NCBI GenBank assembly: GCA_965140935.1
Contig: CBCSLL010000157.1
Coordinates: 105,559-161,415 of the forward strand
Direction of reading: 5' to 3'
Origin: Rotaria magnacalcarata
Taxonomy: Eukaryota
DNA length: 55,857 nt
Shown here: positions 1 through 55,857 of the stretch, one piece after another
Layout of the letters: each line of letters starts with the position of its first letter
How positions within the stretch are numbered: the first letter of the stretch is position 1
Made by a program: the position numbers and the translations under genes
Notes under the pieces: model-generated
Told to the model about the DNA's origin: nothing
Database searches by the model: none
The model's input: only the letters and a program-made list of their open reading frames with translations

Positions 1-223
1 CCCCCCCGTCAGGAATGGTCTGGTCAATAATGACAATTTTCTCGATAACTCAGCCATTTCTTGACGGATCCTTCTCACCTTCGAACTCGACTGAGATATT
101 GATGAGATCATTCTGTGTACAAAATTTCAAGACAGCTGTATGAGACTTTCAAAAGTTATCGTGTTAACGGCCGGCCGGACACACTGACCGAATCTAGTGT
201 ACTCACTTTTTTTGAGTACACAA
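1..223 (+). repeat. Copy 1 of a roughly 535-bp interspersed repeat family, truncated at the window edge. It is homologous to 31082-31617 (same orientation) and 7792-8320 (inverted).
   Basis: Direct alignment by eye. Shared blocks are ggatggtctggtcaataatgacaatttt...ctcagccatttcttgacg...ccggccggcc...gtgtactcactttttttgagtacacaa. One terminus carries a 9-bp-stem hairpin (gtgtactca...tgagtacac). Confidence 0.7.
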
Positions 224-851
224 TAAGTTCAGTCTCTTATTTTACCTGGGCAACTGATAAATATGTTAAGATTCCAGTTTCAACTTTAATAAATAGATTT
301 TCTTTTGCACTTGTGCTATGTTATAGAGATTAGCGATCGAAGTTGCGAGTGATTCTGAATCTGCTAATGATAATGTTTAAGATACGAGCTAACTCAATTT
401 TTGCAAGAATAATTCAGTTTTTCAAAAACAAAAGAGGAATATAGGAAAAAAGCTTAAAATCGTCTGTGATAGAATAGGATCCATTTAAGAAACATAGGAA
501 ATATAGAAGTATAGCCCCGCTACGAAATCAGTTCTTCTATTATATTCACCACTCATATTTTGATTGACTCAATGTATTGTTGGTGATAGAAAAGCAATCA
601 TATCATAAATATTGAGAGCATGTGAAAAACTCAATGGGACTATGTATTTTGTGTGTATTACTCTCTGATATCAGAATATGAAAAACCTTTTTTGTTCTCT
701 TTGTTCCCTTAATTTTGTAAAATGAAAACCATTTTTCATTTCTAATGATTAAAACAAATGTCGATATTATTAGACAGAACAACAACGATAAATGTCATTT
801 GACAATCAACTTCTAAAATTAAATACAAGTAAAAAAGAAAATAATTTTTCT

Positions 852-3295
852 TCAAGTTGTTTTCCATTTCATACGGACTACATGTCTTTCTGATCTTTTA
901 CGCGCTGGGTCATCTTCTGGAAAAAGTTTTGCCCGAATTTTCCATGCTTTCTCAAAATATTCTAAAGCAAGTTGATTCTCGTCCATCGCTTCATATTTAT
1001 GTCCTGCACTACTGAAACTTATTGCAAGATCAGAATGATCAAAGGGCAATACTCGTTCACGCATTTTTAACGCTTGCAAACGCAGTTCTAGGGCTTTCAC
1101 TTTTTCTCCTTTCACACTGAGAACGGTAGAGATACTATTAAGAGTAGTAGCAATTGCTGGATGATCCGAAGGAAAGCACTTTTTTTTCATAGCTAGTGCC
1201 AGATGATAATGATTGAAGGCTTTTTCATGTTGAATTTTAGTCTGATAGACATCAGCAATATTATGAAGAACATTAGCGATATTAGAATGATCTTCGGGTA
1301 AACATGCTTCATAAATTTGCAAAAGACGAAAGAAAAAAATTGAATGCTTTTTCACTATCTTTGGTCATTAGATGAACGATGCCGATTGAATTTACAGTTT
1401 CACCAATGTGAACATGAATTTTAGGTAAACAAACTCGCTTGGTATTCAATGCTTGTTCATAATAATGGAGTGCTTCACGATACTTGCGTAGTCCTCGATA
1501 GCACGATCCAATATTATGCAGGCAATGTGCCATTTCGAGTTGACGCAAACCATTTAACTCTTCCAATATTTGTTTTGCTCTATTACAGTACTTAAGCGCT
1601 TCTTCATATTGACCTTGCTCAACTAAAACATGACTCATGTTAAGTAATATATTTGTGGATTCTCGAAGCAAAGATGGATGAGATTTTCTCATCAGTTGAT
1701 AGGCTACATCAAAAGGATGCATAGCTTGCTCATATTCAGCATTGGTCTGACATACTAGGCCAAGTTGATTATGGATTTATGCAAGATTTTCATTTCCAGG
1801 ATCTCTTAATAATTGTTGAAAAGAAGTTTGAGCTGCCTGATAGTGACCCATCCGAGTCAATAGTGATCCAAATCATATTGATACACTATTTCCTTGCATT
1901 TCACTCTTTGTTTCTTCAATATACTGTCTAGCTATTTCTTGTCCTTCACCTGTTACACTTAATGAAATTTTCCACACATCATCTTCTTCAGTAACCGATT
2001 GAACTTTAAAAACGGTACCCAAGTCGAATAATACTTCTTGCTCGTCAGGAAAATTACTGAAATTTGTTATATCGGCAAAGACAGAAGAATTTTCCTCTTC
2101 GTTTCAACATTCAATCTCAAATAGTACTGGAACAGAGTCAGATTGATTTTTATCCTTTATAGCAAAATTAATCGCTATGGAACGTGAACGACTTGTGGAT
2201 AAATAACCATTAATGGAAATGAGTTTACCCTCATTGGATCGAAATTCTTCAAGTTCAACCAATGTTAATCGTACACCACGATAGACAGTTGTGAATATTT
2301 CATTATCAGTCTCCACCATCATTTTATTGTGTTCCCGTGCCAAGGTCAACGACAGATCCGCAATAAAGAAGCGAAAAGTATACAGCTGTTGAATATCTTC
2401 TGTACGCAGTGCTTTATTTAACATTTTATAGACAAAAGTCTCTCGTGTATACCACTGAATGCAATCTTCACTTGTATAAGAATTTTCAAATTCATCAATT
2501 GATTTTAATGCCCTTTCATTCCCTTGATGATAATTGCGACATGCATGAATCATTTGTTTTTGGCTTTAGGATTTGAAGGAAGCGAAACAATAACATTGTT
2601 ACATAATTGAAACCTATGAATACAAAGAACAGTATATAAAATCCAATGAAAATAACTATTTTATCAGGATTTTTTAATTGTCTATCCGTTGTATTAAGAG
2701 GTTCTACAAACTCTTTTATTTCACAAAGCTGCTAATGATGAGAGTCCTTTATTTTACGCAAAGTTTATTGCTTTAAAATTGAATTTTGATAAATCGCGAA
2801 AAAGATTCTTACCAAAGAAATTCTGCTGCGCGTTCTGATACATTGATCGAAATTTTCTGTTTTTGATTATAGAAACTGAATGTTTCCACTTGTTTATTGA
2901 GTAAACGAAGTTTTTTTTACAAAGGTTTGCGTCTAGCTCTATTCTATCAGTGAATATGCCAGATATCTTGGAAAATCTTTCCATCAAGTCTAAATTTTCT
3001 TCACGCCATGTACAATATATGAATACTGATTCGAGTTGTTTTAAATCAATAATAGGAGGTAACAAAATTGTACCCATATTTCTGAAGTACTCAAAAAACT
3101 TTTTTCGCCAGTGACTGATTTAATGTATGAAATGCATTCTTCTATGTTATTGTAAACGAGAACATAATCATTGATCTCACGTAAAGTCTTCATTCTATCT
3201 GCCATCGAATTCATCTCACCAATTTTTGAATCAAACCAAATCAGGGTAATATTCTCCTTATTCGTTTCTGATGATCGATCACATAGTGGTGCCAT
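852..3295 (-). pseudogene. Disrupted gene with an N-terminal domain of unknown function, then a mono-ADP-ribosyltransferase (R-S-EXE type) domain, then kinesin-light-chain-like TPR repeats. It carries in-frame stops and frameshifts.
   Basis: ORFs 3041..3295, 2754..3077, 2104..2553, 1309..1722 and 852..1355 are collinear on the minus strand. The ART motifs are visible in ORF 2104..2553: VYRG (Arg), YLSTS (STS) and FEIEC (EXE). TPR-like 34-aa repeats are in the last two ORFs. The single frame running 2553->1309 contains in-frame stops at 2104-2106 (TGA), 1873-1875 (TGA) and 1777-1779 (TAA). There are frame changes near 3050-3077 and at the A-run 1331-1338. Confidence 0.6.
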
Positions 3296-5113
3296 TTTAT
3301 TTCTTATTCACACAACAATCGTATTTCGACGTGTCACACTTTAACAAATGTCTCTATTGGTGCAAAAACAACATTTGTCTTGTTATTTACACGATTGTTT
3401 AATTTTCTTCCGTCGTCGAGGGAGACATGAAACATATTTGGAAAAAACTAACAGGTGACTGATTTCTTTTTTCGTTCTGTATTCTTTCGAATTCTTTTCA
3501 TGTCGATGGCAGTGCAGATTAATAATAAAGCGTCAGTCTACTTTTAAACAATGCGATAGACAGAATAGTAGAGGGAAAAAGTATAAAATCATAGCCAGTG
3601 AAGATTGAAACGCTATCGATGCTAGACATCTCGAGATGAATTTTGGATCAAAGAAAGGAGACGATATAAATCAGCTGAGTTTTACATGGGATCATCTTTC
3701 ATACGACGGACTAGAGTTCAACTTAGAGGCTGAACTAGTCACTTTGTTTTGTTCTTTGTCCTATCCATTCTCGTTCTCATACGTGTTGTAGTACTACAGT
3801 TCTATAAATACTTGAAACAGTTTATCATATCAAAGTATTCACACGAGATAACCAATTTAGCATTCGTTCATTACTAAGTTTAAACGAAATTATTGACTCA
3901 GGTATTTTATTCTCATGCAGTTTTTAACTCAGTCAGAATGTATATTTACAATTGTTAAAAATAATTAGTTTCTTATTTATGCTATTGGTGTGAATTATCA
4001 ACGTAATAAATGATTGATACTTATTGCGGCATGACCATGAGCTCATGATTTCATACGAGAAGCAATTTATAGATTTAAAAAATAATTACCACTGTATCAA
4101 CAGTATAGCAGTATATTGTTATCAATAGATATTACTATCTGATGTTAGCATCGTATGACTTTCTCACTAATCAATTAAATAATTAACTAGGCAGCTACGC
4201 CATAGGTTATAGTAAAATAATGAAACAGAGTGGACACGAATAATGTCGCCAATAATAAACAGATAGAATCCGAAGGTAATGACTTCGCCACTGGATCCTG
4301 CTAATTTCTAGTAGAAATCTGCAGGAAATACACGTCGTTTTCGGGCGAAAATGCTAGATTCCAAGTGCCTAACATTTTCTGACCGTACCTCATTGATCTA
4401 GGATAGACTTAAAATGAAAGACGACACTAATTGAGGTGTGCATTGTCAGATTCGTTTTTTCTTGGTTATACGGTATTCGCTGAATTTTCTCAAAACGTAG
4501 TTCGATAGTATTGAGAAACTCTTCTCGAAGCTTATGCTATTTTTTGATACATGTCGTCTCTAACGATCTATTGAAGTCAAGATGATTTCGGTTAGTTTCA
4601 TGAAATCATGCTACAAACTTTTCGGAAAAATTCAATTGCGTTGATAATATTTTTGATACCTATGCTGAAAGTCTAGTTTTAAATTCATGAAAAACTATAT
4701 TAATTTCTTTATGTTTTCGATAATTTCACTGAATTCCTTCTTCCAAATTCTGTAGAAACTATTTTCAAAGTTTGATGATGTGTTTAAGTGTTATTGTGCA
4801 TTTAATCAAAGAACACTGAGAACTATCAAAAAACAAAACTTGGCAAATTTCGAAGAACACTTTCTGTCAAACTTTCTATGTTTATCATTTTTTTTTAACT
4901 AGATATTGACTCTAACAAGTATTTCTTCTGACTGAAAGTAACAATCTTATATTGGAATAGTCTTGCTCGAATAAGTAATTATCATGATGTTTTCATTTTC
5001 GAAGTAGTTCATGCAATTCTAGTTTAATGATAGAAATATGCAACAAAAATAACATATGATTTAAAGCATAAAGATTCATCTATCAGCTAAAATAAGTCAG
5101 ATTAACTGTTGTG

Positions 5114-5929
5114 CTAATTTCTATAAGTCAGTTCTGCCAATACCGGCAGATGATCTGAGGGATAATACTTATTATTGGAATCAGCTAAATGTGCATGTCG
5201 TAACACTTCGAAGCGTGATGGTGTAATGAAAATGTAATCTATTCGATCATCTATACCATATTTTACGTCAAAGGTAGACCAAGTGCCATCGGGACCAGAA
5301 TGAGCAGATGCTGTCGAAAGTTTTGCATCTGCGAAGTTTATGCTATTTGTAATTGTATGATAAGCATCTGATTCAGGTTCTGAATTTAAGTCACCAGTCA
5401 AAATTGCACGTGCTGAGTATCCAACTATCTGCTCTATACGAGTTAAGATAAGTTTAGCACTTTCTCGACGAGCTATTAGACCTTTGTGATCAAAATGAGT
5501 ATTGAAATAAAACATTTCTTTGTTCATCAGTCGATCTCTGAGTTTGACCCAGCTGCATATACGTGGCAAAGCTGCATCCCATCCTTTAGTGCCAGGTTTA
5601 TCTGGTGTTTCTGACAACCAAAAAGTACCTTTCTCATTGAGTTCAAAACGATCATGCCGATAAAATATGGCACAGCACTCGCCATTATCTTTCCCATCGT
5701 TTCGACCAACAGCATAAGAACCGTAATTCGATAATCCAGATTTTAAATCTGTCATCTGTTTAGGAAGACATTCTTGAACACCAAGAATATCAGGTAAATA
5801 ATGCTGAATAAGATTAATAACACGGTCTTTACGAAAATACCATTGATTTCGACCATCAATAATAGTATCCAAACGAATATTATAAGTCATTACACGAAAC
5901 GGCCATGTATGTTGCTCGAATGACATCAT
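5114..5929 (-). CDS. Endonuclease/exonuclease/phosphatase (EEP) family hydrolase. Single exon, 271 aa.
   Basis: Uninterrupted ORF. EEP motifs are present: MTYNIR, LGVQEC, FNTHFDH, GDLNS and SDHLPV (C-terminal SDHxPV). There is no intron although neighbouring genes are intron-rich. TAG stop. Confidence 0.8.
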   Translation of the reverse strand: MMSFEQHTWPFRVMTYNIRLDTIIDGRNQWYFRKDRVINLIQHYLPDILGVQECLPKQMTDLKSGLSNYGSYAVGRNDGKDNGECCAIFYRHDRFELNEKGTFWLSETPDKPGTKGWDAALPRICSWVKLRDRLMNKEMFYFNTHFDHKGLIARRESAKLILTRIEQIVGYSARAILTGDLNSEPESDAYHTITNSINFADAKLSTASAHSGPDGTWSTFDVKYGIDDRIDYIFITPSRFEVLRHAHLADSNNKYYPSDHLPVLAELTYRN

Positions 5930-7791
5930 CTGAGAAAATATAATATGAATGAAAAGAATTTCTTATTTAAATCGTAAATAACGACCAATGATATGTTAAA
6001 TTATTTAGTTTAAGAAGACAAAATTGAGTTTCGAATAAAAAATGAAAATAGAAACAAATACAGTAACCCCTTCAATAAAACTTTGTTGATTTATCTATTT
6101 TGAGTAAGTTAGTCACACAAGAAGAGTCTCTATTAGTCGAATATAACAGAGTACTTCATAGAAAACCAAAATTTACAAAGCGACAGTTTTCATTAAGATC
6201 TATCGCCATCTATATTTTAAAAATTATATAGCCGTAGTATAATTATTGTCATTCAGTCAGACGATATCTATATTAGGATCAAAGTGTTTTTTAATACATC
6301 AGAGTAATGATCGAAATTTATGGAATTTAAATTCTTTCATAAAAAAAATAATGTCCTATTCATCATTTTTCGAATAAAATTAATTTTACTATATCAGCGA
6401 GTTAACTTTAGCATGTTAGCCTCGTGTTCATATTACATTTCATGTTCATTGAATTGTAGTAAGTCAGAAACGACAAGATTCCCATTATACATTAATAAGA
6501 GTCTGTTCAGCAAGCAAAAATTGAATCAAATCTTTTAGTCATATGTGAGAATTTTGTGTCGATTTCTAATCAACTATGAATAGTAAAGTCTAAAAACAGT
6601 GCCCAGACATTAGGTAAGTGATAAGATATATATATAACAAGGAATTTATGATGTGCGTGAACACTTGCATATCCTAGTTTTCAAATACGGAAGGTATTGA
6701 ATTTTCATTTTTCGTTTTCGGATTTTTTCACCAAACAAAATGAGTTACAGTCTGAAAGCAGCGAAAATCTGTTAAAACTAGGTGTAAATATCTCACACTC
6801 TTCCGTGAACACATTTTCGTCTTTGCATATGTATTTAAGTTTGAATAGGTTTAATAAAATATTTAAAAAATTAGTTCTTAGCGTCTGAACAACTAATGTA
6901 GTTTGAATGTAGCATTGATCATCTCATTTAGGAAGATAGTGCTGATAAATATAATCTGCGCACTATCATATTAGTTAACATGTTCGAAAATTTACTTCGA
7001 AAGAAGCATTCATATCTAGTTTGACTTCAATAAAAGCATACAACAATCAGTAATTAAAATATGAAAAGAAACTGGAGAAAAAAGTGCATCTATGCACATA
7101 TTCCCTATATCAGAAATTCCTATTTTTAGTTTTAACTCAGTTTTTCGACACATAAATGCCTAAGATATTCGAAGATAGGTTTTACTTCTACGCTCGATCA
7201 ACGATTTCGCCGAAAAGTATACTATACATAAATTATTATAGATTCGAGCAGCAGAAATTTCGCAACCTTGCTTCAATTGACATCACTGCGGATGAGATGT
7301 CTGAGTAGGATCTACAAAAGTCAATAAATACCAATCTATTCAATTTTCTCTCATGGTGTACTTTTAATCTTTTTTTCATAATGATACGAAATTGTTAGCT
7401 CTCACCACTGAATCGAAATATTCATACTCGTTTAGATCTCATAGATTCAGTGCATGTTAGAGATTTAGCTATTTTACACTGCAATGATAAATTTTTACGT
7501 CTTTTCTAGAATTCCCTATGATTATCTTTAAGATTCTACAAAGAAATGATGCTGAGCTATTATTATTATCTTTGGTTCGTATAAAATTCCTGATGTTTTT
7601 CGTACGAAAGTAGCGTTTTACCGCTGATTTCATCACATCTCAAGCAATTATTTACTAGACAACGTCATACGAGTAAATATCCAAACTTGAGTTTATGAGA
7701 TATGGTCATAGATTATACCGCGCTCTTTGGTATGCTAGGAGTTACAATGGGTTTGTCCTACTAATATTTTTAGCATGTTTAGGAAATCTTT

Positions 7792-8320
7792 TTGTGTACT
7801 CAAAAAAAAATGAGTACACTATAGAATCGGTCAGTGTGTCCGTCCGGCCGGCCGTTTACACGATAACTCCGGAAAGGCTGATCAGATTGTCATGAAATTT
7901 TGTAGACAGCATTATCTCATCTATGTCTCAGTCGAGTTCGAAGATGAGAAGGATCCGTCAAGAAATGGCTGAGTTATCGAAAAAATTGTCATTTTTGACT
8001 ATACCATCCCTGAGGGGGAGTACAGGGATTTTTCAAAACAAAAATTTCTCTCAGAATTATCCACAACATATATAAATCGACTCAGTTTTTAACGCTGATT
8101 CCGAATCTGATACTAGTTTTGAACAAAATCGTAGCTTTCTAACGAAACATCGCCTGAAAAAGGTCTCAAAATGCACAAAAACTGAATTCAGAAACCAAAT
8201 TGCCTAGTTTCTCATGATAATTTTGGTGTTCAGACATTCTAGAATGACTCACATATCCCATGCACTTTTTGCAGTACACATAACTCTCGGATGAAATCCG
8301 AAGTTTCCACATTTATTTAT
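7792..8320 (-). repeat. Copy 2 (inverted, full length) of the roughly 535-bp interspersed repeat family.
   Basis: It is the reverse complement of 31082-31617 along its whole length. The hairpin end lies at 7792-7816 and the other terminus at 8307-8320 (ccacatttatttat). Confidence 0.75.
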
Positions 8321-8761
8321 TGTTAGATTTATGACGCACCTGCCAGTTAGTCCTTTTAGGTTACAATGCGAAAATATCTGGAAAACATATGAACCATTAA
8401 ACTCACCATTGCTTTTCTCCTCCTTGCTTTCGCGCACAGAAGATCTTCGAAAAAAATAAAAAATCTTCTCGTATGCTGCTTATTACTATTTTTTTGATCA
8501 ACCATCCAGGAAATTCATAAAAAGCCCATATCAAGAACTGGGACACAGAAGTTTCGTATACTTTGGAAGAAATAAAGTAGGCACCAATGCACCATCATAA
8601 ATGAAGTCTTTCTAATAGGATTAGGGTACTATGTAACGGTGCTATATTCTTACTCAAGTAACAAGCTTCCAATTCTGTATTTAGTACCCTCATAGAATTT
8701 TATTCAAATTAATAAACTTGAAAACAGTTCTGTCAAAATTTTACAATAGCGGTTCGTCAAT

Positions 8762-10019
<1,258 letters not shown>

Positions 10020-10087
10020 TTTTGTTGTATGCGATTTCTTTGTTGACGAAGCGAAGTTGAAAATAAAATAAGAGTGTAATAGCTACA

Positions 10088-10098
10088 TTTTTATATAT
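10088..10098 (-). promoter_or_regulatory. Candidate TATA box (tatataaaa on the minus strand), roughly 70 nt upstream of the cathepsin ATG.
   Basis: Sequence motif only. Position is relative to the start codon at 10017-10019. Confidence 0.25.
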
Positions 10099-11224
10099 CA
10101 TTGCACTAGATTAATATGATAAGACATTTATTTTCATATCACTTACGAAAAGAAAAAATATCACCGCTCACTTGCAACAACAAGGAAAAAAAACGAAGTT
10201 CTTATCTTTTGTAAACGCTGCGCGACATATATTCAATTTTAAACGTTGCGACGCAAAAAAATCTTTCACACAGTATAACAGTACATAACAATTTTAAGAA
10301 AGTACAACTAACTGTAACAATATCAATACCAAGAGTGCGTCGCTATCCGTATTTCACATCCAAAAAATACTATTTCTTTTTCTTATGATTAGTAATTACT
10401 ATAGTTTTGTTTCATCTAATATTTGGAAATTAAGTCATTCAAATCATTGAGTTCTTAAACACTTTTTATTCTTGCAAAGTGAAAAAAATTTAGGAAAGGT
10501 TGACCTTGGCGAATTCTGTACAGATTTCGTTCAAGACAAAATAATTTGGCTTGTAATATTACTCGACTAAGTTGATGCATACAATAAATTAAAAGCTAAA
10601 GAAATTGTCAGAGTATAAATACGAGCTTACATAAATAACTATACAGCGAACTTCTTCTATGCTTTTTGTTTTGTTATCTATGTGCTAGAAAAATGACCAA
10701 GTGTATTTCATGTTATTCGGTAGCAACTCTTTATCTCTTGTAATCTGTCATATCATTATTACATGCATTCATGTAGAGAAGAGAAGATGATAACATTGAA
10801 CATGAATCAAATTAAGTAAAAAAATCATAAGAGACAATCAGTTACTTTAGTATGACTGGAAAAATAACTATTATTTTCAAAGAGTTCTCATGTAAATGTA
10901 GATTTTCATGAAGTAAACTGAGTATCTAATGATACAAATAAAAACATTGATCTGAGTCAAAATTTAACTTTTTTTCTATTTGATTTAACATATTACAATT
11001 GAAAATAAAGATCTATGTCATCAAGTAACTATTTTATTTATAATTTAAAAGGAATTTACTGTTAATGATAGAAACTTTTTGACCTATACTCTGTATGATA
11101 TTTATTCAATTTTTTGGATTCAAAAAAATGTAACTTATTTTAGTAGCTTCCATGACTAAGATAAAAAATTAATTATAAAAAAAGACAATTGTTTATCGTA
11201 TCAATTACTTATGGAATCAATAAG

Positions 11225-13100
<1,876 letters not shown>

Positions 13101-14128
13101 GTTTTAATTTAGCAGTAGCAAAAATATATTATATGAAAAGCAATTGTGTCGTTTGTAAATATAGATACTGATAAGCAACCGAAAGTGTTATCAAGTTTCT
13201 TAGATAATGGTAAATAAACCGTTTTGCCTAGTTTTGAGACATACCCTTTGCAAGTAAATTCCATATCTTACTATAAATTATGAAGGAATATTTCAATTTT
13301 AAAAATTAATAATGTTCACTTTCTGTAGTCTGATATTTTCTCGTTCTAAACAGTAGACTAAAGCATTTTTCTGACATTTTGTGAAACGCAGTCTTAAATG
13401 GGTGTTAAAACATAGCGAACAGAACTAAGCAACCGTTATGCGCCCTCAATTCGGCACAGAACGTATCAGATGATATTCAAATACTAATTATCATAGATGA
13501 TACTCAGAATTGATAACAGACTGTGATTGATCGCCTATAGAAATTAGTTTTGTTGTGTAGCACACTTTAATCTAGTGAATATTTTACTAATAACTTTTTC
13601 TTTAATTCTAGAAAGCTTTTCATTATATAGTCGAAAGTTAATTTTTTAAATTAATATCTACTAGCAAGCGTATTACAGAAATGTAATCCACTACAATAAA
13701 TTATCATTCTTTGTAATGCTTTTCATTAAATTATGTTGAACCTAAAATATTAATTAACTGGCTAATCAAGGTAAGACATTTCAAGTTCGAGTGAATTCTT
13801 TGATAATTGGAGTTAAGAAGAAAAATACTAAACAATGTTATCAAAAAAAGTAATGATTTGTAACAAATCTTAAACTATTGTTTGCATTAAAGAAATAGGA
13901 TAGGTCAATGTACTCGTAACAAGGATTAAATATTAAACGAGATCAAAAATATCTAATGTGTATATTTTATAAAGCTATTGTAAATGACCATCATTTTTCA
14001 TATAATTTTTATTCCTGACTCCAAAGTAACTACTCGACATGTGCAACTTTCCAATAAAACGATTACGCTTGAAATTTATTGCACAGAATTTTCTTGTCAA
14101 AATAATGTTTTACTGATACAATATACTC

Positions 14129-14763
14129 GGGTCTACGAAAATTGGTCGAATGAAAATTGATCGAACGAAAATTGCGCGCAGTTAATTGGTCGATACGAAA
14201 CTTGGTCGACATGAAAAATAATCAATTTTAATTAATAGAAAATAATCTTCTAATTTTGACTTGCAGTTGATACTAATAAGTGAAATAATGGAAAAAAAGT
14301 ACTTTCAGATAATGCTAGGCACATTTCTGACAAAAAGAAAAGGTAGCATAATTTTTCTGATATATAGAAATTATTATAGACATAGATTATCTCAAAAACG
14401 TTTATGCATTTTAAATAAAATCTATCATAATAAGCTAGATTTCACTTAATGTAATAATGATTAGATTATAAGATTCTTAATAGGTTAAACAACGAGCTAG
14501 TATGCCATGTAAACGGAATCGTACGATTTTTCTCGAATGCCAACATTCACATTGAGCACAACAAGTGGTATCGCTGGTGATCTTCGATCTGCCCAGCCTG
14601 AAGTCATACCTACACCTGCACTCGCACCCTCATCGACACCCGCACATCCACACGCGCACACGCTACGCTCACACTCACACATTCGGCCAATTTTCGTGTC
14701 GACCAATTAACCGCGCGCAATTTTCGTTCGAGCAACTTTCGTTCGACCAATTTTCACTTTCCC
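14129..14763. mobile_element. Non-autonomous DNA transposon (MITE) with roughly 90-bp terminal inverted repeats and an 8/9-bp target-site duplication (a/tATATACTC). MULE-like by TIR length and TSD size.
   Basis: The left TIR (14129-14220) and the reverse complement of 14675-14763 align at about 85% identity. TIRs are built from gaaaattggtcgaa(c/t) subrepeats. The flanks are aatatactc|ggg...ccc|tatatactc. The interior holds only a CA/GT-rich low-complexity stretch, with no transposase ORF. Confidence 0.65.
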
Positions 14764-15215
14764 TATATACTCATATTTTTATTCAGTTATAGCAATAAAA
14801 TATTGCTAAACGGAAATATACCAATAGATATCAATGTTAGATTTTGTTACTTGAAACGGTTCGCTCGTAAAAATTAGCGTTCAGAAAATTTTAAAGAAAA
14901 GACATTTTTATTAAACAATATATTGTTAATATTGTGTTGATAGTTACAGTTGGGTATACTAGTCAAATTCAAACTAAATTAACTTTGTATGATAAACAGA
15001 ATGAAGAAAAAAACTTTTAATTCTACACTTTGACTAGTATGATATTTTACATGAGAAGAAAGTTTAAAAAGCCTTCGAAATTATTTTATATATATTTTAA
15101 CAAGAAAATATGCACAATTGATAACTCTGTATAAGTAACTGCAAAAGCAACTATATCCATCACTGTAACAGTGCACTAAGCGAAACGCACACAGAAAAGA
15201 AAGAAAGAAGGAAAG

Positions 15216-15222
15216 AAAAAAA
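15216..15222 (-). terminator. Pol III terminator T-run (TTTTTTT on the minus strand), 8 nt downstream of the tRNA 3' end.
   Basis: An A7 run on the plus strand at 15216-15222, immediately 3' of the tRNA on the minus strand. Confidence 0.6.
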
Positions 15223-15229
15223 TTACGAA

Positions 15230-15318
15230 TCCGAACTCCCAGATTTGAACTGGGGACCTATAGGTTACTATGATTACTCCATTACAGCCTACCGCTCTGC
15301 CAGCTGAGCTAAGTTCGG
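15230..15318 (-). tRNA. tRNA-Tyr (anticodon GUA) with an intron of about 15 nt immediately 3' of the anticodon.
   Basis: Minus-strand sequence is CCGAACT-TA-GCTC-AGCTGGCA-GAGC-G-GTAGG-CTGTAAT-[intron GGAGTAATCATAGTAA]-CCTAT-AGGTC-CCCAG-TTCAAAT-CTGGG-AGTTCGG-A. It has a 7-bp acceptor stem, D- and T-arms and a TTCAAAT T-loop. The discriminator is A. A canonical eukaryotic tRNA-Tyr intron lies 1 nt 3' of the anticodon. Confidence 0.8.
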
Positions 15319-16244
15319 ATGTTGAAACAAAGTTAAAAAATACAGCAAACGATTATTTTATGTACGAACATATCAGTCAATTCAATAATTTAGCATAAAT
15401 ACATTTTCACTTCAACTTACTTTTCAGAGTGTTTGGTCTATTGGAAAAAATATCACTTTTTTTAAATTTCAAACAAGGAGTAGAAACAAGATATTTATAG
15501 TAAGAAAAAGCGTCTACGAAAAACTTTATTTGATGAAAAAAAAATCAATAGACTATAATCTATCGCATGAAGAAGATTTTTTTAAAAGAAAATTAGCAGC
15601 ACATCGTTTTTTCAACGACTATAAAAGAATATTCGAATATGAAGAAAGATTAATTTTTGATGAGAATAACAATAATTAAGATAATTGAAATAAGAATATT
15701 TCTACAAAAAATATAAGAAATGTTTCTTTTTATTTCTTGAGTTGTTTTAGCTAGTTTGTGATAAACGAGGAAGGCGCATTGGACCGAAATTTGAACCAAA
15801 ATGACGTCCATGTTTTGCATATCTTCGTCTATATCCTTCGACTAGTAAACCTAAGAGCTATAAGAAATACAAAAATGAAATATTTTTAGTTCTTTGAAAG
15901 TTAAATTTACTTTATTTCTGTTGGTTATGATCAAATAACTAACGATAATACATAAAGTAAAAGCAAGAAAGCTAGTCATAAATCGTTTCGACGAATTATC
16001 ATCACCATCACGATTTAGATTTGTTCTTGCTCCTCATAAAAAAAGTAAAAAATATTAAAATAAATAATTCATTGGAAAAGAAAAGTTAAATCAAAATTTA
16101 TCAACGATTAATTCGACTATTGTTTTCTTCATCACTGGCGCTCAGTAGATTGATATTCTTTAAAAGTGTGATATTTTCTTACTAGAAACGTAGATTTGGA
16201 CAGTATACTCTTTTCACACTAAATGTTTTTGGTTTTTTACATCC

Positions 16245-16517
16245 CCAGGTCGAGCAATCCAACAGTAGGCACCAATCGGGTTTTGTCGGATCCTACAGAC
16301 CTATCATCGGATTCCGGGTTCCGGATTCGAAGTTGGATCCTCAGTGTCGGATTCCTACGAATTCCAAAGAAACACCATTGAATGTCATTGGAAGTTCAAT
16401 GGATTCCGACCAGTGGTTCCGACGTCAATTCCTCGACCCGGAATCCTATAAGATTCTGTCGGATGGTAGGATATTATCAAGTTCCTATCGGATTCGATGT
16501 GGGATTTCTCGACCTGG
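16245..16517. repeat. GC-enriched element of about 273 bp. It is bounded by the inverted repeats CCAGGTCGAG/CTCGACCTGG and filled with degenerate (t)cggattcc-type repeats. Candidate MITE or foldback element.
   Basis: The terminal 10-bp inverted repeats sit at 16245-16254 and 16508-16517. Internal inverted copies of ggattccgggt occur. Local GC is clearly above the surrounding AT-rich DNA. The ORF-track entries here are probably spurious. Confidence 0.45.
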
Positions 16518-16711
16518 GTCGTTTTGATGATGATGGAGTTCATGTAGAGCAATTAAACTTTAAATTTAAAATTAGTCAAAATATTAGTTTGAAAGAAATG
16601 ATTCAGCAAAACCATCTACTATCAGTATTAAAACTATCATTGAGAAAATTAAGACTCAACATTAGATGATGGCATAAATTTACATGAAGCACATGAAAAT
16701 GATCAAATCAG

Positions 16712-17372
16712 TTACAAGATTATTGCGAAACTATTAATTTTATTTCTTATTTCCTGCAATTTAGTCAAAATGAATATCTTACTGAGTTTAAGCTTTTTTT
16801 TTGGTCCTACAGGAACGTTTAATTGATTTTCACGATGTTTCACCAGATGCAAACTATTTGAATTTATATCTGCTTCATTTTCTTGTTTGTTTTCAGTATT
16901 TGATCCTACAAATGTTTGTTTATATTATAGATTAGTTAAAAATTAAAAATTTTGTTTTAGTACCCATATCCCATTTAGTATTACACTAAACTGATACCTT
17001 CAAGCCAATTCCCTTGTTCATCATCCTTTGGTTTAAAAGCAGTTTCAACATCAAGAGGTTTGGGTTCTAGTTAAATCAAATGATGATTTTTCTTCTGTTT
17101 TAATACTTTTAAAAATATGATTTACTTGGTCGTTCATTAACTTTTTCTCGTTCTATAGGAAACATAAATGTAAGAAAATGTAAATAAAATAAAAAAAATT
17201 TACCCGATGCTTCTTTATCAAGCCCTAATTGATGTCTCACTAGAATTATTTATCTGTTATGAACTTTAATAAACGATAGACAATCAATTACCATTCCTTC
17301 TCGTTTTCTTTCTTTCATTTTCTAATTTTGATTCAGTTTCTTGGTCTTGTTCCAAATCATCTATAATAGAGG
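16712..17372 (-). CDS. Probable multi-exon gene with at least 4 short exons. It encodes a charged, low-complexity protein of unknown function. The 5' end is unresolved.
   Basis: Consecutive minus-strand coding segments are joined by GT...AG introns of 45-90 bp. Examples are ...DDLEQDQETESKLENERKKTRRN | ...LGLDKEAS | EREKVNERP | KPKPLDVETAFKPKDDEQGNWLE | GSNTENKQENEADINSNSLHLVKHRENQLNVPVGPKKKLKLS.... The terminal TAA is at 16712-16714. No homology was recognised. Confidence 0.3.
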
Positions 17373-18216
17373 TTATGTAGAAAGATCGATGAAGTTGTTA
17401 TTGAACTATCTTCTTTCAAATAAACACTTTTCAATAAATAATTCAAGTTTATAGTATTAATTAGATAGAATATTCTCGCTCGCATGACAGTTTAGCTGAT
17501 TTTCAAAAACAATATAATATTTAGATTGGATTATTGTTGGTAGATGATAAAAATATAAAATCGGAAAAGGTGAAATTGAGGAAGTGTATTACGAGATAAC
17601 TTTTAAGTATACCCGAAATTTGTTGGAATAAAAGCAAAAGGGTACATCTCTATTTTTTCAATAATAAATAACTAGCTTCACATCTTATTGGTGACCTTAG
17701 TCTTATTCAGCATGTAAATGGTTTCTAGTGTTAAAAGAATTATGAATATTTCTCATTACTACACTATCATCACGATTGACATATTTGTTTTCGACAAAAA
17801 GTAAGCTCCCTGTACTTGTATATTCTTAATACGATCTAATTTTTTCTATTAGCCTACAATTAAAATCAATTCTTTTTCAACTTACTTTCGGAGCTATTTG
17901 TTTTATTGATATCTTAAAATAAAATAAATATGTTTGTTTTTAGAAAGAAAACACATATAAATAATTTACTAGAATCGGATTGTTCTTGTTTCAAGTCCAA
18001 TACTACTTCTGTTTTATTTCCTATAATCAGAGAGATAAGTTTCATTTCATTTAAAAAGCAATCATGTTTATTTTTGACCCTCTAGGTTTTCATTCGAATT
18101 TGTTTTCACTGATTGAAATTCATCATTTGTATTTTTGTTTAATAATTGATTTTCGTGTCCAATCTTGTCTTGATCTATTTTATATAATCAAAGTTTTGAA
18201 GAGAAAATAAAACATT

Positions 18217-18846
18217 CTATTTACCTGTTTCATCAGAGTTCTTGGCATATTCTCTTTTCTTTAAATTGACTCTATCAATCGTTGAACTCTCAAGTATTTT
18301 ATGAGATATAGAATTGCTACTATATGAATCAATTCGTTTAATACTTGGCGCAATTTCATAAAAAAATCTTGCCAAACGAATAGTTTCGTTTGATGAAGTT
18401 ATGTTGGTACATAATTTAGTCAAGTCTGAACCCATTTGTTCTTTTTTATTTAATTTTAGTTTTTTCCATATCCAACGATCTATATGTATTATTTTATTCT
18501 TTGAACATAGTTTCGTTGACGTTTCTGAAGTTATATATTTAATTGGTAATGGACGTGATCGATTTAATAATGAACAACCAATCTCAAGCTCTATGAATAT
18601 TATACGACATAGAACTTGATAAACTTTTGTTGATTCAGAGTTTGAACAATATTGTGTCAGATCATGTATTAAAGCTTTATAATTATCTTCAGTGTCATAA
18701 GTTGAATTTACAAATATATGAAGATCACATGATAAATTTGTTGCTTTTAATGCTTCTAACACATTGATACCAGCTGATTCATCTATATCCAATCCATACA
18801 TAGAAGAAAATAAAATAAAACTCACTAAAACCACTAATAACTTCAT
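18217..18846 (-). CDS. Hypothetical secreted protein, 209 aa as a single ORF. It has an N-terminal signal peptide and multiple N-glycosylation sequons.
   Basis: The ORF begins MKLLVVLVSFILFSSMYG, a hydrophobic signal. Sequons NLS, NST, NRS, NIT and NET are present. No family was recognised. A GTAAAT donor overlaps the stop, so further 3' exons are possible. Confidence 0.4.
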   Translation of the reverse strand: MKLLVVLVSFILFSSMYGLDIDESAGINVLEALKATNLSCDLHIFVNSTYDTEDNYKALIHDLTQYCSNSESTKVYQVLCRIIFIELEIGCSLLNRSRPLPIKYITSETSTKLCSKNKIIHIDRWIWKKLKLNKKEQMGSDLTKLCTNITSSNETIRLARFFYEIAPSIKRIDSYSSNSISHKILESSTIDRVNLKKREYAKNSDETGK

Positions 18847-19230
18847 TAGACGACAATTTTTCTTTTAAAAAATCTAAAAATAAGATTTTACTATACTTTT
18901 TTAAAATTAGCAATGAAGTTATTTTCATTCTTATTACGAAGAAAACAAGAACGAAAAGTAATCATCTTCTCTTTCAGTTGATAAAATATGTATCTCATAT
19001 TGCTGCATAGTATGTACTATATAGCATACTTTATAAACAGTTATATTCTTACAGATATGATCAGCTATGACATAGAATTAATGACTATGATAAAAACCAA
19101 TTTTAAAATCAATCAATTGAAGTAGTTTTTCTTGATTTTTTCTAATACATGACAAAGTACTTGTCACTAAACAGGTATTTATTTTGTGGCATGCAACAAT
19201 AATATAACTAGAGAAAATAATTGCAGTAGT

Positions 19231-19379
19231 GTCAAACTTGAAACTTAAAGTCAACTGAAAATTTCAATTTTCAACTGATAGCGATATGTGTGAGTCACGA
19301 TTCTTCAGAATGCTATTGGTTTAAAAGTTGAAAAGTTAAAAATTTCAATTTTCAATTGAATTCAAGCTTCAAGTTTGAC
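19231..19379. repeat. Foldback (palindromic) element of 149 bp with two roughly 60-bp inverted arms.
   Basis: gtcaaacttgaaacttaaagtcaactgaaaatttcaattttcaactga is mirrored by the reverse complement of 19321-19379. Confidence 0.55.
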
Positions 19380-20856
19380 ATATATGAATAATTGCTAGTT
19401 TTATAATAGTAGTAATTAGTAATGTATTTCTAAATATCAAATTTTACTTATTTGTTAAGAATTAGATTTTAATAGTTAAAAATTCTTTCATTTTATGTTA
19501 ATCATAGCATTAATTGAATCCATTTTTCTTTCTAAACGTACCTCTAGTTCATTCAAGTTTGGTTTTTCGAAAAGATAATTCGAAATTTCGGAGGTACTTA
19601 TACCCATTAACCTCTGTTGACCTTGAATTAAAACAAAATGCTAAATTGTAGTGAACTTTTATTTTTATTTTGATGGTTATTGCTTGTTTTTTTACACTGA
19701 ATTATGCTTAAAATTACTGATAGAGTATTTCAAATCAATTGACTTTTTGCTTTGATTTTGATTTCTAATAACCCGAGTGAGTAGCGCATATTTATTTTCC
19801 TCATTCAAAATTAATGAGTCACCTGTTCGATTTACCATAATGAAACAAGTTCACATCTATGATAAGCGATTTATGCACAGTAACACAAATACATGTTTCG
19901 AATCATTATATGAATTCGAATAATATTTCGTTTTTATAAATATTGTCAATAAATTGTGTAGGCTACCTATGAATTTTGCTTATCTAATCTTCTATTCTAC
20001 AATGTAAATCAATGTATAAAGTGAACGAAATGTGTACATATATGTATTGATATATAGATGTCGTTGGTAGACCACTGTATGCTACTATGATTTACATGAA
20101 TACAAAAGTTGAAGAGGTGACAGTATAGTAGTTGCTTGCATTTGTTTAATTTTGATTCACATAGCAAGAATAGTAAATTATACGAAAAACAAAAAAATAA
20201 AGATCAAAGCATAATTATTAAATGAATAGAGGCAGATCAAGAAATATAATATAACATTTTATTCGAAAAGACAGCAATATATTTTTATTCTAAATTTTGA
20301 ACAAAGAAATTTTCTAAGATCTGCATTAGTTAAGTTAAATGTATAGCAGAAAGATGGTGAATATTTTTTCTTATTTACATGAAATACAATAAATCTTGTT
20401 TTGAAAATTTTCACTTAACATTTTTATAATGCTGTTAAATATCAGAAAACGATAAGTTTTCCCAATAACAATTCCATTCAAAACAATCAGCAAAATAAAT
20501 ATCTGCATCTAATTTCGATTATTCAAAAAAGAATTTTTATCATTCCTAACAAAAAGAAAACCGAGTCAAACTATACCGATGAGTGTGACTGTCTGTATTT
20601 CATCCTAATTTCGCTAAATATTGTTGCTTCTGATGCGACATATCATGCTAATGAACAGTATTTACTCGTTATATTGGGCAACATTATATGGTACTGATAC
20701 CATATACGAGGCTCTATTTCACTTAATACGGACATATGCTATCTGTTTATACGTTGAGAGATGACAATAAAGGGCCGTATACAAATCGTATCTTTCGATC
20801 GAGAAATGCGACCGTGTTGGTATGAATAGAAATTACATGATAAATTATTGAGGTAT

Positions 20857-20970
20857 GTTCAGATTTCCGAAAAAGGAAATTACGGACATTATCGATTTTT
20901 TTTGTAATGGCAGGCTTTCGGAGATCTCAGGTTCAAGTTTTCCGTAATTTCCTTTTTTGGAAATCTGAAC
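20857..20970. repeat. Foldback element of 114 bp with 30-bp inverted arms.
   Basis: gttcagatttccgaaaaaggaaattacgga ... tccgtaatttccttttttggaaatctgaac. The flanks also contain atgttcag / ctgaacat. Confidence 0.5.
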
Positions 20971-22498
20971 ACTGCTGAACATGTTCCTAAAAATATATTT
21001 CATTGATATTTATTTAGATCAACAGGAGCCAGAAGAGGAAAATAGTGACGGCTGGTGTGAGTCGATCTTTATGCAAAAAAATGAATAAAATTTACTAAAG
21101 ATAAACTAATATTACATTAGTGTGACAAGTGTTCGTTAAATTACACAAAACTGTATTCATCAGTGGGAAATGTCTACCAGATATTCCATTCAGTGTAGTC
21201 ACACGTAAAACATTTTCAGTGTAAGCTTTGAAAGAGGCAGGGCAACATTTAAGCAGCAACATTATAAATGACATTTAATTACAAAGAACTTCCAAAATAT
21301 GTGATCATTTTTTATTTGATTTCCATTGAATATACATAAAATAGACAGAACCATCATAAATGAAAAACTGTATTTTGTACTCGTTCTAATTTGTGACTCT
21401 GATGCAGAAGTACAAAATCTACCCGTGTGCGCCTACGCGCGTAGGGGGAAATTTTAGGAAAATTATTGGCTGTAGCGAAGTTTTTTAATATGGAGAATGG
21501 GGAAAATTTCTGAAGAATTTTTTTGTATAAGGGGAAATTTTTCATTTTTATAGCAGATTCTGCACCTCTGCTCTGATGGTATACTAGGATCTAAAATAAA
21601 AACTCTGCATAGCGAACTAATGGAAGATCACATTTTGTTTCAGATATTTGATAAAATATCATAAGATCTATACTATTGTTGATTCGACATTATAGTAATC
21701 AGATTCTTAATATTTGAAGTAACAAAAATCAGAGACAAAATCGGTTTATTGTGATTTATTTTCTCTGATTGACGAGTTCAGGCTATCCTTATGGGAGTCT
21801 CAATTAAGATAGGATTGCGTGTTGGTTCAAATGAAAAATTTTCTGAGTTTTTACGATTATTTAGTAGTATTGACACAAAAAGCGTAAGCATATGAAGGCA
21901 ATAAGAAAGAACGTGCAAGTGTTCTTTGTCTTTATATTTTCGTGGAAAAAAAGCAGGAAGAAAAAGAAATAAAAAAATTCTCTTTTTTATACGCTATATG
22001 TAAGTCTGTATGCATCACACGTTTCTTTATTATTGTCGATGATGGGAGTTTATTTTTTGAAGTCGCACAGAAATTAAAAAAAGCACGTAAATACATACAT
22101 GAAATCGAATAAAAAAATACAACTTTTTTGTTTTTGGTTACATTTAAAATTTGACTGTTTGAATTATTGAGAAAAATTATTTATATCTCTTTAATTTGGT
22201 AAACGCTCTTTTTAAGACTCATCAATGAAAAATATATAGTGAATTAAATATTACAAATAAATTTTCGACATGCTTGGTACTTTAGCGATTCATCATGAGT
22301 TTCTTATTATTCTTTGTAAAAAAATTGAGTTTTTAATCAATTATTACTTCATTTTTATCTAGGAAGAAGCATGACATATATAGCTATTCGTTTTCTATTG
22401 CAGATAACTTTTCATTTTAGATGAAAAAAATTATTTTATTTATTCAAGTACAATTGTAATCATAAATACAGCTGCAACGTACGTCACACATTAAAAAG

Positions 22499-25087
22499 AT
22501 GCTTCATGGGAGTGCATCATATTTCATGGGCTGTAGTGATCCGCGCTGTCCAAAACATTCTGGATTACAACAAAAACTTGAGTTGCAACTTCAATATTCG
22601 GATAGAAAACATGACATAGAATTGCAAGTAAACGTTGATAGTTCACCAAAGATTACCATTTGTGATATTATAAAAGAACTTTTAAATTTTCTTTATCTCG
22701 ATGATATTTCTCCAGAAGAAGTTCGCTTGGTTGGAGTTAAGAATAAAAATAAGTACTTTAAGTTGAATGTGACAGATATACAGAAAACACTACGAGAGTT
22801 ACACGTGACCACTGATTGCATACTTCATTTCGAGCCAACATCTACTGCGTCCGCACCTAAACCATGTCAGTTGACGATATTTGGACCAGATGAGAAAGAA
22901 AAAAAAATATTTCAATGGTACAGAGCAAAAACAACATTGGCAATACTTCTCGAATATGTTATCGAAATATTTTCATTGCAGTCAATTGATCGTCATCAAC
23001 TTCATCTATTTACTATCTGTGATGAACTTGACTTGTTCTCTTGTTCTACAAGACGATTGATTGAATTAGGCGTTAATGACCGAATGGCAATTTATGTTCA
23101 GATCGTCTCATCGAGTTCATTGATGATCACCAATGAAAACATAGATGTTCATGTTGAATATGGTGATGAACATGAAAAATCAACTATCAACGTACGAAAT
23201 ACCGAAACGATGGGTGAATTAAAAATTCAAATTCAAAAACGGTATGAAGGTTATCGTATTAGTGAGTTCGAATGTTTCAATGAAAGAAAAGATTTGCTCG
23301 CTTCCGTTGATACGGATAAAAGTTTTAAATCCTTGGGTATTAAACCTGGTCAAAAGGTTTTTGTAAAAGTTCGTTTGACTTCTGAGAAAAATCAACTAGC
23401 TACTGCAAATGCTCAAAACAAAGCGTCTAATCAATCAGATTCGCCGTCAAGTACAAAAGCGAATTCTGACAAAGTTATTGTCAAATGGATCTTTCCAATG
23501 AAAAATTCCGAAAAGACAGAAGTATCACTTCAACATACAGTTAATCAACTAATTAAAAAACTAGAGGCCTTGGAACAGAACAATCGATTAGTTTTACATA
23601 AATTATCTTCAGATGTAGTAGAATTCGTCGTTACAAAAAGCAAGGAAACACATCGATCTTTGGCGGACTTAGGATTCAAATCAAATGATACGATTGATGC
23701 CACTATAAAAGTTAGGTCTCCTAAATACTCATCTATTGTCAGTAAAGAATCCCCTCCGTCACTCAGAGCAAATAAAATCCCAAAAGTTGATTGTATCACC
23801 AAAAGTCCAATAGGTTTGAACAATCTTGGAAATACGTGCTACATGAACAGTGCAATTCAATGTCTTGCTCATATACCACCATTAACTAATTTCTTTTTGG
23901 AAGGCTTTCATTATACTCACATGAACGATGGTGAACATACAGATGAGGATTGGAATCCATTTGATAAGATAGGCAGTGTCACTGGAGCATATGCTGATCT
24001 GCTTTGGAATTTGTGGAAACACGATGATAATGATCATGACTATGCTTCGTTTAAACCAATTCGTATTAAAGATACAATTGGCAATAAAGAATTACGATTT
24101 TCCACAAATGATCAACAGGATGCTCAAGAATTCATGACTTACTTTCTCGATGCTATACACAAGGAATTAAAAGAAAAAAATGACAACTCTAAATATACCA
24201 TAATAAAACAATTATTTTTCGGAGAAATAAAATCTATTATAAGATGTACTACATGCAATAATGATGAATCTACAATAAGTCCTGTTAGTTTTTTGTCCAT
24301 ACCACTCAATCGACAAGAACGAAAATTTTGGATTACTTATATTTCAAAATTAGGAAAGGATGAAACTGTCTGCGTCGATGTACCTATTAGTGGACATGTT
24401 GGACATGTTGTAGAAGAATTTGTTAAATATTATAAACAACCTGCACTCTTCTACCACATACTTGCTTTGGTACCAGATGGTGAACTCGATTTTGGAACAC
24501 CACTTAATCAATTATCTCATGATGAAATTATATTAATGGAGCAAGAAGAGCGTTCAAACAATAAACGACCTGAGAATTTGGAAATACCCGCCGAAAAATT
24601 AACTCTTCAAGATTGTCTAAAAGATTTTTTCTCACCAGAACATTTAGAAGCTGAATGGACTTGTCGACGAGCAACATGTAAAAAAAAGACGACAGCAACT
24701 AAACAACTTGAACTTTACAAGCTTCCACCTATAATCGTTATTCAATTCAAACGGTTTTCGCATGAAAATGGTTTACATCAAAAAATTGAAACGTTTGTAA
24801 AATATCCGATAAACGAACTAAATTTAAATGCATTTTCAACAGCTGGCCAACAAGAAACTGTTTATGATTTAATTGCAACTAGTAATCATATTGGATCGAT
24901 ATATGCAGGTCATTATATAGCATATGCTATGCATCGCATGTCGAATAAAAGTGAATGGTACAGGTTCGATGATTCGTGTGTAACACGTGTAAAACTTGAA
25001 GATTTGGAACAGGATATTGTATCGCAAGATGCTTATCTTTTGTTTTATATTAAAAGAGATATTCTAAATCCATTAGTAACAGTATAA
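22499..25087 (+). CDS. Ubiquitin carboxyl-terminal hydrolase (USP, peptidase C19), 862 aa, intronless. The N-terminal half contains about four UBL-like segments of roughly 90 aa each.
   Basis: Single ORF. Cys box GLNNLGNTCYMNSAIQCL. His box HYIAYAMHR...WYRFDDSCV. USP zinc-ribbon cysteines CTTCNN...CRRATCKKK. QDAQEF motif. TAA stop. Confidence 0.85.
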   Translation: MLHGSASYFMGCSDPRCPKHSGLQQKLELQLQYSDRKHDIELQVNVDSSPKITICDIIKELLNFLYLDDISPEEVRLVGVKNKNKYFKLNVTDIQKTLRELHVTTDCILHFEPTSTASAPKPCQLTIFGPDEKEKKIFQWYRAKTTLAILLEYVIEIFSLQSIDRHQLHLFTICDELDLFSCSTRRLIELGVNDRMAIYVQIVSSSSLMITNENIDVHVEYGDEHEKSTINVRNTETMGELKIQIQKRYEGYRISEFECFNERKDLLASVDTDKSFKSLGIKPGQKVFVKVRLTSEKNQLATANAQNKASNQSDSPSSTKANSDKVIVKWIFPMKNSEKTEVSLQHTVNQLIKKLEALEQNNRLVLHKLSSDVVEFVVTKSKETHRSLADLGFKSNDTIDATIKVRSPKYSSIVSKESPPSLRANKIPKVDCITKSPIGLNNLGNTCYMNSAIQCLAHIPPLTNFFLEGFHYTHMNDGEHTDEDWNPFDKIGSVTGAYADLLWNLWKHDDNDHDYASFKPIRIKDTIGNKELRFSTNDQQDAQEFMTYFLDAIHKELKEKNDNSKYTIIKQLFFGEIKSIIRCTTCNNDESTISPVSFLSIPLNRQERKFWITYISKLGKDETVCVDVPISGHVGHVVEEFVKYYKQPALFYHILALVPDGELDFGTPLNQLSHDEIILMEQEERSNNKRPENLEIPAEKLTLQDCLKDFFSPEHLEAEWTCRRATCKKKTTATKQLELYKLPPIIVIQFKRFSHENGLHQKIETFVKYPINELNLNAFSTAGQQETVYDLIATSNHIGSIYAGHYIAYAMHRMSNKSEWYRFDDSCVTRVKLEDLEQDIVSQDAYLLFYIKRDILNPLVTV

Positions 25088-26295
25088 TATATATATATAA
25101 CATTAAACAATGATCATTCTATCCTTCATAAACAAGGCTCCTATTGAACAATATTTGTAGCACGATTGCAGGACACAATATGTTATTTTTGTGTGTTGTT
25201 TTCTTCTTCGATTAAACAAAGAAAAGCATTTAGTATTTTTTAGTTCTTCTTAACATCTATCCATCAGAAATATTATTTCATAGTTTCTTTCCTCAGTTTT
25301 CTAACTTCATATTTTATGTAAAAATCTGAAAATATTAACGGCTTGAATTATATATTGTAAAATATACTTATTCATCAATCTAGCGAATATCACATGTAGA
25401 CATAGAATCAATTGATATATTTGATATTTTCGACTCTGCTATGAAGATGCTCAGTCAGTTCGATAAACAAAGGTAATAGATTTGCAAAAAATATGAATCT
25501 CGATCGATAAGAAGCATGGTTAAACATGCCATTTTATAGAATATTCATTTCTTTGATTTTTTCAAATATCTTCACAAAATAAATTAACAGTCTTGCCAAT
25601 TGATGAGAACAGTTTTAATAGATACTTACAGCTTATTAAGTAAGAAAGCGATTACACACTGCGAGTGTCTAAATATTTCATATAGATACAATAATTGGAA
25701 CAAGTGTATTTTTGATTTTGTTCTTTTCATACAGATAAAAATATTAGTGGAACAGTTGCAATGACTCATAAGGTATTTCATTTGTTTCATACATTATTTA
25801 CTATTTTTCATCGATACTATGTTATGTCATGATACTGTGCTACTATGCAACAGAAACCTATACGGCAATTATGAGAGAAGAGTCAATATCGATTGAAAAG
25901 AGTTTTTCTCTAGATACAAAAGTTCCAAAAGGTCTCGTTTGCTATATATCTTCATATTATCTACAACAAACAAATGTATTCATCAGAAAAAAAAACATTA
26001 CGATCTTAGTAGGTGAAAGTGTCATACAGTATTCTAATTTTCATTTAGATTATGGTAGTATGAGTCATGTTGTCATTTTGAATAATAGTGATGAAATTCA
26101 CTATTGCAAATATTAATAGATAACGAAGAGGCCATTTGTTTTTATTGAAGCCATGCTGTTTACGTACTTGTAACATTTTGTTTAAAATAATACATGAAAG
26201 TATAAAAAATATTGGCTATAAACAAAATATCGTCTACTTAAATAAAAATAACTTCGTTCATTCATATCTCTTGGCCATTGTCTCAGTATGCCTAC

Positions 26296-27347
26296 CAGAG
26301 GTGTGCACAGGGCAGGACACAGGGCGAATATTTAAAAAGTTGATCTGCCCTGTACAGGGCAAGGCAGGGCGATAGTTCCGTGCCCTGCAAATTTTGCATT
26401 TTTACTTTAATTTGGAAGTAACAATTATTTCATTTTTCTCGAAAAGTTAAAACAACCCATGAGAAATTCATATAGAAATATCGCATTTAAATAATTATTT
26501 TGTTATACGATAGTCTTTGAGTTGCACGATACTATATAAGTACAAGTCAAATCAAAATAGCAACAAAAGAAAAGAACATTAGTTTAGTAGCCCTCATTGA
26601 AATAATATTGTACCAGTGCCATCACCTTCTAATTGTTCACGCGATAATTTTCTTATGATCTCTTCAATTGGTGAAAATGAGGTATCCATTTTATCTGAGT
26701 CAAATATATCTGTTAGCTGTGAAGCGTCATCGTATAGCTATAGCTATTCATTTAAAATCCCTTTTAAAACGATAAAGACAACTTTTGTATTTAAAAAATT
26801 GAATTAATATAAACTTCAGCCTTGCAAAAGAGATCATTTGCTCACTCAGCTTTTCTAAGTAAAAAAATATTAATTTGAGCGAATCCCATATCATATCAGC
26901 TGTTTAAAATGTTATCATAAATTAGCTTATAGAGTCACGAGTGAAACTAAGCATTTTCTTTCATACACAGATTAATGATTTCTTCTAGTGTCAGCATGTT
27001 CTTCTGTTGTTGGCATAGATGATTCTCGGTTGATTCAAATAAAAAGTGTAAAATCTGAGCAGGTAGATGAGGTTCTGTTCATTAGATTAATTGAAAAATA
27101 ATTAAAAAGAAATATCTAAAATTTTTTTTTCATTTTCTTGTATACTATTATTTGTAAATCATAATCTTTTTTGTGAGCTAGCTACTTATCAATAAAAGTC
27201 AGTAATGTAGCTTAAATGTTAACTTGAAATTTTTTTTATAGGACAGGGCAGGACACGATGCAAAAAATGACAGGGCAGGGCGAGGTACGATAGAAAATCA
27301 GGGCAGGGCAGGGCAGGGCAACAAAATTGGTCCTGCGGACACCTCTG
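26296..27347. mobile_element. Non-autonomous hAT-like DNA transposon of 1,052 bp. The 8-bp target-site duplication is ATGCCTAC. The TIRs begin CAGAGGTGT and the subterminal regions carry GGGCAGG repeats.
   Basis: Left end 26296 is cagaggtgtgcacagggcagg. The right end is the reverse complement of 27323-27347, cagaggtgtccgcaggacc. The flanking direct repeats atgcctac sit at 26288-26295 and 27348-27355. An 8-bp TSD and a YARNG terminus are typical of hAT. The interior is non-coding. Confidence 0.75.
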
Positions 27348-28705
27348 ATGCCTACATATATTTTATTAAACTGCCATTCATTGTTCGACTACTGTAATAT
27401 AATGAGTGTAAAATCTTAAGTCTAACAAATTGAAAGTATTTATCGCAAGTTCACTAGTAGTTAGTCTATTCACAATGAATATCTGCAACTAGAGAGAATA
27501 TGAAATTAGTCATTTGAAAAATACCGATACTTTTCTATTTTCCTTCTTTATACTCATCCTAATAAACAACTCAACGAAATGAATTTACATATAGGCAGAT
27601 AAAAAAAACACCATTTATCAAGCGAACTGATATTTCCTCTATTCTTCAGTATCTAAACGATTGGCAAGTATTGACGTTTTTCATCTTATCACAAGACAAA
27701 TTGATAATTAAGTCTCGTAACTATGATGAAGTTTGTATGAGTAAATTATTACAAAATGTCCTGTGTAAAATATGATATATTTGAGAGCATTAAGTGATAA
27801 AAGTCAGTATTCAAGAAACATTTGACTATCATGCGCATAGATAAATCAACAAGAAAAAATAATTTTATTAATTAGAAAACTTTTCTTAGTCGCTTGAAAA
27901 GATTCGAACTCTTATTTATTGTACACTAGTAACAATCTTGATCAACTTTTAACATGGTTGTGTCCATAGAGTTATTAAATTTTACTGCAAACTGCTGATG
28001 ATGTGCTGAAAGTAGTGAAGGTGCTCATGTTAATAGTTGCTTAAGATACCAAAGTATTCTGAACAGGTGTTGAAGATGATGAGTAGGTGCTGAGTGGCGG
28101 GGATTTCAAATATGCACTTTCTCCCACGGAAAAAGGTTTAATAGATAACAGTCTGTCGCAATTACGCTGTACGTAATGTCAGAGTTTCAAACAGAAACAC
28201 TATACACACAATCATCAAATCGCTCTCATGAATCATGATTTTCATATTTTGCGTCTCAAAATCTAAACACTATCACATATTATCTTTTCAAAGTGACTCC
28301 AGCACAATTTATCTGTAGATATGTCTGCTGCGAAAGTCATACCTGTGAATTAGACTCGTGAAGTTCACAGGTTTGAAATATTATTTTTTTATAAGTGCAC
28401 AACACGAAAACATTTATTGAATGCAGTATAAATATTTCTAATTCAGCTCGTCTTTCGTCTATATAAAAATATAGTGCATGGCATTGTCTGCTGATAGCAA
28501 ATACCATTATGAACTTGCTTTTTATTTTAAATACGATATTTGATGAAAAGTATAGGTCAATTACAGTTTTCTCAACTTTAGCTTGTCTACAATCGTATGA
28601 AATTATAGTACTGCTCTTGAAATAATAATTAGCAGATTGAAGTTAGAAAACTCTCATCATTGAATTAATACTTTTCTTCTATGTAAATATCTATCAGCTG
28701 TACTA

Positions 28706-28724
28706 ATATATATATATATATATA
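28706..28724. repeat. (TA)n microsatellite.
   Basis: Direct reading. Confidence 0.9.
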
Positions 28725-29615
28725 CACAATTGTCTATAAAACATACGATAGCCTCGATACTCATACTTTCGTCATCGTACTCGATATGAATTGTTTTCTA
28801 GATTATGAAAAATGATTAGAATTATGTCGAGTATATAACCAAACTAAAACAACCATGTTTTTCGTCGAGAATAATCAAGGCATTGATAAACTGTGTACCA
28901 ATCTTAGTAGAGGCTTGAAGTTCATACCAAAAATATACTGAAACTATTTTCAGCATGACGCCACGGATATTGTCCAGCTTTAAAAATATTCTCTTTAAAA
29001 CATATCTCAACAAATGAATCAACCCAACACTCAAATATAAAAAGTCAATTTCGTAACTAATGATCATTTGTACAGAACTGTGTTAAAGTAGTTAAAGATT
29101 ATTTTTGATACATTCTCAACAAGACACTGCTTTGAAGTGGGAAGATACCTTCAATAATTTACGTAGTTTGGAAATATTATTTAGACTCGAGGATACAAGC
29201 AAAATGTTAAATTTTTGGCAAATTAATACAACATATTTTTAGTTTATATAAATATTTTAAATACTCTAAATATTAGTAGAACTGTCTATCATTGAATCAA
29301 CATGGTACGCAAAGGTATTCTCTTTCATCCACATTCTCTTTTTTCTTTTCTTTTCTTTCTTTCCTTGATTTTCTGTGTCGTACGAGTAGATGCTTGTGAT
29401 TAGCTATTATTTTGACGTTGTTCTCTTCAAGAAAAAAAATGAGAAAAACAAATATACTGAAGTTGGCGACTTCTACCAGTCGTATAATGTGCAATAAAAA
29501 TTATAGTATAGAAAAACAAAAAATAGTTTACGGACGCTGTTACCATTCTTTTAAGGTATTCGTGTAGCCAGAATCTCATAAAGTATCTAGGATCCAAGGG
29601 CACAACCTGTAAGAT

Positions 29616-30623
29616 GTGGAAGAACGCAAAAAATATTTCAATAGGAACGAAACTTTGTACGAGTCTATAACAAAACAAATATGTTATAATCAATTTACTG
29701 CTCTATACCTACGAAGGTTAATAGATTTCGATAGTTGTGTCTTAAACATAACAGCGGTTGATGAAGTCTTATTATTGGAGTGGATTTTTTCATCAAATAA
29801 ACACAATTTTATGATGAACATTACTGTCGGTATTTATCCACATTTCTCATATATTCCTTCAATTTATGGCGCTGTATTCTTTTCTGTACTGGTTTATCTT
29901 TCGCTGGTTGTTTGGTTTATTGAATCGTTACTATTTCATTGTCGGCCATGTGTAATAGGTGTAATAGCTATTTTAATATTTTTTTCTCATCTCCTCACTT
30001 TCATTGAACCCATCCTACGTTCAACAGTGACAACTGAGGAGAGAAACGCAAAACCATTGTATAAAGTTACGGCATCACACATCAGTACAAGTTCTCAACT
30101 TTTGCTGGCGTCTAATTTTCAATGTTTAGTAGAAATGCGCGCAAAATGAAAAGTCGCCCAATCGATCTAGTTGCAGCTATTATTGTACCTATAGATTTGA
30201 TTGGAGCTGGTGTCTTATTCGGCATTGCAAAAATACTCATTTATTCTTGAACGTCTTCAACTTAGTTTTCACCTACGTCAAATTTCAGTTGACATTATTA
30301 TATTATATGTTTTGCTCTTCTTTGTTTTTTGGCATTTCAATGTAATTAATGTTCGTCGTCGCTTCATTGAGCCACTATTAATCATTACGAATGTTTACCT
30401 TTTAATTGACGCCATTTATGTATTCGCTACTTCGATACCATCTCTTTTCTCTCCACTCACTGAAAACGAATTTTGGTTCCATGTAGGCCATTCGTTACCA
30501 TATTTTATTGCGCTTTTTACATGGACACTCTTGTATTGGCGAGAATCGCTAATGGCTTCTGACAATATTAATGAAAATAGTGAGAACGACAAGGAAATCC
30601 TATTATCAACTTGTACATCATGA
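29616..30623 (+). CDS. Hypothetical multi-pass membrane protein with an internal two-fold repeat. It is split into two ORFs (29616..30149 and 30201..30623) by a TGA at 30147-30149. This could be one interrupted gene, two genes, or a gene with an unrecognised intron.
   Basis: Both halves are rich in hydrophobic helices. They share motifs: RRLIDF...FIEPILR versus RRRFIEPLLII. The intervening 50 bp also reads as a hydrophobic segment in frame with the second ORF. No family was recognised. Confidence 0.35.
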
Positions 30624-31081
30624 TTGGTAGTTAATCTTTTTTGATGCTTTGACATATATCATTATGGATTTGTGCTCGTGTAATCTTATCAAGTTTTTGG
30701 AATCTAACATATTTCCAGGTGTCAATTCCAAGCGCATAAATCTCAAAGTGAATCTCATTGTATTAGAGTAGGTATTTTTGCAATATTAACTGCGAAGAAC
30801 TTTGCTTTCTCTTTCATATCTACGTATTTGTATGAAAAAAAAGCAAACTAGAACAAAATGTCTAAATAAAATTAATATCAGAACAAAATTAATTTAAACT
30901 ATTTTCCATTTTGGTAACTAAATCTCTGTCACATATGAAAAAATATAGTTTGTAAATGAATTACATCAAGTTCGGTAGCATATAATTAAAAAATTAATTT
31001 CTCACTTGGCAATATCAGCCTAGTTTACAAGGAAACTATAATACATTTCTTCTTCATGTTACTATTAAATCACTCTGAACT

Positions 31082-31617
31082 ATAAATAAATGTGGAAACT
31101 TCGGATTTCATCCGAGAGTTATGTGTAATTAGTGCAAAAAGTACATGGGACATATGAGTCATTCTAGAATGTCTGAACACCAAAATTATCATGAGCAACT
31201 AGGCACGCTGGCTTCTGGATGCAGTTTTTGTGCATTTTGAGACCGTTTTCAGGCGATGTTTCGTTAGAAAGCTACGATTTAGTTCAAAACTAGTATCAGA
31301 TTCGGAATCAGCGTTAAAAACTGAGTCGATTTATATATGTTGTGGATAATTCTGAGAAAAAATAGGTTTTTTTGAAAAATCCCTGTACTCCCTCCCCCTC
31401 AGGGATGGTCTGGTCAATAATGACAATTTTTTCGATAACTCAGCCATTTCTTGACGAATCCTTCTCATCTTCGAACTAGACTGAGACATTGATGAAGCTG
31501 AACTGTATAGAAACTTTCATCACGATCTGACTCTCCTTTCGAAAGTTGTCGCGTAAACGGCCGGCCGGCCGAACATACTGACCGATTCTAGAGTGTACTC
31601 ACTTTTTGAGTACACAA
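31082..31617 (+). repeat. Copy 3 (full length, 536 bp) of the interspersed repeat family. It ends in the hairpin gagtgtactcactttttgagtacacaa.
   Basis: It aligns to 1-223 over its 3' part and to the reverse complement of 7792-8320 over its full length. Confidence 0.75.
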
Positions 31618-31948
31618 AAAACGAGCTCAACAACGTACAGTACGATAAATATATAAGCTGATTTTAACGAAAGAGAATAATTTCAAATATAACAAAAAGA
31701 GAATTCCCTACTACTTTCTCTTGCAAAATTGGTCAATGTCATTCCATTTTTTCATTATTCTTATAATAGTTATCAATGAAAAAAACGAAATATACAAGCA
31801 AGTGAATAGTAATAATCTCTTTAGGCAAATATGAATTGTTTAAAAGCCTTGCTTTTCATAGCGAACGAGCAAATAGACATTAAATATATTGCTATTATTT
31901 TTTGTGAATTTATTGAAATAGTAAAGACAATAACATTCAAGTACACAG

Positions 31949-32630
31949 TTACAGAACAATAGCATCAGCTTCAATCTCGATTCGCATGTCAGGATGAACA
32001 AAAGCGTTGACTTGAACAAGTGTTGCAGGTACTCGAATACCATAAGAATGAAAAGTTTCTTTGAATGCTCGGCAAACATCAGCTTGATCAGCAATATTAA
32101 CACTACAGAAAGAAAAAACAAGTTTAATTTATTGGAGTACATTTGCCGAATACGAACACAAACATTCGCACACGAACAATATCTGTGATTTGAGCTCCCA
32201 TTCTTAGCAATGCATTAGTAATGCGTTCAAAGATGATAACTGTTTGATGGTATGCACTTTCAGGCTAAAAAATACTATATCCATATTTTTATGAATCACT
32301 GTAATTAAGTTTACATGAAGAACCCCTCCTGTGACTGTGATATCACTAGCTGTCGTACCAGCTACGATGACAAAGGGTCCACGTCGAACAGCTCGTGTGT
32401 GGCCACATATTTCTTCCCATGGATTATTAGTACGTAATTCAAGACGACCTGGTAAGGTTTCAACAACAATGCCAGCACTTGATCGGTTAGGTTCTGTTTC
32501 AGCAGCATGAAAAGGCAACGTCTAAGGTAGAATAGTATTATTCAGAGAATTTAACAATAATTAATTTAACAGATTTTTATTCAATCATTCTTACCGTGAC
32601 GGATTCAAGTTGTTTCTGTTCTTCTGTCAT
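31949..32630 (-). CDS. RidA/YjgF/L-PSP-family (reactive-intermediate deaminase-like) protein of about 164 aa in 4 exons. Approximate exons: 32595-32630, 32315-32521, 32158-32264 and 31949-32102.
   Basis: Spliced translation is MTEEQKQLESVT | TLPFHAAETEPNRSSAGIVVETLPGRLELRTNNPWEEICGHTRAVRRGPFVIVAGTTASDITVTGGVLH | PESAYHQTVIIFERITNALLRMGAQITDIVRVRMFV | (V)NIADQADVCRAFKETFHSYGIRVPATLVQVNAFVHPDMRIEIEADAIVL. The family pattern is recognisable. The third intron donor (GTTCGT) is non-consensus, so that junction is uncertain. Confidence 0.65.
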
Positions 32631-35600
32631 TCTATTATTCGCAATATGTACTATTAGACGATTCTATATGAAGTTGTATCTACCTGTTATTCGTTATCTG
32701 TCTCCTATTATTTTGTTAAATGGACTTATATTGTGTAGTTTGCGATAACAAATTGAAATAAATAGAATAGTTCCTAAATATTGATAGGCCTCTTTAAAAC
32801 AAGCCAGTTAGGATTATAACCTTTAAGAAATAATTGCTTATCAATCTATGTTAAATGATCGCCTGAGAAATTACTTCAGCTGTTTTTTTTTTCGAATTTA
32901 TAGTTCCTTTTCGTTTTGGCATCTATCCATTATAAACATCGTACGAAATACAAAATTGACTGAGACATAATGTCGTTTCCCATACTCATTCTTTTCATTT
33001 ACTAACTGTGATAAAGAGCAACGTTGTCTACGAGAGAATCGCTAATTGATCAACTTATGGTAGGTTTTTTTAATGTGTGTCCGCATCAAAGAAAATAAAC
33101 CATGAAAAATTCATTGAACTACTGATACTAACTGGTACTCTAGCTGTTGTGTGGCTAGTAAACGTTGAATATCCATGTCATGACTTTATTACATGATTAC
33201 TTATAGAAATCAGATCGCATGAATATATTCCACTGCTACCTTAAATGAGCATGCTAATCATTTCAATCGAAATCTATGATTTTTCTTCATCAATGAAACC
33301 TAAACATTACGCTTTTATCATTCACCAAAATCAACTAGCTCAAGCAAAAACAAATTCTCAAATATTGTACCTCACTACTGAATAAATATGTAGGCATACA
33401 CATTGTGAACAAAAAAGTCTGCTTTTTGCCAAATAAATATTTTTACTTTGCTACATATTTGGAGTTTAGTTAATTTCGGAAACTATTTTATCTATGCCAG
33501 ATGTCATTGACGTTGATCATACCATTTCCTTATTCCAGCATCTTGTTTTGTATTGACTACTCATTTATACTTCAATGAACTTCAGCTTCATTCGAATGTA
33601 ATTATATATACATATAAATGGAACTATTAATCTATGATATTCTATCAATAGTAATTAGTTCGAACAATTTTTGATTATTGCAAGTATTTTTTTGTGATGA
33701 AAATTCAATATTTATGCTGTTCTTTTTTTCATAGTAATTATATACAATTGATATTGAGAACATAAAAATTCACATCGTTGCTAAATAATGAAGAAAATAT
33801 AAAAGACTAAATATAAAACTGGAAGTTGAATTATGATATTTCTTTTATTATAGAGGCACGTCTAAAGCAAGAACACTATGAACAATTCATTTGTCTTAGT
33901 CAAATGCAAAAATATAACTATCTCAAAAATATTTTAAATACATGATCATGATGATAATAATAGTGTTAAGAATGGAGATTATACTGTATCAATTAGTAAT
34001 TATTATAAAAATTTTAAAGTTCAATTAATGATAATGGTGTTCACTCAACAGATAAGTACATATAATAGACAAAGAATATATTATACGTATTAGAATAAGA
34101 ATTCATTCGATAAAGGCAATAATTTAACGAGCAATTATCTAATTTTTTTATAAGACACAGAAAATGTTAAAATACTTTTCGAGGTAGTTTTCAAAAGTAA
34201 TCATTGGTTTATCTAACAATTTCCAATATTAATCAATACGACGAAAGCAAATTTTACTGTTTATATCAGCTTGTATGAGTATGATAACAATGAACAGTTT
34301 AAAAAATGCATAGGAGTCTTAAGTTGCTCAATTCATTAACATTTTTAAATATTAGTTAAGTGAGCATATATGTATGGTATTGTTTTGTATCAATGATAAT
34401 AGTAAATTTAGAAACAAGTGTGACGATAAACTTAAAACTATCATATTCGTCTAAGAAAGTAAACTATCTTTATTTTTTTGAAATTCTCTAGTCTATCACA
34501 TTAAAGAATCAAAGATATAACCTTGATGAAGTTGACTTATTATTGTGTTAATGAAGAGTAAATATCATATCATTAAATAGTTTTCAATATTTTAGCAGCT
34601 AACACAAACTAAGCTATGCAAGCCAATTTACGTTTCATTGAAATTTCATGTGTGTGTATAGTAAAGTCATTTGTCAAATCTATTGCTTTTATGCGTTGTC
34701 CAATTCTTTCAGCTGCCTGAAAACATTTTTAGTATTACTTCAGTGATGACTAAAGATTTGGCGACTTCAATATTATACTCAATCTTTTAAAAGAATCTCT
34801 CTCAAATGTATATTAAAGAATTCGGTTAATCCTATCATATCAATCTTTTGCTTCGTTGAATTTACTTAATGTACACTTGCAGTTGTCAACATCGCTATAC
34901 ATATACAGTGGTATTTGAGCAATATGGGAACATTTTACTTGCTTTTGATTTCTACAAGGTCTTGTTTAGACATTTACCAGTCTGATCATATATTTGCTCC
35001 CTCACAGAGAATTACTAAAATATAGTCGAAGTATTCAGAAATCACTAACGGATTGTATGTCATAAGCTCAGGAATTTGAGCATCGGAAACTCATTGTTAC
35101 CGTTGCTTATGTGTACTAGTTTAGAATATTCTTCATTATCAGATAAATAAGTTGGTCAAAATATATTTTGGATCTGACTGCATTTGATAAAATATTGCGT
35201 ATGGGTATAATCAAAATTTATAACTGATGTAAATGTGTTCATTTGAGTTTTGAATGATTTTTGTATGATTGCGTAGTCAAGCATTGTCTAGAATTTTTTC
35301 TAATATTTTCATTCAAAGTAGAATAATACATAGATTTCTTTCAAAACAAAATGAAACTAGTTAATTATAGTTATTAGTGATTTTTACTGCTTAAAAAATA
35401 TGATTTGTATCGAAGAAAAAAACAGTTCCTTTCGTTCTAATAACTGTCAGATATTTGTAACATAGATTTTATGAAAAGGACGATTATTTTTATAAAAAAA
35501 AATCAGGGACAAAATCGAAAATGAATTGCACATAAGTGTGAAAAAGAAATATTCAAAGAAAAAAGAAAAAGAAAGAACAGATTTTAGTGAGAATAATAAA

Positions 35601-36712
35601 TAAAAGAACCGAGAATATTTCACCTAGGACAAGTTTATTCTGTTTTTAGTAGGGATTTTGTTCTGTTACTGCTAATTTTATTTCCAATGAATCCATCGAA
35701 TCAAATGAATTTGAATTATTTTTCTCTAGAGTATTTATTCTTTTCTTAGAGTCCAGTTTCTAACTTTTAGAAAAATACGATATCAATCAAGTTAGTTTTC
35801 AATTAAAAGCGATTGTATATCTGACAACAAAAGAAACTGAGTTTGATTTGACGACAATCTTCTTTAGAACTAGAATTGAAGAGTGCGTATCTATGTTTAA
35901 TGTTAGATAATTACTACTTGCATGAAAGAGAAAATCGAATAAAATATGGATTACTTTAGTTTAAAAATCGATATTTTTTTTAATAAGGCTTATCAATCGA
36001 AATTTAGACTAGTCAAACTAAATTTTTGTTCGACTTATTTCCGAAAATTTAGCCTGATGTATTTTCATTGTATGATCGGAATGTTTAAATCAAGCGTATT
36101 TCAAAGATATAATTTGATTTAAAAATGAGGCTGATGCTTTTGATATTCCCAGTCCCAGGTATTCTTATATAACACAAAGGATAAATATACATCTAAATAA
36201 GTTCGTTGCTAAACGTAAAAAATACTTTTATATGATTGCATTTTTACTAAAATAAGACGTCTATCCACAAATCTTGGAAATCAAAGAAATAGTCTCCTAA
36301 AACTAATGATTATTATTGAATCGTTTTTCAATAGATTATTGCGATTAATTAAAAGTGAAATAAAACATTAAGGAGAAAATTGAAAGTCAATATTCTCACA
36401 GAGGATAAGGCCAAATATTATTCTTTTTTTCTGTTATCCATATAGTTGTATGTGTTCTGAATCCGTTTCTTAGGTATTATTTATCACTTTGTCTAGGTTT
36501 CGAATAACGATGTTTGTTTCATAATATATTTTCTTGGAATCAAAAATCGAGACGATCGTTTTAGAAGCTGCATAAAATATTCTATAATTTTGTTTTTGCT
36601 TTGGTTGAAATAAAATACATTTTTATTATTTATAGAAAGAAAAAAAAGCGAGGTCTGCGCAACGACGAAAAATGCATACTTGACTATTTTTTATTTCTAC
36701 ACACGGAGTAAT

Positions 36713-39009
36713 ATGACTGGTATAAACGAAAAAATAATTGATTCAATTCATCAGATAGAAAATCTTCTATTCCATGGTGATATACTTAATGAAACTTCGT
36801 CTTAACCGTTAATCAATCTTCGTAATCAATTAAAACAGGTCGATGACGGATATGACCTTAAGAAAAAGGATGAAATCGAGAACCTTATTCCTATTCTTGA
36901 CTATTTTGAAATAAACTCTTTTCGTCATTTTATCAAATTATATTCTTCTGTAATTCCGTCTACTCTCTTAACAGTTATATTCGATATAGTTCGCCTTAAA
37001 ATATATAATAATCTAACAGTCTATCCGGCATTAACCGATTATTATTTTAATTTATCACTTACCTATTTAATTGCTGATTCAATAATTGATTATCTTACTG
37101 ATACAAAGAATATTCTACCAAATTTAGACGAAGAATTTCTTCATTTATTCTCTTCTATTTGTTCGCGATCGATTTATGTTAAGGCAAAGATTTCCTATTC
37201 AATTTATGCTTCACATAAAAATATTCCAACATTTTTTCAATTGAATAATTCAACCGAACGACTATTAAAAGCGTTGATAACATATTTAAACAATTATTTT
37301 TTAAATAATCATCAAAAATATCAAACTTATATATCGATTTTCAAATGGCTTATTAATATGGCAGATGTCTACGGATTTGTTCCTTATTTAGTTAATACTG
37401 GTTATCCATAGGATATTTCACAATGGATGTCAATTGAAAAAATTGAAGTCAAAGATATTTCTCTGGAATTATAGTCTCTAGTTGTAACACTATTACATAA
37501 TCTAGTTCGACATTGGATGAGTGTGGAAGCTCTTAATAAATTAGAAATGATCGATACTCTCAAGGAGTGGAGAGAAAATTATATGTCTGTAATATCAATT
37601 ACTGATTATGACGAAGATGATCAAGATATTCTTCTTGCTTATTATCTTGTTTATTAAGCCTTGTTGGAACCAAAGGAATTAAAAAAAGAAAGTATCTCCA
37701 ATATTCGAAAAGTCCTTGATTATATTCTTGAGCAAACAGTAAAAGCATTTGATTCTATTGATCTTACTTCTGGTTCATATAATGTTTGTGAATATTTAGA
37801 TGGGCTTGCTAAATTGGTTGTTAATAATACTTTTCTTATTTATATTATTTCATATGAACATATTTATGAATTAGTTACTGAAAAATTTCTCTTATTTAAT
37901 ACTATATATGAGTCAACAGCACTTGATACAATTATTTGCGCATCACTGCATACAATATTTTGGTCAATTAGTTTTCTACCTGAATACAGTGTGAAATTGG
38001 AATCCAATGCTAAATTTCTGTCTTCAATTGAACAAAGAATAAAAACTCAAACAATGGATGAGCATGCTGCAGTCATGCGACGAGCAGCTAACGGAATTCT
38101 TTTTAATCTTGGTAGTACACACACAGATAGACAATCGATCGAAAATAATCATAATGATGAAGATAATAGATTCGTGTTGGTTCTGCAACATGGGTTCGTT
38201 TTGGAGATAAGAAAAATGATGAAGATGTTATGGAAATTCTTCTAGGATTGATTAATGTACTAGATAAAAGTAAAAAGAATGATGAAAAATTTACATCATC
38301 GAATAAATCACATTTCAATATTCAATCAGAAATCAATGCAATTAACATGATAAATACACGAACTGTAGAAACGATATCGTCTCCATCTTCTAGACCAATT
38401 ATAGAAAGTCCCGATATACAATCACAGTCAGAAACAACTGTATCGAACGTTACTCCTACTTCTTCAATTGAACAATAGACTTGCGAAGAAATACAACAAT
38501 AATGGCTTCATTTACCGCCATCTACTCTTCCATTCTCATCTGGTCGAGCTTTAATCGCATATATGAACTTATTATCACATGACAATGCACAATATGACGA
38601 ATATGAACATCGAATTCGTCATAATGGTATAAGTCGAGAACAATTTTCTAATTTAATATCATCATTTGCATCTGTTCGTCCGTTAAACAAAATCCGAACC
38701 ACTACACCAAATGAATTCTTTGATGAATGGACACGTGAAGAAGTAAAATATTGGTTTCAACAAAATAATTTATCTGATTATTTATTAAATACGTTGGATT
38801 TTGTTGATGGATCTCAACTTATTACGTATGGAAAGTTAATTATTATAGATTCACCAGTACATATTGATCAAGAATATGATCGATTAAGGAATCATATTGG
38901 CAGTGATTCTTTTCATCTCAATGAATATGCTCGACTGTTGAGTGGTCTGAAGAAAATTGTCAACCAATCAAAATCAAAAGAGGAATCAGTCTCCTGTAAT
39001 ATTCTCTAA
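36713..39009 (+). pseudogene. Decayed gene of about 2.3 kb. It encodes a long alpha-helical protein ending in a SAM (sterile alpha motif) domain. It is interrupted by at least 4 in-frame stops and 2 frame changes.
   Basis: A continuous codon-like frame runs from ATG 36713. Stops fall at 36803-36805 (TAA), about 37409 (TAG), about 37472 (TAG) and about 37656 (TAA). The frame switches at about 38230 and 38480-38560. The C-terminal ORF 38563..39009 contains a SAM-like segment, TREEVKYWFQQNNLSDYLLNTLDFVDGSQL. Confidence 0.5.
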
Positions 39010-40247
39010 TGTTGATTAAGGAGATTATGTCTCTAATTTTATCCAATGATTACTGTAAATACTCTGTATCATTAATGAATAAATTATCTTTCCATTGTTT
39101 AACTATTTATCTCGTTTATATTAAAAGTAATTCGTTTTCCTCACATCTTTTCGCACGTGATACTACAATTCTATTGCAAGCAACTTCAAATGTTGTATTG
39201 CATCATCAAAAGCTCATATTTAATTATATAGGTTCGCTTTATTTTTCAACTTGACAAAATTTTGTACAACCAGCTTCTGATACCGCTACTCAAAATAATT
39301 CTTTTGAGTATATTACAAGCCTATTTTTATAATAAAAGAGATCTAGTGATATTTTTCTTTCATATACACAATAGGAAGATAAACAACTCATTGTCAGCAA
39401 TTTCATCTACAAAAAAAAAAGAAATTTCAAACTGTACATAGATTAAAATTCACTGAGCTCATGTCAAGTTATGCACGAGATGTTAAAGATATTCGTCACC
39501 TATCAAGTAGTGATCTAATTCATTTGGTTGTAATTTTTAAATGTTTTTTAAAGTATATTACGAATGTTTTGTAACAGAACATTATTCAAAGTTTAAAAAG
39601 AAAAACACCAAAATGAACTAGCCAAAAGAATAATAGTTTTCAAAGAATTATTTTAACTTCATATACGTAGATAATTAACAATTCTCAAAGTATTTAGAAC
39701 TATTCTTGCCGTACGAGATGCACTAATGAATCAGTGTGTTTAATCAAGAAATTAATAGTGAGTGTTATCATTTTTTTAATGTGTAGATTTATCTAATGTA
39801 TACATGATAGCAATTATTTTATCTCTCTCTTTCTCTCTTAAAATTATCTTCTAGTAATCTAAAATAAAAATGCTATTTTTAAAGATTCAATTACTCTGAT
39901 TTTTTCGTTACAAATATGAAGATTAACACTCTCTAAAAGAATTTGATCTGTTCCAAAAATTTAATTGTAGTTTGATTAGCAGTTAGGTAAAGTTGTACAG
40001 ATGATGCTTTTCTATTGTAAAGAATAATTTATTTACAATATATTTCTTGATTTTTATGTGTTGTTCAATATTCAGACAATATTCTAACAGACGACAAGAT
40101 AATTGAAATCTATTGAAAGTACAAGAAGAAGAATCAGTAGCTATATGGTATATCAGAAGACATTTGTTATCTACGGATACAAAGAAGCAGTTTACTGTCT
40201 TTTTATTCATGCTTTTGAATATGATAATAACTAACACTTGTTTACTG

Positions 40248-43200
40248 TTAGTCGACTACATGACGATCTGTCAGATCACCAATCAAACCTTGACCAAATC
40301 CGATAAGATTGATGGGATTTCTGCCATCAGTAACAAGCATTGATTGTAGACCAAGAGCTTGCAAAAGTTTGACTTGAGTCTCAGGACCTGACATAGCGAT
40401 ACTTTGAATAGTCGAAGCGCCAATTGATTCAACTTGTAATTTGAATTTTTCAGTTTCTATTTGAGACAACGCTGCTTTTTTTCTTATCTCTAATTCATTC
40501 TGTTCGCGTAGAAATTTGATTTCATTTTCATGTGCTAATTTCAAACGAGTCGATTCGGCTTCAGCTTCGATTGTAATTGTTTTAGCTTTGAGACAAGCTA
40601 AAATTTATAGAAAAAACAGAATGATTTTTCATAATTGAGACTCAACAATTCTATACCTAGTTCAACGGCTGCTATGCCTTCAATACGTTTCGATTCAGCA
40701 CGACTAAAAGCTTCTGCTTTGCTTTGACCAGCCGATTCGACCACCGCTGATTGAGCTTTTAATTCAAGTAGTTGTTATCGAATCTCTTCCGCTTCTGCTT
40801 CATCTTTGATACGCTGTCTTTCTAAAACTCCTTTCGCTTCTTGTTCACGACGTGAAGCTTCGTGCTGAGCAGCAGCTTCTTGCGAATTTGTTGTTATCTA
40901 AAATAGAAAACGTTGTTCGTATTTGAATCAGAACAAAAATTGAATGTCATACTTCAATAGCAAGTTGCACACTTTTCTGTAATGCATCACGTGTATGTTG
41001 ATCGACAGGTTCAACACTTTGAATATCGATCGACGTAATGGCAAGGTTATTTTGTGGAAAAATTATTCGATCACATACACATTGATGTGCGTCAAGACCG
41101 AATACAGATTCACGAATGATGTGTGCGGAATTCTTGTGAAAATTATCAAAGTGAGTACCAGCTACTGCACCACGAATACGCGAAGCGATTGCTTTGCATG
41201 TATCTCCAACAAAATCGGGTACAGAAAAAAGCTTTGCCACTTCTTTCTCATCGTTTATATCTTTCACTTCAAAGTGCCAATCTAGGAAATACAGAATAAT
41301 CAATGATACATAGATATATATTTGTGTGCATTTGCTATGCTTTGACTTACTATAGGCAAGTTTAATCGAGAGACGAGCATGATCGGCTGTCTCAATGACG
41401 ATGATATCAGTGAAAAAATTCGGGCCGAGCAGTAAACAAAGGGAGTTTACTTGATTTGGTTTTTTGGGTATACCACCACTTAAAGAGATCATTGTAAAAT
41501 GTTCATCAGGTTCAAGCAACACAAGTTCTGGACCGAAGACAATACGCGTTTTTTTCACTTTGTAATCATAGATTTGTACGGCTGCATTATGTGGAACACG
41601 ATAAGTGATCAATCGCCATTTGTCACGTTTAATCGCATTTGATTTCGAACTATTCAATTGACTATCAGAAGTGGCAAGCATTGTTGACACATTGCTCATC
41701 GAAGTTGAGTCACGCATCGCAGAATAACGATCAGTCAATGGATCACGCGTTAGTAAATATTCGATCTTTTCGGGTAATTCTTTTTTCCAAAGTTCTTCAT
41801 CTTCTGTTAACATATAGGTTACACCAATGATTGATTGAACTCGACCAGTTTTAATATTACGAACATATATGCCTTCGTTTTCATCTAGTGGAATTGCTTT
41901 TGGTCGAGTAATAACTTCCACTTGAGTAGGTGGAATATATTCACTAAGTGTTCAAATAAAAACATCGATTTATTGAAAATAGCATTTAATAAAAATAAAA
42001 TTAACATACATAGGTCCTCGAACAATCCATCGATCACCTGCGACACGTACTTTTTTTGCGTGTTCGTCATTGAATGTTTCATTGCATTTAATGGTAATAC
42101 CTTCGTCTTCACCCAAAACAAACACATTTTGAATACCATTCAAAAGTTTTTCACCTGGTTGAAGAAAGAAAGATGATTCGCCACAGATCATTTTCTACGC
42201 GAAGAAAAAATACATATTATTTTATAGTTATTTAGTTCATAAAGAAAAGTATTTACTTTTTGCCCGAGTTGTGATTTACCATTAATCGATGGATCCATAA
42301 TAATGCAATATTCTCGTGAATTGAGTATGATTGGATCGACATCAGCAATGAGTTCTTCGTATACATTGAGGATATGTGACTCGGCATCAATATGTGTCAC
42401 AAGCCATTCTTCTCCATTCAAACGCATTTTACCGAAATCATCAGTAAAAGTTTTAAGAGCCCTAAGATGAAGTGCTTTCTTATCGGTTAATGCATAGGCT
42501 TTGTGAATCAATACAACTGTTTCCTATCGAATCAAAATAGTAGATCGGTAACAAGAAAAGCAAGAGACGAGACAATTTACATAGGCAAGCGGTAAGTAAG
42601 CGCCGGCCTTTTTGATTAACCACTCTTCTCCTGTGACACGAAGTTGGTTTGATCGATCAATAAGTTCTTTTTTTGCACGAAGTCGAATCGCTTGATTTGG
42701 ACCAATAATAGTTGCTTGAATTTGTTCTTCCACATTGATTTCTTTTCGAGGAATATAAGTAGCTGGACCTTCGAACATCCATTCATCACCGGCTCTTCGT
42801 CGTTCTTTATGAGAATCCTCAAAATCAAGTACAGCTTTTAATCGCAGTGCTGCATTAGCTGGAACAATAGTAATTGCTGTAACAGGCTATACATACGAGT
42901 TTATAATAGCAAATAGTGTATTTGAAAATTTTAAACCTGACGAAGAATCTCTCCTGGATAAAGAGGAAATGGAGTTTGATCAGGTCGTGATAGATGAATC
43001 TCGAAATCGGCATGAGCCAATTTCACTTGACCATTCTGGTCAAATTCAACTTCACCATCTTTGCTGCGTACCACTGGTGATTCGACAATACAATAATGCA
43101 ACAGGCTACAACCATGAAAGCAATATTTTACTTTTATTTTCTCATTTTTAAAATAGTCAGTCACTCACGGAATGATGATCATTTTCTCTGGACCCATCGT

Positions 43201-43362
43201 AACTGTTTCATTGTCTTGCTTAATAAAAGTCTTCGGTCCGACTTCAAGACGTGTAACATTGGTGTTCTGATCTAATACATGTATATAATGACAAGGTGGG
43301 ATTCGATAAACAGGTTCTGCGGTATCTTTTTGGCTAGTCGTTTCTGATGAAACTAAGCTCAT
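40248..43362 (-). CDS. MVP: Major vault protein (MVP), 9 exons, about 868 codons. Approximate exons: 43169-43362, 42937-43105, 42581-42886, 42257-42523, 42010-42194, 41351-41943, 40953-41281, 40657-40897 and 40248-40598. Exon 8 contains an in-frame TAA at 40775-40777.
   Basis: Strong collinear similarity to vertebrate MVP from N to C terminus. Examples are [188 protein letters not shown] and the C-terminal ...[17 protein letters not shown]. Introns are 50-69 bp. The TAA aligns to a Lys codon of human MVP (RKELLELEA). Confidence 0.85.
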
Positions 43363-43653
43363 ATTTAATTTTTTCTGTGTATGTATGCGTATGTGCAAGG
43401 AAATGTTTTCGTATGTAAATGGAAGAATGAAAGCATTAAGAAATGAAGCTATAATATACTCCCCAAGTAAGTTTGTCCCACTGCATTGGGAAGGGAAGAA
43501 AGATGAATAATTATTGTTCATTCGCTTCTGGTTCTTGCACAATAGTAACCTTTTCTTTTGTCTCAAAAGATGTTGAAACGAAAGGTAAACTACTCTAAAT
43601 AATGCATTGGTAAAAATCCAGGGTTAAAAAAAGAAATTTCAAGCAAGAGTGTA

Positions 43654-43886
43654 CACTGTAAAAAAAGGGTTTATGAAAGTACAACGTGTCACATATCCTT
43701 TTTTTTCGTTTTTGAAAAATCTGATAAACTCTTTTTCTAAATCATAAACCTAAAATCCGTTTATTATCTTCGTCATATACGAAAAAAGGGTTTATGATAC
43801 GTTGTACTTTCATAAACGCTTTTTTGCTAAATACCCTATCAAAAACGTTTTTTCCGTTTATTATTCTGCAGATATTTTTTACAGTG
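43654..43886. mobile_element. Foldback MITE of about 233 bp. The terminal inverted repeats are CACTGTAAAAAA, and internal gggtttatga repeats are present.
   Basis: cactgtaaaaaaagggtttatgaaagtacaacg ... cgttgtactttcataaacgc ... ttttttacagtg. The termini resemble Tc1/mariner-like TACAGTG ends, but no clean TA TSD could be confirmed. Confidence 0.5.
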
Positions 43887-46493
43887 CAGTCGTTGTAAAA
43901 TATTAGACTACAGAACATGGTTACAATTATATTGCTACGAGAAAAAGTTGCGTCTCAATGCTATGGAGATACATAGTATGTCAAACAAGAAGTTGCTCTA
44001 CAATAATACATCGTAATTATATGCTCTGTTTGCAATGTTACAGAGTCGTATCATATCATATCAAAAGGAATATAATGAAAGTGAATCTACTCAGATTCTA
44101 TATTCGACTAGGCTGTTAAAGAGAATCTCAATTTCATTTTATGCATTCATTCATGCTAAAATACACCTAGAACCTTATGATTCGTATTGTACTACACGTT
44201 GAGCCTGTTTGAGTTTAAAATCGTTTTCCAAATTACAAGAGATCATCCAAACCATCTTTTGTATGTAAAATTATTTAATAGTATTTATCTTGAGCAAGTC
44301 TTTTTGTTTTGAATCAAATACAAGCAAACTATTATAGAGGAAGATTCAAAGATGATCACAATATCTCTTTCAATTAGTTTTTGTTAGCAGTCCACCTATT
44401 CAAAATGTTTAAGTAAAAACTGCAACAATGCACTCATCATGAAAATAATGTACTCAAAATGTCAATTAATTAAATAATTAAAACGATTTTTCGTGAAGAT
44501 CTTTAAAAACAGTCAATTATTCTAGAAAATATAACTGAAAAATATTCAACGAGACGAAAGAACTTCTTAAAGAACTGAATCTATTACTGATGTTACTGAA
44601 TAGCAATGATGACACAATCTTTCTAATCAATTAAATTAAAATAGTGTCCACAGAATCTATCATGTATCTTGATCATGAAAAACAATTACGAAGATAATAT
44701 CGCTTCGAAATTATCACTCATACAATTTCTTGTTTTAATTAAAATCATCGAAGAATTTATGATATAAATTTTTATTGTCTATAACAAAGTACATTCTCCA
44801 TAGCAATGCTCTAGCAATGATTCTATCTTTCTTTTTATTTTTCAATCGATTCGTGAATGAAAAATGACACATTTTGTTTTTGATTCTTTTAGTTATATCC
44901 ATTGACACATACATTTTAGAAAATGGAAAAGTCTCTTTGAAATGCTTAAAACTAGTGATGTACATATTGTAGAATATGATAATAATCATCTTCTCGTAGT
45001 GCAAAAATGAGCAATAATATAAGATAAACTGGAAATCGATCACCAAGTCATATTGATCTGATATTACTAAAAATATAGCAGTTGTTTTTCTAACCATACT
45101 TTTCAGTCAGTATTTCCTTTCAATTCTAGCAATGTAACTATGCATCTATTCTAATAAGATCCGTAGGGAATTATGAGTAATTTTCATGCAGTGTTCATCC
45201 TCTTCAAAGCGATATACTGTAACAGCATGTGAATTTGCAGCATCTATTCAAGATATACAAGCATCATCCACATTGATAAGACAAAAACTTGATTAATTAG
45301 TTGAAGATTTTAGTTCAGCTATCGCAAAGCAAAATACTATTGAAGACTTAAGATATCATGATAAAATGTATATTTGAATTTATGGTATTTCTAAAGCAGT
45401 AATAAATGTACTTAATTAAATCAACGTACATGAATGATCAAGATATTATAATTTACTCGTCGTATTGGTATCTACAAGGTTTTCTGTTGCTGATATCACT
45501 AAAAATGTATAAAATACTCGTTGATTCGAAATACATCGGGATTCAATGCTAAATACAGCTAATATTCCTTGAAATGACTTACAAGATCAGGAATTATATC
45601 GAGATAATAAGCAAAACTCGTCAATAACCAAACCTACTCATAAATTTAAACTACGAGATAATAATGTTGCTATGGTCAGAAAAAATAAGAATTTACTCTG
45701 TTATAATAAAAACAATTTTCATGTACTGTCATTTTTTATTGGTAGAAAGAAAAAAGTTTTCACGCACTTATTGATTGATAGCAATGAGCTTTGAGTATGT
45801 TTATTAGAGTGCTCTCCATCTTTAACGTATAATCTACAGGCTATCATGTTTTTTATTCGTTAATTTTAAGAAAAATCATATTTTATAAAGACTAAAGTTA
45901 TAGAAAGTGATGTCTAATAGAAATATTTCACTGTTCGAGTTGACACATTTTTTAAACGTTAATTTCAATCAGTTAAAATAGTTTCTTTTCGGTGTGTATT
46001 TGTTCGAGCAATTTTATAATATAAAATGTGGCATAGATAACTCATTAAATAGCAGCAATCATTTCATATGGATGTGGATGTACGTAGATGGCTCTTCTTT
46101 CGAGTCACATCGACACTCACACCCGCATCCTATAAAGCTTATCTCTTATCTAAGTGAATTATTGCTCAACTAAATAGAAGTCTATTTTTTCCACTAAAAA
46201 ACTGAGTGAATCCTAATTTAAGGTTTTATTTTAAAGAAAGCCAAACAATAGTTACAAATGTTTTATATCTTTACTGGAGTCTTATCTAATTATTTATAGT
46301 AACAAATAGACACAAATGTTGTCTTTCTTTTCTTCTTTTTTATCAAGCTTGATAACCATCGAATAACCAATGTAAACATTCTTTCCTTTACATATTATGA
46401 AATAATTTAAGTATGTTATACATTTGAAAGTATCATATTCGCTTTTGATCTACTCCAAGTTGTTGCAAAAGTCGCACACGAAATAAAATCTTT

Positions 46494-47534
46494 TTGAAAA
46501 ATAACATACAGACAATCATGGCAAACGAAGAGAATATCTTGCCTACACAAATAATAGTAGGTGTAGTTGGTATAGGACTCATGGGCTCTAGTATTACTAC
46601 TTGTCTCTTAATAGCTGGTCATCAAGTTATAGCAGTCGCTCCAATTCCAATCGATCTTGAAACTGCTGAAACTCGTATTCATGAACATCTCGTTCGATCA
46701 TTTGAACAAGAAATATGTTTAGAAAAGCCAGTTTATTACTTAAAAAATTTGACTATTACCGAAGATTATAATTGTCTTAAAGATACTTCCTTAGTTATTG
46801 AATGTACTCTTGAAGATATTACAATCAAAAAACAAGTGTATAAAAATATTGAAAATGTCGTATCGAATGAAACTATCATTACAAGTAATACATCAGCCAT
46901 TCCCATTAGTCTTCTGCAAGAAGAGGCTTGTATACCGAGTCGATTTTTTGGATTACACTGGGCTGAGCCATCTCATACAACACGATTTTTAGAAATTATT
47001 TGTGGTAACAAAAGTGATCAGCAGAAAGCTGAATGGTTATATCAACTTTCACATCATTGGGCTAAAGAACCAACACTCGTAAGAAAAGATATTCGTGGCT
47101 TTATCACCAATCGTCTTATGTATGCTTTATATCGAGAAGCGTTTTATCTAGTCGAAAATGGATATGCTACTGTTGATGATGTTGATCGAGCATGTCGCAA
47201 TAATGCTGGTTATTGGATGACATTTGTTGGTTGCTTTCGATGGATGGATCTTACAGGTATTCCAGCTTATCATGCTGTTATGCGAGATTTATTGCCTACG
47301 CTTTATAATGAAACTGAGATACCGAAACTTATTGATGATATTGTTAAAACAGGTGGAAAAGGTATTCTAAATGGTAATGGTTTCTATAATTATACACCAG
47401 AAGAGGCTCGTTTATGGCGTGAAACTTTTGAAGAGTTTAGTTATGATATTCGACGATTAGCATTGAAATATCCTGTTGATGTTGTCACTAGGAAATTGAA
47501 TGCCCTAGAGAAAAAAAATGAAACTCAAGATTAA
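46494..47534 (+). CDS. 3-hydroxyacyl-CoA dehydrogenase family protein (3-hydroxybutyryl-CoA dehydrogenase-like). Intronless, 346 aa.
   Basis: Rossmann motif VGVVGIGLMGSSI. ITSNTSAI corresponds to the family ILASNTSS. GLHWAEPSHTTRFLEIICG matches GMHFFNP..KLVEV. GFITNRLM matches PGFVVNR. The C-terminal GKGILNGNGFYNY matches GKGFYDY. TAA stop. Confidence 0.8.
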   Translation: MKNNIQTIMANEENILPTQIIVGVVGIGLMGSSITTCLLIAGHQVIAVAPIPIDLETAETRIHEHLVRSFEQEICLEKPVYYLKNLTITEDYNCLKDTSLVIECTLEDITIKKQVYKNIENVVSNETIITSNTSAIPISLLQEEACIPSRFFGLHWAEPSHTTRFLEIICGNKSDQQKAEWLYQLSHHWAKEPTLVRKDIRGFITNRLMYALYREAFYLVENGYATVDDVDRACRNNAGYWMTFVGCFRWMDLTGIPAYHAVMRDLLPTLYNETEIPKLIDDIVKTGGKGILNGNGFYNYTPEEARLWRETFEEFSYDIRRLALKYPVDVVTRKLNALEKKNETQD

Positions 47535-48035
47535 CATAATCGTATTTCTTGACTATATAAAAAGATATTTTCTTTTCACTTATAAATCAAAGTAATTCAA
47601 ATTAAGTTACGTCCTTCAATTGTAATATTCTAGATTTTCTTTTGTATTAAATAAATAATGAAAACGTTACACACAATTATATTTATGCACTTACTCATCT
47701 CATTTCCATATTCACCTAAAGGTAACTTTATGTTAAATATGTATTATTAATCTATTGGTTCACTTAAATCTCAAGACTATTGGTATAATAAAGTTAATTT
47801 TCCAATAGGCCTAATTCTATCTAAATAAAACATTCAAGTAGTTGTTTGCAGTGCGTATATTTTTAGCTTGAAGTATCGGTTAATTATTATATCATTTCAT
47901 TGACTTGTTCTCAAACAAAATTATCTTAAGCACACACATTTATTTGTCATTTATCGATACGAATCTATATTAGCACACAAATATACATTAAAAAGAAAGA
48001 AGCGACAACAAAAAAAAGAACAAAAAACGATGCAC

Positions 48036-50425
48036 TCATCTACAATGACACGCTTCGACAATCATATTAGGTAAACGACGAATAAGATAATTGTAGTCTG
48101 AACTTTTATAGAATACGGTTAAAGATGCATAACGTTCAGGTACACAACCAGCTTTTGGTAGATTTAAATCATTTCTAATGCCTAAACGTTGAAGAAAATA
48201 TTCAAGAAATGCATGATTTGTCATCAACTAAACATACGCGAAGAGAAAAGAAAAGAAAAATACTAAAATTATTTTTCCATCAAATATATTTATACTAACT
48301 TTAGTTTGACATGAACCCGAACATAGATTAGCCATAAAATTTTTTGGTTCAATCATCCATGAAGCAAATCCTAAATCAGAAAAATCGATGACAAAAGGTT
48401 TTACTGAACATGTTTCAGGTTCTAATATTGATATTGAATCATTCCAATTAGAAAGAAATGCATTTGAATCAAGTGTGAATTGTTTTTCTTCAATAAAACG
48501 TCGCAATCTAAATGACAATAGATATATAAAGTAAATTTCAATATTTTTTTTTCTTTTAAAAATGACTAAATAAATACAAACCTGTTTCTCTTATTAACTT
48601 CTTTTTCAAATTGTTCATACGATTGAATATCTTCTTCGAAATTTTTCGGTATAAATTCTTCGAAAACATTTGTTTGTTTTGAATCATTCGAATACATAAT
48701 TAAAAATGGTGTATAAACACTGAATTTTTCTAGTTCAATTATATTTCTTCTTTGATTTTTTGTTGTTACTGTTGGTTTAAACGTTATACCGAAGTATTCA
48801 GATTTTTTTGGCATTGTCAAATAATTAATTTGACGTTGAATAACATCACCTATTGGAAATGATTGCCAACCATAAGAATCAGGTTCTAATTGTATTTGAG
48901 CAGAAAGTGAAGACAGTCGATGTGATGAATAAATTTCATTCAAAGAATATGATATTGGCCAACGTGTGCGGCGTTTATAAAAGTGTAATGAAACAGCATA
49001 AATACTTTCTGTGCGACGAATAACATTTAAATCAAAGACATACATTGTAACATTATCGATTTCAACTAAAATTGAAAGTTTTCTTTTACCAATAGGCTCT
49101 TTCGTGTATTAAACATTAATCATCTCATAAATTAATAAATAGAAAATATGCATTAAAGATGCAAGAAAAGAAATCAGATGATGATGATTTTCTTTTCTTT
49201 TTAATATAAATGAAATGTGTTGTCTCTATGGATTTATGAACAAGATAGCCATTTATCGATTAACTATGTCAGATTTGCAAAATGTTTCGTGACAGACGTC
49301 ACAATGAACTCAAGTTTAATAAAGACGATGTGATACGATCATATTCAACTTTAATAAAAACTAATCTCGAAGATAATCTTGAACGAAGAATGCTCACATA
49401 GTGATTGTTCATATTATATTAAACAATTGATATATATATATAGAGAGAGAGAGAGATGAAATGTCTTTGATCATTTTTTATTCGGTGAACAAATTTCAAC
49501 CGATAAAAATCCAACATGTTATTCTTTCTTTTTTCTTCGATGACTCTACTTAAGATGGTACTTGACTTTGATGAGTATGTCCATTTACTCCTACGAAATT
49601 CGCAATTGTTTATCTATATTATTATTATTATTATTATTACATAGATTACTTAAACTAAACAAGAAAAAGAAACGAGTATCTGTTTTTGTTGTTTAATAGT
49701 TCAATGAGAAATGAAGAAAAAGAAAAAAGATTATGCGACCATAGGTCAACGAGCAGACAACAATTGATCATTATGTACTACGGAAAAGAAATGATCCGCC
49801 CTATTCATTACGTCAAACGGTAGTTAATTCTAAAAAGAATAACGTGTCTATAATTGACATAACTAGCCTAAAAGGAAGAAAAGGAAAAAGAACCATTCAG
49901 TTAGAATCTTTTAATAGCAATACAATGTTTCCTATAACCAATTAGGTTCATTGATTGAATGTGTTTTCATAGATTGCGTGCTACTTTGAACTGATCATGA
50001 AAAACTAACGTGTCTCGTCGTCTGGTTTATTTCATGGAGTATACGTATCGATTTATGAGCATATTCAAAGGGTGTCTAAAAGCACTCAACTTTCTTTTTT
50101 TTTACTTTAATTCTAATCCAATATGACACATTAAACTCATAAAATATGTCTTACCGATACGTGGTACAAGAGCTCGAATAAGATTGTAATCAGATTTTCT
50201 ATCATTTTGTTTTTCTTGTTCAAATAATGTTCTCATATAATCAATTAAAGATGATGAACTTGTATTATTCATTGTATAATAACGATTTGTTGTAGGCAAC
50301 GATGAAGGTTGATCTTCATTATATTTTAATATATTTGATTTTGATGGAACATCAAGAAGAACAAACAAATGACAAACTTGTACAATAATTAAAATAATCA
50401 AATACTGAATTGTTAACATGATCAT
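48036..50425 (-). CDS. TGF-beta superfamily ligand (BMP/GDF/activin-like precursor), 4 exons. Approximate exons: 50155-50425, 48582-49065, 48300-48507 and 48036-48227. The first intron is about 1.1 kb.
   Basis: Exon 1 (MIMLTIQYLIILIIVQVCHLFVL) is a signal peptide and ends at a GTAAGA donor. The prodomain is exon 2. The dibasic cleavage site is KRNRLRR. The mature domain reads CSVKPFVIDFSDLGFASWMIEPKNFMANLCSGSC...LMTNHAFLEYFLQRL...KAGCVPERYASLTVFY...NMIVEACHCR, the cystine-knot pattern. TGA stop. Confidence 0.75.
49617..49641. repeat. (ATT)n microsatellite. A (TA)n(GA)n compound microsatellite also lies at 49431-49456.
   Basis: Direct reading. Confidence 0.9.
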
Positions 50426-53400
50426 ATTTCAATATCTATAATTACATCTAAAACGATCGATGTGTTAAAGAAAAATATTTGATTGAAAATAAAATAACAC
50501 ATCTTCATTAGTTCTTAATGTATTCAAGCTATTGATAGATTCAATCGAAAGAAAAAAGCAAAAAGTTTATTATTTTATTATGAGAAAGTTCTATTTTAAG
50601 CTACGGATCATCACAGTGAGATGACAATACTCTCCTATAAGCTTCTCTACTTTTCAAAAAAAGATCAATCTATACTTATCAACTTACAAGGTTGATAGGT
50701 TATAATGTCTGCTATTTAAATATGTGTCTTTAATCATGAAGAAAATTTTCTTTCTTATTTGTAAAATGGAAACCTGATCAAAACGAACAATTTAAAAATT
50801 GATCGAAAACAAATTATTCTCCTGTTGAATACCCACTTCCGTGCTTGTTCATTAAACCGGCAAGACGATCAATGAATGAATGAATAAATAAATGAAGAAT
50901 GCTTTTTTTTCTTCTCTCTTTCTTCTCGCCGTCGTCCTCTTCTCTCCTCCCTGTTTCGCGCTCTCTCTTTATTTCTTTTTCTGAATGAGCGAACAGAATC
51001 GGTTAATAGTCTAATGGCTTTCTTTCACCATTGACTGATGGTGAACAGGCGCAATGATGAGGAGAGATGGTGGGTAGTACTATGTGTCGTGATCGATGGC
51101 ACGCCTCTACTTCATTTACCTGGACGGTGGGTTGGACTCACTCATTTTTTCTTCTTATTCTGTCTATATTGCGTCATTTTTTTTCTTTTTGATTTGATAT
51201 TAATGAACAGAAAGAAAAAGCTGATATGACTCGAGCCATTGGAAGGACAACGATAGTAACGCTTGCAAGTATAATTCAGGGATATCGAGATAAAGCGTGT
51301 CATAAGGATAGACGAAATGAAGAGAAAAATATATTCGATGACTATCGAAACACTAAAACAATATTGTAGAAGCATTTTTTATTGATGCTTAGGCCAGACA
51401 ATGTTTTTATTAAATGAAACAAGAATCGTTACACTTTACGAGGTCTTATGAAAGCGAACGAAAAGTCATGTATTGATACTAAAACAATTCATTTATTTCT
51501 TTAGAAGAAACACTTCATTCATATGAAATCGAACTATTTGAAAAGATGCTTTCGAACTACAGAGATAGAATTCAATCAGAAATACTTGAAACAATATGAT
51601 ATGTACCAAAGGAAACTCAAGAAGGCAATCAGCATCCTATTTCGTCGACTTGTATTTATTAGTATACAAAGAATAGTGCACACGATGCGAATTTGACGAT
51701 ATTTTAATTTATATCTTAGCTTGACAGATATGTTATATGCACGTGCTATCAAGCGTATACAAATCAGAAGATGAGACTCTTTGTTTTATTCGGTTCTACA
51801 TTAAAAGGAATAAAATCATGTTTGGTTACAACGCAATCAAAAGTAAACTTTAGTATAGAAGAAAAGTTATATTGATAAATTAGATCCTAAGATGGTCTCG
51901 TTTCTTTTTTGTGATTGCATATTTGTTTATTAGCTGTTAAAATTCTTGACAACGGTTTGTTATAAAACATTGAACAGTCACAAATTTTTACAAGCACGAT
52001 GCATCGAAAGGTCATTTCTAGGACTGCACAGTTTTGTTTAATAATCTCATGAGCAACAAGAAAAGCATCTTAGTTTGATATAGATCTCGTTTTGAAAATA
52101 TTTATTTATCGTTCTTTGTTTAAAAATATATTTTCTTTCATAAATAAAAATTTTCAAATTGTTATACAGCCTGAAATTTTTCGTGAAAAATAAGTTACAA
52201 AAAGTTTATATGCAATATTCGATAATGATCAATATAGCATGTCGTACGCTTATCTCATGATTAATGTTAAAATCATCTTATATATATACATAACATGTAT
52301 ACCCGTAAGCGCATTTAAAATCTGATAAATGAGGAGAATCCAAGGAGAAAACAGCTGAAGTTGATTTTTATTGATAGCACTGATTTTCTATTAAAACATT
52401 GATAGTAAGCACTTACTTTTCTTTTTACTTTCTTTCAGCTTCAAATAAAAAAATCGCTAAGGAAATTCAAAAAATAATTGAATCTATCGCATTTTGTAAT
52501 AATTAGGATGTAGTTTATTATTCTCAAACACTTAAATCGTCTTCTATTAACAAAAAAGTTCTATTTACTGACTGAAACTGTATGAAAACACTTAAAATCA
52601 AGGCATCGAATTTTATTACCTGCGTTTTTTAAATCAATGTTTTTTTTTAATATAAAATTCCTGATAAATATTAAAAAAAAAAACTTGCAGCCACATCGAT
52701 TGACGAATATATATATACACTAATTTGTTTATGTAAATATATTATACGACCTTGTATTGTGTTATTATTCTTTTGAAGATTTATTTGAGTATACTACTAA
52801 TGACAAAATCCTTGTGAATCTTGTTTGTAATATAAAATATAGTTTATGATTAAAACAAATTTTCGTAGATAGATTCGCATACAGTATAGATAAAAATCAA
52901 AAGATGAACATACGACGTGTTCATACACTTCTTAAGTTTTTATTGGTATACCCTTGTATAAAATTTGCTAATACGTCATGTGATTCCTCATCAACTGCAT
53001 GATTTAGTTCATGTTATAAATTTCGAATTCTCTTTTCTAATTGTATATTTCATAAGATGCTATAAACTAACATATAAACGCTGAAATAAGGACAATAGCC
53101 TGGTCATTGACATAATAGAATGCATTAAATGCTCAGTTAGTTGATGTAGTCGGTGAAGCATCGAATAACCTATTCCGAAAGATTATTTACAGGTGTATTA
53201 ATAAAGCTCCAAAGAGTCTATCGGTACTCAGCATCTTAATATTAAATTTTTCTTTTTCTCATTAGTGTCGATTTTCTGACTGTTATCATTTGTATCTATT
53301 TGAATTGGTTCCTAGTAAAACTTATATTTCATATCGAAAAAGAATCCATAACTAATTTGTGGTTTATAAACACAACTGACTATTCATTGATTGCTAAACA

Positions 53401-54977
53401 AATTATCACAATTCAACCATTCTTTAGTTTTTTTTTTTAGAAAAATATGTTTCATAGTTTCAGATGAACGTGGTGACTTGACCTATCAGAAAATTCTGGT
53501 CTGGATATATGCGTCCAACGTTGAATTGGTCATGTGTATAGATATTAACACCTTGGTAACGACGTTTGATACTAGCAACTAAGCCGTCAGACAAACGTTG
53601 AAAAATAAAGACGTTTGTACGCGTAAAAAGCGAACGTTTTATGAAAACTATTTGTTTTTCGAAAAATAAAGGAAGTTGGTGAATGTTTACGTTACGGAAA
53701 TCGTCAGACTCGAAACAAGAAAACGCTTTTCACGCCGCTTGTTTGACTGGGTAATATAATGCCAGCTTGAATTTGCACTTGAAGCATCACATTATTATTT
53801 CGAATATTATGAATAGCTATCATCATTTAGCTCTCGTTTTGTAAAGAAAGAAGTGTTTTACGAGTTTTACTATCAACTAGACGAAATGATGTACTATGGA
53901 TATTCATATTCGTGTAGTCTTTTGAAGCTGTTAGCAACACAAAAGTTTGTTCAGTTTAGGATAAATATTGGTTGTAATCTTAAAAGGACGAGTATGGAAT
54001 CATATGTTTTTTCAGAAAGAAGAGAAATCAACGAAAGCATGACGATAAATCACTTTGATCGGCTGATGCAAACTATCTTATTGACAATGTTACTTATTTC
54101 TTTTTTGTATTATTGCTCTATTTCTCTCTCTCTTGACAATCTGGTTAGCGATCGATCATCTATCATTTTTGTGTTTTATTTAATTGTTACATTGTCATGA
54201 AAATAGGATTTGATAGTAAAATTTGAACATTCAAGAAAACTATTTTTCAATTTTCGCGTGTTCTTTGTGTTAGTTCATTCTCGGAGAGATAATGTACGGT
54301 TACGCAAATCGGCTGGGATGCTTTCAGTATCCTGTTTACAAAATGGAAATGCTTGATGAATTGTAGAAATTACGCGAATCCTTGTGGCAGACTTGCTGAA
54401 AGTTTTAAGCATATATCATCAAGGATTGAAATTATCTCAAATATATTTTCAAAATACTTTTTCTTAGGCAAAATTTTGTCTAGTAGCTTGATGAGGAAAC
54501 TTAGAGATTTTAGCTGTCTTCATACACTACATGAAAAAGTGGATAGTATTGATTTAATAAGTTCTATTCAACCATTAGCTAAGTTAACTAGAACAGGCAC
54601 TATCGGTTCGGATCATACTTTAACTATCTGAAACGATTTTTAAGCAATCAGCTGCACCCGATACTGTGTGATTTGCTGGAATTTTACCGATTCAAAAGCG
54701 ATTTACAACCGGCTGGGTTACAGCTGAATCCGACCGTTTTGTCTATGTCTTGTCGATTCTAACCCTGATTCCATGCATCGCGATTTGGAAAACTGACAAG
54801 TAATGCAAATGTAAAGAAATATTGAACGAGATTTGTTGCTCAACGAAACTTCTACGTAAAAACAATTCGAGTATTTTTACAGACCAATAGAAAATATCAG
54901 TTACCAGAAAGGTGCTTTATTTTCATAAATTAGAATAAACATAAAATGGAGGAGAACGAAGATCGACATGTGTATCC

Positions 54978-55090
54978 CAGGGGTCGCAACGGGCCGCCCG
55001 ACCCGGTGGACCGACCCGACACGGACCGTTGGTAAATATTCACCGGGCCGGGCGGGCCACGTATTTCTTCGGTCCACCCGGACCGGCTTG
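54978..55090. repeat. GC-rich (about 70% GC) imperfect palindromic island. The nested inverted repeats are gggccgcccgacccggtg/caccgggccgggcgggcc and ggtggaccg/cggtccacc.
   Basis: Stands out against roughly 30% GC surroundings. It overlaps a probably spurious ORF (55029..55358). Confidence 0.6.
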
Positions 55091-55598
55091 TTTTATTTTT
55101 TTTTCTTATGAATCGAACATAACTGGTGCGTCAGCATTAATGGCGGTCTCAATATTTCTTTATATTCCTTTCAGCTTTCATAGTTTCGGACTGACTTTTT
55201 TACCCAAAGATTCAGCCTTGAATGCTCTACAAAACCATAAAAAAAATGAATCACATGGAGATAGAAACAAAGTAATTATTGTAGTAATACTTCTAACAAG
55301 CATCGATATCAGCTTTAAAGAACTTGTATTCAAATTAATTTGCGTTTTTTCTTGCTAGTGAAACACTTTTAGAAAACTTCAAAGTAATATTTCTGATGCA
55401 ATGATGAGCGCACTATATAATGAAACATACGAAAGAATATTTAAACGAAAAAATATTGACAAAGCATCCAGTTTTTGGTCATCTAGTCTGCCTCTGGCAT
55501 ATTTCGGCATTTTATTTGAATCTAGTCGATAGGAAGTGATATTTCTGCAGAATTAATGTATAACTCCATGATATTCCATAGTGCCAGTCTGCAGAGAT

Positions 55599-55625
55599 GG
55601 GACCGGTTCGGTTCGGTTCGGTTCC
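55599..55625. repeat. Tandem pentamer (GGTTC)4 inside a short palindrome, gggaccggttcggttcggttcggttcc ... gggaaccg.
   Basis: Direct reading. Its periodicity resembles the ggaccgacccgac motif in the GC island 500 bp upstream, in inverse orientation. Confidence 0.6.
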
Positions 55626-55857
55626 AAATAGTGGGAACCGATTTTATCTAAATATATATTCTAATATATTTGTAAACCTATTCACTTAAAGTGAATGAAG
55701 AAAGTGTAGCACATATTCATGGCTTAACTATTTCATAAGTTTTCAGAGACGAGTAATAGTTTCGTTCATCATTCAGAATATACTTTTACAGACAAACTTT
55801 TAGTAGCAAGCGCTAATATATGAACAAATATTAATCGATTATTAATTTTCATTATTC

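Follow-up and report, generated by a model that had tools for sequence, protein, structure and literature searches.

The window analysed here, a stretch of 55,857 nucleotides, comes from the bdelloid rotifer Rotaria magnacalcarata, as identified by an exact match to assemblies of this species and by exact matches to its proteins. Near one end, on the minus strand, lies a broken two-exon gene for a protein with an N-terminal domain (N-domain), an ADP-ribosyltransferase (ART) domain and a TPR array. The adjoining genes are ordinary animal genes, and their order is kept relative to Rotaria socialis: Peptidase_C1, Exo_endo_phos, the ART-TPR gene and ubiquitin. A tblastn search for a paralogue within the window recovered the locus itself only. 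The features are as follows.

852–3295, minus strand: whole N-domain/ART/TPR gene, read here as a pseudogene; ATG at 3293–3295, ancestral stop at 852–854
2813–3295, minus strand: exon 1, with the predicted N-terminal alpha/beta domain; holds two frameshifts
3072–3073, minus strand: frameshift 1, a 1-bp deletion (ancestral GCA to G-T); polymorphic in the species
2911–2918, minus strand: frameshift 2, coding-strand homopolymer A6 to A8 (+2); polymorphic, with two copies (L002, L005) carrying +1
2614–2812, minus strand: intron of 199 bp, phase 2, TG/GTAAGA...CATAG/G; both splice sites (GT..AG) intact
852–2613, minus strand: exon 2, with linker, ART domain and TPR array; holds two frameshifts and three nonsense codons
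2557–2562, minus strand: frameshift 3, a 1-bp deletion at an A-run (A6 to A5; the run now occupies 2557–2561); fixed, 7/7 copies
1954–2460, minus strand: match to Pfam ART (PF01129), residues 34–202 of the conceptual piece starting at 2559; spans the first in-frame stop
2275–2286, minus strand: VYRG, with the R of the R-S-E triad (catalytic, NAD-binding Arg); aligns to YRG of Vis toxin (4xzj)
2191–2205, minus strand: YLSTS, the S-T-S motif; aligned to Vis toxin and invariant in family alignment A4
2104–2106, minus strand: nonsense 1, CGA (Arg331) to TGA; TGA in 7/7 R. magnacalcarata and CGA in 7/7 R. socialis copies
2026–2049, minus strand: PDEQEVLF, with the true EXE (EQE at 2035–2043); counterparts in the alignment are KEAEVLF in Vis and the EXE regions in Lmo0066 and XopAI
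855–1872, minus strand: TPR array of kinesin-light-chain/nephrocystin-3 type (TPR_12, E=3.7e-37; TPR_10, E=5.5e-28)
1873–1875, minus strand: nonsense 2, TTA (Leu408) to TGA; fixed, 7/7 copies
1777–1779, minus strand: nonsense 3, TAT (Tyr440) to TAA; fixed, 7/7 copies
1320, minus strand: frameshift 4, a 1-bp insertion (coding-strand G) outside any homopolymer; fixed, 7/7 copies

The gene is intact in two related species. In R. socialis it encodes syntenic orthologues of 747 aa (P0127 and P0128, with the UniRef name 'NAD(P)(+)--arginine ADP-ribosyltransferase'), which are carried by 12 contigs; we read the gene at seven loci from seven assemblies. Over its full length, the window copy is 95.3% identical to this intact gene at the nucleotide level (L009–L015, 6001–8445), and the codon-aligned amino-acid identity is 93%. 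In Rotaria sp. Silwood-1, the syntenic locus L007 gives an uninterrupted reading of 749 codons (748 aa and a stop). The orthologues of both species share their neighbourhood, exon-intron structure and three domains with the window copy. However, their frames are uninterrupted and evolve with an omega of 0.14–0.18, whereas the window copy carries seven disabling lesions. To place the intron, P0127 was reconstructed exactly from the R. socialis gene, and the position was then carried over by alignment; the intron is 5.6% diverged from that of R. socialis. This single intron had gone unmentioned in the initial annotation of the locus. The region upstream of the gene is preserved in R. magnacalcarata. 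A promoter deletion was considered as the primary lesion and rejected, since the 423-bp upstream difference comes from extra sequence in R. socialis, a palindromic insertion with a flanking TTATTAG repeat.

Measured against the R. socialis gene, the window copy has seven lesions, of which three are nonsense substitutions and four are indels that shift the frame. All three stops and two of the indels recur unchanged in six R. magnacalcarata loci that were assembled independently, four of them in Illumina assemblies of single wild-caught individuals. The other two indels are polymorphic among individuals; frameshift 1 is missing from L005 (individual RM15, which keeps GCT) and present in the six other copies. 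Decay of the gene is thus continuing. The initial annotation had described a decaying copy in a metazoan genome, with three in-frame stops (TGA, TGA, TAA), frameshifts and about 80 stop-free codons after the first stop. All of this holds: the stops and the four exonic indels are present, the stop-free run counts 76 codons, and the gene that is broken here has intact syntenic orthologues in R. socialis and Silwood-1.

Substitution patterns place the loss in time. In the intact orthologues selection is plainly purifying, with an omega of 0.16–0.20 in all three domains. On the magnacalcarata branch we counted 27 nonsynonymous changes and 3 stops against 18 synonymous changes, compared with 10 against 19 on the socialis branch. 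The counts are small, and the contrast (30:18 versus 10:19) gives a Fisher p of 0.02, or of 0.056 without the stop codons. The omega values of the two branches are ~0.4 (magnacalcarata) and 0.14 (socialis). Even so, the magnacalcarata ratio does not reach the value expected under neutrality (binomial p=0.007), which means that the gene was constrained during part of this branch. From the relaxed constraint that the counts reveal on the magnacalcarata branch, we date the inactivation to after the split from R. socialis, roughly in the branch's last quarter to third. These lineage-specific counts bear out the earlier suggestion of a recent inactivation.

The enzymatic domain was recovered well above threshold when the stops were masked in the translation. 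PF01129 is the best-scoring Pfam family (E=1.6e-11, 44.4 bits, cut-off 22.3), and ADPrib_exo_Tox (PF03496) also passes its threshold (34.4 bits, cut-off 23.4). The intact orthologue P0127 gives the same Pfam ART, ADPrib_exo_Tox and TPR matches. The initial annotation had placed the complete R-S-EXE signature (VYRG, YLSTS, FEIEC) within the ORF at 2104–2553. The first two motifs are indeed there, and the R and G of VYRG are invariant in alignment A4. FEIEC (2107–2121), however, is not the EXE: the alignment to Vis (4xzj) and the invariant columns of A4 put the E-x-E at DEQEV, past the first stop. Here, the ARTT loop reads SNFPDEQE, with E172 and E174 invariant in A4. Across the 27 family members of this alignment R, S-x-S and E-x-E are invariant, and in 60 diverse members they are at least 90% conserved. 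The ARTT consensus is X-X-aromatic-X-X-E/Q-X-E, and its E-x-E form is usually linked to arginine specificity (PMC7827354). From the form of this motif, the ART domain is predicted to be arginine-specific.

The position of the true EXE has a direct consequence for the locus. Nonsense 1 cuts the protein off ahead of the ARTT loop, and the ORF at 2104–2553 (149 aa, minus strand) holds the R and S motifs only, without the catalytic glutamates. As SNFPDEQE lies downstream of the TGA, the window has no ORF with R, S and EXE together; in the R. socialis and Silwood-1 orthologues all three stand in one reading frame. With the glutamates removed by the first stop, no ORF at the locus can encode an active transferase.

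The toxin-type nature of the domain, also proposed initially, is borne out by its predicted structure. An AlphaFold (AF2) model of the ART domain of a Silwood-2 relative (pLDDT 86.6), standing in for that of the window, gave 117 Foldseek matches in the PDB at E<=1e-3, with bacterial ART toxins at the top. Bacterial C3-like and Vis-type toxins (Vis 4xzj, Certhrax, C3bot, HopU1, C2-I, ExoS/T, VIP2) match the predicted fold at E-values of 4.6e-11 to 1e-7, and the Vis-type toxins have R, S-T-S and the ARTT-loop E-x-E at aligned positions. Identity between these toxins and the rotifer protein is only 13–23%. Unlike the bacterial toxins, the rotifer protein is encoded by an intron-containing gene of an animal and carries no secretion signal or translocation component; its ART domain is instead flanked by the N-terminal domain and the TPR array. 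The R-S-EXE signature is also common to the vertebrate ecto-ARTs (ARTC, PF01129). These are secreted or GPI-anchored, whereas the rotifer protein carries cytosolic-type TPRs. By direct reading, the N-terminus of P0127 (MASLCDRSSETNRENI...; MASLCDRSSETNRENITLIW) and its C-terminus (...RHVVRMKWKTT) are both hydrophilic, with neither the signal peptide nor the GPI signal of an ecto-ART. No ecto-ART structure was found among the top 50 structural matches of the Silwood-2 relative's model.

The N-terminal domain ahead of the ART had been called uncharacterised, and it remains without a Pfam family: no significant match was obtained even at E<=10, with OKR_DC_1_N and Thioredoxin_9 appearing below threshold only. 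From a structure model of the corresponding domain of a paralogue (P0013), it is predicted to adopt a flavodoxin-like or CheY-like alpha/beta fold, which is that of a receiver. The resemblance is one of fold only. Foldseek returned no PDB match at E<=1e-3 for this model, generic flavodoxin-like folds being all that appeared, and the Response_reg profile found no match at E<=10. Strand 3 (KIFLITSG) ends in T-S-G without a phospho-acceptor Asp, and identity to CheY-like receiver (REC) domains is 5–13%. At the other end, the TPR_12 and TPR_10 matches that follow the ART domain establish the fusion to TPRs seen initially. The repeats are of the type found in kinesin light chain and nephrocystin-3, and several family members have been automatically named 'Kinesin light chain'. 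Unlike kinesin light chain, the rotifer protein has no kinesin-binding heptad region, and its TPRs come after an enzymatic domain.

The ancestral gene would thus have encoded a protein of ~747 aa without an evident signal peptide. Its three parts would have been a flavodoxin/CheY-like alpha/beta domain with no phospho-acceptor Asp, a C3/Vis-like R-S-E mono-ADP-ribosyltransferase domain and ~340 aa of kinesin-light-chain-type TPRs. Judging from motifs and architecture, the intact ART domain would bind NAD+ via the Arg and the S-T-S motif and transfer ADP-ribose via the EXE glutamates. The TPR array may pick the partner or ligand, and the N-domain may regulate the enzyme or mediate self-association.

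We conclude, with a probability of roughly 0.92, that 852–3295 is a unitary pseudogene of this three-domain gene, disabled after the split from R. socialis. R. magnacalcarata has other family members, among them P0102 (674 aa) and P0086 (622 aa, a partial record), and redundancy with other full-length members in the same genome probably made the loss tolerable.

It is improbable that the locus was remodelled rather than lost, so that expressed N-domain, 149-aa ART or TPR-only ORFs now regulate paralogous ART-TPR proteins or act as their decoys. Public gene calls do predict a 149-aa model and a TPR model of 245–273 aa in all six R. magnacalcarata loci, the splice sites and upstream region are preserved, and many short N-domain-only models occur across the family. 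However, the TPR model depends on an invented small intron that bypasses frameshift 4 (+1, at 1320), radical substitutions have built up in the N-domain and TPR parts of the R. magnacalcarata copy, and the catalytic loop is missing from the ART fragment. Decayed copies or a fragmented annotation would account just as well for the short models elsewhere. The locus could still yield a TPR-only product (the 245–273-aa models) or a truncated N-domain product.

We consider it very unlikely that the broken sequence represents one haplotype only, and that an intact homologous copy (allele-like, in a degenerate tetraploid genome) persists and maintains the function. The R. magnacalcarata assemblies are collapsed haploid representations, and bdelloid assemblies of this kind collapse homologous copies; the absence of frameshift 1 in RM15 further indicates that haplotypes differ. 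Against this, every R. magnacalcarata copy examined carries at least six lesions, and the truncated 149-aa ORF is found on 13 R. magnacalcarata contigs, while the 90%-identity cluster of this ORF, which includes the 747-aa R. socialis proteins, contains no intact R. magnacalcarata protein. Finally, the alternative raised in the initial annotation, that the animal has an intact gene and that errors of sequencing or assembly account for the stops and frameshifts, is already effectively refuted and retains next to no probability: three of the four indels do lie in or beside homopolymer runs, where some platforms err, but the three nonsense changes are substitutions rather than indels, these stops and two indels recur in the six independent loci, and the magnacalcarata lineage shows a nonsynonymous excess.

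As a pseudogene, the locus offers a cleanly dated gene loss in an asexual animal, with two sister species intact, most lesions fixed and two still segregating. In itself it is a real but ordinary pseudogene of a very large rotifer family. Its value is mostly corrective. Database records present two protein-coding genes where the actual state is, by this reading, a single dead gene, and the 149-aa ORF bears the name arginine ADP-ribosyltransferase without having the catalytic glutamates.

The family comprises 3,539 representatives of 50%-identity clusters, and all named matches are bdelloid. The broader point is the scale to which a toxin-type ART joined to TPRs and an uncharacterised N-domain has expanded, namely thousands of sequence clusters. 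A full-text literature search for ART-TPR proteins of rotifers, bdelloids included, turned up no account of the family; an expansion of TPR families in Adineta vaga has been remarked on in general terms (PMC3846280). The central NTPase (NACHT or NB-ARC) of an immune receptor of the NLR/STAND type is not seen: no NTPase family is among the Pfam matches of the window translation or of P0127, nor is there one among the 25 commonest of the 38 Pfam families that 60 members match. A role of the family in innate immunity or conflict is putative. A possible but doubtful extension is that N-domain/ART/TPR proteins form a very large, perhaps bdelloid-only, family of cytosolic sensor-effectors, in which the TPRs would act as sensor, the C3-like ART as effector and the REC-like domain as switch. 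Their role might lie in immunity or in stress signalling. The family would evolve by birth and death, with this locus as a dated, species-specific death event.

The term 'ADP-ribosylation' is repeatedly enriched among stress-responsive genes of A. vaga (PMC10809525, PMC12220480), and in a desiccation and irradiation study of this species 'microtubule-based processes' were enriched alongside it. If the sensor-effector reading were true, the 'ADP-ribosylation' enrichment could reflect the ART-TPR family and not PARPs. If the proteins were immune or stress effectors, they would show toxin enzymes domesticated and deployed on a large scale in an animal. A search of 185,579 prokaryotic genomes with a single peptide pattern, which has limited sensitivity, confirmed no bacterial relatives of the ART domain. 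Some metagenomic homologues carry JGI names such as 'PilF' and 'TPR repeat protein'. A bacterial origin was ruled out for one large contig among these (P0020), which has a GC content of 37% and bears actin, Jagunal, DHHC and Macoilin genes.

The region at window 852-3295 (minus strand) translates as a single gene split over several reading frames. Once the frames are joined and the stops masked, four Pfam families are matched within the C-terminal 568 residues: ART PF01129 (44.4 bits, cut-off 22.3; E=1.6e-11), ADPrib_exo_Tox PF03496 (E=1.7e-8), TPR_12 (E=3.7e-37) and TPR_10 (E=5.5e-28). This agrees with the initial annotation, which had proposed an ADP-ribosyltransferase (ART) domain fused to TPRs behind an uncharacterised N-terminal domain; the N-terminal ~165 residues match no Pfam family. 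The ART match runs across the first in-frame stop, and the intron at 2614-2812 retains its GT..AG splice sites.

Intact counterparts exist in related species. At 90% identity, the 149-aa ORF at 2104-2553 clusters with two 747-aa R. socialis proteins, P0127 and P0128, whose genes are 95.3% identical to the window at the DNA level. Exact protein reconstruction places a single intron of 201 bp in the R. socialis gene, and the gene order there (Peptidase_C1, Exo_endo_phos, ART-TPR gene, ubiquitin) is the same as in the window. The orthologue of Rotaria sp. Silwood-1 is likewise syntenic; its reading frame, N-domain exon included, runs unbroken for 749 codons (748 aa and a stop). Its gene model P0001 (599 aa) begins at an internal Met and skips this intact exon (L007:9554-10036), which lies upstream of a ~640 bp intron. 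Several database matches of ~566 aa that appear to consist of ART and TPRs only are probably mis-models of the same kind.

Scored against the R. socialis gene, the R. magnacalcarata copy carries three nonsense substitutions and four frameshifting exonic indels; these comprise the interruptions reported initially (TGA, TGA, TAA and frameshifts).

Lesions in the ART-TPR gene relative to R. socialis (all minus strand)
3073/3072 (between): exonic frameshift -1; absent from individual RM15
2911-2918: exonic frameshift +2 in a homopolymer run; +1 in RM9 and RM15, +2 in the other copies
2557-2562: exonic frameshift -1, adjoining the run 2557-2561; the same in each of the seven R. magnacalcarata copies
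2104-2106: nonsense, CGA to TGA; same in all seven copies
1873-1875: nonsense, TTA to TGA; same in all seven copies
1777-1779: nonsense, TAT to TAA; same in all seven copies
1320: exonic frameshift +1; identical in all seven copies

The region recurs at 99.6-100% identity in six R. magnacalcarata loci, each from a separate assembly. Sequencing error, initially kept as an alternative, is excluded, because the three stops and the indels at 2557-2562 and 1320 are common to seven copies and four of the compared assemblies were built from Illumina data on single wild-caught individuals (PMC7943196). Two indels vary among the copies, and decay is thus still under way. With intact syntenic orthologues on one side and lesions in seven copies on the other, the reading as a decaying ART-TPR copy is supported: the locus is a unitary pseudogene, specific to the species and fairly recent. 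As it belongs to an already-annotated family, the locus itself is ordinary.

How recent the loss is can be gauged from the substitutions. Between R. magnacalcarata and R. socialis, pairwise Nei-Gojobori dS is 0.109 and dN 0.027; over the longer term, R. socialis versus Silwood-1 gives an omega of 0.18, with the three domains alike (0.16-0.20). Of the changes polarised by the Silwood-1 outgroup, 27 nonsynonymous and 18 synonymous ones plus 3 stops fall on the magnacalcarata branch, against 10 nonsynonymous and 19 synonymous on the socialis branch (Fisher p=0.02; p=0.056 with the stops left out). At a nonsynonymous-to-synonymous site ratio of 3.85, these counts give omegas of ~0.4 and 0.14, respectively, and the N:S ratio of the magnacalcarata branch is still under the neutral expectation (p=0.007). 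As a rough estimate from small counts, a two-phase model places inactivation in the last quarter to third of this branch. When set against the species split, "freshly decaying" thus describes the copy fairly.

The catalytic motif had been assigned only partly correctly. In phmmer alignments to the Vis toxin (4xzj), YRG pairs with YRG and STS with STS, as proposed for the R and S elements, and SDFPDEQEVLF pairs with SEYSKEAEVLF; this E-x-E also aligns with Lmo0066 and XopAI. FEIEC (2107-2121), taken initially as the EXE, is the strand before the ARTT loop. The codons at 2026-2049, downstream of the first stop, encode S-N-F-P-D-E-Q-E, which conforms to the consensus for ARTT loops (X-X-aromatic-X-X-E/Q-X-E; PMC7827354). 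Ending ahead of this loop, the 149-aa ORF cannot encode an active transferase. Across 27 ART domains of the family, R93, G94, S120, S122, E172 and E174 do not vary, and among 60 diverse full-length members they are at least 90% conserved. For the Silwood-2 relative P0002, the ART domain was modelled with AF2 (residues 1-228; pLDDT 86.6), and the model yielded 117 PDB matches at E<=1e-3, headed by Vis, Certhrax, C3, HopU1, C2-I, ExoS/T and VIP2, and this predicted fold supports the label "bacterial-toxin-type".

The family as a whole is a more interesting object than the locus, and is the basis of a broader reading. At E<=1e-3, an N-domain profile search retrieved 3,539 cluster representatives (clusters at 50% identity; 1,847 at E<=1e-10). 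All named matches to the family are bdelloid (Rotaria, Adineta or Didymodactylos). Among 60 long members, TPR_12 occurs in 56, ADPrib_exo_Tox in 37 and ART in 30 (E<=1e-5); of the 38 Pfam families that they match, the 25 commonest include no NTPase family. An immune or conflict role is putative: constraint on the intact orthologues looks conventional, and an NLR-like NTPase was not found. R. magnacalcarata retains other full-length members (P0102, P0086) alongside several truncated N-domain-only models. Such short models (130-280 aa; e.g. P0148, P0183 and P0191 of R. magnacalcarata) are numerous in the family, and some stop abruptly after YYRGN. They look like additional decayed or fragmented members, which, if true, would fit birth-and-death turnover.

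The literature searched held no description of this N-domain/ART/TPR family; the one relevant remark found is that TPR families are expanded in Adineta vaga (PMC3846280). [quoted passage not shown] ART-TPR genes annotated via PF01129 and "kinesin light chain" could be the source of this pair of terms.

Public annotation makes two "genes" of the pseudogene (2104-2553 and 852-1722): at all six R. magnacalcarata loci, gene callers predict a 149-aa model and a separate TPR model of 245-273 aa, the latter dependent on an invented short intron that jumps the +1 frameshift at 1320. The 149-aa product exactly matches an R. magnacalcarata protein, occurs on 13 contigs and is named "NAD(+)--protein-arginine ADP-ribosyltransferase" in UniRef, although the catalytic EXE is absent. 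JGI/ENA metagenome records (L016, L017) call intronless family members "Tfp pilus assembly protein PilF" or "TPR repeat protein". On a 797-kb contig, at least one homologue so labelled lies among actin, Jagunal, DHHC and Macoilin genes, and is therefore animal DNA annotated with a prokaryotic pipeline.

Elsewhere in the window, the ORFs belong to ordinary animal genes.

Neighbouring genes (window coordinates)
5114-5929: Exo_endo_phos, 271 aa, intronless, adjoining the locus; exact match to an R. magnacalcarata protein
11225-12082: carboxylesterase exon
22499-25087: USP/UCH (USP-type) deubiquitinase ORF, 862 aa
40947-41921: major vault protein exons
46494-47534: 3-hydroxyacyl-CoA dehydrogenase

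In R. socialis, a 423-bp insertion (L009:5348-5770) lies ~230 bp upstream of the intact ART-TPR gene. This foldback or MITE-like element shares ~78% identity with its reverse complement and is flanked by a TTATTAG repeat; R. magnacalcarata has the empty site at about window 3517-3525.

Follow-up and report, generated by a model that had tools for sequence, protein, structure and literature searches.

Putative pseudogenes of bdelloid rotifers were described by Nowell et al., and non-genic regions of the Rotaria magnacalcarata genome with similarity to proteins have been attributed to decay that followed either genome doubling or recent duplication (bioRxiv 10.1101/226720). The loci considered here lie in a 55,857-nt segment of this asexual species (the window; Table 1), and one of them, an SDR relic with 42% identity to its intact counterpart, fits the class of Nowell et al. 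The TIR-domain gene, TPR-ART and MVP-B differ from that class in being young (90% identical to intact orthologues or carrying a single stop) and in having no obvious link to tetraploidy. All of these loci resemble unitary, or non-processed, pseudogenes in that they keep their ancestral position, synteny and introns and have been disabled by nonsense changes, frameshifts or deletions where a sister species has an intact orthologue, with core lesions fixed and further ones segregating. They depart from the usual picture in their host, a degenerate-tetraploid asexual animal with collapsed homologues, and in that several of them are found within 56 kb. No account of these particular pseudogenes turned up in a search of the literature.

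Our analyses support the assignment of the window loci as non-processed pseudogenes that arose by lineage-specific loss of dispensable genes and are interleaved with constrained genes, a reading to which we give a probability of roughly 0.85. Three features expected of such pseudogenes (an intact syntenic orthologue in a relative, disabling lesions and the reproducibility of those lesions) were found, while signs of relaxed selection on the affected lineage differ between the genes. The three genes in which a preliminary description had read premature stops all lie where it placed them, and the stops reflect genuine gene decay. At least four pseudogenes of different ages are present in the window, and probably five. 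Lesions were scored against the intact orthologues of R. socialis, which have ~90% amino-acid identity to the window pseudogenes (the split between the two species corresponds to a dS of ~0.1), and their presence across assemblies was scored by exact-context matching. The same core damage recurs in 10-13 independent assemblies of R. magnacalcarata, whose matching loci share 99.5-99.98% identity with the window.

Table 1. Features of the window, with positions counted from its first nucleotide; dN/dS values are relative to R. socialis.
Feature	Position	Strand	Remarks
TPR-ART (NAD:arginine ADP-ribosyltransferase + TPR) pseudogene	852-3295	minus	aligned codon by codon with the intact R. socialis gene (P0140/L027)
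EEP (Exo_endo_phos), intact	5114-5929	minus	271 aa, single exon; dN/dS 0.25
Cathepsin (Peptidase_C1), intact	8762-10019	minus	338 aa, 4 introns; unique valid splice model in both species; dN/dS 0.13
Carboxylesterase, intact	11225-13100	minus	valid 530-aa model in window; gene calls in all assemblies
Gene of unknown function	15747-18801		435 aa; models range 434-452 aa between assemblies
USP/UCH gene, intact	22499-25087	plus	862-aa single ORF
Transmembrane-like ORF, candidate fifth decayed locus	29613-30623	plus	alignment to R. socialis L025 3410-4444
RidA (Ribonuc_L-PSP), intact	31949-32630	minus	167 aa; dN/dS 0.22
TIR-domain gene pseudogene	36713-39009	plus	alignment to intact R. socialis P0121
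Segment of 6.6 kb with MVP-B and SDR relic	39148-45766		absent from syntenic R. socialis locus (blastn of L025 vs window)
MVP-B, divergent major vault protein duplicate	40248-43362	minus	9 exons; in-frame TAA at 40775-40777
SDR (adh_short) pseudogene relic	45201-45644	plus	7 in-frame stops in 148 codons; only C-terminal half detectable
HADH (3HCDH), intact	46518-47534	plus	338 aa; dN/dS 0.16
TGF-beta gene, intact	48036-50419	minus	valid 382-aa model in both species; dN/dS ~0.30, approximate because enumeration of splice models is ambiguous

The R. socialis orthologue of TPR-ART (P0140) is intact, with 747 aa encoded in two exons and the same neighbours as in the window. Relative to P0140, the window copy has exactly the three stops previously claimed for it (R331, CGA>TGA at 2106; L408, TTA>TGA at 1875; Y440, TAT>TAA at 1779), and the accompanying frameshifts number four (-1 at 3072, +2 at 2918, -1 at 2561 and +1 at 1320). 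A TAA at 2811 was considered as a fourth stop and rejected, as it is part of the donor (GTAAGA) of a conserved intron of ~200 nt located at about 2614-2812. The lesions are common to 10 loci of other assemblies, those at 3072 and 2918 (c75, c127) being polymorphic, and an ORF for a 149-aa TPR-ART fragment is present on 13 R. magnacalcarata contigs. The pairwise dN/dS of 0.25 relative to R. socialis is not higher than that of the intact neighbours (0.13-0.30), and unique amino-acid changes are in excess on the R. magnacalcarata side (13:4, p=0.049).

The second gene had been described as a SAM-domain gene with at least four stops and frameshifts. Its R. socialis orthologue (P0121) is a single-exon gene of 866 aa with the same neighbours as in the window; 10 assemblies of R. 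socialis have it intact, and none of R. magnacalcarata does. The stops were borne out, as there are five nonsense substitutions (36803, 37409, 37472, 37655 and 38476) and a sixth in-frame stop, a TAA made by a 3-bp insertion at ~38498. In place of several frameshifts there is one 310-bp out-of-frame deletion (38169/38170), which takes out the TIR domain (Pfam TIR_2, residues 490-609 of P0121). The SAM domain was not supported, since TIR_2 is the only Pfam match in P0121, with no SAM or ARM domain detected by Pfam (for SAM, none at E<=0.1). Five of the lesions are fixed, whereas Q31* and W692* vary from one assembly to another. The dN/dS of the pseudogene relative to R. socialis is 0.46, compared to 0.13-0.25 for the four best-modelled neighbours and ~0.30 for the TGF-beta gene; its unique amino-acid changes (19:11 on the R. 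magnacalcarata side) show no significant excess. Like SARM1, the ARM-SAM-SAM-TIR NADase, P0121 has a TIR domain together with an N-terminal region that is long and helical, and also has a C-terminal region, the part that had been taken for SAM. Unlike in SARM1, whose TIR domain is C-terminal, that of P0121 lies in the middle of the protein between these two regions, and the window copy is without any TIR domain. We rejected membership of the SARM1 family, as Pfam finds neither ARM repeats nor tandem SAM domains in P0121 and its TIR domain is not C-terminal.

MVP-B has the full domain set of a major vault protein (Vault repeats, shoulder and cap-helix) and is 61-65% identical to MVPs of molluscs, cnidarians and other invertebrates. 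We built its gene model by hand; the 877 codons are spread over 9 exons, and the 8 introns between them are all GT..AG and 50-69 nt long. The single stop reported earlier is a CAA>TAA change at codon 722, in the cap-helix region, where the syntenic orthologue has CAA, and it is present in 10 of 10 assemblies. In keeping with the species assignment of the window, its MVP has 97-99% identity to R. magnacalcarata proteins, with private differences at codons 507 and 516 relative to 10 other assemblies. The gene is intact in Rotaria sp. Silwood2, where it lies beside HADH and TGF-beta; with a dN/dS of 0.17 against that species, MVP-B evidently was under constraint over the long term. Its unique amino-acid changes are in excess in R. 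magnacalcarata (65:34, p=0.002). Had the gene evolved neutrally since the split, a count of just one stop would have a probability of about 0.01-0.07, and so we consider its loss to be recent. Elsewhere in the genome there is an intact paralogue, MVP-A (P0027), with 72-74% identity to MVP-B. MVP-A is conserved among bdelloids, whereas MVP-B is divergent, has an accelerated amino-acid rate and the codon-722 stop, and is deleted in R. socialis.

Two further decayed loci, the SDR relic and the transmembrane-like ORF, had been overlooked in the first reading of the window. The relic, aligned by tblastn to a syntenic intact SDR of 287 aa in Rotaria sp. Silwood2 (E=9e-27), is much older than the other pseudogenes of the window. 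Silwood2 retains the order HADH-SDR-MVP and the order at the syntenic locus of R. socialis is RidA-TIR-HADH-TGFb; this comparison of gene orders indicates that R. socialis deleted MVP-B and the SDR relic independently. The transmembrane-like ORF has frameshifts of -1 (30141) and -2 (30229) with a TAA (30147) in between, and both frameshifts are present in 6 of 6 assemblies. Its dN/dS relative to R. socialis is 0.66. Neither this ORF nor any of 10 intergenic ORFs of the window had a Pfam match.

Locally poor consensus quality had been offered as a source of the stops, and some details are consistent with stops and frameshifts that are assembly or consensus errors: two of the four TPR-ART frameshifts sit in A-runs, and the two private MVP differences are confined to the window. 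The core lesions, the 310-bp deletion and the nonsense substitutions among them, are nonetheless the same in all R. magnacalcarata assemblies with coverage of the site in question (between 3 and 13 contigs for each lesion, a Logan read-set assembly included), which excludes consensus error as their source, and the annotators of every assembly arrived at fragmented or stop-skipping models. We therefore find an origin in error scarcely credible. A variant genetic code, already dismissed in the preliminary description, is likewise excluded. TAA, TAG and TGA all occur as lesions and each also serves as a terminator, the stops replace six different residues of the orthologues (Q, Y, W, S, R and L), and they are accompanied by frameshifts and the 310-bp deletion. 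The suggestion of a degenerating haplotype, with an intact allele on a homologous chromosome that the assemblies have collapsed or lack, draws on the fact that Rotaria assemblies collapse homologues (bioRxiv 10.1101/226720), because of which a rare intact allele could be hidden. Haplotype groups do exist, as there are three (B, A1 and A2) 0.1-0.5% apart, two of which are combined as a mosaic in assembly L031. All three carry the same core lesions, however, and none of the assemblies, haplotype groups or orthologue protein clusters yielded an intact copy from R. magnacalcarata, with the proviso that homologues are collapsed in these assemblies. The clusters hold 10 intact proteins from R. socialis against none from R. 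magnacalcarata, and a heterozygote for the 310-bp indel should yield alternative contigs in at least some assemblies. Decay of one haplotype is thus very unlikely.

Five decayed loci within 56 kb, along with gene loss in the orthologous R. socialis region, are what might be expected of a transposon-rich, low-recombination region where relaxed selection lets all genes decay, and lineage-specific TEs have indeed inserted at 26296-27347 and at 31078-31620, with a palindrome present upstream of MVP. The MITE density to which the preliminary description appealed is modest, amounting to a single TIR element of 1 kb, a single repeat family of ~540 bp and that palindrome, and no repeat lies inside any of the disrupted coding sequences. 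As that description had it, the neighbours read cleanly: EEP, cathepsin, carboxylesterase, USP, RidA, HADH and TGF-beta all have complete models. Neighbours interleaved with the pseudogenes have dN/dS values indicative of purifying selection (0.13-0.30 relative to R. socialis), and therefore selection is not relaxed region-wide, making such a regional cause decidedly improbable. An ohnologous copy was a further proposal, in which the window is the copy being lost by fractionation after the ancient bdelloid tetraploidy, with intact genes retained in an ohnologous block. It has been suggested that some pseudogenes of bdelloids stem from decay after their genome doubled (bioRxiv 10.1101/226720), and R. 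magnacalcarata has intact paralogues of both MVP-B (MVP-A, 72%) and the TIR gene (TIR-B, P0264/P0266, 58%). An ohnologous relationship was not demonstrated, as the paralogues are without flank synteny: no genes are shared with the window in the 10-kb flanks of the MVP paralogues (P0030 and P0032; L023, L024) and of the TIR paralogue (TIR-B, P0124; L039), and a tblastn search of the paralogue loci with the TIR gene gave no match. In addition, TPR-ART has no Rotaria paralogue closer than ~40%, yet has 1:1 orthologues in Adineta, most neighbours are kept intact, and the losses postdate the R. socialis split, far later than ohnologue divergence (Ks ~0.7; bioRxiv 10.1101/226720). Fractionation of ohnologues is accordingly an unlikely explanation. 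Lastly, MVP-B might still be functional if its stop were bypassed, either by read-through or by removal of a GT..AG segment of 57 nt (40758-40814) as an intron. The window copy has only this one lesion, the stretch after the stop retains a dN/dS of 0.24 relative to Silwood2, and the segment is in frame, of a size typical of introns and skipped in all public gene models. The stop lies in the context TAA-CAA-CTA, which fits stop-CAR-YYA, a leaky context that permits read-through. Against this, the putative intron ends in AAG while 8 of 8 real introns end in TAG, the segment is coding in orthologues, and skipping it costs 19 residues and adds a proline. Furthermore, the intron-2 donor is lost (GT>CT at 42936) in 5 of 10 other assemblies, which also carry 5 non-synonymous versus 3 synonymous SNPs, and R. 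socialis has deleted the gene. We consider a functional MVP-B to be most improbable.

Under lineage-specific loss of dispensable genes, TPR-ART and the TIR gene would have lost their function in the R. magnacalcarata lineage after the split from R. socialis and drifted neutrally since, each collecting seven disabling lesions. Of random substitutions in the coding sequences of these two genes, ~5-6% yield stops, predicting about 3-5 stops where 3 and 5 are observed, and the nonsense count therefore fits neutrality. MVP-B would have been inactivated much later, by one C>T that is predicted to truncate the protein in the cap-helix region, and new lesions have kept accumulating in individual haplotype groups. 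The lost genes were presumably dispensable, being members of multi-copy or immune-type families or having intact paralogues, and loss-of-function mutations could thus have been fixed by drift, to which loss of heterozygosity or gene conversion probably contributed, the lineage being asexual. Some residual function may be retained by the truncated products (721-aa MVP-B, the 149-aa TPR-ART fragment and a 148-aa C-terminal ORF of the TIR gene). More speculatively, the five-locus cluster could have been left by one event of gene conversion or loss of heterozygosity that rendered homozygous a haplotype with sheltered loss-of-function alleles. Alternatively, R. magnacalcarata could have shed, in a directed manner, immune-type effectors that consume NAD (the TIR NADase-like gene and the ADP-ribosyltransferase) along with a spare vault gene. 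In either case, read-through of the stop or intronization of the 57 nt that contain it might rescue MVP-B in part; we think these scenarios quite unlikely.

These loci represent ordinary lineage-specific gene loss and reveal no new mechanism, and their relevance is mainly to annotation and to studies of asexual genome evolution. For the latter they show how genes decay in an asexual animal as a small, clean time series, consisting of one old relic, two intermediate pseudogenes and one very young one, in which disabling mutations still segregate among clonal lineages and MVP-B was lost separately in the sister species. In public R. magnacalcarata annotations the loci are given as fragmentary or stop-skipping "unnamed protein products", and the public MVP models (853-858 aa) include the 57-nt segment as an invented intron.

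The window is AT-rich (G+C about 30%), with short introns (GT..AG, 50-70 nt). It is nuclear DNA of the asexual, degenerate-tetraploid R. magnacalcarata, as its spliced major vault protein (MVP) is 97-99% identical to R. magnacalcarata proteins, the next-best matches being to other bdelloid rotifers, and loci of other R. magnacalcarata assemblies match it at 99.5-99.98% identity. Genes were mapped using gene calls on matching public contigs and our own splice models.

Features of the window, with the basis of each model and dN/dS relative to R. socialis
Feature	Position	Strand	Basis	dN/dS
~540-bp repeat (partial copy)	1-227			
TPR-ART pseudogene	852-3295	-	codon alignment to P0140	0.25
EEP	5114-5929	-	gene calls/splice models	0.25
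~540-bp repeat	7789-8324			
Cathepsin	8762-10019	-	gene calls/splice models	0.13
Carboxylesterase	11225-13100	-	gene calls/splice models	
435-aa predicted gene, function unassigned	15747-18801	-	gene calls	
USP	22499-25087	+	gene calls/splice models	
1052-bp element	26296-27347			
Transmembrane-like ORF	29613-30623	+	alignment to R. socialis	
~540-bp repeat	31078-31620			
RidA	31949-32630	-	gene calls/splice models	0.22
TIR gene pseudogene	36713-39009	+	codon alignment to P0121	0.46
MVP	43362-40248	-	hand-built model	
165-bp palindrome	43661-43825			
SDR relic	45201-45644	+	homology to Silwood2 SDR	
HADH	46518-47534	+	gene calls/splice models	0.16
TGF-beta	50419-48036	-	gene calls/splice models	~0.30 (approximate model)

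The R. socialis ortholog of the TPR-ART gene (P0140) is intact, 747 aa long, 90% identical and syntenic beside EEP and cathepsin. Its 1:1 orthologs in Adineta have 57-58% identity and the remaining family members at most about 40%. Relative to P0140, the three stops plus frameshifts of the preliminary description proved to be the nonsense changes R331 (CGA>TGA), L408 (TTA>TGA) and Y440 (TAT>TAA) and four frameshifts (-1 at codon 75, window 3072; +2 at codon 127, 2918; -1 at codon 179, 2561; +1 at codon 593, 1320). Five lesions are identical in all ten loci examined, the codon-75 deletion is missing in two of the ten, and the run of A at codon 127 has seven bases in three loci and eight in the rest. 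A 149-aa ORF representing an ART fragment is on record for 13 R. magnacalcarata contigs. A TAA at window 2811 was rejected as a lesion, being merely the intron donor according to the structure of P0140 (two exons, 201-nt intron).

Homologs of the gene previously labeled as SAM are bdelloid "TIR domain-containing proteins" of 860-870 aa that form a small family (19 matches). The SAM label was not confirmed, as Pfam detected only TIR_2 (residues 490-609), and no SAM domain, in P0121, the R. socialis ortholog (one exon, 866 codons, 90% identity), which, like the window gene, is flanked by RidA and HADH. Codon-level alignment to P0121 revealed five nonsense changes (Q31 CAA>TAA, Y233 TAT>TAG, W254 TGG>TAG, S315 TCA>TAA and W692 TGG>TAG), a 3-bp insertion creating a TAA (~38498) and a 310-bp out-of-frame deletion of codons 486-589, by which the TIR domain has been lost. 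The earlier count of at least four stops stands; the reported frameshifts reduce to the single deletion. Y233*, W254*, S315*, the deletion and the insertion are present in 10/10 other assemblies, Q31* is missing in three of the ten, and W692* occurs in the window and only two of them. The ortholog cluster has ten intact proteins from R. socialis and none from R. magnacalcarata, in which an intact paralog (P0264, P0266) has 58% identity.

Our hand-built MVP model has 877 codons in nine exons, and all eight introns are GT..AG and end in TAG. A single TAA interrupts its reading frame at codon 722 (window 40775-40777), in the cap-helix region past the shoulder domain (Pfam). The syntenic ortholog from Rotaria sp. 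Silwood2 (P0002, 876 aa) is intact and has CAA at this codon, so the lesion is one C>T change. All public R. magnacalcarata MVP models (715, 853 and 858 aa) dodge the TAA by excising a 57-nt GT..AG stretch, giving "ERQ|P|QSAVVE"; this stretch is coding in orthologs and ends in AAG, versus TAG in the eight real introns. All ten of the other R. magnacalcarata assemblies share the TAA. In five of these (L030, L031, L033, L035 and L038) the intron-2 donor GT is mutated to CT (window 42936), a second, polymorphic disabling lesion that accounts for the 853-aa gene models. The stop context, TAA-CAA-CTA (window 40769-40777, minus strand), fits stop-CAR-YYA, a motif that promotes leaky termination in plants and yeast; the host here is a rotifer. 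The palindrome, with 44-nt arms that are 89% complementary, lies ~300 bp upstream of the start codon and may be a MITE in the MVP promoter.

The window MVP falls in a divergent clade, MVP-B, with 72-74% identity to the conserved MVP-A, which is intact in R. magnacalcarata (P0027) and has identities of 87% between Adineta and Rotaria and 98% between R. magnacalcarata and R. socialis. Unique amino-acid changes are in excess in MVP-B (65:34, p=0.002). Its dN/dS of 0.17 relative to Silwood2 (dS 0.68) shows that it was under long-term constraint, and one nonsense change, versus the 4-7 expected under neutrality from the split with R. socialis onward (P ~0.01-0.07), indicates that its inactivation is recent. 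R. magnacalcarata haplotypes differ by five non-synonymous and three synonymous MVP coding SNPs. In Silwood2 (L014-L016, 15320-18935) a second MVP gene, inverted, adjoins MVP-B at the position that in R. magnacalcarata and R. socialis is occupied by the TIR gene. Vault genes form a dynamic family in Rotaria.

Further decay was found nearby. Silwood2 has an intact 287-aa SDR between HADH and MVP; the window retains its C-terminal half (adh_short, 42% identity, 7 in-frame stops in 148 codons), the N-terminal half being undetectable in a search of the window with the Silwood2 protein, and this relic is an old pseudogene. The transmembrane-like ORF, which had no Pfam match, is probably a fifth decaying gene based on alignment to R. 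socialis: -1 (30141) and -2 (30229) frameshifts, common to 6/6 assemblies, flank a stop, the copy in R. socialis carries a separate stop farther upstream, and dN/dS is 0.66. R. socialis DNA is 91-95% identical to the window. It wholly lacks window 39148-45766 (6.6 kb, MVP-B plus the SDR relic) at the syntenic locus, where HADH directly follows the TIR gene, and so has lost both by deletion; for MVP-B this is an independent loss. The TIR and TPR-ART genes of R. magnacalcarata were lost by point lesions, versus the deletion losses in R. socialis. The 1052-bp element carries terminal inverted repeats of 16 nt (CAGAGGTGTGCACAGG / CCTGCGGACACCTCTG); R. socialis lacks exactly this stretch, so it is a lineage-specific insertion of a DNA transposon or MITE. 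Copies of the ~540-bp repeat family (82-89% identity) had no detectable terminal inverted repeats, and R. socialis lacks the one at 31078-31620. Neither these elements nor the palindrome lie inside pseudogene coding sequence.

The preliminary description offered relaxed selection across the region as one explanation. However, dN/dS is 0.13-0.30 for the neighboring genes. The four best-modeled neighbors and both pseudogenes have dS of 0.07-0.12, and the approximate TGF-beta model gives 0.05. Unique amino-acid changes, polarized with outgroup proteins, were 19:11 (R. magnacalcarata:R. socialis) for TIR and 13:4 for ART, and the nonsense fractions (5/119 and 3/97 differences, respectively) agree with the ~5-6% of random substitutions that yield stops in these coding sequences. 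Based on these values, selection appears to have been relaxed gene by gene rather than across the region.

Locally poor consensus quality had been offered as an alternative, but the core lesions recur across other assemblies, indicating that the lesions are genuine. They comprise TAA, TAG and TGA alongside frameshifts and the 310-bp deletion, which, in agreement with the earlier view, excludes a variant genetic code. A degenerating haplotype is not favored either, as no intact allele was seen in the R. magnacalcarata haplotype groups B, A1 and A2, although Rotaria assemblies collapse homologs (bioRxiv 10.1101/226720) and might hide a rare one. The suggestion of an ohnologous copy is in keeping with the intact paralogs of MVP and the TIR gene; however, the flanks of the paralog loci examined had no collinearity with the window, and the gene losses (dS ~0.1) are far younger than bdelloid tetraploidy (ohnolog Ks ~0.7), so ohnolog fractionation can be no more than a distant contributor in the background. 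Lineage-specific pseudogenization is the simplest account: dispensable genes would have been inactivated in a single lineage, followed by neutral decay that would still be under way in individual clonal lineages. More speculatively, the clustering of five loci in 56 kb could have arisen if a haplotype carrying many sheltered null alleles became fixed through loss of heterozygosity in one event.

Further differences among assemblies were also observed. L031 (GCA_965120345.2) is an A1/A2 mosaic over window 33563-44004 (27 variable sites, four-gamete pattern), representing either gene conversion or recombination, or the consensus of a collapsed heterozygote. The 435-aa gene has large introns and a product of 434, 435 or 452 aa depending on the assembly; upstream of it, L021 (GCA_905261645.1, 1-1620) has a Glyco_hydro_3 gene instead of the carboxylesterase, reflecting either a structural difference or an assembly mis-join. 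Finally, a ~720-bp insertion in L002 and L003 (2835-3555; window 49801/49802), absent from the window and L001, is a structural polymorphism of the large TGF-beta intron.

Follow-up and report, generated by a model that had tools for sequence, protein, structure and literature searches.

A nine-exon vault protein gene on the minus strand

The window (the whole 55,857-nt stretch of Rotaria magnacalcarata DNA that was analysed) carries a gene for the major vault protein (MVP) on its minus strand (40248..43362). The model, which we rebuilt from stop-free stretches and splice signals, runs from 43362 to 40248 and comprises nine exons (exon 1, 43362-43169; exon 2, 43105-42937; exon 3, 42886-42581; exon 4, 42523-42257; exon 5, 42194-42010; exon 6, 41943-41351; exon 7, 41281-40953; exon 8, 40897-40657; exon 9, 40597-40248), giving a CDS of 2634 nt, or 877 codons plus a terminal TAA. 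The eight introns are all GT..AG, measure 50-69 nt each and are all intact in the window haplotype. Pfam returned Vault, Vault_2, Vault_3, Vault_4 and MVP_shoulder (residues 547-665), every score lying over its cut-off, and rat MVP is collinear with the product across residues 14-869 (E=0), with the cap helix and cap ring regions encoded in the DNA. The best protein matches were 'Major vault protein' models of this same bdelloid rotifer. An earlier reading of the sequence alone had proposed an MVP gene with nine conserved exons; the rebuilt model, the Pfam domains and the rat alignment all bear this out. A tblastn search found no second MVP copy or fragment elsewhere in the window.

The surrounding DNA encodes products of other kinds. 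Pfam matches for the neighbours (855-12103, minus strand, and 46449-47531, plus strand) comprise a TPR protein, a weak ART-like match, an endonuclease/exonuclease/phosphatase, a papain-family protease, a carboxylesterase and a 3-hydroxyacyl-CoA dehydrogenase. At 22466-25084 on the plus strand, 873 codons run without a stop and include a ubiquitin C-terminal hydrolase (UCH/USP) domain; such a length without an intron is unusual for this genome, the MVP introns coming every 170-600 nt. The only tRNA gene in the window (15229-15319, minus strand; ARAGORN and Rfam) is an ordinary tRNA-Leu with anticodon TAA, not a suppressor.

In a neighbour-joining tree, the gene groups with those of R. sordida, Silwood-1 and Silwood-2 in an 'A-type' clade, whose sister group comprises all other Adineta and Rotaria MVPs. 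Departures from highly conserved MVP columns number 11-18 in A-type proteins and about one in the main B-type. The public models of R. magnacalcarata are intact for both its B-type (880 aa) and C-type (893 aa) paralogs, while protein-level searches of the annotated models of the sister species R. socialis found no A-type MVP. Silwood-2 carries a second, convergent MVP gene about 2.2 kb downstream of its A-type ortholog (locus 8320-9090); the corresponding place in the R. magnacalcarata locus holds unrelated genes (a 148-aa product and others).

An in-frame TAA in exon 8 of every sampled assembly

The CDS has one internal stop, a TAA at codon 722 (40775..40777, minus strand) in the 241-nt exon 8, where the minus strand reads GAA GAG ATT CGA TAA CAA CTA CTT GAA (EEIR*QLLE). 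The other 876 codons are intact in the window haplotype. The sequence-only reading had reported an in-frame TAA within this exon, and we recovered exactly the same coordinates for both. The stop falls 57 residues into the cap helix (the Pfam shoulder ends at residue 665) and 118 nt upstream of the last exon-exon junction. It cuts off 155 residues, among them the cap ring and the larger part of the cap helix, and the 155 codons downstream of it are free of further lesions in the window haplotype. The predicted loss of the C-terminal part of the cap helix thus stands, with the figure of about 170 lost residues reduced to 155 by the rebuilt model. [quoted passage not shown]

To recover the DNA of exon 8 in the orthologs, we threaded their proteins onto their own contigs. 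The exon is an unbroken 241 nt in R. sordida, in R. sp. Silwood-2 and in the C-type paralog of R. magnacalcarata. At the site of the stop, the codon is CAA (Gln) in both orthologs and AAG (Lys) in the paralog; among 117 other MVPs the column holds K in 84, R in 29 and Q in 4. In rat MVP, the residue aligned opposite the stop is the Lys of ARKELLEL (Lys704 in the 4hl8 register), confirming that vertebrates have lysine here. The A-to-T change in an AAA codon that had been deduced from that lysine has to be replaced: since the orthologs have CAA, the stop arose by a C-to-T transition in that codon.

The locus was then retrieved from seven other R. magnacalcarata assemblies, including Rg_MAG2, Rg_MAG3 and Rg_RM15 (Nowell et al. 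2021, PMC7943196) and GCA_965120345.2. Some assemblies are the reference and 'maxhap' versions of one individual, so that the eight sequences, window included, represent about five or six independent individuals. Up to 36 differences separate them over 9.1 kb (haplotype divergence about 0.3 %), yet the identical TAA is present in 8/8, on at least three haplotypes, and the uninterrupted frame through the cap helix that is expected of an MVP is therefore broken at codon 722 in all of them. Base-call or assembly error, one of four causes originally offered for the stop, is excluded because eight sequences from at least three haplotypes agree on TAA. No copy with an intact codon was found in the 90 %-identity protein cluster, whose full-length models all skip the stop, and none of three truncated (721-aa type) and three Gln-restored products had an exact match in the protein collection. 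At the level of assembly sequences, the lesion is apparently fixed and is unlikely to be a rare allele; another of the four proposed causes, a nonsense allele, is disfavoured in that the stop does not behave as segregating and an intact copy is absent from the public protein cluster.

One of the retrieved loci is itself incomplete. A run of N at about 4965-5396 of the GCA_905332135.1 locus (window 41398-40968) marks a scaffold gap over intron 6, the last part of exon 6 and almost the whole of exon 7, and the public model CAF3822938.1 has only 715 aa because of this gap.

Long-term constraint, recent damage and a probable young pseudogene

Comparison with the two orthologs returned dN/dS values of 0.16-0.17 (about 0.17) for the gene and of 0.14 between the orthologs themselves; upstream of the stop, the long-term values are 0.15-0.16. 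In Tajima relative-rate tests over the whole gene, the R. magnacalcarata branch carried 65 changes vs 53 (chi-square 1.2) and 63 vs 43 (chi-square 3.8), an excess that is marginal at most. Given these values, the gene was under constraint for nearly all of its history, and the stop is recent. We also considered relaxation limited to the region beyond the stop, where pairwise dN/dS is 0.23-0.24 vs 0.10; the relative-rate counts downstream of the stop are symmetric (15 vs 15 and 15 vs 12), meaning that the elevation is not lineage-specific, and this option was rejected.

Within the species, the exonic variants number four non-synonymous and three synonymous, which are small counts. Each of the four non-synonymous variants precedes the stop and alters a column that is conserved in at least 97 % of the 117 other MVPs. 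At codon 388 (41902, minus strand), the window has Pro and the RM-type haplotype Gln, where 114/117 other MVPs, the orthologs included, have Arg. The remaining three, all in exon 6 and on the minus strand, are R507H (41545; R in 117/117), G511D (41533; G in 117/117) and M516L (41519; M in 116/117). In addition, the first base of the intron-2 donor (42936, minus strand) is G in the window and C (GT>CT) in two independent assemblies, Rg_MAG2 and GCA_965120345.2; if intron 2 were retained, a stop would follow after one extra codon. Two public models of 853 aa, one of them CAF1307566.1, work around this donor change. Residue 245 of CAF1307566.1 (residue 250 of the 877-residue protein; KTFIDDFG) is Ile, against Thr in the other models; Ile is likewise found in the orthologs and may be an ancestral state kept in one haplotype.

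Taken together, the four changes at conserved columns and the donor loss point to relaxed constraint over the whole gene, both upstream and downstream of the stop, although the numbers are small. The gene had been described as otherwise intact, and this is accurate for the window haplotype; other haplotypes carry the intron-2 donor mutation and changes at invariant residues.

Our preferred interpretation, to which we assign a probability of roughly 0.8, is that the A-type MVP copy is a young, unprocessed pseudogene or null copy, that is, a recently dead duplicate masked in the annotation by a spurious intron. A C-to-T change turned the Gln codon 722 (CAA) into the TAA now carried by every sampled genome, and translation would halt 57 residues into the cap helix, dropping the last 155 residues. 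Vault function would then be carried by the other MVP paralogs, those with intact public models, and gene predictors would hide the lesion through an invented 57-nt intron. We infer from this that the copy has lost its function and is not translated past the stop. Among the four causes first listed, a degenerating duplicate is thus the one we favour. The intactness of the rest of the window haplotype limits this reading, but is expected of a young pseudogene too at a divergence of about 0.3 %. Transcript-derived fragments were absent from the protein collection, in which a query with the C-terminal 241 residues returned nothing above 77 % identity; the 90 %-identity cluster itself consists only of NCBI genome models.

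The distribution of intact and broken copies may have an ecological side. In the desiccation-tolerant bdelloid Adineta vaga, both radiation and rehydration induce MVP genes (PMC10809525), and R. magnacalcarata and R. socialis are obligately aquatic (PMC7943196). The A-type copy is intact in the sampled desiccating Rotaria species and broken in aquatic R. magnacalcarata, and aquatic R. socialis lacks an annotated A-type copy, a pattern that fits relaxed selection on a stress-response paralog, a speculative idea given that it concerns one or two lineages.

Alternative explanations and known counterparts

It is improbable that the TAA is tolerated, either by readthrough of UAA-CAA-CUA, which could restore the Gln, or by recruitment of the 57-nt stretch as a new intron. 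If either were true, a nonsense mutation would have been caught mid-rescue in an asexual animal.

For the first of these routes, a leaky stop would yield some full-length MVP, making the gene a hypomorph or a regulated readthrough gene. The residue inserted at UAA by near-cognate readthrough is often Gln, here the ancestral residue. The 155 downstream codons remain open, and the hexanucleotide CAACTA directly 3′ of the stop (40774-40769, minus strand) is a formal match to the type I readthrough motif CARYYA (PMC3542737, PMC4132726). In plants, this motif can promote readthrough of UAA, UAG and UGA alike, and in human cells it supports about 15 % readthrough with UGA (PMC3542737, PMC4132726); UAA, however, is the stop least responsive to it, readthrough of UAA with CARYYA in human cells being far below that of UGA or UAG (PMC4132726). 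Of the features expected of programmed readthrough, the promoting 3′ context is thus present, while conservation of the stop across species is absent, the orthologs encoding Gln at this codon (CAA). Moreover, CAA-CTA is ordinary Gln-Leu coding sequence that also occurs in a paralog, and the changes at invariant residues and the loss of the upstream donor argue against selection on any product. Lying 118 nt before the last junction, the stop is also a plausible target for nonsense-mediated decay, which counts against readthrough. We regard a leaky stop as quite unlikely.

The second route concerns a 57-nt GT..AG stretch (40756..40812, minus strand) that public models call an intron. The full-length members of the 90 %-identity cluster all read ...GVLERQ|PQSAVVES..., that is, they skip 57 nt including the TAA, and the window gene with these 57 nt removed is identical to CAM4762820.1. 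Were 40812-40756 now a real intron, intronization would have restored the frame, and the mRNA would encode an 858-aa MVP lacking 19 residues of the cap helix. The stretch begins with GT and closes with AG, is divisible by three and falls within the local range of intron sizes, and the source annotation, produced by BRAKER with RNA-seq hints (PMC7943196), gives every assembly the same model. Its signals and composition nevertheless do not resemble those of the other introns of the gene. In position weight matrices derived from 32 real introns, drawn from this gene, two of its orthologs and a paralog, both candidate sites scored below every real one (donor, -0.98 vs 0.78-9.9; acceptor, -0.46 vs 2.46-14.0). 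Among exonic GT..AG decoy pairs of similar length, 48/158 (30 %) scored equal to or above the candidate. The 57 nt are exon-like and purine-rich (A 46 %, T 19 %), whereas real introns are rich in T (42 %). In the orthologs, exon 8 runs uninterrupted and the same GT and AG belong to its coding sequence; the intron is absent from R. sordida, Silwood-2 and the paralog examined. The predicted product would also carry a Pro midway along the long cap helix. As for the shared model, its recurrence in every assembly is not evidence for splicing because a predictor must avoid in-frame stops, and such consistency is deterministic. Real splicing at this site therefore seems very unlikely to us, and the 57-nt intron is most likely a predictor artefact that dodges a real stop, a judgement resting on splice-site scores and ortholog comparison. 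As a correction, at least six public records for this gene, including CAF2070914.1 (UniProt A0A816RDU5), CAF1512624.1, CAF2100944.1, CAF1307566.1, CAF3822938.1 and CAM4762820.1, describe a protein from which 19 cap-helix residues are deleted, probably as a predictor device.

It is just as doubtful that the 721-residue truncated protein, consisting of the repeats, the shoulder and the initial 57 cap-helix residues, is functional in its own right, for instance by modulating how vaults assemble. In the window haplotype the ORF before the stop is intact, and its long-term dN/dS is low, as given above, but that value records history before the stop, and the recent changes, all four non-synonymous variants as well as the donor loss, affect conserved positions upstream of it.

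We give almost no credence to an error of sequencing or assembly, to the chance collapse of a heterozygous allele or to TAA being a sense codon under a non-standard code, as the TAA recurs in separate assemblies and on several haplotypes, while the same gene ends in TAA at a conserved C-terminus and writes Gln as 34 CAA and 7 CAG codons vs one internal TAA. An alternative code or a suppressor tRNA was ruled out by the terminal TAA, these 41 CAA/CAG codons and the only tRNA of the window being Leu(UAA); A-to-I editing of UAA to UGG, also considered, would require two edits.

Three known systems offer points of comparison. As in rat and human MVP (PDB 4V60, 4HL8, 2QZV), the repeat, shoulder, cap-helix and cap-ring regions are all present in this DNA; unlike in rat MVP, the frame is broken opposite Lys704, and unlike both mammalian proteins, the gene is part of a divergent clade of bdelloid paralogs with changes at highly conserved columns. 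With type I (CARYYA) readthrough, as in tobacco mosaic virus, the locus shares CAA-CUA directly after the stop; it differs from the virus in that the stop is UAA and not UAG, and from type I readthrough in that the stop is missing from orthologs and the gene shows no sign of being kept by selection. The third likeness is to an unprocessed pseudogene in which one nonsense mutation has disabled a redundant paralog; with such a gene the A-type copy shares kept introns, membership of a multi-copy family, one disabling stop and, in some haplotypes, further lesions and apparently relaxed constraint, beside paralogs with intact models. It departs from the typical case in being very young, with the rest of the ORF perfect in the window haplotype. 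The A-type copy is ordinary in kind, and its chief use is the annotation correction.
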